This document shows positions 1 through 64,000 of a DNA stretch of 64,000 bases, in pieces. The first letter of the stretch is position 1. Each line of letters begins with the position of its first letter. This DNA is from Haplodiscus bocki (Eukaryota): the NCBI GenBank assembly GCA_965655095.1, contig OZ296652.1, forward strand, positions 70,184,001-70,248,000, written 5' to 3'. The notes below the pieces were generated by a model. It worked only from the letters and a program-made list of their open reading frames with translations, was not told the DNA's origin and searched no databases. Both the position numbers and the translations under genes were made by a program.

Positions 1-3000
1 AAATACAACAAACAAGTGGGGTTTGCAGGTTTAGAAAACATGCTGCGAACTCGCATCACTGATGGGTCGCTTTTAACTTCTAGTCACGCATCATATCTTC
101 AGTTCGTTTTTGACTGTCTTTTAAATTTGCAATTGAGTAAAACTGATATTCGAATTGTGTTGAACAGAGGCTGGCAAGAATTGGGCAGTACGCCTACAAA
201 TTACCAGTACTATTCAGCTGAAACGTTCAAGTTCGATTGTGAAGAATCCCGAAAAAATGTCTGTGAAGTAGCAGCACTTATTAGAGATAAAAACCCCACT
301 TATTTTGTTACATACACATGTGGGCAATCTACTCACCCTGGCTTGCGCAAAATTTTCGCGGCTATTGACAAACTTTACTCGCCCGATATGACATCCAAAG
401 AACTGAGATTATCTGTAATACAAAGTGAATTAATGCCTATGCTTAGATGTTGGCATCGAGCCTCACAGTATGTAATGCAATGGTTGCAATGTTCGGCCGA
501 ACAACCTTTGGGACCAATCTCTCACTTATGGATGAGATACGAGTGGCAAGATGAAACTTCGGCCTTTCCACACATCCATGCACTAGTGTGTACAGGAGAA
601 AACAAGTTTGGTCCGGAAGTTCGTTCCCGAGTCTGCTGTTCAAAAGAAACATTCATCGGCGCCTTGAGTGACTGTTGTCCAGCGTTATCGGATAGCGAAC
701 GGTTCCGGTTGGGAGAACTTTTCCAAAAATACCAACGGCACGATTGTGGCAAGGGAAGAAATAGATGTAAAAAAAAAACTGATTGGTTAGGAGAACCAGT
801 GTGTAGAGTGCCCAAATATCCTGCATCAGTTGGGTTCTCTTACAAGCAAATACAACCAAATTACTCGAAGGAAACTTGGGACTTGTTGAGAAGCATGAAA
901 TTGTCCTATATTGACCCTAACTCTTCAACATACAAAGTTGAGGAAGAACTGAAAGCTGGAAAGCATCACTACCCTGCTGCTTACAACGAACACATGTCAC
1001 CAACAAATGCAGCTTTGTTTGCTTTCACTGAAAGTAGTACGAACGTCCAAATTTGTGACGACGAAATGTGTTCACGCTACGTTGCAAAGTATGCTGCCGG
1101 TGTGGAAGGCCGGGCCTTCACAAAAATAGTAGCGTATGCTGGTGAGAATGAAGTGAAAGTCGAAACGGAACCAATTGTGAACGAAAAAATAGCCGGTGTC
1201 CAAACCAGCGTTACCAAAAAACGTCAAGAGGATGATAAACGCAAATCTGTAGCAGGAAGAATTGTTAGTATAACTGAATGCTTGTGGTGGGCTTTGCAGT
1301 TGCCGTACGTTTGCACAAACGTAGATTTCATTCATGTACCAACAGTTCCCAAAGAGTTCAGATCTGGAATAGTGATAGAAAAGCAAATTGCGAGGACCAT
1401 GAATTTCAGTGCTGTTTTTGCCGAAGCTGTTCGAATTCGGAAAAACGTTCTGAAGCTTCCAAAACATCGACAATTAACATAAAATCAAGAATTGTTGTTG
1501 GCAGATGTCGAAGTAAGCTCAATTACGCCTGACAAAGTGACTATTTTTGGCCTTAGACCACCGGAGCTTTTGTTTGTCAGTAGTTTGAAAAGTTATTTCA
1601 GCTGGTTCGTCAGATTCAAAATCAACAGTTCGAAAGGCAAAAGTAGTCATGAGATTTTGTTGAGTCGTGCATCGTGTAATGACTTTTGGGTTGATTGCCT
1701 TGGATACGTTATCAAGATACGCCCACCCGCAATCTTTGATTTTATTGATTTCTGTTCAACGAGAAGTGGTAACCGGAGGGACGAATTTTTGAAAGAGGAG
1801 TGCCGCAAACACGTTCTCCCCAAATTGCAAGGAACCAACAGTTGCCCCAGACTAGTAGCGTACAATCTTTGTTTCTCAGATCAAAAAGCCATTGTGGTTT
1901 TCACTAACACTCTACCCAGTAGTCCTACAAAGTTCTTGTTGCATTTTGTGCCAACTTTTGGTTCGTTTGACACCGAACTGGATATTCTTACTGTTTCCTC
2001 TCTCAGGGAAGCTTTTGTAGCTGCCAAACTGGTGGAGCGTAACAAAATTACTGTAGCAGTTGTGCTTCAACTAGCTCGCCGCTACCTATTGCAACAGCTC
2101 CGCTTCGTGCCGGGATCCTCTAAACTCATTGACAAGTTTTTGTTGATGGCAAATAGCGTTCTAGGAGAGGCACTGTTAGAAAACAATTTGTATTTTGCAT
2201 CCGGGGTACCAGCTGTTTTGGATCGCACTGTCTCTGCCGACTCCGAAGAAAATGTTGCTGTAGATTTGACAATCAGCAAGACTAGATTGGTGGAATTCTT
2301 ACACACATGTCAAATGGGACTTCCAAGCGAAGAAAGTATGATATATGCTTCCATAACTGCACCCGTTGATTGGAAACCCGACTTCGATAGACATCATAAC
2401 CAAACAGTGAAATCGTACTGTGAACAGAGTAAGATTTTGAAATATTTAGTTGAACTCGTGGACTTGTACAGAGGAGGAACACAAAATTTCGTCAGACATC
2501 AAATCATCGCTGGGGCGCCAGGAACGGGAAAAACATTCATCATGTTGAGAGCACTGAGTTATGCAATATGTCAAGGACTCAATTGCATGGTAACTTCGCT
2601 GGCGGCCGAAAGGTCGGCTGCTTTAGGTGGCAAGCATCTAAACGCTCTGATTCCTTTCCCGGTGGAGAAAAATGGAACTGTTAATTCTTTGTCTCGAGTA
2701 GCTTTGTCCAGTTTGCAGAAATCACCCGACAAAAGTCGGTTTCTCCAGAATTTGGATGTATTGTTCGTTGAAGAAATTTCGATGATCTCTAGTGAGCTTT
2801 GGGCTGCGACGGACCACGTTTTCCAAATCATTTGTTCAAACTACGTGCCATTTGCTGGCAAACTAATCATTGCAACAGGAGATTTTTTTCAACTTCCTCC
2901 TCCAAAAGGAAGTTGTCTGATCAGTTCTTCATTCCCTTTAACGACTTTTCATTTCAGTTTCCTCGAGCACTTTGTGCGTATGCAAAATGATACGGGTCAG

Positions 3001-4285
3001 AAAGTTTTGTCACTCATGTCAACTTTTCCCAGAACAACTGCCATCGGAAACCAAATTTGGAATTTGATCGAGCGAAATTGCAATTTCGTAGAATGTTGGG
3101 ATGACGTACCAAATGATACAATTTGAATTTTTGCTACTCGCAAAGCAGAAAGATATGCGACGTTGAAGAAAATTAATCAGGTGAAAGACAGTGGTTCCCA
3201 GTTCCATGAAAGTTCATCAACAGATGAAATGTGTGTGTCAAGTACGGACATCTGGATAGAAGCTTCGGGAGCTGCTACAAAGTTTTTAAACAAGAAATGT
3301 TTGGAGCCACAATCATTGTTTCTGTTTCCCGGAGCAATTCTTCGACTCACAGTAAACAAGCCAAATGTGATGGCTTTCCAAGGACAACTGTGTGTTTTGG
3401 TTTCCCTGGACTCGTTCGCTGACAACGGAACAGTAACTGTTGCCTTGGCACCTGCTGGTTGCCGATCCATTCCACCACTCTCTGTAATACGAAGTACCTG
3501 GAGATGTATTGTCCTCGCAAAGGAATTCGGAGTGAACATTCGTGTACACCACAGAACTATTTGTCGCAGAATCCAATTCCCCCTCAAGTTGTACGTAGCG
3601 TCAACTATTCATAAAAACTATGGGCGAAACACTCCCAACAGTTGCTACGCAGATTGTTGGAGCTCAAGAGTTTTCGCTTTGGTTGCCAGAGCAACTATAC
3701 GTAGTAATGAGTCGTGTTCGATCACTGACGGACATCACCTTCGTGGGATCGAAGCAGTCCAACGAAGGAGCCATCCTGAGTTTGCTCTGTAAAAAGTCAC
3801 AGTGGTCGGAGCTGACTACCGAATTCCTCCAGAAGTGTTCTTCCCGTGACCCAACGATCTTCCATGGTGCTACAAGCCCTTTTCCGTCAACCATCAGTAT
3901 ACCGCAGGAGAATGTTGGCTACTGTTATCTTATTCAGAGCCTCCCGCAAAACAACTTGTTATACATTGGTTCAACAATGTGCCTCAATCGACGAATTCGT
4001 GAACATAATGTTGGCTTGGGAGCTTCATTCACGCATGATCCCTCTCGAAGACCTTGGGTTTTGTGTGCTTACGTGACCGGCTTTCTTGCAAGCAGCTCAA
4101 CGGAGAGAATAAGGTTTTTTGAAAAACAGTGGCTTGGGGCAGTCACTAAAGTGCTTAACTTGAGGAAGAAGAACATCTCCCTCCCGAATGCATTGTCAAC
4201 AGCAGAAAACTTAATCATGAATTGGCCTCATAAAGAAGATGTCTTGAAGTTGGTAATTTGCTGTAATCAGCCCATATTGCATTAG
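1..4285 (+). pseudogene. Disrupted RepHel transposase: HUH Rep + Pif1-family SF1B helicase + C-terminal GIY-YIG nuclease
   Basis: Rep motif 1 YFVTYTC (301-321), motif 2 YEWQ..PHIH (538-579), motif 3 YVAKY (1078-1092). Helicase motifs GAPGTGKT (2512-2535), VEEISM, GDFFQLPP, QFPLKL..ASTIHK/TMG, LYVVMSRV. ORFs at 16, 1492 and 3163 share one frame, broken by TAA (1480) and TGA (3124). An extra A in the run at ~3613-3617 shifts into the 3620 ORF. Confidence 0.92.
3914..4285 (+). other. SLX1-like GIY-YIG endonuclease domain at the RepHel C-terminus
   Basis: GYCYLIQS...LYIGST..LNRRIREHN.G.GASFT...RPWVL.AYVTGF...RFFEKQW matches the GIY-YIG/SLX1 pattern, including the Arg, His-Asn and Glu positions. 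It is in frame with helicase motif VI (MSRV). Confidence 0.88.
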
Positions 4286-5203
4286 TACCTTAGAGAAACA
4301 CCGACAAACCACTTTTGAATTGCTTCGTCGACTGTGAAATGTGACGAAGTGAATGCCTTCTTACAAAAAAAAACGTAAAGTTCATTATACAATCGACACA
4401 TAAAATAAATTTTTAAACGTCCAACGTATAGTATATCTTCAATTGTTTCCGGTTGTTTCCAAAGTTGCACGTGTAAAGTTTCTAGTATGCGTGTTTTTGC
4501 TTTTTGCTGTGTTTAAGGAACGCTGAATTTGTTATTTCTCAATGTTTTACCTTTTATTATTTACAACAATTCAATTGTTCGTTTTGTGATGTCTTTGAGA
4601 GTAGTCTGCCGAGTATTTAGCCAACATACTCTTTTCCTTTCGGTTCAATGTTTAAGTAAATTTAACATGAAACTTTCTCGACAATTTTTTTTTGCTGAAA
4701 AGAATTTGCTGCAGTTTCAGCATGCATTTTTTAACGTTAAAATGGGTACATCAGGTGTTCATAAAGTGCCCCTTAACAATGAACGTTCCTTATTGCCCAC
4801 TATATGTAATGTTGATTGATTACAAAATTTATTTTTTTCCAATTGCATTTTTCGCATATGCTTATCTAACACTTTGTTTTGTGTATGCCATAACAACGAT
4901 ATACTCCCAGACAGTGTATGATAAAAGCCATGTACTTCGTCCTGTTTCGACCGCAAGGTGAAACACTTGGTAAAACGTTAGTGAAACTTCAATACCAAAA
5001 AGCAGACACTCAAACGAGCAAATATATGTTTAGAGCTTCTGGAACAATGTTATTTTCAGCTTTTGCGTTTTATACTCCAATATAATGCTAATGACAGTTA
5101 TCTTTTGTGTTCCATCATAGTGTACCTATGCTGTTGGAATCATTAATTGTCTGTTTTTTGTCGTCGCTCCTCGTCGTTGTTTTTTAACGTTCTGCAGATG
5201 TAA

Positions 5204-5967
5204 ATGAGACATCTTATCATAGCTGATTCTCTTGGGAGAAGACTTGTGAGGAAGCACGAAAAGCTGGAAGTGAAGTTTTTTCCTGGTGCCACGGCATGCT
5301 GCCGTCGGGTGATTGACTGTCTAAGAAACCTCACAACGTTTTATGAATCAATCATTCTGTTCATTGGGGGAAACGGACTTACGAGTCGGGGTAGACAACG
5401 GGGAAAGACTCCTGAGCACGTGAGTAATTTGTTCAACATAATGTCAAATTGGATGCGACTGAAAACATTTTAGGAAAGTAGTGGTTCCAACAACAGGGTT
5501 CATTGTCTATGAATTGATACGCAGGTGATATTTCCCTGCGAAAGCATTTTCCTACTAACAAGCAGATCTTCAATTGGAACTAAAAGTAGTTTCTTTTTTT
5601 TTCTCCAAAATTTGAATAAATATTGACAAAACCAAACGAACGCATGTTCAGCTCAAAAAATTTCGTTAACTCTTAGGTGGTTCGAGACATTATGTACCTC
5701 GTGCGTCTGGCCACTCCAATGTGTTACAGAGTATACTGTCTGGCTCTAGTCATGAGATCCAAACCGTGCCTCCTAGATATCAAAAGTGTGAACGATGGAC
5801 TCAGAAACTCTTCCGGTCCATATAATTTTGTGTCTGTGGCTAGCAAAATGAGCTCCAAGAGGAATTTGATGGATGGCGTGCATTTATCTCGTCACGGTGT
5901 TTCCAACTTGATGTACATTCTAAGGAAAAGAGTTTTGGGTACTGTACTACGTTTTTCTTACCAGTGA
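5204..5967 (+). CDS. SGNH/GDSL hydrolase, two exons (5204-5419, 5677-5967), 168 aa, intact
   Basis: Block I IIADS, block II PGA and block III IGGNG lie in exon 1; block V DGVH lies in exon 2. A phase-0 intron GTGAGT...CTTAG joins them in frame. Confidence 0.85.
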
Positions 5968-7288
5968 TAAGTACAAGTAACGAAGCTTTCGTGAAGTAGT
6001 TGTTGATTAATCAACGCAGTCTCTAACATGGTACCCTGCGTTTCATTTTTTGGTAATGGCGTTTTTGTTCTCTTTCTTCTTTGTTTCTTTTAGAGTATCA
6101 GAGTTGACTGGAAAGTTGTCATAATGTGACCGACAAAATTGTGATCAATTGTAATTGTTTATTGTCCACTGTTTTAACAGAGCGACGCGGAATACGTACA
6201 GCTGCTCATTGTCGACTGGGGTTCTGAAAGCAATCACATCCTTTTCCAGCTGAAAAAGAAATAAAAGTCTGGTGGTAAACCTGGACGACCAATGTTATGA
6301 GAGCTTCCTTCGGTATATTCGATTAAACAGATATTCCTATTTTATCGCGCAGCAAAAAATTGGTAGTTATTGGTTGTTTTACTGTGCATACAATTCAAAT
6401 GGACTTTAAAGTGATCTTAATTTCTAGTTTTCGTAACTTCTCAACAAAATTAAAAGATTTTTTTGATTAAATGTCAGTTTAATCCGTGAAACCTTTGAAT
6501 TTGGCATGTTGCGTTTTTTTTCTGTATGTTAGATTCTATCAGTTACGTTTTCCCATACACTTTGAATACTGCAAACCCATGAATGTTGGTCTTTGTTCTG
6601 CGTTGTTTTTATGCCTGTTACTTTTTCATAGCTAATTGAACTTTTCATTGAGATGAAACATTCCACAGATTACTTCCCGTAAAATATCGTTTTATGTAGC
6701 TTCGATTCAACTTCATTTGTTTAAGTCAAAGAACTGCCGATTGTTTCATTTCTTTTGAATTGCTATCCTTGTCTGTGCAATGAATTGTTTGTTTTTAAAA
6801 CGAATTGCATTCATGCTATACTGGTTTCCACAGAAAAACACACTTTTATCCTGAATTAACACGTTTTCAATCCGTATACTGTTTTCATTTGCATTTACAG
6901 CCATTAATATTCTGTGAAAATTCATTGAAGAATGAAATTGTGACCAAACATACCCATCATTCACTAATGACTGAACATTCAGACCGTTGAGACGTGGAAA
7001 AAAAGTTGAAAAAAGTCAGTTCCACATTTTGCGTGGCATCACGTAGTGAAACATGTAAATTTTTTCAACAGAAAAATAGCAAGAACTTTGTTATCGAACC
7101 GTTTCATGTATACTAACAATTGTCACTGTGACGTGGAAATTTAATTAAGTTGTGTTTCATCGTGTTCAACGTCATCTTCTTTGTTTTGCTTTTGAAAACA
7201 ATTAGTTCTGCGTCCTGAATAGGTTTACAAAATGTCACTGTGTAAACCGCGTTGTATAAGATGATGATTGAAAAGATTGTTCCAGATT

Positions 7289-8284
7289 ATGACCACCCGT
7301 GTCAATACGGCCCAAATAACTGCTCCCAATTTCTTGCGCAACAGTGAGAACACGTATATCCGAGGTGTTGTTTTGGTCTTTAAAAAATTTGATCGTCCCC
7401 TACAGTTATTTCGACCGCAAGCTGTAAAAGCTAAAAGAATGACCCCTGACACAAACTATTATCGCCTAATCATCATCGGCGAAATCGAAACGCGAGAATG
7501 CTTTGCAATAATAGCAGATTCTCTCCTTTTTGCTGACCGAAAATTAACTATTGGTGCCATCGTTGATGTGAAAGAAGCTATTTTTTCCAACTCCTGCCTT
7601 GGTAACGATCGAACCAATCCAATATTCAACGTGTCTCTTCCTTTAGAGGTAGTTACTGACGACCTGCCAATGGAGCCTATTCCTATCGATTTGAATCCCT
7701 CGACGGGTGCAATGTTCCACTTCTGTCTCCCACACCGACCCCTTTCGTTTTTGCACGCAATTCCTGTGTTTCCGACTTGTTCCGGTTTTTTGTGCGACAG
7801 AAGAAATAGAAAAAACGAAAGCATTTGTGCATGTTTACAAAAATCGACTTTGTCAGCATGGGTCATGTCAGCAAGGGTAATTAGTCAGGACATATTGAAC
7901 GAAGACGATGATCCTCTAACAGGGGATATTCTGCAAAGTTTGTCATTGACCAAACTTTTTTGTGAGGAAGCTATCATTAGATCGGCATACACATCAATTG
8001 ACAGGGGACTTTTGAGAGAAGCCGTCATGCGTGTTGCTAACCATGTTAATAACAATGGTGGGTGGAGAGTGTCAGGCTTCTACAAAACTGCTTTAACAGA
8101 AGAAAACATTGCGCAAAATGTTCAAAGGGTAAGAATTTGTCGAATCACTCCAGCGAATGAGATCCCTGCGAACTTGAAGTACAATGCGATTCCTTGGAAT
8201 GGAGACGATAGAAACCAACCACCATGCCTTTTTCACGCTAACCCAAATTTGCCGGCAACTAACAATGCAAACAACATGAGATGA
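7289..8284 (+). CDS. Uncharacterised ~331-aa protein, possible OB-fold with a Cys cluster (ssDNA-binding-like)
   Basis: Uninterrupted ORF (track 7268-8284, first in-ORF ATG at 7289) in AT-rich surroundings. It has alternating beta-strand patterns (YIRGVVL, RLIIIGE, IGAIVDV), a CSGFLCD..CAC cluster and AATAAA at ~8364. The fold assignment is inference only. Confidence 0.7.
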   Translation: MTTRVNTAQITAPNFLRNSENTYIRGVVLVFKKFDRPLQLFRPQAVKAKRMTPDTNYYRLIIIGEIETRECFAIIADSLLFADRKLTIGAIVDVKEAIFSNSCLGNDRTNPIFNVSLPLEVVTDDLPMEPIPIDLNPSTGAMFHFCLPHRPLSFLHAIPVFPTCSGFLCDRRNRKNESICACLQKSTLSAWVMSARVISQDILNEDDDPLTGDILQSLSLTKLFCEEAIIRSAYTSIDRGLLREAVMRVANHVNNNGGWRVSGFYKTALTEENIAQNVQRVRICRITPANEIPANLKYNAIPWNGDDRNQPPCLFHANPNLPATNNANNMR

Positions 8285-9050
8285 ACACTTAATTGAACCA
8301 ACAAAACACAAACAAATCTTCTGTCAATCACTGTTGTGATCATTTTTACTAGAGTTACAAATTAAATAAAGGTTCAACACAGGTGTTAGAGACAAAAAAA
8401 ACAAGGTGCAATGAATCATTCAACAGGCTACCGAAAGTTGTTTGTATGCAACATCGACTGTCAGTCACAAAGCATTCGACCGTAAGGTGTTTGCCCAAAA
8501 TTAAGAGATCAATTGTCGTTAAAGAAAATGAGAGTTGTCATGAAGTGGATTTATTTTACGTGCATCCACTTGAATTTTCAAGGGTTGCTACTATTCATTT
8601 GCAGTTAAATTGAGATTTCATTTTGTTTTACTGGTCAACTTTATTTAGCACCGTTTAAGTTGTTTTCTGTAGTTGGTAACTATAAGCTTCATTAAAAATT
8701 AAATGGGTCTCTCAGAGAAAAGTTTGTGTGCAGTTCCTTGTAACTAATCACCTCAAACCTAATTCAATGTCCGCTGAGACAAAAAAAAGTTGCTACAGTT
8801 ATGTTTAACTATAACGTAATTTTCACAATTTAAATTACAAAAAATTCGAAATTTAAGGAAAAAACTGCAACGAGTTTTTATGGATGGGCCCTAGTAAGAA
8901 CTTGTGTCACCGACAGTTTCGCAGCCGAGTAGTTTAGCACGAAATTTTAGCAAAGCTTCACTCGCGCCTCCAAAAAGTTGACGGATTTCAAATAGATCAA
9001 GTATTAAAACTGACTTTTTAGCGGGTTTTTCTTTTTTCTTTCACAAAGAA

Positions 9051-10681
9051 TCGTCATAACCGTCATTATTTTCGGCAATTTGACCGAAACTTTTTTTGTC
9101 GCAAAGTTTTTTTTCTTTTGATACAGTTCCCGTCACGTTGTGACGAAAGCTCACATCACTTTTTCGACATCAACTTGGGAGAAATGACAAAATGCTCGAT
9201 TTTGGCCTATTTTTGACAACTTTGAAAGGTCATATCTCCTAGGGCAATAGGAGCTGGCCAAAAATTTTTGGCATGTAGGTAGTCCACAACAATTGTGCTT
9301 CACACAAAAAATTTCGGTCCATTGCTATGGGTAAAGTCTGGAGATTTTGCGAAAAAAACATCGAAAATGGCCAAAAACCAGGATCATTGCGTCATATCTC
9401 CCCAACCAAAACAAAAACAATGATGTAGGTGCCAAATATCTTCATACATTGGCGGATTCTAGCCACATGCAAAGTTTGATCGAAATCGTATGGTTAGGTT
9501 TCGAGATCGTCTCCTTTTCGGCGGGTTCAGTGTAAGTGTAAACTTGATTTTTGAAGCTCGGCACAGGGCCCCTCCCCCGCCTCGCAACATGGTTTTGTGG
9601 GGCTAAAGAGCGTGACCACCCAGTGGAGGCAACGGTGAAATTCACCAGTTGGCGGCCACTGGTTATTTTTTTGTGCCAATGTATGCACTTTCACTGTTCC
9701 TATGAAACGTTCCATGTTAGGTACTTTCCCCAGTTTGAGTCAAAAACTACATTTTTAGAGACTTCTGTCATAAAAACTTAAAAAAGTAGATAAAGTAAAG
9801 AAAAGTGGAAATCCCTTTTGCCCCGTTATTCCTCCGAAACGCTGCGCTAATCTACGGAAAAACGGGGCGAAGGTGATGTGAAATTTGATTCTCGATTTTT
9901 GTCCTTTCTTTGTAGGTTTTTCAACCGTTTGTGTGATGTTCGAGAAAACTTTCGGAAAACTGTTCTACGTGAACCTTCTAGTTGATCTTGACCCCTTTCG
10001 GATGGGAGGAAGATTTTGGGCGAAGAAATCGCGCAAATGATCATCGGGATTAATTCTGCAGTCAAAAATTAATTTTTTGGAAGTTTTTTATTTTTTTTTC
10101 GGAAATTTCGTCATAACCGTCATTATTTTCGGCAATTTGACCAAAACTGTTTTTTTGTCGGAAATTTATCTTTCATTTGACACAGGTCCCGTCACGTTGT
10201 GACGAAAGCTCACATCACTTTTTTAACATCAACCTGGGAGAAATGACAAAATGCTCGATTTTGGCCTCTTTTTGACAAATTTGAAAGGTCATATCTCCTA
10301 GGGCAAAAGGCCCTGGCCAAAAATTTTTGGCATGTAGGTAGTTAACAGCAAATGTGCTTCACACAAAAAATTTGGGTCCAATGCTATGGGTAAAGTGTGG
10401 AGATATTGCGGGAAAAACATCGAAACCTGCCAAAAAACAGGATCATTGCGTCATATCTCCCCAACCAAAAGAAAAAAAAATGATGTAAGTGCCAAAAATC
10501 TTCATACATCGGCGGACTCTATCCACATGCAAAGTTTCATCAAAATCGTATGGTTAGGTTTCGAGATCGTCTCCTTTTCGGCGGGTTGAGTGTAAGTGTA
10601 AACTTGATTTTTGAAACTCGGCACAGGGGCCCCTCCCCCGCCTCGTAACAGTTTTGTGTCGCTAAAAAGCTTGACCACCAA
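9051..10681. repeat. Two diverged direct copies (~570 bp; 9051-9622 and 10108-10681) of a non-autonomous element module
   Basis: Both copies start TCGTCATAACCGTCATTATTTTCGGCAATTTGACC and end ...CCCTCCCCCGCCTCG...TGACCACC, with scattered substitutions. Confidence 0.9.
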
Positions 10682-10819
10682 GCATAGAGCATCAGTATTG
10701 TTCACTTTTCTATTTTAAATTTTTCGTGACGACTGAAAAACAAATGAAAACCTCAAAAAAAAACGAAAAACCAGACATACTTTTTTTCACTGCTCTCATC
10801 TCTCGCATCGTATGAACAT

Positions 10820-11830
10820 TCAAGATTTTTTTCTTTTTGAGATCCGAGATGGCGGACCCCGTTTGCTTTTCTTCCCAGGTTCCACCCAGGAATCATTGAG
10901 ATGTAGTCGACCTAGCAGGTCGCCCATGTCGCTCGATTCAGCGCCATTTAAAGCCTGGATCGCCGCTTCCCGTTTTCCTTCGGGCACCGCCCGTAAATCT
11001 TTCCTTGTCCCGGTCCCTACCCCAGGGCCATAATAGTTTGTCATTTCCCGAACCCTTTTCTCATATTGACTATTGGACGCCTCCCAGCCCGTCAACATTG
11101 CAGTTTCTTTGCTCAATGTTAAGACTGAATGAGCGCAAAGGGCAGGCTGTACGAGCAGACTTTTGGCATCGGAGATATAATTCAAAATCTTCTTCTAAAT
11201 TTCTGGGGTTCCATGCATTACCAACTCCATCAATTTTTTTGCACATCGTGTCTGCTTCGCTAAAAATTTCGAGGCAGCCCCCCGCTCTGCATTAAGAAAT
11301 ACCTTTTCGCCCACCGGAACATGGGCCACTTATTCATCTCCGGCAATTTCAATGTGGCCCTCAGTAAACCACCCACCCCAGGTAATAATTGCATTTTGTT
11401 CTTGTATTTCTAAATGAGTCGGGATCTACATATCTTTTAATTTCGACATCTCCATTGGCCAACCTTTAGATATTTGGAAGGTGAGATCAACACAGGTCAA
11501 TACTTTATTAGCCACATTTTCCTGCTTTTTTCACCCAACTTATCAAGGCTCCGACTGACTTACACGGTAATTTTTTTTACCACATACTATCTTGTGATAA
11601 ATTCTTGATTATATATTTTGTACTGCGAATCATTCTCACACCTGAATATTTTTCTTCCGTCGGAATGAGTCGCCTCGGTGTCATCCCAAGATGACAGACC
11701 TGCTCCGTCAAGTCGTGTCACTTTTCCAGCCAACCTTTTCCCATTCCACAACCTTCGAAACTTTTTCCCGAAAGAGACGATATTGCTGACCGATTGTTTC
11801 ACGTTTGTTTCTGGCTCCAGCATTGGCCAT
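10820..11830 (-). pseudogene. JmjC-like (2-oxoglutarate/Fe dioxygenase) pseudogene, no introns seen
   Basis: Minus-strand translation WFTEGHIEIAGDE*VAHVPVGEKVFL...*KKILNYISDAKSLLVQPALCAHSVLTL shows HxE (11348-11356), G-x-K and distal P-x4-H-x-V motifs in one frame with two internal stops. The 5' boundary is approximate. Confidence 0.7.
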
Positions 11831-13476
11831 CATTTTCAATAGGTCACAATCCGAAATCGGTCAAAATCTAATGTTCATATGATCAGCTGTGTCCTTTGAT
11901 TATTTGTTTTTCTTTCGAACGCTGACTCTTTAATCTGTTTCCCCTAGCTTACGTTTAACTCCTAGATCAAATGTACATATAATGCTGCCACATTTCCTTC
12001 TCGAACAACTTGTTTGTTGCCAAATGTAACCTCCTGCATCAACTCTTCCCATTCCTTTTTCGCGATTCGCCTTTCGAACATCTTTAATGCTCAGTCTCAA
12101 CTCAAATTGCCTCCTTCATAGCCGCCCACCTACTTTTGCTTTTTTTCATTTGAATACTCCTAAATGCTTACTGTGATGGAATTCCCAGGTCACTCTAAGT
12201 GGTCCTGTCTCCAGTCACAAACGACCTACATGATTATTCGCCTAAAGCTTGACGAAGACGGAGCCCTCCAGCTTAACCTCCACGACGGAAAACTCATCCC
12301 ACCAACGTGTGGCTCGGCCCGATGGATAGAATTCACACTTCTTCTTCACTCGTCTGACTTTAAGCCTCGAAAACTGAAGGATTACGAACAATAATCAATA
12401 GTCATAAATTGAAGGCGTCACCCTTTCAATTATACCAAATTCTCTGAAGAAACTCTCTTCCCCTCCAGTATGTTATTCAGATGTTTCTACGCTCTCGTTT
12501 CCTATAACCTTTCTGAACTAAATTATAAACTGCTTATCTTAGTTCAGTTTTCTTTTTTCTTAGGCCTATATCTTTTTAGTTTTTAATCTCTTTTTCGCTA
12601 TTTTTTCTACTCCTCAACGGAAATAGTGATTTTGTTTGCGACGTTTTAACTGAACGTACGACACAAAAAAAACACAAAGACTCTAAGAACAAAAGTAATC
12701 AGATTTTCTCAGACAAACTACACACTTTTTTTCAGTTCACATTGTTAATTGTTTGTGACTGTCTATTCGTGCCTCCTATTTCTAGCATCAAGCCAATCGG
12801 CGGTATACATGGTACCAGATATAGGCGATCACGTAATACATATGGCAGGCGATACATGCAAATGTTGCACTGATTACGGCCAGTAGACTCGAAATTGACA
12901 TTTCTTTGGACGCCATAAATACATTCACTTTGGCACAAATAACTGATCGCTCTTCAGTCCAGACCCAATTGTTTTTTTCTTTCACCGCTGTGCCGTTCTC
13001 ACAACATGAAATTTTGTGGCCGCGCCAGCTTTTTCCTCGCATGAATTCAAAATCAGAACCCCGAACCTTAGGGCTATGCAAGTAATGCAGATTAGTTTCA
13101 TTTTAGAAGCTGAAAGACTCGAACTCAACTTTTATCGAAACGCAAAAAAAAACGAAAACTAGTCCAAAAAAATTTCCGTCTACCCTTCGGAAAATGGTGT
13201 CAATTTTAAGTGGGCCCTTTTTTGAATTTTCTCGAACATTCGAGTCGGAATTTTCTCCGATAGATATGACCTTTTCAAAATATGTGATAATCCGTTTTAA
13301 ATATCACAGTTTGTTGGTTCAAATATTTACATCCGCGAACTTTGATAAAAGCATTGAACTACCGCATTTTTGACAAACTTGACCGTTCCCAAATATTTTC
13401 GCGGACATCCTTGATTCGTTTTTTTCTCGATCCAACATTCACGCATTTTTCGCCATAGTAGCTGGAATCTAAAACC

Positions 13477-13715
13477 GTGGTTGTCCTCTGTTTATTAATC
13501 TTCACTCCTGCTTCTGTTCGAAGTGATTAGGCTTCTAACATCGAAGCTGCGACGAATCCCGACGATCTTGTCAAAAAAGGGATTTTGTTCAATGAAGTCA
13601 GTAAAATCTTACTGACCGAAAAATTTATTCGAGTTGAATTTCTTGTACCGTTTCGGACTTATGAATTTACGATGAAGCCGGATATCGAAAAAATGATAGA
13701 ACAACTTTCACTTAT
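13477..13715 (+). pseudogene. N-terminal fragment of an env-like gene
   Basis: Signal-peptide-like VVVLCLLIFTPASVRS, then GILFNEVSKILLTEKFIRVEFLVPFRTYEF, which aligns by eye with AFIFSHKTKVAKKSIIVNFGYPFPQFDL of the env at ~38.5 kb. Confidence 0.55.
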
Positions 13716-13865
13716 CTTACTTTTCTATCTGCTTGTTTGGGAATTCTTTTCGTTCATTCTGTCTTTTCATCAACTCAACTTGGGTGTTTCAGTCATTTCA
13801 ATTCAAGCCTGCACTGGATTCATCTAACCGGATGGTGGTCTTTTTGAACAGGCCGGAAGTGTTTT

Positions 13866-14207
13866 GAAGGGAGGAAGTGTCATGTACTGAAACATTGCTT
13901 TTGTTGAGGACAGATGAACTTGAACTCACAACTACGAATTCCTTGACCTTTAAAACATTTATACATTTTAAACATTTAATTCTTGACATTTCAAATATTA
14001 ACTTTGAACAATGGACTTTAAACAATTTAGATACTTAACTAACCAAGAAGCAGGTTTGTGCTCACGATCCGAAGTAAACTGACTCCGCTCGCCAAAAGAA
14101 ATCTCAATAAAAATGCATTAAACCTGAAAGACGATGTATATTAGTGTGCTCGTGTTTTTGCACCAATCGATGACTAGCCATTAACTAGAGAAGTCTGTTA
14201 AGGCAAC
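13866..14207 (+). mobile_element. Polypurine tract plus probable 3' LTR of an internally deleted LTR retrotransposon
   Basis: GAAGGGAGGAAG (13866-13877) is followed directly by TGTCATG. AATAAA lies at ~14106 and a candidate CA end at ~14205-14207. It sits just after the env fragment. No second LTR copy was seen. Confidence 0.55.
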
Positions 14208-14639
14208 CTAATTTTTTTTTGCCGTGAAAAGTAACTTTTCGCCGGAAAAAGCGGAAAATTTTGGGTTTTCCGGATTTTTGAATTTAGTGCTCGTACTTCC
14301 TCCGGTTGATGGTGCTGTCAATCCTGTCGAAACTTCTTCAGATTGTTTTTCTGGCAGTAGTTCTATTGCCGTTTCAAATCTTTCGTTTTTCGGCGAGTAA
14401 TGGCCCGTTCTTGGGAGTAAAATTCTTTATATTTTTCGCCGCATGTGTAATATGCAAGAAAATTTTTTCAGTCAGTGGGGTCGTTTTTCTTTCTGTTCGG
14501 ACCAAAATTGCCAAGTCTTTTTAGTTAAAATTAAATGACAGCAGTAGGGTTAGGACAACAGCGTTCTTCGGCAGTAGGTTCGGGGCTCGAGGCTGTGTCA
14601 TGCCCATTATTTTTATGATTTGTCCCTAATATTTTTCGG

Positions 14640-14835
14640 TACCCGGGTTTAGTGAAACACTAAAGGGTTCCCCTACGAAATGTTTCCATACTGTGAGACA
14701 CAACAGTTTCGACCAAAAATCGTGACATAAGGAGATTGTTTTTCGATACCCAAAATTAGTGACACACTGAAGGGTTCCCCTACGAAATTTTTCGGCACTG
14801 TGAGACAAAAGTTTTTCAACGGAAAATCGTGATAC
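14640..14835. repeat. Two diverged ~110-bp tandem units in a non-autonomous element remnant
   Basis: TAGTGA.ACACT.AAGGGTTCCCCTACGAAAT...ACTGTGAGACA...AAAATCGTGA occurs at ~14650 and ~14757. Confidence 0.7.
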
Positions 14836-15419
14836 CTTTTGGCATAAAGTACAGAAATCAGTAGTCGAATTGATGTTTGTAAAAACTCTCTGAAAACTAT
14901 CATCAAAAACAGTAGTTTTTTAACCGTTTGCAAAAGTTGATCAAAATATTTGTAGTTGGGCGAAAAAAATGCAGGTGCTAGCCGGCCGTCTTGTTCTAAT
15001 TTTCGCTCGGTAAATGTCATTTCTTGTCACTTCTAGTGAGAACCCGTAGGCTCCCGATTTCGCGTCGAATCACCTGAAGTGTAGAACTTGCGTTCCTTAC
15101 GTTGGTTGGCAATGGATTCTGAGTATCTCATCTTTGTGTTAAGCACCGAACTCAATCGAAAAGTGTAGCTTTCGGATTTGTTTTTACAACAACTGCCTTT
15201 TAGGCGCCATCCAAGGACGTCAACTTCAGCCATTAGCTTGTATGGTGGTTAAACATTGCGTTGGATCGCTTGTTCATCAAGTGCAGGAAAAGTTTCATAC
15301 GTACCCTGTATCGTCAAAATTTTTTGATTTTTTTTGTATGAAGTATTGCGAAAAAAATTATTTATTTTAATTATAATTATAATTAAATATTTTATAAAAT
15401 TTTGCAGTCTCAGCACTTG

Positions 15420-18230
15420 GAAAGCCACCGAGCAGTATTCAAGCTCCTGATGTCAAGCGTGAATTGTACTGGAAACTGCGTGTAACACGTTCCATCTAAA
15501 TTGACCTTCTTAGAAAGGAATATCCAAACAATAAGTTCCCGATGTCTAACATGACAGACGCTGTCAGCCATTTTGCTGGCAAGCATTTATTCATTAAACT
15601 TGTTTGTACCCAAGCCTACCAGTGTGTTCAAATGGTGTACTCTTTATCCGTGCAATTCTAAGCATTTAATTTTGTATTGTGTCCTTATGCAAACCAAGTT
15701 TCAGCACAAGGGTTGAACAAGTCGGTGATTGGTTTTAGTGCATTTGTGAAAAAATATCTGTATCCCTGTCTAGCAGCAAATCTTTGCACCCAGTTTATGG
15801 TTGATATATGGTCCTGAAACTTTTTAAGAACTGAAATCACATGTCTAATAACTTTTCGCATTCATCAGAAGCTCAGGACTGAAACTATCACCTGAACAAC
15901 GTCATTTTGGCATGTCACAAATTTCTTTCTTGGGGTACACTAGCACACCAGAGAAGAAGAAGATCCGGAGGTTTCTGAGCAACATAACAATACCACCGAC
16001 AGTAAAGCAAGTGGAACGACTGACATGCTTCACACAATGTCTTAGAACATTCATCCCAAAATTGACTGCAAAACTTCTGCCTTTCTACAAACTTCTTCGC
16101 AGAGACGTCGAATTCAGAATTGAAAAAGGACAACTCGACAATTTTAAAACAGTCAAGAATGACCTTTTAAAGGCAGCTAATACCACTTTGAGGCTTGCGA
16201 AACCAAACCAAAATTACGTTATCATTTGTGATGCAATTTATCATTCCATTAGTTTCGTCTTGATGATTGGGGACTACTTAGAAAAACCCAATGGCAAAGA
16301 AACGAAAACCTATGCACCAGCTTCATTTGGAGATTCAATGAATCGCAACCTCAAATTTCAATTTGTTGTAAGGAGTTTCCAGCTCTCTATTTTGCATTGG
16401 ACACTTTCGCATTTTTCATTTTGGGATGCTGATGACCAATCCTTGTCTTAACTGACAATAATTTTTTGGCTCAGTTTTTCGAAACAAGAGAAATCACACA
16501 TTTTTTGCAACTTCTTGGACATAATTTTGGCATAGGACATCGTTCTAGCGCATGTACCGGGTTGCGCCCATGCAGCAGCCGTCTGTCTTCCCCGGTTGGA
16601 AACTAACCCAGGAGCAACCTTACAGCTCGGTTTGAACCAATCGATGACATCTCGGGAAATCAGTCTGAATGAAAGCAAAAACTCCGGACATCAGGATAAA
16701 CGAATTCCAATTAAAGAACCGATTGATTGATCCAATAGAACCATTCAAGAAGAGAACAGAATATTTTTACAGTGTTCCCTGACTCGACGAAGGATGTTCA
16801 GAATTCACGAAGTATTTGATGTCGAATGAGGTCACTCCACTATGATTTCACCAGATTGATGAGAGCAGAAATGAATGAACTGCACGAGGAAGAATTTTTC
16901 ACTTCTTTTGATATCGCGGCAAACTATGCACCATTAAATCCCCAAAAACGTTTAAAGATCTGACGATTTGACAAGTTCGATGATGGCTGGGTGGTCATCC
17001 TCAAGAAAACCAAACATATGCAAGTCATGTTTTCCGAAAGTATGCAAAACACAAAAATTGACTCACACGTGAATACGGTGCCCTTTATCGAGTTTTTCAA
17101 CGATGTAGGACAAGTGTCATTTTTACAATGGTATGTTTCCAAACACTTGCGACTTGAGATCTTGTACAGAATTCACAATTGAGTGGACACTTGGGCATGA
17201 ACAAAACAATCACAGAATTTCGGTTGAATTTTTTCTTTTTCTGGGTTTGCTGAAATTTTTTTTAGCTATGCGACAAAATGTTCTACTTGCCTCCGAACAA
17301 AAAATGTTCAAACTAGCTGTTTAAGACCAGCTATGGAAAGAATCGCATCGGACCAAGCATTTACTGTGGACTTGATGCAATTTGGTTTAGTTGGTCGCCT
17401 GTTTTCAATTGCCCTTCGACTGCCATGCACTTGCTCGTAGTTCCACTTTCGAGTATTACTGCAGAAAATGCCGCAAATCTTTGATTTCAATTTTCCTAAT
17501 TAAAGCTAAATTCCACAAACAATTCTCGCGGATTTAGGCTCAGGCTTCGTATCGAAACTAATACCCGAAGTGACTAAATTACTCAAAGTTCTTCGGAACA
17601 CACTTCATTGAAGCCTCCACAAACAACTGGCGTTGGTGAACGCGCACATAATGCATTTAAACGGATTCTGAATTTTAAGTCGTCAGCCGCCTAGTCAAAT
17701 TGGTATTAATTAGTAGACGCAGCCACCTTAGTCCGTATTACATCTTTATGAATATTCAACTGGTACGACGCCGAGTTGTTTATTTCATGGCCGTGAACCA
17801 CTGAAGTCGATGTATTAAAGTGTTTGGTGAAAACCGAGTAACGTCAGAAGTGCAGAATGATTATGTCAATGACTTGCATTGTACAATATTGACAGTTTGA
17901 ACAAACAAAAACTCGTAGTTTTTGCTTATCCCAGGTATTGTAGCTATTACGATCGGAAAGGCGAAGCGCAACCCTTGAAAAAGCACACTTACTGCATGCT
18001 TCTCAATCCTCTTCTAATTTGGAAACGTGGTTACCGCTCTACAGAATTGAACAAGTTCTCATAAATTCAAACTACATAAACAGGAAAATAGGAACGAACC
18101 ACACCGAATTTGCCCATCGACTCAGACTTCGAACCATTCAACCAGAATACCATGTTGATGATGTTCAAAATCCGGACCCGAGTCTTCCAGCCGAATACCT
18201 CGCTAACTTCATACCGTTGATAGCCTGCCC
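15420..18230 (+). pseudogene. pol: Ty3/Gypsy pol remnant (RT, RNase H, integrase)
   Basis: FPMSNMTDAVSHFAGKHLFIKLVCTQAYQCVQM...QGLNKS...QFMVDI is RT with a degenerate YxDD. ISFLG..PPTVKQV..FIPKL..KLLPFYKLLR is the thumb. YVIICDA is RNase H. Integrase-tail-like HRLRLR lies at ~18115. Many stops and frameshifts. Confidence 0.88.
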
Positions 18231-18890
18231 TTTTCGATGGGCCACTTCCAGACTTTTTGGAATCAGAACCTCTCACGGAAAGCGACCTGGAAGTATCTGG
18301 ACCACATCAAGAAAAAGGTACCACGACGTTGTCCATCCACGTGGTCCAATTCTTGGAAACGTCAAACGCCAGTAGCGGTGAAAGACCGGCAAATGCCTCA
18401 AAATTCGTGGAAGATGACATACCCATTTACAATTTAGAGCGACTCGAGACGCAGATGGCACTGAACATAACAGGACCACTGATGTGTACACAGTGATTCG
18501 GAAACAACCACACCTTCGAGTGCGTATGTATCTACCCGCGCACGCCTTCACCTTCACAAAAAACAGTCTCACATACAAAATCATGGTTTACGGAAAACGA
18601 CGATGAAGCTCGATGGTTGGGTGATGAAAAACACGTGGCTAGTCGTAATCGACTTGTTGAAGGACTTGTAGCCAATCGCGCTGCAGTGGCCAGACTCGAA
18701 GACAAACAAACAAATCACAACCGCAGAAAAAGGGTTCAACGAAATCAAAAAGTCCAGTCAAAAGCCCGATGATACCTTCACGAATCAACGGTAAATGGAA
18801 CTATTTTCTCCGTTCCAGAAACAATAGAGCACAAACTAATTCTCTCAAGTTTGAGACAGACTCAATTCCATCAGAATACATGGTTTTAGC

Positions 18891-19225
18891 GGCGATTTAC
18901 TTCAAAACCGAAACAACATTGCTTTTTGTGTTTCCCCTGATCTCCGAAGCGAAAAAGGTACTGCATATCAAATTGTTCAAAAGTTTCCTAAACACTCTGT
19001 TGAAATTTTGCACTTATAGGCTCTCACCGGGGTGGTTTTTGGGTTTTTACTGTGAACCAACAGGAATTTGGATGTATAGTTTGGTAACTAAGCACCACGC
19101 ATATGATAAACCATATGAATTTGTTCGACACTTTGAATAAAGTTAACGAATGTGCACACCTTGAAAATGACCAAATGCCAAGCGTCAGCTTACCACCAAT
19201 TACTTGTAGCCTCAATCTTGACTAC
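18891..19225 (+). pseudogene. OARD1/TARG1 (Poa1p-like) macrodomain remnant downstream of pol
   Basis: GDLLQNRNNIAFCVSPDLRSEKGTAYQIVQKF / (frameshift) IWMYSLVTKHHAYDKP / SVSLPPITCSLN parallels the TARG1-family blocks GDLF..LAHCISxD..MG.GIA..F..KF, YYLITK....KP and LSMPRIGCGLD in order and spacing. Confidence 0.7.
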
Positions 19226-21272
19226 TTACTGATGTGTCGGCACACCAACACAGTAGTCAAACTTTATTCATAATTTTACTCATCGAATTGAAGCAAAATC
19301 TTTCACCAAGACATCTAACTTCGATTAAAACAAAAAGGCCGCTCAGTCGCCCCCTCAACTAACTCAAAACACAGTCTTCCGCAATGCTTTCACTGACGGA
19401 ACTTATTTCAACCCTATCAGTATCAGATGGGGAAAGCGAAGATACCTATCCGTCACGGACGACCTATTCTTTGAAGAGGAGTCCCAGAGACAAAACCCTC
19501 CTGAATTGGAACTGTAATCACGCGGATTTCACCTCCCACCTTGGCAAATCGATGTCAACTCTACGGCTGATCTCTTCCTGCAGTATTCGCTCTATGGGAA
19601 TGCATCCGGACCCTTGAAGAAAATAATTTTGAAGAAGACACAAAAATAGGCACTACAAACCTGGTAATTTGGGGTGAATTGACTTCTTTTACTTTCTACG
19701 GCTGCACCATGACGTAATGACGTTCTCAATGATTGCGAAACACTCACTTTGCATGGCGATGACCCAGTTACAGCTCATGTACCGAAGCCTTTGACAAAGC
19801 CCGCTGTGCTCACCAGCAAAATCATTAAAGAAATCCTAGGCATCCTTGAAAAGCCAATCAACATTGACATCACTCCTTTTGAAGAAAGTGTGAATAAACT
19901 GAAATCTATGTGTAAACTATCGACTTACTAATTATGCACGCACAAATTGCTTCGATTCGGGGAAAAAAATTACGTTTCGAGAATTGCACCATTTCTCCTA
20001 TTTTTCGTCAATCATTTCACCCGACCAATGTATCAACGAATTCATGAAAAAGAACAACAAAACGACGGGAATGCCATCAAGCAAACCATGGTATTGGCCG
20101 TCCAAATCCTTTAAAGAACAAGTCAAGCGTCAAAAGCAAAAAGACTTGAGAACTCAACTTTGTTTGCGCAAAAATGCTAACACAAAACTTTCAGGTCCAC
20201 GGAACTGGAGTATGAATTAGTATTCATGAAAATTTTTCAATCGAGCAAATCTTCTCTATACTCTGAGCGCTACATAGTTGCCGTTTTCCGCTGCTCTAGA
20301 GTTTTAGTTTAGGAGAACTAATGATTTTGTCGACAAAACTCTGTCATAGCGAAAAAATGAGCTAAATGTATTTATTAGGCACAAAACACGATTTTCGCAG
20401 TTGCTTCACCACATTTCCGCTATCGGGCAAATTATGCTAGACAACTAGCTACCGGTGGGCACCATTTCGAAAAGATTGGTCAAGCGCGTTCAAGAGAAGT
20501 CAACTTTTTTTGTTCGAAAAACCAGTCCCTTCAACTGAATCCCTCATACTTCCGCAACATAATAACCGAGGCATATTTGTGACTGGCACTATCCGCCGAA
20601 AATCCTTTACAGCAAAGCTTTGCCTTGCCCTGCAGAAACGCCTGGTGCTAAGCCTCTGGACCTTGGAGGAGTCTCAACTGAGAACTCAACGTTTTTTGCA
20701 CTCTGTGCACAAAAACAAAATGACTCAAAAAAACGAAGTTTTCTTGTTGAAACTAACGTATTCAGATAAAGCGTCATCGAGCAAAGATCTCAATTACTCT
20801 CAGTGCTGGATTGCTCCTAAAAGTTTAAATTTGGTTCTTACATGCAATTAGAACTCAACTTTATCTGCAACGTTTCCATCGAATTTTCCAATGACTCCTT
20901 TACACCGAAATTGCTCTCAAATAGAAAATCTTTTTCCAATCCTGTTTACAGGTTGCATCTTTGTGAAGCCCTCTGTTCGACAGTCGGACTTTTTAACAAA
21001 ATTCACGGTCTTGTCTTTCTCAATTTTTAACAGCTCAGCAAAAATCAATACGATTACGCAGTAAAACATACGTCAACTAATTACAAATGCTGCAGCAATA
21101 CAAACACATATGGCGAGACCTGTGGTCCCAAGTCTGGGGATCACGCCCGCCAAAAAACCAGAGGCATTGACGAGAGCATTGTTCTTGAAACATCGAAGGC
21201 CACAGATCGTATCCTTCCCTAACATCTAAAAGACAACAGAAGCAACTGTACAATGACCGTCATCTTTCTTTG

Positions 21273-22390
21273 TCACGCCAACGACTGATTTTTTTGCTTC
21301 TTCTGCAGGATGCTCGCACGAATACGCGCTAATCTCATCTGCCACCGCTGCTTCCTGGTGACTTTTGGTTCTATCGCTCGCGATTTGTCTTCTGGAAACT
21401 CTCGCTTATTTAGTTGCTCCATTTTCATTGAAGCTTCCCATTTCTTTGTTTTCGCTTTTCCTTTGACGGCTTTAGCCTTTTTTTCCAGCGATGAATCCTT
21501 CAACATGTTCGTCGTTTTTCAGGTACAGACACCGGAAGTATAATTCCTTAGAACCTGTGCTTTACGTTTGGTGACTCTCGGATCTTTAGCTTCCCAGCCT
21601 GTCACAAGGGATGGTTTTCCAATATTGGAAAGAGCGAGAACGGATTGACATGATAACCCGGGTTAGGCCAACTAACTCTGAGCTTCCGAGATGAAACGTT
21701 TCACATGCTTTCCCTGGAATCGTTTTGGGCCTCTCAGCATCTCTCTCGCGAAGTCAACTACCGTTCCAAAAGTTTTGAAAAACTGTTAGAATATGTCCCA
21801 CTGTCTGAAATTTGGAAGATCTTTTCCCGATCAGGGTGTAAGAAATCGAATTGTCACCTCTTTGTTCAATATGAGCGTCCGTAAACCACTTACGGAAAGC
21901 CTAATTTGCGCTGGCCGGCCCATCTTCGAAAATTTCAGGAATTACTGTCTATCAAGTCATCCCTCTGCGTGTTCCATGCTTGGGAAATATTATTCCCTTC
22001 AGTCGCGTCCAGTTTTTTTGATCGGACGATTTTTTCCATACACGGGAATATCCAAAATAACTTCCACACATCTTTTCCTGCATTGTTTGATATGATCAAG
22101 GAAATTTTTGTCGACCTTGCACACGTCCTGATTGTGAAATGCAATTAAGTGACCAACCATTGCTCACCATTCTCCTGTGACGACAGCTCTGAAATTTATC
22201 TCATTCAAAGTTTCTGGACCATCCACGTCGATAGTCGGCATCAGTTACCAACCCAATTCCTCAGCTCCATCTTCCGAAGATTACATCTCCATAAAGCTTT
22301 CAATATCACGCATCCTCTGGAAAACACCTGAATCAAGGCCTCTCAACACACACGGTCTGTTTAGAACACGAACATCGAGACGACGCATGA
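21273..22390 (-). pseudogene. JmjC-like pseudogene (array copy 1, the only copy with the native C-terminus)
   Basis: KWFTDAHIEQRGDNSISYTLIGK/KIFQ...RFISEAQS*LA*PGLSCQSVLALS...VTGWEA aligns block for block with the 10.8-11.8 kb pseudogene. It has several stops and frameshifts, and the distal His position reads Gln. Confidence 0.68.
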
Positions 22391-25300
22391 GCAAACGATA
22401 AATTTTTTAACGATGCTTTTGTCAGTTTACAATGTTGACAGCAAAATATCCAAATTAATCCAATCCAAACTACTACACCTCTTTCCAGATATCTAGCTAA
22501 AGCAAAAAAAATTTTGAAAAAAATCAATTTTGTCGTGCTGAATCAAAGGTAGCACCTGACCAAAAACAAAGTCCAAATTTAGCTGAGCAACTGGCAAGTC
22601 AGTGTTTCTCAACATAGTACGGTGTTGACTCAAGTCGCCAACACAAATTTGTAAATAAATGTGAGTTCAGTTTAATCTACCATTGATTGTTTCAAAGCAA
22701 TTGTGACCAAATAGCGATATCCTGGAGCCATGTGCTAATTGGTTTGCCTTCGGCGAAGCCGCGCGAGGAAAATAAACAGCCCTGTCAAACTGAATGATCC
22801 GAGCCAGGATTGGTCATCACGCCCAAATGGATCATGCCACGTCACACACTCCCTGCTACCTTGCGCGCAGGCCACCTGCATTCCCTCCCTACGAACACAC
22901 GCCTTCTGGAAACTCTCGCTTATTTAGTTGCTCCATTTTCATTGAAGCTTCCCATTTCTTTGTTTTCGCTTTTCCTTTGACGGCTTTAGCCTTTTTTTCC
23001 AGCGATGAATCCTTCAACATGTTCGTCGTTTTTCGGGTACAGACACCGGAAGTATAATTCCTTAGGACCTGTGCTTTACGTTTGGTGACTCTCGGATCTT
23101 TAGCTTCCCAGCCTGTCACAAGGGATGGTTTTCCAATATTGGAAAGAGTGAGAACGGATTGACATGATAACCCGGGTTAGGCCAACTAAGTGTGAGCTTC
23201 CGAGATGAAACGTTTCACATGCTTTCCCTGTAATCGTTTTGGGCCTCTCAGCATCTCTCTCGCGAAGTCAACTACCGTTCCAAAAGTTTTGAAAAACTGT
23301 TAGAATATGTCCCACTATCTGAAATTTGGAAGATCTTTTTTTTTCGATCAGGGTGTAAGAAATGGAATGGTCACCTCTTTGTTCAATATGAGCGTCCGTA
23401 AACCACTTACGGAAAACCTAAATTGCGCTGGCCGGCCCATCTTCGAAAATTTCAGGAATTACTGTCTATCAAGTCATCCCTCTGCGTGTTCCATGCTTCG
23501 GAAATATTATTCCCTTCAGTCGCGTCCAGTTTTTTTGATCGGACGATTTTTCCCATACACGGGAATATCCAAAATAACTTCCACACATCTTTTCCTGCAT
23601 TGTTTGATATGATCAAGGAAATTTTTGTCGACCTTGCACACGTCCTGATTGTGAAATGCAATTAAGTGACCAACCATTGCTCACCATTCTCCTGTGACGA
23701 CAGCTCTGAAATTTATCTCATTCAAAGTTTCTGGACCATCCACGTCGATAGTCGGCATCAGTTACCAACCCAATTCCTCAACTCCATCTTCCGAAGATTA
23801 CATCTCCATAAAGCTTTCAATATCACGCATCCTCTGGAAAACACCTGAATCAAGGCCTCTCAACACACACGGTCTGTTTAGAACACGAACATCGAGACGA
23901 CGCATGAGCAAACGATAAATTTTTTAACGATGCTTTTGTCAGTTTACAATGTTGACAGCAAAATATCCAAATTAATCCAATCCAAACTACTACACCTCTT
24001 TCCAGATATCTAGCTAAAGCAAAAAAAATTTTGAAAAAAATCAATTTTGTCGTGCTGAATCAAAGGTAGCACCTGACCAAAAACAAAGTCCAAATTTAGC
24101 TGAGCAACTGGCAAGTCAGTGTTTCTCAACATAGTACGGTGTTGACTCAAGTCGCCAACACAAATTTGTAAATAAATGTGAGTTCAGTTTAATCTACCAT
24201 TGATTGTTTCAAAGCAATTGAGACCAAATAGCGATATCCTGGAGCCATGTGCTAATTGGTTTGCCTTCGGCGAAGCCGCGCGAGGAAAATAAACAGCCCT
24301 GTCAAACTGAATGATCCGAGCCAGGATTGGTCATCACGCCCAAATGGATCATGCCACGTCACACACTCCCTGCTACCTTGCGCGCAGGCCACCTGCATTC
24401 CCTCCCTACGAACACACGCCTTCTGGAAACTCTCGCTTATTTAGTTGCTCCATTTTCATTGAAGCTTCCCATTTCTTTGTTTTCGCTTTTCCTTTGACGG
24501 CTTTAGCCTTTTTTTCCAGCGATGAATCCTTCAACATGTTCGTCGTTTTTCGGGTACAGACACCGGAAGTATAATTCCTTAGGACCTGTGCTTTACGTTT
24601 GGTGACTCTCGGATCTTTAGCTTCCCAGCCTGTCACAAGGGATGGTTTTCCAATATTGGAAAGAGTGAGAACGGATTGACATGATAACCCGGGTTAGGCC
24701 AACTAAGTGTGAGCTTCCGAGATGAAACGTTTCACATGCTTTCCCTGTAATCGTTTTGGGCCTCTCAGCATCTCTCTCGCGAAGTCAACTACCGTTCCAA
24801 AAGTTTTGAAAAACTGTTAGAATATGTCCCACTATCTGAAATTTGGAAGATCTTTTTTTTTCGATCAGGGTGTAAGAAATGGAATGGTCACCTCTTTGTT
24901 CAATATGAGCGTCCGTAAACCACTTACGGAAAACCTAAATTGCGCTGGCCGGCCCATCTTCGAAAATTTCAGGAATTACTGTCTATCAAGTCATCCCTCT
25001 GCGTGTTCCATGCTTGGGAAATATTATTCCCTTCAGTCGCGTCCAGTTTTTTTGATCGGACGATTTTTCCCATACACGGGAATATCCAAAATAACTTCCA
25101 CACATCTTTTCCTGCATTGTTTGATATGATCAAGGAAATTTTTGTCGACCTTGCACACGTCCTGATTGTGAAATGCAATTAAGTGACCAACCATTGCTCA
25201 CCATTCTCCTGTGACGACAGCTCTGAAATTTATCTCATTCAAAGTTTCTGGACCATCCACGTCGATAGTCGGCATCAGTTACCAACCCAATTCCTCAACT

Positions 25301-28300
25301 CCATCTTCCGAAGATTACATCTCCATAAAGCTTTCAATATCACGCATCCTCTGGAAAACACCTGAATCAAGGCCTCTCAACACACACGGTCTGTTTAGAA
25401 CACGAACATCGAGACGACGCATGAGCAAACGATAAATTTTTTAACGATGCTTTTGTCAGTTTACAATGTTGACAGCAAAATATCCAAATTAATCCAATCC
25501 AAACTACTACACCTCTTTCCAGATATCTAGCTAAAGCAAAAAAATTTTTGAAAAAAATCAATTTTGTCGTGCTGAATCAAAGGTAGCACCTGACCAAAAA
25601 CAAAGTCCAAATTTAGCTGAGCAACTGGCAAGTCAGTGTTTCTCAACATAGTACGGTGTTGACTCAAGTCGCCAACACAAATTTGTAAATAAATGTGAGT
25701 TCAGTTTAATCTACCATTGATTGTTTCAAAGCAATTGTGACCAAATAGCGATATCCTGGAGCCATGTGCTAATTGGTTTGCCTTCGGCGAAGCCGCGCGA
25801 GGAAAATAAACAGCCCTGTCAAACTGAATGATCCGAGCCAGGATTGGTCATCACGCCCAAATGGATCATGCCACGTCACACACTCCCTGCTACCTTGCGC
25901 GCAGGCCACCTGCATTCCCTCCCTACGAACACACGCCTTCTGGAAACTCTCGCTTATTTAGTTGCTCCATTTTCATTGAAGCTTCCCATTTCTTTGTTTT
26001 CGCTTTTCCTTTGACGGCTTTAGCCTTTTTTTCCAGCGATGAATCCTTCAACATGTTCGTCGTTTTTCGGGTACAGACACCGGAAGTATAATTCCTTAGG
26101 ACCTGTGCTTTACGTTTGGTGACTCTCGGATCTTTAGCTTCCCAGCCTGTCACAAGGGATGGTTTTCCAATATTGGAAAGAGTGAGAACGGATTGACATG
26201 ATAACCCGGGTTAGGCCAACTAAGTGTGAGCTTCCGAGATGAAACGTTTCACATGCTTTCCCTGTAATCGTTTTGGGCCTCTCAGCATCTCTCTCGCGAA
26301 GTCAACTACCGTTCCAAAAGTTTTGAAAAACTGTTAGAATATGTCCCACTATCTGAAATTTGGAAGATCTTTTTTTTTCGATCAGGGTGTAAGAAATGGA
26401 ATGGTCACCTCTTTGTTCAATATGAGCGTCCGTAAACCACTTACGGAAAACCTAAATTGCGCTGGCCGGCCCATCTTCGAAAATTTCAGGAATTACTGTC
26501 TATCAAGTCATCCCTCTGCGTGTTCCATGCTTGGGAAATATTATTCCCTTCAGTCGCGTCCAGTTTTTTTGATCGGACGATTTTTCCCATACACGGGAAT
26601 ATCCAAAATAACTTCCACACATCTTTTCCTGCATTGTTTGATATGATCAAGGAAATTTTTGTCGACCTTGCACACGTCCTGATTGTGAAATGCAATTAAG
26701 TGACCAACCATTGCTCACCATTCTCCTGTGACGACAGCTCTGAAATTTATCTCATTCAAAGTTTCTGGACCATCCACGTCGATAGTCGGCATCAGTTACC
26801 AACCCAATTCCTCAACTCCATCTTCCGAAGATTACATCTCCATAAAGCTTTCAATATCACGCATCCTCTGGAAAACACCTGAATCAAGGCCTCTCAACAC
26901 ACACGGTCTGTTTAGAACACGAACATCGAGACGACGCATGAGCAAACGATAAATTTTTTAACGATGCTTTTGTCAGTTTACAATGTTGACAGCAAAATAT
27001 CCAAATTAATCCAATCCAAACTACTACACCTCTTTCCAGATATCTAGCTAAAGCAAAAAAAATTTTGAAAAAAATCAATTTTGTCGTGCTGAATCAAAGG
27101 TAGCACCTGACCAAAAACAAAGTCCAAATTTAGCTGAGCAACTGGCAAGTCAGTGTTTCTCAACATAGTACGGTGTTGACTCAAGTCGCCAACACAAATT
27201 TGTAAATAAATGTGAGTTCAGTTTAATCTACCATTGATTGTTTCAAAGCAATTGTGACCAAATAGCGATATCCTGGAGCCATGTGCTAATTGGTTTGCCT
27301 TCGGCGAAGCCGCGCGAGGAAAATAAACAGCCCTGTCAAACTGAATGATCCGAGCCAGGATTGGTCATCACGCCCAAATGGATCATGCCACGTCACACAC
27401 TCCCTGCTACCTTGCGCGCAGGCCACCTGCATTCCCTCCCTACGAACACACGCCTTCTGGAAACTCTCGCTTATTTAGTTGCTCCATTTTCATTGAAGCT
27501 TCCCATTTCTTTGTTTTCGCTTTTCCTTTGACGGCTTTAGCCTTTTTTTCCAGCGATGAATCCTTCAACATGTTCGTCGTTTTTCGGGTACAGACACCGG
27601 AAGTATAATTCCTTAGGACCTGTGCTTTACGTTTGGTGACTCTCGGATCTTTAGCTTCCCAGCCTGTCACAAGGGATGGTTTTCCAATATTGGAAAGAGT
27701 GAGAACGGATTGACATGATAACCCGGGTTAGGCCAACTAAGTGTGAGCTTCCGAGATGAAACGTTTCACATGCTTTCCCTGTAATCGTTTTGGGCCTCTC
27801 AGCATCTCTCTCGCGAAGTCAACTACCGTTCCAAAAGTTTTGAAAAACTGTTAGAATATGTCCCACTATCTGAAATTTGGAAGATCTTTTTTTTTCGATC
27901 AGGGTGTAAGAAATGGAATGGTCACCTCTTTGTTCAATATGAGCGTCCGTAAACCACTTACGGAAAACCTAAATTGCGCTGGCCGGCCCATCTTCGAAAA
28001 TTTCAGGAATTACTGTCTATCAAGTCATCCCTCTGCGTGTTCCATGCTTGGGAAATATTATTCCCTTCAGTCGCGTCCAGTTTGTTTGATCGGACGATTT
28101 TTCCCATACACGGGAATATCCAAAATAACTTCCACACATCTTTTCCTGCATTGTTTGATATGATCAAGGAAATTTTTGTCGACCTTGCACACGTCCTGAT
28201 TGTGAAATGCAATTAAGTGACCAACCATTGGTCACCATTCTCCTGTGACGACAGCTCTGAAATTTATCTCATTCAAAGTTTCTGGACCATCCACGTCGAT

Positions 28301-31300
28301 AGTCGGCATCAGTTACCAACCCAATTCCTCAACTCCATCTTCCGAAGATTACATCTCCATAAAGCTTTCAATATCACGCATCCTCTGGAAAACACCTGAA
28401 TCAAGGCCTCTCAACACACACGGTCTGTTTAGAACACGAACATCGAGACGACGCATGAGCAAACGATAAATTTTTTAACGATGCTTTTGTCAGTTTACAA
28501 TGTTGACAGCAAAATATCCAAATTAATCCAATCCAAACTACTACACCTCTTTCCAGATATCTAGCTAAAGCAAAAAAATTTTTGAAAAAAATCAATTTTG
28601 TCGTGCTGAATCAAAGGTAGCACCTGACCAAAAACAAAGTCCAAATTTAGCTGAGCAACTGGCAAGTCAGTGTTTCTCAACATAGTACGGTGTTGACTCA
28701 AGTCGCCAACACAAATTTGTAAATAAATGTGAGTTCAGTTTAATCTACCATTGATTGTTTCAAAGCAATTGTGACCAAATAGCGATATCCTGGAGCCATG
28801 TGCTAATTGGTTTGCCTTCGGCGAAGCCGCGCGAGGAAAATAAACAGCCCTGTCAAACTGAATGATCCGAGCCAGGATTGGTCATCACGCCCAAATGGAT
28901 CATAACACGTCACACACTCCCTGCTACCTTGCGCGCAGGCCACCTGCATTCCCTCCCTACGAACACACGCCTTCTGGAAACTCTCGCTTATTTAGTTGCT
29001 CCATTTTCATTGAAGCTTCCCATTTCTTTGTTTTCGCTTTTCCTTTGACGGCTTTAGCCTTTTTTTCCAGCGATGAATCCTTCAACATGTTCGTCGTTTT
29101 TCGGGTACAGACACCGGAAGTATAATTCCTTAGGACCTGTGCTTTACGTTTGGTGACTCTCGGATCTTTAGCTTCCCAGCCTGTCACAAGGGATGGTTTT
29201 CCAATATTGGAAAGAGTGAGAACGGATTGACATGATAACCCGGGTTAGGCCAACTAAGTGTGAGCTTCCGAGATGAAACGTTTCACATGCTTTCCCTGTA
29301 ATCGTTTTGGGCCTCTCAGCATCTCTCTCGCGAAGTCAACTACCGTTCCAAAAGTTTTGAAAAACTGTTAGAATATGTCCCACTATCTGGAATTTGGAAG
29401 ATCTTTTTTTTTCGATCAGGGTGTAAGAAATGGAATGGTCACCTCTTTGTTCAATATGAGCGTCCGTAAACCACTTACGGAAAACCTAAATTGCGCTGGC
29501 CGGCCCATCTTCGAAAATTTCAGGAATTACTGTCTATCAAGTCATCCCTCTGCGTGTTCCATGCTTCGGAAATATTATTCCCTTCAGTCGCGTCCAGTTT
29601 TTTTGATCGGACGATTTTTCCCATACACGGGAATATCCAAAATAACTTCCACACATCTTTTCCTGCATTGTTTGATATGATCAAGGAAATTTTTGTCGAC
29701 CTTGCACACGTCCTGATTGTGAAATGCAATTAAGTGACCAACCATTGCTCACCATTCTCCTGTGACGACAGCTCTGAAATTTATCTCATTCAAAGTTTCT
29801 GGACCATCCACGTCGATAGTCGGCATCAGTTACCAACCCAATTCCTCAACTCCATCTTCCGAAGATTACATCTCCATAAAGCTTTCAATATCACGCATCC
29901 TCTGGAAAACACCTGAATCAAGGCCTCTCAACACACACGGTCTGTTTAGAACACGAACATCGAGACGACGCATGAGCAAACGATAAATTTTTTAACGATG
30001 CTTTTGTCAGTTTACAATGTTGACAGCAAAATATCCAAATTAATCCAATCCAAACTACTACACCTCTTTCCAGATATCTAGCTAAAGCAAAAAAAATTTT
30101 GAAAAAAATCAATTTTGTCGTGCTGAATCAAAGGTAGCACCTGACCAAAAACAAAGTCCAAATTTAGCTGAGCAACTGGCAAGTCAGTGTTTCTCAACAT
30201 AGTACGGTGTTGACTCAAGTCGCCAACACAAATTTGTAAATAAATGTGAGTTCAGTTTAATCTACCATTGATTGTTTCAAAGCAATTGTGACCAAATAGC
30301 GATATCCTGGAGCCATGTGCTAATTGGTTTGCCTTCGGCGAAGCCGCGCGAGGAAAATAAACAGCCCTGTCAAACTGAATGATCCGAGCCAGGATTGGTC
30401 ATCACGCCCAAATGGATCATAACACGTCACACACTCCCTGCTACCTTGCGCGCAGGCCACCTGCATTCCCTCCCTACGAACACACGCCTTCTGGAAACTC
30501 TCGCTTATTTAGTTGCTCCATTTTCATTGAAGCTTCCCATTTCTTTGTTTTCGCTTTTCCTTTGACGGCTTTAGCCTTTTTTTCCAGCGATGAATCCTTC
30601 AACATGTTCGTCGTTTTTCGGGTACAGACACCGGAAGTATAATTCCTTAGGACCTGTGCTTTACGTTTGGTGACTCTCGGATCTTTAGCTTCCCAGCCTG
30701 TCACAAGGGATGGTTTTCCAATATTGGAAAGAGTGAGAACGGATTGACATGATAACCCGGGTTAGGCCAACTAAGTGTGAGCTTCCGAGATGAAACGTTT
30801 CACATGCTTTCCCTGTAATCGTTTTGGGCCTCTCAGCATCTCTCTCGCGAAGTCAACTACCGTTCCAAAAGTTTTGAAAAACTGTTAGAATATGTCCCAC
30901 TATCTGGAATTTGGAAGATCTTTTTTTTTCGATCAGGGTGTAAGAAATGGAATGGTCACCTCTTTGTTCAATATGAGCGTCCGTAAACCACTTACGGAAA
31001 ACCTAAATTGCGCTGGCCGGCCCATCTTCGAAAATTTCAGGAATTACTGTCTATCAAGTCATCCCTCTGCGTGTTCCATGCTTCGGAAATATTATTCCCT
31101 TCAGTCGCGTCCAGTTTTTTTGATCGGACGATTTTTCCCATACACGGGAATATCCAAAATAACTTCCACACATCTTTTCCTGCATTGTTTGATATGATCA
31201 AGGAAATTTTTGTCGACCTTGCACACGTCCTGATTGTGAAATGCAATTAAGTGACCAACCATTGCTCACCATTCTCCTGTGACGACAGCTCTGAAATTTA

Positions 31301-34300
31301 TCTCATTCAAAGTTTCTGGACCATCCACGTCGATAGTCGGCATCAGTTACCAACCCAATTCCTCAACTCCATCTTCCGAAGATTACATCTCCATAAAGCT
31401 TTCAATATCACGCATCCTCTGGAAAACACCTGAATCAAGGCCTCTCAACACACACGGTCTGTTTAGAACACGAACATCGAGACGACGCATGAGCAAACGA
31501 TAAATTTTTTAACGATGCTTTTGTCAGTTTACAATGTTGACAGCAAAATATCCAAATTAATCCAATCCAAACTACTACACCTCTTTCCAGATATCTAGCT
31601 AAAGCAAAAAAAATTTTGAAAAAAATCAATTTTGTCGTGCTGAATCAAAGGTAGCACCTGACCAAAAACAAAGTCCAAATTTAGCTGAGCAACTGGCAAG
31701 TCAGTGTTTCTCAACATAGTACGGTGTTGACTCAAGTCGCCAACACAAATTTGTAAATAAATGTGAGTTCAGTTTAATCTACCATTGATTGTTTCAAAGC
31801 AATTGTGACCAAATAGCGATATCCTGGAGCCATGTGCTAATTGGTTTGCCTTCGGCGAAGCCGCGCGAGGAAAATAAACAGCCCTGTCAAACTGAATGAT
31901 CCGAGCCAGGATTGGTCATCACGCCCAAATGGATCATGCCACGTCACACACTCCCTGCTACCTTGCGCGCAGGCCACCTGCATTCCCTCCCTACGAACAC
32001 ACGCCTTCTGGAAACTCTCGCTTATTTAGTTGCTCCATTTTCATTGAAGCTTCCCATTTCTTTGTTTTCGCTTTTCCTTTGACGGCTTTAGCCTTTTTTT
32101 CCAGCGATGAATCCTTCAACATGTTCGTCGTTTTTCGGGTACAGACACCGGAAGTATAATTCCTTAGGACCTGTGCTTTACGTTTGGTGACTCTCGGATC
32201 TTTAGCTTCCCAGCCTGTCACAAGGGATGGTTTTCCAATATTGGAAAGAGTGAGAACGGATTGACATGATAACCCGGGTTAGGCCAACTAAGTGTGAGCT
32301 TCCGAGATGAAACGTTTCACATGCTTTCCCTGTAATCGTTTTGGGCCTCTCAGCATCTCTCTCGCGAAGTCAACTACCGTTCCAAAAGTTTTGAAAAACT
32401 GTTAGAATATGTCCCACTATCTGAAATTTGGAAGATCTTTTTTTTTCGATCAGGGTGTAAGAAATGGAATGGTCACCTCTTTGTTCAATATGAGCGTCCG
32501 TAAACCACTTACGGAAAACCTAAATTGCGCTGGCCGGCCCATCTTCGAAAATTTCAGGAATTACTGTCTATCAAGTCATCCCTCTGCGTGTTCCATGCTT
32601 GGGAAATATTATTCCCTTCAGTCGCGTCCAGTTTTTTTGATCGGACGATTTTTCCCATACACGGGAATATCCAAAATAACTTCCACACATCTTTTCCTGC
32701 ATTGTTTGATATGATCAAGGAAATTTTGTCGACCTTGCACACGTCCTGATTGTGAAATGCAATTAAGTGACCAACCATTGCTCACCATTCTCCTGTGACG
32801 ACAGCTCTGAAATTTATCTCATTCAAAGTTTCTGGACCATCCACGTCGATAGTCGGCATCAGTTACCAACCCAATTCCTCAACTCCATCTTCCGAAGATT
32901 ACATCTCCATAAAGCTTTCAATATCACGCATCCTCTGGAAAACACCTGAATCAAGGCCTCTCAACACACACGGTCTGTTTAGAACACGAACATCGAGACG
33001 ACGCATGAGCAAACGATAAATTTTTTAACGATGCTTTTGTCAGTTTACAATGTTGACAGCAAAATATCCAAATTAATCCAATCCAAACTACTACACCTCT
33101 TTCCAGATATCTAGCTAAAGCAAAAAAAATTTTGAAAAAAATCAATTTTGTCGTGCTGAATCAAAGGTAGCACCTGACCAAAAACAAAGTCCAAATTTAG
33201 CTGAGCAACTGGCAAGTCAGTGTTTCTCAACATAGTACGGTGTTGACTCAAGTCGCCAACACAAATTTGTAAATAAATGTGAGTTCAGTTTAATCTACCA
33301 TTGATTGTTTCAAAGCAATTGTGACCAAATAGCGATATCCTGGAGCCATGTGCTAATTGGTTTGCCTTCGGCGAAGCCGCGCGAGGAAAATAAACAGCCC
33401 TGTCAAACTGAATGATCCGAGCCAGGATTGGTCATCACGCCCAAATGGATCATAACACGTCACACACTCCCTGCTACCTTGCGCGCAGGCCACCTGCATT
33501 CCCTCCCTACGAACACACGCCTTCTGGAAACTCTCGCTTATTTAGTTGCTCCATTTTCATTGAAGCTTCCCATTTCTTTGTTTTCGCTTTTCCTTTGACG
33601 GCTTTAGCCTTTTTTTCCAGCGATGAATCCTTCAACATGTTCGTCGTTTTTCGGGTACAGACACCGGAAGTATAATTCCTTAGGACCTGTGCTTTACGTT
33701 TGGTGACTCTCGGATCTTTAGCTTCCCAGCCTGTCACAAGGGATGGTTTTCCAATATTGGAAAGAGTGAGAACGGATTGACATGATAACCCGGGTTAGGC
33801 CAACTAAGTGTGAGCTTCCGAGATGAAACGTTTCACATGCTTTCCCTGTAATCGTTTTGGGCCTCTCAGCATCTCTCTCGCGAAGTCAACTACCGTTCCA
33901 AAAGTTTTGAAAAACTGTTAGAATATGTCCCACTATCTGAAATTTGGAAGATCTTTTTTTTCGATCAGGGTGTAAGAAATGGAATGGTCACCTCTTTGTT
34001 CAATATGAGCGTCCGTAAACCACTTACGGAAAACCTAAATTGCGCTGGCCGGCCCATCTTCGAAAATTTCAGGAATTACTGTCTATCAAGTCATCCCTCT
34101 GCGTGTTCCATGCTTGGGAAATATTATTCCCTTCAGTCGCGTCCAGTTTTTTTGATCGGACGATTTTTCCCATACACGGGAATATCCAAAATAACTTCCA
34201 CACATCTTTTCCTGCATTGTTTGATATGATCAAGGAAATTTTTGTCGACCTTGCACACGTCCTGATTGTGAAATGCAATTAAGTGACCAACCATTGCTCA

Positions 34301-37300
34301 CCATTCTCCTGTGACGACAGCTCTGAAATTTATCTCATTCAAAGTTTCTGGACCATCCACGTCGATAGTCGGCATCAGTTACCAACCCAATTCCTCAACT
34401 CCATCTTCCGAAGATTACATCTCCATAAAGCTTTCAATATCACGCATCCTCTGGAAAACACCTGAATCAAGGCCTCTCAACACACACGGTCTGTTTAGAA
34501 CACGAACATCGAGACGACGCATGAGCAAACGATAAATTTTTTAACGATGCTTTTGTCAGTTTACAATGTTGACAGCAAAATATCCAAATTAATCCAATCC
34601 AAACTACTACACCTCTTTCCAGATATCTAGCTAAAGCAAAAAAAATTTTGAAAAAAATCAATTTTGTCGTGCTGAATCAAAGGTAGCACCTGACCAAAAA
34701 CAAAGTCCAAATTTAGCTGAGCAACTGGCAAGTCAGTGTTTCTCAACATAGTACGGTGTTGACTCAAGTCGCCAACACAAATTTGTAAATAAATGTGAGT
34801 TCAGTTTAATCTACCATTGATTGTTTCAAAGCAATTGAGACCAAATAGCGATATCCTGGAGCCATGTGCTAATTGGTTTGCCTTCGGCGAAGCCGCGCGA
34901 GGAAAATAAACAGCCCTGTCAAACTGAATGATCCGAGCCAGGATTGGTCATCACGCCCAAATGGATCATGCCACGTCACACACTCCCTGCTACCTTGCGC
35001 GCAGGCCACCTGCATTCCCTCCCTACGAACACACGCCTTCTGGAAACTCTCGCTTATTTAGTTGCTCCATTTTCATTGAAGCTTCCCATTTCTTTGTTTT
35101 CGCTTTTCCTTTGACGGCTTTAGCCTTTTTTTCCAGCGATGAATCCTTCAACATGTTCGTCGTTTTTCGGGTACAGACACCGGAAGTATAATTCCTTAGG
35201 ACCTGTGCTTTACGTTTGGTGACTCTCGGATCTTTAGCTTCCCAGCCTGTCACAAGGGATGGTTTTCCAATATTGGAAAGAGTGAGAACGGATTGACATG
35301 ATAACCCGGGTTAGGCCAACTAAGTGTGAGCTTCCGAGATGAAACGTTTCACATGCTTTCCCTGTAATCGTTTTGGGCCTCTCAGCATCTCTCTCGCGAA
35401 GTCAACTACCGTTCCAAAAGTTTTGAAAAACTGTTAGAATATGTCCCACTATCTGAAATTTGGAAGATCTTTTTTTTTCGATCAGGGTGTAAGAAATGGA
35501 ATGGTCACCTCTTTGTTCAATATGAGCGTCCGTAAACCACTTACGGAAAACCTAAATTGCGCTGGCCGGCCCATCTTCGAAAATTTCAGGAATTACTGTC
35601 TATCAAGTCATCCCTCTGCGTGTTCCATGCTTGGGAAATATTATTCCCTTCAGTCGCGTCCAGTTTTTTTGATCGGACGATTTTTCCCATACACGGGAAT
35701 ATCCAAAATAACTTCCACACATCTTTTCCTGCATTGTTTGATATGATCAAGGAAATTTTTGTCGACCTTGCACACGTCCTGATTGTGAAATGCAATTAAG
35801 TGACCAACCATTGCTCACCATTCTCCTGTGACGACAGCTCTGAAATTTATCTCATTCAAAGTTTCTGGACCATCCACGTCGATAGTCGGCATCAGTTACC
35901 AACCCAATTCCTCAACTCCATCTTCCGAAGATTACATCTCCATAAAGCTTTCAATATCACGCATCCTCTGGAAAACACCTGAATCAAGGCCTCTCAACAC
36001 ACACGGTCTGTTTAGAACACGAACATCGAGACGACGCATGAGCAAACGATAAATTTTTTAACGATGCTTTTGTCAGTTTACAATGTTGACAGCAAAATAT
36101 CCAAATTAATCCAATCCAAACTACTACACCTCTTTCCAGATATCTAGCTAAAGCAAAAAAAATTTTGAAAAAAATCAATTTTGTCGTGCTGAATCAAAGG
36201 TAGCACCTGACCAAAAACAAAGTCCAAATTTAGCTGAGCAACTGGCAAGTCAGTGTTTCTCAACATAGTACGGTGTTGACTCAAGTCGCCAACACAAATT
36301 TGTAAATAAATGTGAGTTCAGTTTAATCTACCATTGATTGTTTCAAAGCAATTGAGACCAAATAGCGATATCCTGGAGCCATGTGCTAATTGGTTTGCCT
36401 TCGGCGAAGCCGCGCGAGGAAAATAAACAGCCCTGTCAAACTGAATGATCCGAGCCAGGATTGGTCATCACGCCCAAATGGATCATGCCACGTCACACAC
36501 TCCCTGCTACCTTGCGCGCAGGCCACCTGCATTCCCTCCCTACGAACACACGCCTTCTGGAAACTCTCGCTTATTTAGTTGCTCCATTTTCATTGAAGCT
36601 TCCCATTTCTTTGTTTTCGCTTTTCCTTTGACGGCTTTAGCCTTTTTTTCCAGCGATGAATCCTTCAACATGTTCGTCGTTTTTCGGGTACAGACACCGG
36701 AAGTATAATTCCTTAGGACCTGTGCTTTACGTTTGGTGACTCTCGGATCTTTAGCTTCCCAGCCTGTCACAAGGGATGGTTTTCCAATATTGGAAAGAGT
36801 GAGAACGGATTGACATGATAACCCGGGTTAGGCCAACTAAGTGTGAGCTTCCGAGATGAAACGTTTCACATGCTTTCCCTGTAATCGTTTTGGGCCTCTC
36901 AGCATCTCTCTCGCGAAGTCAACTACCGTTCCAAAAGTTTTGAAAAACTGTTAGAATATGTCCCACTATCTGAAATTTGGAAGATCTTTTTTTTTCGATC
37001 AGGGTGTAAGAAATGGAATGGTCACCTCTTTGTTCAATATGAGCGTCCGTAAACCACTTACGGAAAACCTAAATTGCGCTGGCCGGCCCATCTTCGAAAA
37101 TTTCAGGAATTACTGTCTATCAAGTCATCCCTCTGCGTGTTCCATGCTTGGGAAATATTATTCCCTTCAGTCGCGTCCAGTTTTTTTGATCGGACGATTT
37201 TTCCCATACACGGGAATATCCAAAATAACTTCCACACATCTTTTCCTGCATTGTTTGATATGATCAAGGAAATTTTTGTCGACCTTGCACACGTCCTGAT

Positions 37301-38073
37301 TGTGAAATGCAATTAAGTGACCAACCATTGCTCACCATTCTCCTGTGACGACAGCTCTGAAATTTATCTCATTCAAAGTTTCTGGACCATCCACGTCGAT
37401 AGTCGGCATCAGTTACCAACCCAATTCCTCAACTCCATCTTCCGAAGATTACATCTCCATAAAGCTTTCAATATCACGCATCCTCTGGAAAACACCTGAA
37501 TCAAGGCCTCTCAACACACACGGTCTGTTTAGAACACGAACATCGAGACGACGCATGAGCAAACGATAAATTTTTTAACGATGCTTTTGTCAGTTTACAA
37601 TGTTGACAGCAAAATATCCAAATTAATCCAATCCAAACTACTACACCTCTTTCCAGATATCTAGCTAAAGCAAAAAAAATTTTGAAAAAAATCAATTTTG
37701 TCGTGCTGAATCAAAGGTAGCACCTGACCAAAAACAAAGTCCAAATTTAGCTGAGCAACTGGCAAGTCAGTGTTTCTCAACATAGTACGGTGTTGACTCA
37801 AGTCGCCAACACAAATTTGTAAATAAATGTGAGTTCAGTTTAATCTACCATTGATTGTTTCAAAGCAATTGTGACCAAATAGCGATATCCTGGAGCCATG
37901 TGCTAATTGGTTTGCCTTCGGCGAAGCCGCGCGAGGAAAATAAACAGCCCTGTCAAACTGAATGATCCGAGCCAGGATTGGTCATCACGCCCAAATGGAT
38001 CATGCCACGTCACACACTCCCTGCTACCTTGCGCGCAGGCCACCTGCATTCCCTCCCTACGAACACACGCCTT
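21389..38073. repeat. Tandem array of 11 head-to-tail copies of a ~1517-bp unit (16.7 kb)
   Basis: The junction CACACGCCTTCTGGAAACTC recurs at ~22902, 24419, 25936, 27453, 28970, 30487, 32004, 33520, 35036 and 36553. The ORF track repeats with a 1516-1517 bp period. Copies 2-11 differ by only a few SNPs or homopolymer indels. Confidence 0.99.
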
Positions 38074-38204
38074 TCTTGGCAGCAGTAGAGGGCCTCCCGC
38101 AATCAGTGACACTCAGGCACTTCCATCATTCTTCTCGAAAATCAATAAAAGCAGGCTTTTATGTGCAGGGAAAAGTATACCATAGATTTATGACTAGTAC
38201 ATAA

Positions 38205-40500
38205 TTTATATGAATTTGTTTCCGTGTCAGTTTTGCTCATCACTACTGTTACTTGTTCCACTTGGCAATCAGACATCATTCCAGATCTTGTATGCCTTGA
38301 AAACAAAAAAAGCATCATTGAAGACAAATTTGTAAACGTGTATCATTGTTGTTGTTGGTGGTTCTCTAGCATTTTCTCTCCTAGTTTACCGATACGTCCA
38401 GCTAATCCATGTTTCAGTTCTCGTCTCGCTTTTAACTTACAGAACATTGTCGACTTCCGAGTGGCAACCAGACATATCACCTGATCATGACCCACACGTT
38501 TCATTGGAGAATGCTTTTATATTCAGTCATAAAACAAAGGTCGCTAAAAAAAGCATAATTGTGAATTTCGGGTACCCTTTCCTCAATTCGATCTCCAAAT
38601 TCATGAACATCTCATCATGACTGAACAACCACTTCAACGACTTTGGGTTAAACCCACCATCTACTGAGACTTGACATTTTCAATCAACTTTGCTGTGAAT
38701 GAATCAGAGTTCCAAATCAACTGGATGTTCAGTCAAGACCAAAATCAGTCATACTTGGCCTTTCATAATATCACGAGGTTACGTCATGACCTTGCTTCAC
38801 TTTTGAATCAGAACGACCAGCCACTTCACAACCAAGTTCGAGATAGGCAGGCAGCTCCATTAGCATTCGCTGCTCTAGCTTCAGTTGTTTTTCTGGAAGT
38901 GGAATTCTAACTGGAAGCAGCAATGGCTGCGGACTTCGATGAGTCTTCGGATCCTACCAAGACCGAGAAAAAGAAAACGCGGAAAACATTCTTCAAATAA
39001 CCAATTAGGCGGAGATCATAGCCAAGGATATACACAAACTGGGGTCAGAAACAAATGAGATGTTCTACCTGCTGACGAGCCGAGTGTCGACACTCTAACC
39101 GCAAGAAATTTGCTTACAGTCAGAACAAGAATTGGAAGGTCATTGGACAACCATTCGACATCTTCAAACAAAGCATCCATATACTACGCAATTGTTTACA
39201 GCTACTTTTTCTAGACAGCAGATAAGTTTCAATTACGACATGGTTTGAGACTTTTTGACGATGATAACTTCAACATCAAAGCGTACCGGACTGCTCAACT
39301 TTCGGAATGCTATTCCCACATTATTAGGTCAATTTCTACGAATGTCATTGTTACCGCGTGAATTCTATTACAAATTGCCAAGGAAATGATAATGGATCAA
39401 GGCCAAGCAAATGATCCTCTACCATTAGCCATTCCACCAAAAGAAATCCTAACGTATGAGGAAGCGAAACTGTTAACCGATGTCTACATTAAAAGAAAGC
39501 CTCGTGCAGACCATATCAGTACCACTGACATCAAAACAGACAGCACTGACAGTGTATAGGGCAAACCTTATACCAATGCAGCAACCAGAACCAACTATGA
39601 AGAACCAACAATCATGTTTTTTTAGCAAGTTGTGAAGACAACTTAGAGACTGCTTTACTACCTCAATATGACTTGGACAACTGCATTGGTTCAGCTACAT
39701 ATCAGACCGCCATCGATCAGATGCCACAGAGCGTGGGAATGGCTCGTGTTTGGATATTCTTTATTTCAAGGGACCGTTGGAGTCCATACAAAATTGTGAA
39801 ACAGAATTCATTGAGCTACCTGCTACAGAAAAAGCTCATCTTAGGATAACGAGTCTGGGTAATAACATCAGCTACAAAGGCCCACCCATTATACGAAACA
39901 TTTTCAAATACCAAAAACGGCTCGGGACTAGTCAAATTCCCTGGTTGCAACATCTGCCTCTTTATTTCATTAGCTTGTGGAAGACAATTGACTGGGCCAC
40001 ACATGACGATATGATCGGACTTACAGACTTGTCAGAAGTTACCAGCGATCAAAATCAACGTTAACTTACTGGACTCTCTGAAACACTTGCATAGTGAAAT
40101 TACACTAGTGGAAGTTATGCCTTAGTTCTCTACAAAGTCGGCCGCTTGAATACAAATGTTGACAGGTGTGCGAGATGAACTCCTATCGGGCCCGAAGCTA
40201 GAATCTACTGACAAACTCTTGGAAATGGCCAGACCGGTTGCTAGTACTATGACAGCATTGAGGCCATTCTTGAATAGAATATCTTCAAAGCTTTTCGACC
40301 TGGCAAACATGAATTGTTATGAACATCATATCCTTCATTGTCTCTGTGATTCTTCATTTTCTTCTCATATTTGTCCATCATGAATTCTAACGCTGCCGAA
40401 AATAGGCACCAAAATCACCTCTAGAATTGGACTCGATTGAAAATCATGAACAACGAGAAACTTGCATTGACGCTGATAATCGCCGCCCTTCAACTGGTGA
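38205..40500 (+). pseudogene. env: env-like fusion glycoprotein pseudogene
   Basis: Signal-like LLITTVTC. Basic site RDRQ (~38839, degenerate furin-like) is followed by a fusion-peptide-like AAPLAFAALASVVF/SGSGILTG and a heptad-like helix. A Cys-rich region (NCIGS, SCL, QNCET) precedes a TM-like IISFIVSVILHFLLIFV at ~40324-40374. Heavily disrupted. Confidence 0.72.
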
Positions 40501-43038
40501 CGTTCTCCCGCTGACTACCATTTTGACAGAAAGGCCCTATAATGATTCATACAAATGAAAAAAAAACTTTTCCATGCAACAATCATTTTAATTCCTCTTG
40601 GCCTTCTGCTTTTAATTCATTCAATTGACCTTCTCTTTCTCCTTGCTCTTGACCTGGACCTCTGCGTGTGGACAGCTCTATCACATCCACCTTATATTCC
40701 TTTACGATTGTACTCTGGAGGTGGCGACTTTCACCAAATTGCGCTTGTTTTGTCAGATGGAGACAGCTTCTTCAAACCAGCTGTTAAGAATCTGAAGTTG
40801 GGTAGTGTAACATGTTCCATGTTACTTGACCTGAATTTGCTTGCATTCCACTGAATGTGGACGCCTTGACAATTTCGAACTAACATTGACAAACAAAGAA
40901 TTGGTCAACTCTCATTCAATTACCGCAAACCTTCTTTCAAATATTTGACATTTGAAGTATTTAATGTAAGCACGTTTAATTTTTATCCGACAAATTTGTT
41001 GAACAATTTGAATCCGCCGTCTCATAAAAATCTGGAGAGGAAGAACACAAGCAACTGAGAGCAAGAGTGGTCCAGTTTGACCAGTTTTGTCATATTAAAT
41101 CTTCAAAATCTCCGTTATAATCATAATCATTTTCCTCCAAGATAAAAATCGGAATAGAAAACCTACCATCGACGAAACCTTCCAAAGCATTACCGAACCC
41201 ACTGCAATAAAAATGAAAGTCGTATGTTTTGCGAAAATAAAGAACGTAACTTTCGTTGCTGGGAACTAAAAAGTAGAGTATATAAAGAATCAAAATATCC
41301 TAAGAAAGCCTCACAACCGCAATATCGTAGTCGAGGGTTATAATCAAAATAAACAGTTGTTTTACAGCAACACATGAATGATTAGCAATTACATTGTAAG
41401 AAATGTCTAACCTGCTTTTTTATTTGAAATGTTCGTTGTACTTTTGCCTCAGAGCGCAGCGTTATTTCTTGGTTACTTTGGGCAAAGTTTCCAATTGGAG
41501 GACCCTTTCTTCTAGTCGCTGCTGCTTTCCGCTTGCTATGCGCTAAGCACCTCAGAATCTTTGTGTTTTTATTTTTCCATGACTAAAGTCCGGTGCAGTT
41601 GCCACCTGATTGTTCCAGCTATTTTGTTTGTGGAAATTGAAAATTTCGTAGTTTCATTCGATGAAAGAAAACAAAAGCCTTCATTTTGTAATGGTAAGGC
41701 ACTTTTTCCCAAACAGCCGACTATAAAGGGATTATTAACCGTTATTAGGCCGATTTGTTTTTGCGAAAATGTAAAAATTGAAGTAAATTTTTTGAATCTT
41801 AATTTTTTCAGACTTTTGCGAATTGAGAAAAGATCTAAACCTCATTTGAAAGGTCGATCATCAAGGTTTCGTTTTGCTTTGGTTAGCCACTGTTGCCGTG
41901 CGGTCGATCCTTCAGAATTTTAGGCTTTTTTCTGGACGCGACTGTACTTCTATTTGGTAGAATCCTTTTTTTGTCAATTGAAAAGTCATAGATATTGTTT
42001 GTCATGTTTCGTTGAAATTCTTTACTTGTTGAATAATGTTCGGTTTGTGTTTATTTAGGACGTATTCAACTACTTGGCCTATTGCGAATGATCGTTTGGA
42101 AGAGGCTTACCTTTCAAATGAAAAATCAAAGCGTCATGTATCAACCCTGTTTTTCCTTGAAACTTTTGGTTGGATTAGGTAACATAAGCTCGAAAGAGAC
42201 TACTCGTTACCAAGAGATTCTATCGAGGAGAGGGATTTGTCTTTTTGCAAGTTATCTGGTATCTGGAGAAGTTTTGTTTGTAATTAATGAATAAAGAAGA
42301 TTTTAACTTGAGTCGTTCGTCAGTTTCTTTCCGTCGGTGTATTTTTTGTACTTCTGTGTGATAAACCTTCACTTGCAGTTTGGAAATCAGCAAGAATCAA
42401 CGTTCTGTGAATCATTGCAGAAAATCGAGTGACGGTGTATTTCCTTCAGTTGTATTGATTTTCATTGAGACCTTACCTAATGAATTACAAGAATGCCTCG
42501 TAATGAATTGACAGGATGACGCGGCAAATCCTGTCTTGAAAAAATAAACGCAGACTACTCTGAATTGAAAATTTTGCTCCATACTGATATATAGTCTCAA
42601 ATTAACAAGCTTTCATGTTACTCCTGTGAGCCCCGTTGGCCAGGCGCCCGCCCACTCCTTTGAGCGCGCCCGAATTTTAGTTTTTTTCCGAGCCCGCAGC
42701 TTCGCGGCTTTCCCTTCTCTCAAGATATATTTTTTCACTCAACTCAGACGTATCACGAATATGACAGCACTGTCCAAATAGTTTTTAAATTTGCAATGAC
42801 CGGAAAAATACCAGCTTGCCACAGTAACATGTAATTCTAGTGTATTTTCACTCCGAAGATACCAGATCAAATTTGAAAAAATTATATGTTCCATATATGG
42901 GACACTGGACCGTTTAGGGTTAAGTATTTTCTCAAATTTTTGATATATGCGTTGAATTTTGATGTTAGCGAAATGATAACTTTTGCCCTGGTAACTGTAG
43001 CGACTACGAAGGCTTCTAAGGGGCTAAACTTTTTTCAG

Positions 43039-46000
43039 GGAAGAAGAAGAATTGGAGCATGCAGAACAGATGGCCCTTCCCACCCCTGTGGTTCCTCCGA
43101 TTCCAGTGGTTGAGCAAACAGAAGTGATTTTTAAAAACTCACAAATGATCACAGATGTGCGCAAAAGTATGTAGCTTCTTTCAGTCCCTGCAGTAATGTC
43201 TCAATATTTGTGTCGGTTTAGCTTTTCAAAATATCTATCAGCATATTTTGTACATAATGTGAGTAGCTATTTGTTTCTTCTGCCTCGGATTTGGATAAAT
43301 TCTTTCCAGAAAATCTTACTTATAGAGCTGGAAGCATTTCTCTATTTTTCTCAGATGTTGATTACGTAATAATTTAGCGTGAAATTGGAATAGGCAAGCA
43401 TTACGTCCAGGCTTGGAAATGGGTCGGACGTCCAGACCCAACCTGACCCAATCATTAGTTGACCCAAAACCTAGCAAGTTATTCATTTGTGAAAATACTT
43501 ATCATAGATTTTGAGAGAAAATTTTACAGTCTACGACCTACTAAGACGGAAAAATTATCCTATTGAGATATGGGACCGTCAACACAACAAGGGTCTACTT
43601 TTTGAAACTCAAATCCCAAGTTTTTGATGAAAAAAAAACGAACTTTTGTTGCCAATATGTCACCCCGAATTTCGAAAAGAAGTTCTTTGAGAAAAACTAC
43701 TGACCCATACCCAACCAGACTCAAGCAGTTTAATTGACTCAACTGAGCCAGACCTTGACCCACATCCAAGTTCACACAATATATCTTCACCATCGAATTC
43801 ATTCAGATTAACCGGAAGTTCTCGTTAGGCAAATGAAAAATCAGTCTCATTTTGGGCTTTAGTTAGCAAAAGTTAAATCTCAGTAGAGAAAATTTTATTT
43901 CAGACTACCTCTTTGAACGTCTAGAAGCCCAAAATTTTTTTCAAAAGAGCTTTATGGCACTTTTGCCTTTCCATCAACTGGATTTAACAAAGTAATCTGA
44001 ATGTCAGAAATCTTTGCCATTTTTAAGTTTTTTGTCTTCCCTTGGGGTGGCGTTTGCTAGTCTGGTAGGACAGTCTCCGACTTTCTTTGACATGAGTTCC
44101 GCATTTCTTCAATAGTGAGCCATAAAATATGGTAATTTTGTTTCTAGGAAATTAGCTGTCTAGAGTTTGGATCAGACTGCTAGCTTAACATAAGCATGTT
44201 TCTAAATCACAATAGTGAATTATGTGTCGCCAAGGTACAAGGATTGTTTCTGTTCAGCTTTGCAGAGATTCAATGGAGAGACAAGAAATTTACTGCAACG
44301 TAGGTTGAACTGCTTATCAGACGTTCATGTATTCTTCGATTCATTTTATGTATGATTCCTCATTGCTTGGTTCCTGACGTTTGCACCAGTCTGATTTCAT
44401 GAGCCAAACATTTTGAACAGTGCTAATGTGCCCGTGTTGTTGTTATCTTTTGTCATTGGGGGTACTTGTTGATTTAGTCAGCTTCTGGAGCAATTTCATA
44501 ATTCAGGTGCCGGAAGTTGCACTGAGTGAACTTTTGAATGTGGACTAAACTCACAATTGGAATTCGCGTCGCATGAAAATATTGAACATGAAAATAAATA
44601 AAGTGAATCAAAAAGCTATGCTCGCTTTTCTCATTCACGTATCTATTTGCAGAATATCCTTAAAAGGCTAAGTGCATATTAGAAGCAATAAAATGGCCTA
44701 AAATACCAAGGATGATGTTTTATCCAGTTCTAAATTAGTCCCATTGTAATAGATGGACGTTGAATTATGATTCCAAAGTCAAGTTTCTACTGCTCTAAAA
44801 TTGCGTCACAAATTACTAATCACCTTCAATAAACTCAAAGTTCCTTTTGAGTTTTTTTGTCTCTTCAATTTTAATCTCTTTGTACACTTTCTGACTGAAA
44901 GGAACTTTCATCTTTTGACGTCATCAGAGATTCTAGAACGGTCAAAAACGGCCTATTTTTACTTGTTCATTTTTGCGTCATTTATTGTGCAAACTTCTTA
45001 AACATTGAGTAGCAGAATGGCGTAACTTGAAAAGACATGATGGCATAATAATTTCGAAGACCAGACAGTGTGGCCAGTGTATAAGATGTCCCCAAAAAAC
45101 GTTATATGTAAATTTTTTCAGTTATGAAAACTCAAGTGGTTAATATTACTAAAGACATCGGAACTTCTTTCAAGTCGTCACATACCGCATTTTGGTTCCA
45201 ATTTTGAGAGTTGTTCACATTTATTGGACCGAACTCTAATGCAATGTTTCTTTTTGATGTTCACATCCGCAAGCAAGTGTTATGGCACAGTCTCAAAGTT
45301 TTTTCCGATCTGTTCTTAACTTTCACAAGTTCCCAGGTTTTACCGAAGAAAGTGGAGTGGCCTACGCTCGAACCTGGACCGTTAGTGCCGGAGTCTCTTG
45401 CTCTACCTGACTGTGACATTTCCGCTTCAGAATCTGTGGTTTTATATAAAATTTGGAGCGAATGAAATGTTATAGCGTTTCTTTCTTGTATACAGCCGTT
45501 CATGCTCAATACATTTAAATAAAAGTTCATAAGAAATAACTGAATTAACTAACTGTCTGTTTAATCGTTTAATCAGTAGCTTTTGTAGCACCGTGACCCC
45601 TTCAAAATAGTTTTACTTATTTGGTTTGTTCACTATTCTGTTGGCGCAAATGTTGCGAAGCACAGCGTCGCCTCTGTGTTGAATTAAAAGTCTTAAGTCC
45701 TCGTCATTTACAAGTGAGATAACTGTTTTGCCTTCTTGTCGACTAATATAAGGCATTTTGAGAGCTCGAAATTTTCCCATGTAATTGTTCGGACACATAG
45801 TATTTTTCATGTTCTTGGCGTTGTTTACTGTAGTCTTTTAAACATTGGGCCGCAAAATAGCAAATCTAAAAAGCCATGATTGACAGTTCAACTTTTCGAG
45901 TATCAGACACTGCTGCAGGTTCTTGGTTCATTTCTACTTTTTCGAGCAACCTTCTGACAGGCATCTGGTGTAGTATTTTTAAAAGTGTCAATCATGTGTC

Positions 46001-46652
46001 CGATCCTGTTTTCCTCAGCGCCTTTAATATGTAAATTTTATCTTGATCTCAACTGACATGCCGAACTATGTTGCGAAGTTCCGCTTTGCCTCGGTGTATA
46101 TTTTTGAAATATACACTAACGGATCCTGACGTTTTGTCAGAAAAATCGCGAACTTCATTTTTTTTATTTCAGCTCGTTGTGATTTTAGGTGAAGTTGGAA
46201 ACGTAAGGAAGTTAACGAACCGACCAGAAATTCGGTTATCAGGGAATGGACCGGCTAGTAACCAACATGCTGCTAAATCGAATGCACACACATCTCAAGG
46301 CACCTCAAAGGAAACCCTTGAGAAACCGGCGCCTTCGCGGAATAGGAGCATTCCTAGAAACAGAACTGGGATTCCCGTCATGTCAGCTGCGCCAAATAAA
46401 CACGTTTCTCCTAATGCTAGGATTCCAGCATCAACTAACTCTAATAAGGATAAAACCGATTTGTCGGCTCGTCGAAGAAACAGCAGTGGAGCAGTCATCT
46501 CTACAACAGCTCTCAAGCGATTCAATACTTCGAATAATTTGCCCAGCAGAAGCACCCGAAATATGCCGACCAGCTCGTCGTCTCATAATCTGAAAGTCTC
46601 ACATGCAAATACTGGAAAGGGATTTTCCAGCAACCAGGAAGAGTTTTATTGA
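43039..46652 (+). CDS. 3' exons of an unidentified host gene (43039-43166, 44258-44299, 46189-46652)
   Basis: AG/GT boundaries with compatible phases give EEEELEHAEQMALPTPVVPP...DVRKTLQRFNGETRNLLQREVGNVRKL...EEFY*. The upstream exon was not found. Confidence 0.65.
43408..43774. mobile_element. MITE-like remnant with imperfect TIRs (intronic)
   Basis: CTTGGAAATGGGTC at the left pairs with GACCCACATCCAAG at the right (12/14), with internal GACCC motifs. Confidence 0.5.
45352..45420 (-). repeat. tRNA-derived SINE-head-like remnant
   Basis: The minus strand has A-box-like CAGTCAGGTAGAGC and B-box-like GGTTCGAGC at tRNA-like spacing, but no full cloverleaf. Confidence 0.35.
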
Positions 46653-47179
46653 TGACAAGCATGAATTTATATTCTGATGACGCAATTAGACGTAGCATTT
46701 GAGATAACATGTTGCGATCTGCTTCCATGGTCGACACTTTCTTCCGTCGGTATGAGTGGTATCACGGTTAATGAACGTTTAATGGTCATTAACGCTGGTC
46801 AAAATATTGATGCTGCATTTATTCATTGTGCAAGCGCTGTTTACTAATATTTTGCAGTTGAAATTTTCGCAGTAAAAATAATCTTGTCAATAAATTAAAA
46901 CAGGTGCTTGAAGAAATTTCAATCAGTGGCAGTTTTTATATGCCGTGACTACAATTGTTTGAAATGAATTATTCACTCGCTTTATCAACCCAATGACTTG
47001 ACTTCAAAAATGCTCGACAGTTGTTGCAGCGTTGCTAATTTGGACAAAACGCTCGGCTACCGCCGGTAAATTTCCGCCATCCAACTTTGTTAAAATTACG
47101 AAGTACTTATACTGTTACTCGATTTTTTGTTTTTTTTCTTGTTGCTTTTTCGACATTTTGCGACCTCGTCCAAATTGAG

Positions 47180-47430
47180 TAATTTTGTGCGACATTTGAA
47201 AAATTTTGATTGTTTTTCAAAACGCAGCAAAGCTGCGTGGGAGTACCAGAGGGACCATATGGACTGTCTAAATAGCGGTGAGATCGCGGAAATAATATGC
47301 TTGTTTCGCTGTCAATTTTCTTGGATTTTTGTGCGACAATATGAAAAAAGTTTTTTTTCAAAACGCAGCACAGCTGCGTGGGTGGACAGGAGGGCACATA
47401 CGGAGCATCATAGTAGCCGTGAGAGCGCGC
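47180..47430. repeat. Two ~150-bp diverged direct units, each with an ACGCAGC-nnn-GCTGCGT hairpin
   Basis: TTTTCAAAACGCAGCA(A/C)AGCTGCGTGGG occurs at ~47214 and ~47355. Confidence 0.7.
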
Positions 47431-50084
47431 AAATAAACGAAATCATTTTTTTTCGAAGTCCTATCCGCCATGGGGGCTATGCTTAAGAAATACTACCATT
47501 TTATTCCCATTCTACATCAAATTTGCTGCTTTTTCTCAAGTACATGATTTTCCAGCCTTACTGAAATGTGGTGGAAAATAATGAATGAAAGTGAGTCATT
47601 CATGTCATCAATGTAGCCTCGTATAGCTTGCAGCTATGTTAGCTTAGATTACCTCTTTAGTTTTTTTTTGTATCTGACCTTCAACTAGCTTGTTAGACTT
47701 CCAATTAAAGACTTGCTTTCAAATTCAAGCGCATCAAGTTGGTGTTGGTATCAGATTTGTAAATTATCTTCTATGGATGAAATAATTCGCGCGATCTTTG
47801 ATAACAATAAACAATTTGTTTATCCTTTCACGTCTTTCCTTTTAGATTTTTATTCGGATCAGTGGTCATGAAGTAAATTACATGGTGGCAATGATCGCTG
47901 CAATCTTCAGTGCAGTAAATGGCTGGATTAATTTGGTTCTAGCCATAAGAAATTGCCAGAAACTTTCGATCCAACATCCAAGCGAAGTATCTGGGCTCGA
48001 TTAATATCTGATTATTTCTTGAGGCGGCTAATAAGTATTTAGTTCATTCAGGGGGCTCCGTGAGATTTGGTGTGTAAGGCGTAGTAATTTCAACGTAATT
48101 CTACTTATTCGAGCCAAAATCTGAATTTTTTTAAAATTATTTGAAGATGCGTGGCCAAGGTACTATTTGATGAGGGCAAAGGTTTCAAATCTGCATATTA
48201 CTGTGTAAAATACTCTATTTGAAATCATAGAGGATGTCTTCGCAGTTATTCGTTTGTAGCGGCGGAACGAAACGGGTGTTGGCAAAATGGGCAATCGATC
48301 AATATGCTAATGGTGCAGTTCAAGCCTTATATTTCAATTCAATTTTCAGATGCAATTCTATTTTCAATGACCTTTCTCATCTATCTTTTTAGCGCCCTGA
48401 AAGCTTTGTAGAAACTGTCTTGGTAATTCCTGATCAACTTTGATATGATCTTTTTGTAGAAAAAAATGCATCTCGATGTTTTTTTTGCAAATAATATATA
48501 GTTCAATAGAACTTTGTTTTCTTTACCCAACTGCTCAGATGCTAACGAAAAAAATTACCGATGCTGGATTGAAAATGAAATCCATGAGGTGTGGTGGTAA
48601 ACGTGGTCATGATTGGAATTGAATAGGCAAAAGAAGTGATCCTATAGGAATGACCTGAACGATTTTTACATTCGTAGGTGAGAACTAGTTTTATGAAAAG
48701 AAGAGGGTTAGCTTTTCCGGACAGCCAAGAGGTGATGTCTGAAAACAAATTTCTCAACAAATCTGCGAATTTCAATAATAGCATTTTGGAAAAATTATGG
48801 GTGTCAATGACTTAATATTGAACTTTCTTTTTTGTGGGGTGAGTACCAATGACAGCGTGCTCCCACTTCGGTTTTTTCCTTTTCCAAAATACCCTAAATT
48901 GGTAGAATAGTAGCAGCGTGATAGGTTGTTGTTAAAATCTGAAATGCTGCAAGCACGAAGGAACAATTTAACTTGGCACAAAGTGCATTATTTTGAGACC
49001 TGATTTTTTTCACAATATAAAGTGGCATTTTTATTGGGCATTGCTAAATTTTTAATTGTCGGAAGTGTTCGAAGGGCTGCTCTGTTCTTTTATTTTAAAG
49101 GATGTCGTCATTGAAAGTCTTCGTAATTTTTGGCCCTAAACGATAGCTTAAGCCATCTGGCTTTATTTTTTTCCCCTAGTCGCAAACAAAAATGTGAGTG
49201 AGAGCAAACCTCCAAAGAGAAAGAACGAAATTCGGACTGAGTAAAAAGTAGTCCGTGTATGCTTTTTTTGGAGTTCTCATGTGAATATCTTCCATTCCGA
49301 TCAAATTTGCTTAGCAATTGGACGCCCATATTTGTTTTCTTTCTTTTTCGTGTGGCGGCAAGGCAGTTTAGTTCATTTTGAAGAGACTGCAGACATTCAA
49401 CTTTTCTCTAAAAGTCGCCATTTTAAAATTCTTTATGCCAAAAGTGAAGATTTTGTTAGAATCAGGTCTCCGATATATTTCAGACTTGGAAATGTGGATT
49501 TGGTGGGAAAATCACATATTGCCTAATGGTTAGGTCAGCTGATTTGCATGTCTAGACAAACAAGCAGTGTACTTCCACGTTTGGAAGCTAGAGTGCCACA
49601 CCTTTGACCGATAGAGTCCGACCGAATGAGTCAAGCGGAATGAAAAGAAAGAACAACTAATGCGTAATTGATGTGTAAATAATAGAACAAATTCGTTCTA
49701 AAGCTTTGACCTAAAAGCCGCCCCTCACTTTCTGAACGCATATTGGTAAACAACGATAATTAAGAATTAAGCATTATGAACGCAAAGTTCTTTTGATACG
49801 CAAATCACAGATTGTGACGTTTTAACACAGGAAAAGCTTGTTTATGTGACATATACCTCCACAAATTTTTTTGATGAACGAATTTTTCACTACGGAATGA
49901 AGCATGAGGAGGCAAGTGGTAAAGCAGTTGCCAGTGGGCTGACATACATGAGTTCGTTTCTAGTCTAGCCCCCGAATTTTTCTAAATTATTCAAGACTTC
50001 CCGAATCCCTATTTTCCCAGTTTCAGGGACTGGGAAAATCGGGATGGGTCCCCTGCCAGCCATGAAGGAGATAACTGCAAATAG

Positions 50085-50480
50085 TTTACCATTTCATTGT
50101 CATCGAAAACCATTATCCTTTCATGGTCTTCTTTTCCAGTGTCGTGCACCAAAAAAAGAATGAAATTCTTCTGGCACATCAAAGTTTCGGCCTGCAGGCT
50201 CTCGGAAATGGATCAAATCCTTTTTTTCTCACCCTTTGAGAAACTTCGAAGAGATTGGCTTCGGAGGGCTGTGTCATTTGAGTTCCGTATTCGTCCGTGA
50301 CTTCCAGCAATGCAGATGCAACTGAAACTGTGGGGGTTGAAACTTCACTTAATTCTTTGATCTTTTTAGAGACTTTTCTCGCTCCAACTTTTCCCAAACA
50401 AATATCGTTGTTGTTGTTCCCTCGAATCGAAATCAGCTGCTTGCCACTTGTAATTGCAGTGGTTCGGCACCTGAGTGTCT
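50085..50480 (-). pseudogene. Possible Mutator-like transposase fragment
   Basis: Coding-like ARKVSKKIKELSEVSTPTVSVASAL...DHERIMVF resembles the region preceding a MULE catalytic core. It is disrupted and the DDE residues were not seen. Confidence 0.3.
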
Positions 50481-51308
50481 GATAATGGGCACAATTTTAG
50501 GCTGTGGTTAACTTATTTTCTCTTTTCTTGTAATATTCGTAGCCGTCGACTACCAGAATTGTTTTCGATTTGCTCGATTGCACAAATTCAGTGCTACTCA
50601 TTTTCGTGTTGATTTTGATGTCAATTGTTTAGTGATTGAGTTCAAGATACCTTTTCACATTGTGGTCTCACACCTTGCTCTCACGCTTAATTTCCAGACT
50701 TGTTTTGAGGCTGCGAAAATGAAATGCGTCGCTTTTTTGACTTGCGTCTACTTACTTGATTAAATTGCTTTTACTAAAGTGGAAATATTAATGTTTTCAT
50801 CAAGAATGCTAATCAATTTTATTTGATGGGCATAATCATATTAATTACTGCTTTTGCTTAATACAGAATGTTGTTGGACCACACTAATTATATAATTCGG
50901 GGTGAAATGTCATGTAACCGAAAAAGCTACTTGGATTTGGCAGGAAATCTTGGGGAAATGTTCTGGCCTGTCAATTTGACCACGGTCGAAATACCTAAGA
51001 TACTATGATGGTTAGCAGTAATTGATTTTCGAAATTGTTTTTCTTGAATACCACCCCGATGTTTGTTCACCAAATTCTTCAAAATGTGACTTCGATCAGG
51101 AAAAGAAAATGGGACGAAATTTTTCTTTTGTATCCTTTTGCGAGTTTTCGAAATGGGTTTGAAATGCGAGAGAATGTGCCTTTGTCGGCTTGAACGTGTT
51201 TTCAAAACGATGGTTCTAACTGTATACCAAACCGAATTTTTCTCCGAAATTCCTCATTGGGAAGTTAACTATTTGTTTGGAACGATTGAACCGTACTTTT
51301 GTTTAGTT

Positions 51309-51404
51309 GCGTTGATCGAAGAAAATGGCGGAAATTATAAAGTTTGGGCGGATGAAGCGTTGATCGAAGAAAATGGCGGAAATTATAAAGTTTGGGCGGA
51401 TGAA
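51309..51404. repeat. Perfect 48-bp tandem duplication
   Basis: GCGTTGATCGAAGAAAATGGCGGAAATTATAAAGTTTGGGCGGATGAA x2. Confidence 0.95.
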
Positions 51405-53494
51405 GTTGTTTTTAATGATTCGATAGACTAGCCCCGAATTCACGTGAAATTGGGTGCTTACTTTCTTTTTTTTTTACTTTTCATTTCTAGGCGCCCATTT
51501 CATAGCATCCTCCATGGCTATGTTTTTTTTTCGTTCAGTGTTCGTTCAACTTATTGAAGGAGCAGAGTTAATCAATTTTCTGGAAAATTGAAAAACTTCA
51601 ACAACCATTGAACTATCAGCTTTTTCAATGCCAAGTTCGTTCTACCTAATGAAGATTTGAAGTACTCGAGAAGTTTGTTCAGTTTGCAAATTGATGATGT
51701 GATTTTTTTACTCTTGTGAAACAAATCAGTTTGCATTAGACTTTGAGTTTTGAAGTTGATCAAGCTATCAAGTTTTTTAAGATCAAAAGTTATAGGAGTG
51801 TGAATTTTTAATTATTTGTTTCCTGATGTGCCTCTGTTATTTCTATGTCTCCCACGCATTTCGGTAAACTTTGCAAAAATATGTACCTACTAGTACAAAA
51901 TTCGTTGTAAACTAAATGGTCGTCATAGTTTTTTCAAACTCGCAAAAATTTTTCTTTGCAGAGATATGAACCCAAAAAGTATGATGGATAGTCATTAAGA
52001 AGCCCAATTAACCAATGCACAATTGGACTATTTTTTTCAAGAGCGTAACCGCCGAAGACATGGTTTTGACCGACCGACTGATATGCTAGAAAGTATCACA
52101 AAAGATTTGGTTGCATTATCGAATGATTGTGGTTTATGCAAAAGCTAGTATCATGGAAACTTTTAATGTTTGGTAGCAGGCAAGGTAGGATATGACGTTA
52201 AACTCACCCGTTTTTAAATTCTCCGTTGCTTGATCAAGGCTCCATATTGGCTATATGAAAGTTTCGCTCAGGTAGTTAGTCGATTTAAGGGGTTGTGAAA
52301 ACAAACGTCCACCGTTGCTCCTTCGTCCGCCAAGAAACCGAGTACTGCTCAAAGTGGGCGCTGCCTGTCCGTCGAGTGCCAACTTTGAGTAAACTACAGA
52401 GGGGTATCACGATTTTGTGTGCTAGAATTTTTTTTTGTCTTAGTCCTAGAACATTTCGTGAAGGGTGTTTTTCTTACACATTCTGACTGAAAGGAAGAAT
52501 GTCTATTGCAAACCAGCTTATGCATAGTTATTTTTGTTTACCTTGTCCAAACTTGCATTTCCGATGTTATCAGAGAGTCTAGTTAGTCATCTAGTGTAAA
52601 ATGTCAAAAAGGGCCCTTGTTGAAACATCTTGGCAAGTACTTGTCTTTTTCGCGTTCTGAAAAGTGCAAATTTTTTGAACATTGGTTTTAAAAATGAACA
52701 ACAGCATTCTAAAAGGCAATGTTTCACATTACTATGTTTTGAATATGAGACAGTGTGGGCTGTGCATTAGATATGAGACAGTTAGGGCTGTGCATTAGGT
52801 GCCCCCCCCCCCAAAAAAAAATGATGTGTCCGATGAAGGTTCAAATATCTCCCAGGGCTGTTGATTTGTTCAGGATCTTCGATCGCAGCTGACACGTCAG
52901 AATTTGTTGCGAAGTTCCGCTTCGCCTCCGTGTGTATTTTTTGTGAAATCACCTTCTAAAATCTTACAGATAGGAAACATGTTTAAGCACCTTTAGTCTT
53001 TAATGTTTTGACCCCATAGTTAGTTAAGATATAATCAGTTTAAACAATGCAACCATTGTCGACTTGTCATTTTCAACAGCCTTTCTATTGCAATTTGCTG
53101 GGTTCTTTCTAAAATTAAGCATCTGGAATGTTGAGTTTTTTGTATCAGTTATGCGTATCGTTGGATTTTTTCATGCTTTGAACGTGAAAAAATAATGTTT
53201 CAGAAATTGCAACATTTCAATTTCTGAAAACGCTTGAAGTGTGAAGAAACTTTGTGTTTGAGAGCCAATGGGTTTTCCATATTTTTATCAAAGGCTGGTG
53301 CCTTCAAAAGCATTAATTTTCGTCATGAGTGAAGTTCTTTTTTTTCGTACGCAGAGATCTTTCTGACTAATCTCAACCAGGCCTAGCTTCTTTCGGACTC
53401 GTAAAAAAGAATTAAGTAAAAGTTTTGAATGTTACAGCTAGAATACTAAATTGACCACCAATGTAGAATTAAGTTTTAGACAATACATTCGGTA

Positions 53495-56400
53495 TTAAAT
53501 AGATTCAGCACTTTTCCCGGTAAGTTTCAATTTAAAGGCTGTCTTCAATTTCGTCGGAGCGGCAAGCAGGTCTCTCTTCTTGGACTGTTTCACTTCAATT
53601 TTTTCATCTGTGCGCTCGTTTTCCTAATTGAAAGTGCATTACTGTCAAGCAAGAAAGTAAGTTTTAAGTCTTTTCTAGGAACATTTTGAAGCAAAAGTAC
53701 TTTTAAAATATGTTGCAAGGTAGTTTTAGTTTAATTTCGACTGCATTTCTTGAGTCACCAGTACATAAATTATATGACAGCTTTTACTCTGAGCATCCTA
53801 AAATTCGAATTTATCTCTCGTTATCAAATTGTAACATGTATTTCTTGAACATTTCAATTGTATACACCGAAGTTTCACATAGTTATCAATTATTATCATC
53901 GCAGAAAAAAAATTATACGCATTTTACAGCAAATTTTCCACTTTTACCGGTTTTGAAAAACATTTTTCAAAAAAACATTTCGTACATACTTGAGAAATCT
54001 TACTGTTTCATCGCATTTCACGTCAAATTTGCTATTTGGTGACAATAACTTTTCAAATTGGAAATCGTGCAAGTTTCATATTTTGCTGGAATCGTGCCAT
54101 TGGAAAGTAAGTGTAAAAAACCGCTCGCGGTGAGAGATTTTCCTTCCATATTATGAATATGGGCGGGAATTAATAAAACATGCAAAGGAATAACTCACTT
54201 CTTCTACTAAACCCATGGAATTGTTCTTCCGTAAGGATGAGTAATCCTCTGTGTTGATGAATTTGGCTCCGTTGGGATTCCAAAATTGTTGAGGCCTCAC
54301 AATAGAGTCGGCAGAAAAAGACATGACTTCTGCTGGGGCGACTTTGAATGCTCCGCTTGATGGAATATTCTTATCCCCGGCGTTAAAGGAACTTGATTTG
54401 TTAAGTTTGAAGCTGGAAAACTTATCAAATGTGTGTCTGTGTGGTACAGCAGTTGTAGGGAGACCGTATTCAAAAGCTGGGTTCACGAATGAACCAGACC
54501 CAGCCTCACTCTCAAAATCTGATGAGGGGTCTTTTGAAGCTGCGAGCTTAGCGTCCACCAAATCTTCGTAACTACGAGCTTCGCTCAATGTCGTGTTGGA
54601 ACTACCACATTCTTCGCGACTGCTTCGCTTGGATGCAGTTCCGCCTATAACTTGTGTTGAGAAAAATGTAAGAAATGTTGCAGGAATCTGAGTGCAGGTA
54701 TTCGGTTTTTGGTGGGTACTAATCTGTGCGCTTGGTTGATTCATGTTAGGGTTCTGAGTTGCTGTCCCACAGATTTTGAAATTGTCCATGTTGGAGCTGC
54801 TAGAACGGGATAAGCTGTCTGTTTCGCCTGATGTTGTACTGGATAATATAATATAATCTTCAGGTTGGTTTGTTGAACTTTCTGACGAATGAAGCTCTCT
54901 ATTCTGATGAAGTACTGAAATTGCAGCATTACTACTGGCATTAGATGAGCTATTGCAGCAAAGCCTATCAGTGGGGATTATTGCAACACTGCTCTGGGCA
55001 GAAGATGCCTGTTGAAATACAGGCAGAGGTGACTTGAGAAGCAACTGTTCATTCTCACTTGTTGAACTGCTAACTGAATGTGTCCGAAACTCCGGTGCTG
55101 AATCGTTTCTGTGAAACATCACACCGTCTTCACTTTCCAAAGACTTTTGCCGACTTCTTAAAAAAGGGCGTGTTCCACTAGGAGCAACTCTGCGTGTATA
55201 AGTAGTACTGCTTCGATGCAGATTGCTGCTTCTTGCGTATAATCTAGGGGGCAACGTTGGAGGTATCAGCTTATCCGGAGACTTGTCTGGAGTGTCAGGT
55301 GTTGGAGGAGTGCTGCTACCGATGGGGATCCTGGGCGGAACTTCTGGTTTCTCGCTGAGAGGTAAAACGTTTGGAGGTTTTGGTAAGGGCTTGCTTTTGG
55401 TTGTTGCGGTCGGTGATGGCATCGGCGATGGGTGTAAGCCAGATGAGTTGACTGATTGCATATTGGGTTTAAATGCTCGGAGGGGTTGAGGTCCTCCGCT
55501 TCCACTTTCCGAAGTCGAAGATGCACGCGAGCTTTTTATAATTGGAATTGCCTGCGATGGAAAGAAATGTTGAGTTTGACCATCGCTGTTGCTCGCGTTC
55601 GGCGTGCTTGGTGTTTGTATATACCTAGTTGGTTTTGAGTTGGTAGCAATTATGTCGTTGACACACTGCGCTCTTTTCTCTAAATCACACAATAAGCCAG
55701 GTTTTACTGATATATAATTTGTCTTTCGATTGAAAAATAAGCTATTAGAATCCATTGGAAGTCTATAAAACTCAGCACTTCGTGAAACTTGGTCTATTTT
55801 ACGGGAGGCCATCACCGCAGCTGTCATGAATCGAATTACTAAGTTTGTCTAAACTAACACTTTGGTTAAATATGATCTGGGATTTGTAAAGTGTACATGG
55901 GCTTTATACGGCGTGTAAACATTTGTATAACAAATTTAGACCAGAAGATATCGTTGACGTTTTTGTTAGCGAACAACGAGAGTTGCAGTTTACTAATAGA
56001 GGAATTATCGAGTGGCAGATCAATTAAACACCTTATTTTGAATCGAAATATTTGAAAGATTTAAAAAGTTTTTTCTTACCATCAGAACATGGCTGTTTGG
56101 TGATCAAATGTTTCAAAGGTGGAATTGGAATTTGAAATTTGCTTCCATTGGTGTAGGTGCTTCGGGGACCTGCGTCGTCAATCAACTCCTGCCGATCGCC
56201 ACTCATTTCTTGCTTACACTCTTGTGATACTTCTTGTGCAGGGTGAATATTTGTGCGGTCTTGGAACGTTAAGGCCTCTTCTGACCTTGCATTATTGTGC
56301 CGCCCTTCTTTCAGACCTAATCTCCGAGGCAAGCTGAATCCGTTATCGTGACTAGATCCGTTAAGGTGACTTTTTTGAGGAGAAACGCCTGAACTGCTGG

Positions 56401-59400
56401 GTAGATTAGGTGGTCGAATGAACAGTTTATATGATACGTTTTCGGAGGTGTCTTCTACAAATGGCGCTGGTGGCGGGGGTGTCGAGGTGCTGAGAGGTCG
56501 GGGTCTGGGTGAAATTGGGATACCCCGTCGGGTGGAAACAGTGTGGTTGGAATAGGTTGCTGTGTCAGTGCTGTTGCCAGGTCCAGAATCACCTGATGAA
56601 AGGCGATCTTCGTAATGACTTTCAGCTGGTGTGTAATCGTGCTCGTAATTGTAAGGGTGAACTTGCACTACTTGTTTAGTACGGGCGGCAGCATTAGGTC
56701 TGTAGAAAATGAAATCAATGTAATTTTGGTTGAGTTCGGACAAAAAATTATTAAAGCTATAATTGTGCCGAGATCTGGGTTATAGAGTAACGTACTATTA
56801 ACTTATACTTTTACATATAGAAGATGAAACACCGATTCACAAGGTTGTGCGTTCGATTAAAATGTCTGCGTGTTGAAGAGAATACGTTCAAATTTTCATC
56901 TAAATATGGACAGAAAAATTGAGCGATTGATTTATACAGAGCATTTGAACTGCGTTTACTCTAGTGCAAGCATTAAACTTTCATGTTGAATATATCGCTG
57001 TAAAAGTTTATAATATTAAACGTCTCGTAATAAAATCGAAACTTGATAAACGTGATATAAAAAGTGCTTGACTGTCTACAATTTTGAGTTTAATGTACTC
57101 TGTGTTTCATGGCAAGACATCACAGTTTTTTTCTGCAGTCATGTATCGAGTTTAATCATCGAATATCCGAAGAGCCGAAAATGAAAACTCAAAAACAGAG
57201 AGCCAAAATCAGTTTTATTGGATTAGTATATGGTATGTAGATACAAAAAATTAGAGCGTGCACGAATATTAGAGATGCCGTAGAAAAGAAAATTGTGATT
57301 TGACTTTGGTTGCTGTTCAAGAACAATGTATTCATCATAAATTTGGTCACTGCATAATTGATTGGCTGTGCTGGCAGTAGAGGTCACAAACACCGTTAGC
57401 GAAGTTTAATTCAGGTGTCAAACAAGAATAGAATGAGTCCACTCCTGAAGTCACGCTTCACTGAGACAGGTCGGTCGTCCGCAACAGACGTCTCATCAAA
57501 TCTATGTACTTTTCGAAATCTGCTCATGCCCAAATGAAGCAGCTCGGATCTTTGAAATGAATAATTCATGATTTTGCTCAAGAAGTTATACGCAACACTA
57601 TTTTGGGAATAGCTGGCGAAATTTGATATTTTAGATTTTATTTTTGGTAGAACAAGTACGTAAAGATCGGGATATGCAAAAGAGGTATCACAAAAAGTTC
57701 TAGTCTTTTTACCCATGTTGAAATGAAATTTCAAAATGTGTATTAGTATGGGTAACCGAAGTTTTTTCTCGTTATAATCTTGCAGGTTTTGACTTGATCA
57801 GGATCTGTTGGTCAAGTGTAAACGATGAAAAATGACCTTTTTTGTCAAAAATGATCAAATGTGAGCGTTTCTTAAAGATTAGGCTGTAAAAAGGCGCGAC
57901 TCAAAAAGGCATGATTGCCAGGTCAAGTTTTTGAATGAGACATTGCGGCAGGTGCTCCAAGTTCTCGCTACTGGGTGACTCAGTATAGCTGATACTGGTG
58001 AACAAAACGGTGAAACTTCTTTCAAGTCAGTGATGTAGCCTGTCAATCATCAGAACTGACAACGCCAGATCTCATGAAAGTGAAAGTGACTTGACCATCT
58101 TAGTTTCAAAGCATGAAAGTTGTCCAGTGTTGCTTAACCGAAATGAGCAATTTTTACTTTCATAATTCGAATGATTGACAAGCGACGCTAGGACTTTCCG
58201 AAACATTTCCACATATTTTTTTTACTAATATCAGCAATTTGAAAACTCCAAATTCAAAATATGTTTCATTTTTTCAAAAAGAGTTATGATTATAGTTTTT
58301 CGAACAAACAATTGATTCACCTTTGCTATCGTAATTCGAAAAGTCTCAATCGAAAGTTTGGGCTTTAATTCTGAATAGTTCACTAGTCAAGGCGGTATCG
58401 CAATTTTTTTGGATTTTTCTATGGGCAAAAATTTTGAAGTTGGGCGAAGGCAGGGAAGGTATCACTGAAAATTTTGTACATGGTATAAATTAGGGGTGTA
58501 CCGGAACACCATTAATACATCCGGCCGTAACTGGACCGGAACCGGAATATTGGACTCCGATCCGATCCGGCTAGAACTGGAACTATTTCAAACTAATTGT
58601 TGCAGTTAGTGACTTTCTTGTGGGCTAGATATGCCCAGTTTACCAAGTATGTAGCAGCATAGCAACAGAAATCATAGACAATTCTGTCATTCTGAAACAA
58701 AATAATGCTGTTTCTGTACCATAGCGACGTGAGAGTTTTTTAGAAGGCTGCTTTTCATTTAAATTTTGAAACATGTCGAGTTGAAAATCTATTTTTTTCA
58801 TTCCCGAGATCCGGTCGGATTTCAAATCTGTTCGAGCGGGAAACAGCTACTGGAATTTTCTCAATCCTGGTCGACATTCCTGTACACCCCTAGTAAAAAT
58901 TCATTCGATATATCCAATGTACGCCTTCTTTCCGGCTTTGGGGCTTTTTGAACAATTTTGAAGATTTTAACTAAAAAGTGGGTCTTTTAGCACTGAAACC
59001 TTTTAGACTTATGGAAAAAGCAGGCACATTCGACATTTTTATGCTGGAAAGCGACCAAAAATTTCGTTAAAAACAAATTGAATGAATTGAATGGACAACT
59101 TATCAATTATTTCAAACAGTTTTTCCGCTCCAATTTTTTTATCGTTCGAGCATTTAATGTGAAATTGCTTAATGCGGTGGAACATTTCAGTTCTAAAATT
59201 TGATATCTCGAGACAAAATTTTCCAGGCATGATAAGATTTATCACCGAATAACTTGAATGGTACCAGTATTAATCAACACACCTGTTTCTGATAGGTGGT
59301 TGGTTGATTGCACGGTTTGCGACGAATTGTTCGTTTTTCGATTGCTGACGGTCAATTGTGTTGGAAGGGGGTCCGTTGTTGTGAGAATCAACGAAGTCTT

Positions 59401-61688
59401 CGCACGATTGACTCCCTCCTCTTGCCGATGAAAAACTTTCGATTCTTTGTAGAGGCACTCTTTGTCTTGCATTCCTATTATTGTGACCAATAGTTTGTGG
59501 GGGCGTGTTTAGCATGGACGGGGTTGGTCTGCAAGCCAATGAACTGGGACTAGTAAAAATTATAGTGTGAATTCGGGGAAATTCGTTTTTGATCATTAGC
59601 AGTTTAATTAGCGTTATTGGAATTTGTTACTGGTATGACCAAAAATAGTGTAGTTTCAACTTCGAAATTTCATTAAATGGATCTGTAATTGATCTAACTG
59701 CAGTTATCCCAAGAAGTAGCAGAGTGGAATTACGAAATGAAAGATCTCAAAACAATGCGTCTGGCGGAAAAACAATATGGAAGTCATGCAAATACACTAA
59801 GAGCCTTTGTTCAACAAATGTTGGTGCGAGTGAGTTCCTGCAGGTCATTCACGCAGGCTTACTTAATTGTTCTGTTTTGACTCTACTGCGGCTACGTGAG
59901 CACGGAGCTCAAGCAGATTTCTATTTTTATATTGATTTTTTTAGGTACGTGAGAAATTTTATACATTGATTTATAAAACGCTGATTGAATGCTTGTCATA
60001 TCACTGAGAGATGAAAGATGTATCCGACAGTGTGGGTGAAAAAAGAATGAATCATCCGATTGCGAAAAAGTCTGGCTGTATATGTATCCGTTGATAGTCC
60101 AGTCACAACAAACAAGTGCGTTCGCAGGCATTCAATGGGGGACTTGAGAAAGTAAATGTACATGTATCTATAAGAAGGAATGCAATTCGTTGGATCGCTC
60201 TCTGATAATTTGTGTGGTTAAATGCTGCTGAATGCTGAATATGATACGCACCTTAAAAGGAAAGTTTCCCCTCGGGCAATACAGAGCCGGTCTACTACAG
60301 AATTAGTCGTAAACTTTATCGATAATTAGGGATGTTCAAAAATATTTGATTCTATTTTCTCGGAGAATAGATATATTTTATTTACAGTGACTATAAATAA
60401 ATATTTTTAGTATATTCGATCCGAGGAAAAAATATTTCACAATCCAACACTTCGTTATTTTGTTACAGATTCCCCATGTTAATAGTATCAAGCAAGAACA
60501 TAAGTGACTCGAGATGCATTGGGAGAAATTTTTCCCATAATCACGGATAATCCGTTTTTGCACGGCTGAATAGATGTTCGACCTTTGAGATGCAAATATT
60601 TAAAATATTCATTGCAATATATTTTTAATTAATAGTTTTTTTGAACATCCCTGACAGTAATGCACCTTTTGAGTTGAATAATATAGTAATCGTGATATCA
60701 ATTATTGCTCAACAACTTAAGCAAGAATTGTTTATCGGAATCCTCAAAGAAAGGGATTGCAAGTCAATGATAATTGTACGAAGATGGGAGTTTGGGTTCC
60801 CGATTTTCTCTAAATTTTGGAATTGTTCGCGGTAAATTACGAGATCAATCAGGTATTATTGTTTTGCTATATTACGTGAGAGTGAAATAACTTCACGTTT
60901 CTTACACGCCGCACTGCGTTTAAAGTGCGACTCAAGTGGTTTCGATTGTTTTCTAAGTATGGGATTCTTTTCACCCATTTCTGAAAATAGGAGTTGTAGG
61001 ACGATTCCCACACTGCGGTTATAAAATTTTGGATACCCTCAGGACTAACCATAACCCTCGAGGTTATGAGTATCATCAAAACGTGAGACAGAAATACCGG
61101 GGAGTGATTTAAGCTTTAGTCTCCTTGTTGTTGGAAACTATGAGGATGAAATTGAACCCCCCAAGACTAGTTTTGAGATAGTTGTGATAAAACTTGAAAT
61201 AGAATCCCACCCTGAACCACAATAGTCTACCCGGAATTAGCTTATAAAATAGAATTGTCAAGTTTTTCAAGACCACTGAAATTTCAAGTTTTAAATCAAG
61301 ATTATTGCTAAAATGGTGATTTTGAAATTTTGAATTTCCTTGAGTTATATATGAAGCCGAAAATTTGAAAAGGCACTCAAAATTACAAGCAATTGTTTGC
61401 GCAACTTAGCCTCCCCCCTCCCCTCCCCCCCAAAATAGTTTCGATTATGAAACTTCAATGTTTTTGTTCCAAAATAAGGACTTCATTTGTTGAACCACAG
61501 CTATTTGTACTTGTACGTACCGATAAAAACGCCCTGTCATTGGTCTCTGCTCGGAGTTGTTTCTCTTGAACTTGTCTGCTAGTTCCACCTTGACTTGTTG
61601 ATCCCAGTCATACTGTGCGGTCGTGTTTGAGGAGAGAAAGTTGCCCACTTCACCTGCCTCGTTCACACCTCGCCACAGGGAAAACGCA
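53495..61688 (-). CDS. 3' exons of a host signalling gene: SH3 C-terminal half plus a long Pro/Ser-rich tail, tentatively Ack/PR2-like (exons 61688-61521, 59549-59283, 56699-56080, 55838-54199, 53623-53495)
   Basis: All junctions are GT-AG and phase-compatible (2,2,1,0), ending ...KLTGKSAESI*. LWRGVNEAGEVGNFLSSNT resembles the end of an SH3 domain. PxxPPR motifs include PEVPPR and PTLPPR. An alternative acceptor lies at 61700. The 5' exons lie beyond the window, so the kinase identity is unverified. Confidence 0.78.
58491..58892. mobile_element. hAT-type MITE (intronic)
   Basis: TIRs TAGGGGTGTACCGGAA / TTCCTGTACACCCCTA (15/16 match). The 8-bp flanks GTATAAAT and GTAAAAAT (7/8) fit a TSD. Confidence 0.85.
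60327..60653. mobile_element. hAT-like MITE (intronic)
   Basis: TIRs TAGGGATGTTCAAAAA / TTTTTGAACATCCCTG (15/16). The TSD is degraded (5/8). Confidence 0.7.
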
Positions 61689-61879
61689 CTGACAACAAAC
61701 CTAATTTAATCCTTAGTCTATGCTGTGAAACTACACTCATAAACAACTAATTACAACTACTGCAACTGCGTATGAAAAAATTTAAATTGCGCGAAAGAAA
61801 ATTTAACTAAAACGGTTGATTGTTCCTCAGAACGTTCAAGAATCTTACTCCTAAAACTAAATCCCGAAAAATTTGAAGT

Positions 61880-64000
61880 TTCTGTGCAAATGATAGTTCA
61901 TCGGTATCTTCGCCTACTTTTTGGTTTCTGACATCTTTCTGAAGCTACATTAAGCTCTCAATCAAGGCTCTTTTAACTTTTGAGACAGCCGTTTTCTGCG
62001 GGAACATGAAATGCACAGTTCCAATCAAATCGGAATTCTATGAAGTGGAGTGGTTTTGTTTAGCTTTCTAAAGGATGCTTCATCGGCATCTCCGTCAGCT
62101 TCTAGTAGGTGGCATCTTTGTGAAGCTACATTATTTTTTCCATCGAGGCTCTTCCGACCTTTCAGACGGAGTTGTCAATACATCTTTCTGTAAGGTCATT
62201 TTATTGAGCTTTCTAAAACTGCTCCATTGGTATCTCAGTCAGAATTTCGCTGGCGGCTTTTTTGTGAGCTACTTTTTTTCATCGAGGCTCTGTCAACTTT
62301 TGAGACGAAGCTGCTCTCATCGAGAAGATAAAATGCAGAATTGCAATCATTTTATAACTGTAAGGTTGTTTTGTTTAGCTATAAAGGGGTTTTCATAATT
62401 TTCCAGTCAGCTTTCAGTTGGTGGCATCTTTGTGGAGCTACTTTATTTTTTCCATCGAGTCACGTTCGACCCCTGAGACGGAGGGGCTCTGTGGGAAAAG
62501 ATAAAATGCATGATCGAAATGTTTAATGTTTTTTTAAATGTTTTAAAGTCTTGTTTAGCTTTCTGAAGGGGGTTGCATCGGTTTCGCCGTCAGATCTTAG
62601 TTGGTGGCATTGCTTTGGAGCTACGTTTTTTTCTCGATTCCCTTCCAACTTACGAAAGTTGGCGGGTCTCTACGTGAAATTGAAATGCAAAATCGCAATC
62701 AATTCATTTTTCTGTAAGGTCGTTTTATTCAACCGTCTAATGGGGTTTTCTTTGGTTTAGCGTTAGCTTTCAGATGGTGGCGTATTTGTGAAGCTATATT
62801 GTTTTTTTCCATCGAAGTTCTTCCTAAATCTGAGACGGAGGCGATATCCTCCAGAAAAATGAATCTGATTTCGCAATCGTTCCGTTTTTCTTCCAGTTTG
62901 TTTTATTGAGTCTTCTAAAACTGCGTCATTGGTGTACCTCCATCAGCTTTTAGTTGGTGCCATCTTTTAGAAACTACGTTTTTCTCCATCGAGGCTCTTC
63001 CGACCTTTCAGACGGAGTTGTCAATACATCTTTCTGTAAGGTTATTTTATTGAGCTTTCTAAAACTGCTCCATTGGTATCTCCGTCTGCATTTCGTTGGT
63101 GGCTTTTTTGTGGAGCGAATTTTCTTCATTGACGCTCTCCACTTTTGAGATGAAGCTGCTGTCATCGAGAAGATAAAATGCGCAATTACAATCATTTCAT
63201 AATTGTAAGGTTTTGTTTAGCGATGTAAATGGGTCTTCATATTTTTCTTGTCAGCTTTTAGTTCGTGGCATCTTTGTGGAGCTACATCATTCTTTCCATC
63301 TAGGATTTTCGACTACCCAAATGGAGTCGCTCCCTGCTAGAACAATAAATGCATAATTGAAGTTAGTCCATAATTCTAAAAGGTTGTTTTCTTCATCTTT
63401 CCAAAGGGATGCCTAATCGCTACCTCCGTCGGCGTTTATTTGGTCCCATCTTTTCGAAGCTGCGTCTTTTTCTATCGAGGATCTTTCAAATGTCGAAGCG
63501 GAGAGTCTACGGGAACTTAAAGGGCAAAAATGGAATCAGTTCATATGTCTAAGGTTTTTTTTGCCAAATAAAGGGTTGTTCATAGATTTTGCCGTTCACT
63601 TTAAGGCATCGTTGTGAAACTATATTATTTTTTCCATCGAGAGTTATTCGTCTTCTGTGCCGGACTCGCTCTCGGAGAACATAAAATGTATAATTGAAAT
63701 CAGTTCATAATTCTGAGAAGTGGTAATATTTAGCTTTCCGAAGGGATGCTTCACCCGTAACTCCGTCTGCGCTTAGTTAGTGGCATCGTTGTGAAGGTAC
63801 CGTATCTTTCCCATCCAGTGTGTTTCGACCTCTGTGACGCAGCTGCCCTGTCGGAGAACAAAAAATGCATAATTGGAATTACTTCATACTTTTGAAAGCT
63901 TGTTTTGTTGAGGTTCCTGAAGGATGCTTCATCGGTACCTCCGTCAACTCTTAGTTGATGGCGTCTTTGTGAAGCTAAAATATTCTTTCTACCGAGGGTT
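61880..64000. repeat. Degenerate ~120-180-bp tandem repeat (intronic, runs off the window)
   Basis: Recurrent TGGCATCTTTGTG(A/G)AGCTAC...TTCCATCGAG and GATGCTTCATCGG motifs. Block ~62138-62400 is repeated closely at ~62984-63245. Confidence 0.85.

What the first reader, a model, noticed from the sequence alone, without database searches (positions are those of the whole stretch)
15420..40500. Env-bearing Gypsy element with macrodomain and JmjC cargo: a possible anti-silencing toolkit
Seen, after collapsing the array to one unit: pol(+), macrodomain(+), unknown coding remnants, JmjC-like(-), env(+), over about 10 kb. Known: TARG1-type macrodomains remove ADP-ribose, viral macrodomains counter PARP defences, and JmjC enzymes demethylate or hydroxylate histones and other substrates. 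Inference: an endogenous retrovirus-like lineage carrying two modification 'erasers' as accessory genes. I do not recognise this combination as described.
Basis: partly seen in the sequence, partly recalled or inferred. Interest (0 to 1): 0.8.

Follow-up and report, generated by a model that had tools for sequence, protein, structure and literature searches.

The report
Envelope retrotransposons carrying JmjC and macrodomain
These are decayed copies of virus-like jumping genes that seem to carry their own versions of two enzymes able to strip chemical marks off proteins or nucleic acids, which may help them evade host control, though neither activity has been tested.

Summary
Observation confirmed. 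The window holds a dead Ty3/Gypsy element: RT-RH-IN(+), TARG1-like macrodomain(+), unknown remnants, JmjC(-), F-type env(+), then a polypurine tract and a candidate 3' LTR. The JmjC 5' part was amplified into eleven 1.5-kb copies after the gene died. One correction: the macrodomain is not a separate gene; in an intact relative (P0009) it is the in-frame C-terminus of Pol, where chromoviruses carry a chromodomain. That argues the JmjC is inherited cargo, not a nested insertion. The JmjC belongs to a family Pfam barely detects (195 clusters at 50% identity; model pLDDT 90; closest folds KDM7/PHF2/KDM2, tied with hydroxylases; HxE..H metal triad kept). Against: env relatives outnumber JmjC relatives 210 to 12, no full-length sibling could be fetched, and macro plus JmjC co-occur in one copy only. 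'Anti-silencing' is plausible but untested. Macrodomain cargo is already reported in fish ERVs; JmjC cargo was not found in five searches. New variant of a known kind.

The parts
15420..18304 (+). Element 2: pol remnant (RT, RNase H, integrase). 5'-truncated: no gag, protease or 5' LTR found. Many stops and frameshifts.
   Evidence: tblastn with P0009/P0008 covers 15509-18304; 15420-15508 by eye (frames); Pfam RT_RNaseH_2 E 0.03
18888..19270 (+). Element 2: TARG1-like macrodomain remnant, frameshifted; the in-frame C-terminus of Pol in the intact relative
   Evidence: 18888-19016 vs P0009 1682-1724, E 2.9e-4; remainder by eye; P0009 vs TARG1 E 6e-18
19329..20111 (+). Element 2: coding-like remnant of about 260 codons, unidentified
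   Evidence: stop-poor frames; no Pfam family
20147..20868 (.). Four dispersed copies of a 21-nt motif; a related core lies at 13121 in element 1's JmjC-env spacer
21291..22304 (-). Element 2: JmjC pseudogene, the only copy with its 3' end; HxE kept, distal His position not His
   Evidence: tblastn P0070 E 8e-38; P0001-3 E about 1e-11
21389..38073 (.). Tandem array, 11 x about 1517 bp: JmjC 5' part plus upstream region, with short microhomology at the junctions
   Evidence: copy 1 vs copy 2: 3 synonymous, 11 non-synonymous, 3 outside the aligned segments
38400..40513 (+). Element 2: F-type (class I fusion) env remnant, head-to-head with the last JmjC copy about 0.9 kb away; ends approximate
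   Evidence: tblastn P0022/P0059 over 38459-40441; Atlas Fusion_gly/Baculo_F 0.95-0.96 for P0059; ends from translation
40546..40854 (+). Element 2: 102-codon hydrophobic frame running over the PPT; may be chance
   Evidence: no Pfam family
40794..41393 (+). Element 2: polypurine tract (9 of 12 purines) then TGT at 40806, candidate 3' LTR; right end tentative
   Evidence: aligns with element 1's 3' end, PPT in register
10790..11830 (-). Element 1 (outside the finding): second JmjC pseudogene, near full length, HxE..H all kept
   Evidence: tblastn P0002 54% over 350 columns, E 8e-108; 59-73% in its two long in-frame pieces
13471..13716 (+). Element 1: env 5' end (about 80 codons); the rest of env is missing; head-to-head with JmjC about 1.6 kb away
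   Evidence: 85% to P0022, E 9e-33
13866..14230 (+). Element 1: polypurine tract (12 of 12 purines) then TGT at 13878, candidate 3' LTR; right end not defined

Best explanation
A lineage of envelope-bearing Ty3/Gypsy retrotransposons has the layout [gag]-pol(PR-RT-RH-IN-Macro)-spacer-JmjC(antisense)-env-PPT-LTR. SHOWN: the domains, their order and strands, the Pol-Macro fusion in an intact relative, the JmjC fold and conserved Fe(II)/2-oxoglutarate residues, and two distant elements with JmjC(-)/env(+)/PPT. INFERRED, likely (about 0.8): the JmjC is inherited but optional cargo, probably expressed from the internal region between it and env. INFERRED, plausible (about 0.55): the macrodomain is delivered with integrase in the particle and pre-integration complex, and removes or binds ADP-ribose put on element proteins or cDNA ends by host PARPs. 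INFERRED, weakest (about 0.4): the JmjC is a nuclear oxygenase that removes repressive histone methylation (KDM7-like, H3K9me2/H3K27me2) to keep integrated copies transcribed. The window copies are dead. The 11-fold array is a later, neutral tandem amplification of a pseudogene.
For: Fusion: P0009, 1817 aa, 61 members, RVT-RH-H2C2-rve then Macro; TARG1 E 6e-18. Lys1750 and Asp1791 are 41 apart. K84 is catalytic in TARG1 (PMC8501950 passages); D125 is recalled; the correspondence is inferred from alignment ranges, not a residue alignment. TARG1 reverses ADP-ribose on proteins and on DNA/RNA ends (PMC11088682 passages). Cargo: elements 1 and 2 both have JmjC(-) head-to-head with env(+) and then a PPT+TGT. 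Their 3' ends align over about 500 bp (score 108.5; 0 of 300 random window pieces reach it). Both genes are about 30% identical between the two families (P0002/P0070 33%; env 25-35%), while element 1's env is 85% to an intact relative, so these are separate insertions, not a local duplication. No TIR of 16 nt or more brackets either JmjC. Stops per 100 aligned codons are similar: pol 9/773, JmjC 6/299, env 8/585; element 1 JmjC 6/344, env 1/74. Enzyme: model pLDDT 89.7; best folds ceKDM7A Z 15.4 (rmsd 5.6, 256 aligned) and KDM2A Z 14.9 (3.8, 239); H-x-E/D..H in 49 of 69 rows covering all three positions; Thr 78/92, Lys 94/101; a basic stretch (6-11 K/R per 20 residues) starting after residue 295 in 11 of 15 near-full-length members.
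Against: No full-length sibling with both LTRs could be fetched; both window elements are 5'-truncated, and target-site duplications were not defined. Macro and JmjC occur together in one copy only. Env relatives of element 1 total 210 member sequences in 51 rows, JmjC relatives 12 in 7 rows (length windows differ). Element 1's env is 85% to its best relative but its JmjC only 59-73%, so many env-bearing copies may lack an intact JmjC. Hydroxylases score almost as well: JMJD5 Z 14.2 (3.5, 192), FIH 13.8, TYW5 13.7; identity to all is 9-15%; no PHD or other reader domain was found. The 120-bp PPT-only alignment is not significant (18 of 300) and the two spacers share nothing (80 of 100). No expression or dN/dS data.
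Confidence: 0.5

Rival explanations
1. Same anatomy, but the JmjC is a protein or RNA hydroxylase (JMJD5/FIH/TYW5-like) acting on host defence, translation or element components, not a histone demethylase. The toolkit is counter-defence or replication support, not anti-silencing.
For: Hydroxylase folds lie within about 1-2 Z of KDM7. No chromatin reader domain. Giant viruses and phages carry stand-alone cupin/JmjC proteins of similar size. Atlas neighbours include JMJD4 and hydroxylase clusters at 0.93.
Against: KDM7/PHF/KDM2 chains rank first and align over 240-270 residues including the C-terminal helices, versus about 190 for JMJD5. The only JmjC sequence hits in PDB were PHF8, though only at E 0.09. 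Basic C-terminal stretch suggests nuclear import.
Confidence: 0.3
2. The JmjC gene belongs to a separate mobile unit or host gene family that inserted into, or was captured sporadically by, these elements and is not maintained by them.
For: Env relatives far outnumber JmjC relatives (210 vs 12). JmjC identity to its best relative is lower than env identity in element 1. The antisense orientation would suit an insertion. Element 1 has nothing recognisable upstream of its JmjC to prove it lies inside the element.
Against: Same strand and head-to-head position in two families about 30% identical; no terminal repeats; equal decay; intact members are single 350-390 aa ORFs with conserved active site.
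Confidence: 0.15
3. The macrodomain works as a reader: like the chromodomain of chromoviruses it tethers integrase to ADP-ribosylated chromatin (breaks, repair sites) and sets insertion sites. Compatible with any JmjC role.
For: It sits at the Pol C-terminus after a Pro-rich linker, the slot chromodomains occupy (PMC13524379 passages; bioRxiv 2021.11.30.470311 passages). Macrodomains can be readers or erasers.
Against: It is of the catalytic TARG1 type and appears to keep the catalytic Lys.
Confidence: 0.25
4. Pol+macro and JmjC+env come from two different elements joined by nesting or deletion, so the full combination never existed in one element.
For: A 2-kb unidentified stretch separates macro from JmjC. 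Element 1 shows only JmjC-env-LTR.
Against: No LTR, PPT or repeat boundary was found in 19.2-21.4 kb; pol-env-PPT-LTR are in canonical order and strand; decay is equal.
Confidence: 0.15

Closest known systems
F-type env-carrying Ty3/Gypsy elements ('errantiviruses' in the wide sense of PMC13524379; passages read)
   Same: Gypsy pol plus F-type env with signal peptide, furin site, fusion peptide and TM; that paper reports C-terminal chromodomains in some clades
   Different: A macrodomain at the Pol C-terminus and an antisense JmjC gene; 'macro' and 'JmjC' occur 0 times in that paper's main text (supplements not read)
Fish epsilon-like endogenous retroviruses with macro domain or CNPase ORFs (PMC4977317 passage citing Basta et al. 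2009; Basta not read)
   Same: Env-bearing LTR retroelement carrying a macrodomain
   Different: Those are Retroviridae-like with an additional ORF; here a Gypsy with the domain fused to Pol, plus JmjC
Retrotransposons with captured epigenetic or enzymatic cargo: cytosine methyltransferases in Gypsy/DIRS (PMC6338049 passages); Chromo/PHD/SET fusions (bioRxiv 2021.11.30.470311 passages); DEDDy/GDSL ORF3 in bdelloids (PMC5408684 passages)
   Same: Accessory chromatin-related or enzymatic genes carried by LTR elements
   Different: Those are writers, readers or nucleases; the searched passages name no JmjC eraser; here it is stand-alone and antisense
Human TARG1/OARD1 (C6orf130)
   Same: E 6e-18 over the whole domain; catalytic Lys apparently kept in P0009
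   Different: Fused to integrase; activity untested; window copy broken
KDM7A/PHF2/PHF8/KDM2A demethylases and JMJD5/FIH/TYW5 hydroxylases
   Same: JmjC double-stranded beta-helix fold (Z 13-15) with a two-His/one-carboxylate triad
   Different: 9-15% identity; Glu rather than the Asp recalled for KDM7/KDM2; no PHD/CXXC; below Pfam's JmjC cut-off (best E 0.0098 in 1 of 24)

Membership tests
Ty3/Gypsy LTR retrotransposon | Pol order PR-RT-RH-IN | tested here: met
   RVT, RH, H2C2, rve in that order in P0009; PR inferred from position and motif by eye; window collinear for RT-RH-IN; best PDB match Ty3 Gag-Pol E 2e-43
Ty3/Gypsy LTR retrotransposon | Two LTRs, PBS, PPT and target-site duplication | tested here: inconclusive
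   PPT+TGT and a candidate 3' LTR in both elements; no second LTR copy in the window; 5' ends lost
Ty3/Gypsy LTR retrotransposon | gag upstream of pol; RT tree placement | not tested
   region lost in the window; no RT tree built
Env-carrying Gypsy (errantivirus, wide sense) | F-type env: signal peptide, furin site, fusion peptide, C-terminal TM, between pol and PPT | tested here: met
   motifs and hydropathy in P0022/P0059 (signal peptide by eye); Atlas 0.95-0.96; no Pfam or PDB sequence match
Env-carrying Gypsy (errantivirus, wide sense) | pol and env within one intact LTR-bounded copy | not testable with these tools
   no eukaryotic genome context available; only decayed window copies
Chromovirus | Chromodomain C-terminal to integrase | tested here: not met
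   P0009 has no chromodomain hit; a macrodomain is there instead
TARG1/OARD1-type macrodomain | Full-domain homology to TARG1 | tested here: met
   E 6e-18, residues 1667-1816
TARG1/OARD1-type macrodomain | Catalytic Lys (K84) and Asp (D125, recalled) | tested here: inconclusive
   P0009 K1750/D1791 have the expected spacing but no residue-level alignment to TARG1 was obtained; window copy is degenerate at the second motif
TARG1/OARD1-type macrodomain | ADP-ribosyl hydrolase activity | not testable with these tools
   needs an assay
JmjC 2OG/Fe(II) oxygenase | Double-stranded beta-helix JmjC fold | tested here: met
   pLDDT 89.7; Foldseek E 4e-10; Z 15.4, rmsd 5.6, 256 aligned; Atlas 0.96
JmjC 2OG/Fe(II) oxygenase | H-x-D/E..H triad and 2OG-binding Thr/Lys | tested here: met
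   49 of 69 rows; Thr 78/92, Lys 94/101; kept in element 1's copy, distal His absent in array copies; roles assigned from recalled JmjC motifs
KDM7/PHF2/PHF8 histone demethylases | N-terminal PHD finger with JmjC | tested here: not met
   no PHD in 27 scanned members; model aligns from residue 5 to the JmjC part
KDM7/PHF2/PHF8 histone demethylases | Demethylation of H3K9me2/H3K27me2 | not testable with these tools
   needs an assay

The most novel reading that the evidence does not exclude
A whole clade of envelope-bearing retrotransposons encodes its own histone lysine demethylase on the antisense strand plus an integrase-borne ADP-ribose eraser. That would be a retroelement enzyme that directly erases repressive chromatin marks, and the roughly 195-cluster JmjC family would be a retroelement-specific enzyme family shaped by conflict with host silencing.
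Probability: 0.3. Interest if true: 0.9.

Novelty: new variant of a known kind. Interest (0 to 1): 0.7.

Why it matters
Transposons are known to carry chromatin readers and writers. An element-encoded eraser would be direct evidence that retroelements fight silencing enzymatically. It would also supply compact, reader-less JmjC enzymes whose intact natural versions can be assayed now. A TARG1-type domain fused to integrase makes it testable whether ADP-ribosylation restricts, or guides, retrotransposon integration.

Tried and rejected
Pfam on window fragments: nothing above chance for env and element 1 pieces (126 fragments), macro and JmjC frames (9 frames), spacer remnants (9 frames) or 34 of 97 other window ORFs. 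The 125 stop-to-stop fragments of 15.3-22.9 kb were not scanned as a set; only four pol ORFs and the frames above were. PDB sequence search: none for element 1's JmjC, P0022 or the env profile; PHF8 at E 0.09 for the JmjC profile. The first fold, on 7 sequences, was useless (pLDDT 31). No shared protein between the two elements' spacers (best E 0.19) and no DNA similarity. No Rfam match. Contig-length linkage is weak. Cluster-member look-up (names, accessions) could not be made, so host and accessions stay unknown; metagenome and viral contig collections stayed unchecked, and the bacterial genome collection was not used. Selection on the array rejected: 3 synonymous to 11 non-synonymous. Local duplication of one element rejected (see the For line). 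A 28-bp likeness between 15480 and the LTR start 40805 (E 0.004-0.006) falls inside RT coding sequence and is treated as chance. Literature searches for JmjC cargo: 0 papers; 7 listed; 15 of 315 listed; 15 of 41 listed; 2. For macro cargo. Judged from listings, none describes JmjC cargo; 'JmjC' or 'jumonji' was also absent from the main texts searched. The library lacks most subscription papers and Repbase reports, and supplements were not read.
Full report
Observation. Self-comparison shows an array at 21389-38073 of 11 units near 1517 bp. The flanks are heavily decayed, and Pfam found almost nothing in them, so I identified each part through intact relatives. The RT/RH frame at 15852-16448 found 4 long relatives among 443 candidates. 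One, P0009 (1817 aa, 61 members), has RT, RNase H and integrase and ends in a macrodomain that matches human TARG1 at E 6e-18. It aligns collinearly to 15509-18304 and, weakly, to 18888-19016. The macrodomain is therefore part of Pol, not a separate gene.

JmjC. While reading frames I found a second, better preserved JmjC-like gene at 10790-11830 (-), outside the finding. It retrieved 7 relatives among 254 candidates, three of them intact 355-376 aa ORFs. A profile of these found 195 clusters at 50% identity. One of them, P0070, matches the array unit from 22304 to 21297 (-) at E 8e-38. A 114-sequence alignment gave a confident model (pLDDT 89.7). Its nearest solved folds are KDM7A, PHF2, KDM2A and PHF8 (Z 14-15.4), closely followed by the hydroxylases JMJD5, FIH and TYW5 (Z 13.7-14.2). 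The H-x-E/D..H triad is present in 49 of 69 rows that cover it. Pfam sees JmjC in only 1 of 24 members, below cut-off. The array copies keep HxE but lack the distal His; element 1's copy keeps all three.

Env. A profile of two env N-terminal pieces found 51 relatives among 1094 candidates, all ranked by identity to element 1. P0022 and P0059 have a furin site, a Gly-rich fusion peptide and a C-terminal TM, and the Atlas places P0059 with F0/baculovirus-F fusion proteins at 0.95-0.96. They align collinearly over 38459-40441 at 25-35%, and to 13471-13716 at 85% and 64%.

Is the JmjC part of the element? The window holds two elements with JmjC(-) head-to-head with env(+), each followed by a polypurine tract and TGT (13878, 40806). 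Their 3' ends align over about 500 bp; 0 of 300 random pieces score as high, although the 120-bp PPT region alone is not significant (18 of 300). The two families are about 30% identical in both genes, while element 1's env has an 85% relative, so they are independent insertions. No terminal repeats bracket the JmjC, and stop density is similar across pol, JmjC and env (1.2-2.0 per 100 codons). Against this: env relatives total 210 members versus 12 for JmjC; element 1's JmjC is only 59-73% to its best relative; and the one JmjC/env contig-length match could be chance at 10-29%. I read the JmjC as inherited but optional cargo (about 0.8). Macro and JmjC together are seen only in element 2.

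The array. Units start inside the JmjC 3' end and include its upstream region, with short microhomology at the junctions. Copy 1 differs from the others at 18-23 columns, copies 2-11 from each other at 1-8. The stops seen in copy 1 are also seen in copy 11, and copy 1 versus 2 differences look neutral. It is amplification of a dead gene; an assembly artefact for some copies cannot be excluded without reads.

Mechanism. Fusion to integrase implies the macrodomain travels with the particle and pre-integration complex (inference from retroelement biology). TARG1 removes ADP-ribose from proteins and nucleic-acid ends (PMC11088682 passages) and K84 is catalytic (PMC8501950 passages). P0009 has Lys1750 and Asp1791 at the spacing recalled for TARG1. 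I favour an anti-PARP eraser, with a chromodomain-like targeting reader as rival. For the JmjC I favour, weakly, a nuclear demethylase of repressive marks (fold rank, C-terminal helices, basic stretch), with a hydroxylase nearly as likely. Neither is shown.

Comparison with what is known. F-type env Gypsy elements are widespread (PMC13524379 passages). Macro ORFs are reported in fish ERVs (PMC4977317 passage). Methyltransferase, Chromo, PHD, SET, DEDDy and GDSL cargo are reported. From recall only, TARG1-like domains appear in automatic annotations of other invertebrate Gypsy proteins, so that half may be less rare than the literature search suggests. JmjC cargo did not appear, judged from listings, nor in the main texts searched. 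PMC12085086 mentions only a host Jumonji gene. Supplements were not read. Verdict: real, a new variant of a known kind, with the JmjC cargo the surprising part; interest 0.7.

Noticed in passing
window 10790-14230: Second, unrelated-family element with JmjC(-), truncated env(+), PPT and candidate LTR; the main new evidence for the finding.
   Followed up: yes
window 1-4285 (+): Helitron (Helitron_like_N E 2e-6, PIF1 E 2e-12) ending in a GIY-YIG domain (E 3e-10), broken by few stops and one frame change. 32 papers hold both words (listing only).
   Followed up: partly
window 7268-8284 (+): Open 338-codon frame with a Cys-rich stretch and no Pfam family; may be a second Helitron gene.
   Followed up: no
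window 9006-9623 and 10065-10682: 620-bp direct repeat, 89% identical, just beyond the 3' end of element 1's JmjC; may be the insertion that truncated it.
   Followed up: no
window 12791-13102 (-) and 21076-21225 (-): Short hydrophobic, TM-like antisense frames beside each JmjC; possibly further small accessory genes; no significant family.
   Followed up: partly
window 20147-20868 and 13121: A 21-nt motif four times in element 2's spacer with a matching core in element 1's spacer; possible cis-element or antisense peptide repeat.
   Followed up: no
window 21393-22906: All 17 substitutions between array copy 1 and copy 2, bar those private to copy 2, fall in the first 875 bp of the unit, suggesting unequal exchange between two haplotypes or siblings.
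   Followed up: partly
window 54151-56779 (-): Two long Ser/Pro-rich frames (565 and 248 codons), probably exons of a host gene; no convincing Pfam family.
   Followed up: no
window 61961-64000; 14632-14832; 51309-51405: Degenerate satellite of about 179 bp; two 94-bp repeats just upstream of the truncated pol; an exact 48-bp duplication.
   Followed up: no
P0008: This pol relative carries a duplicated RT-RNase H block; possibly an assembly error or internal duplication.
   Followed up: no
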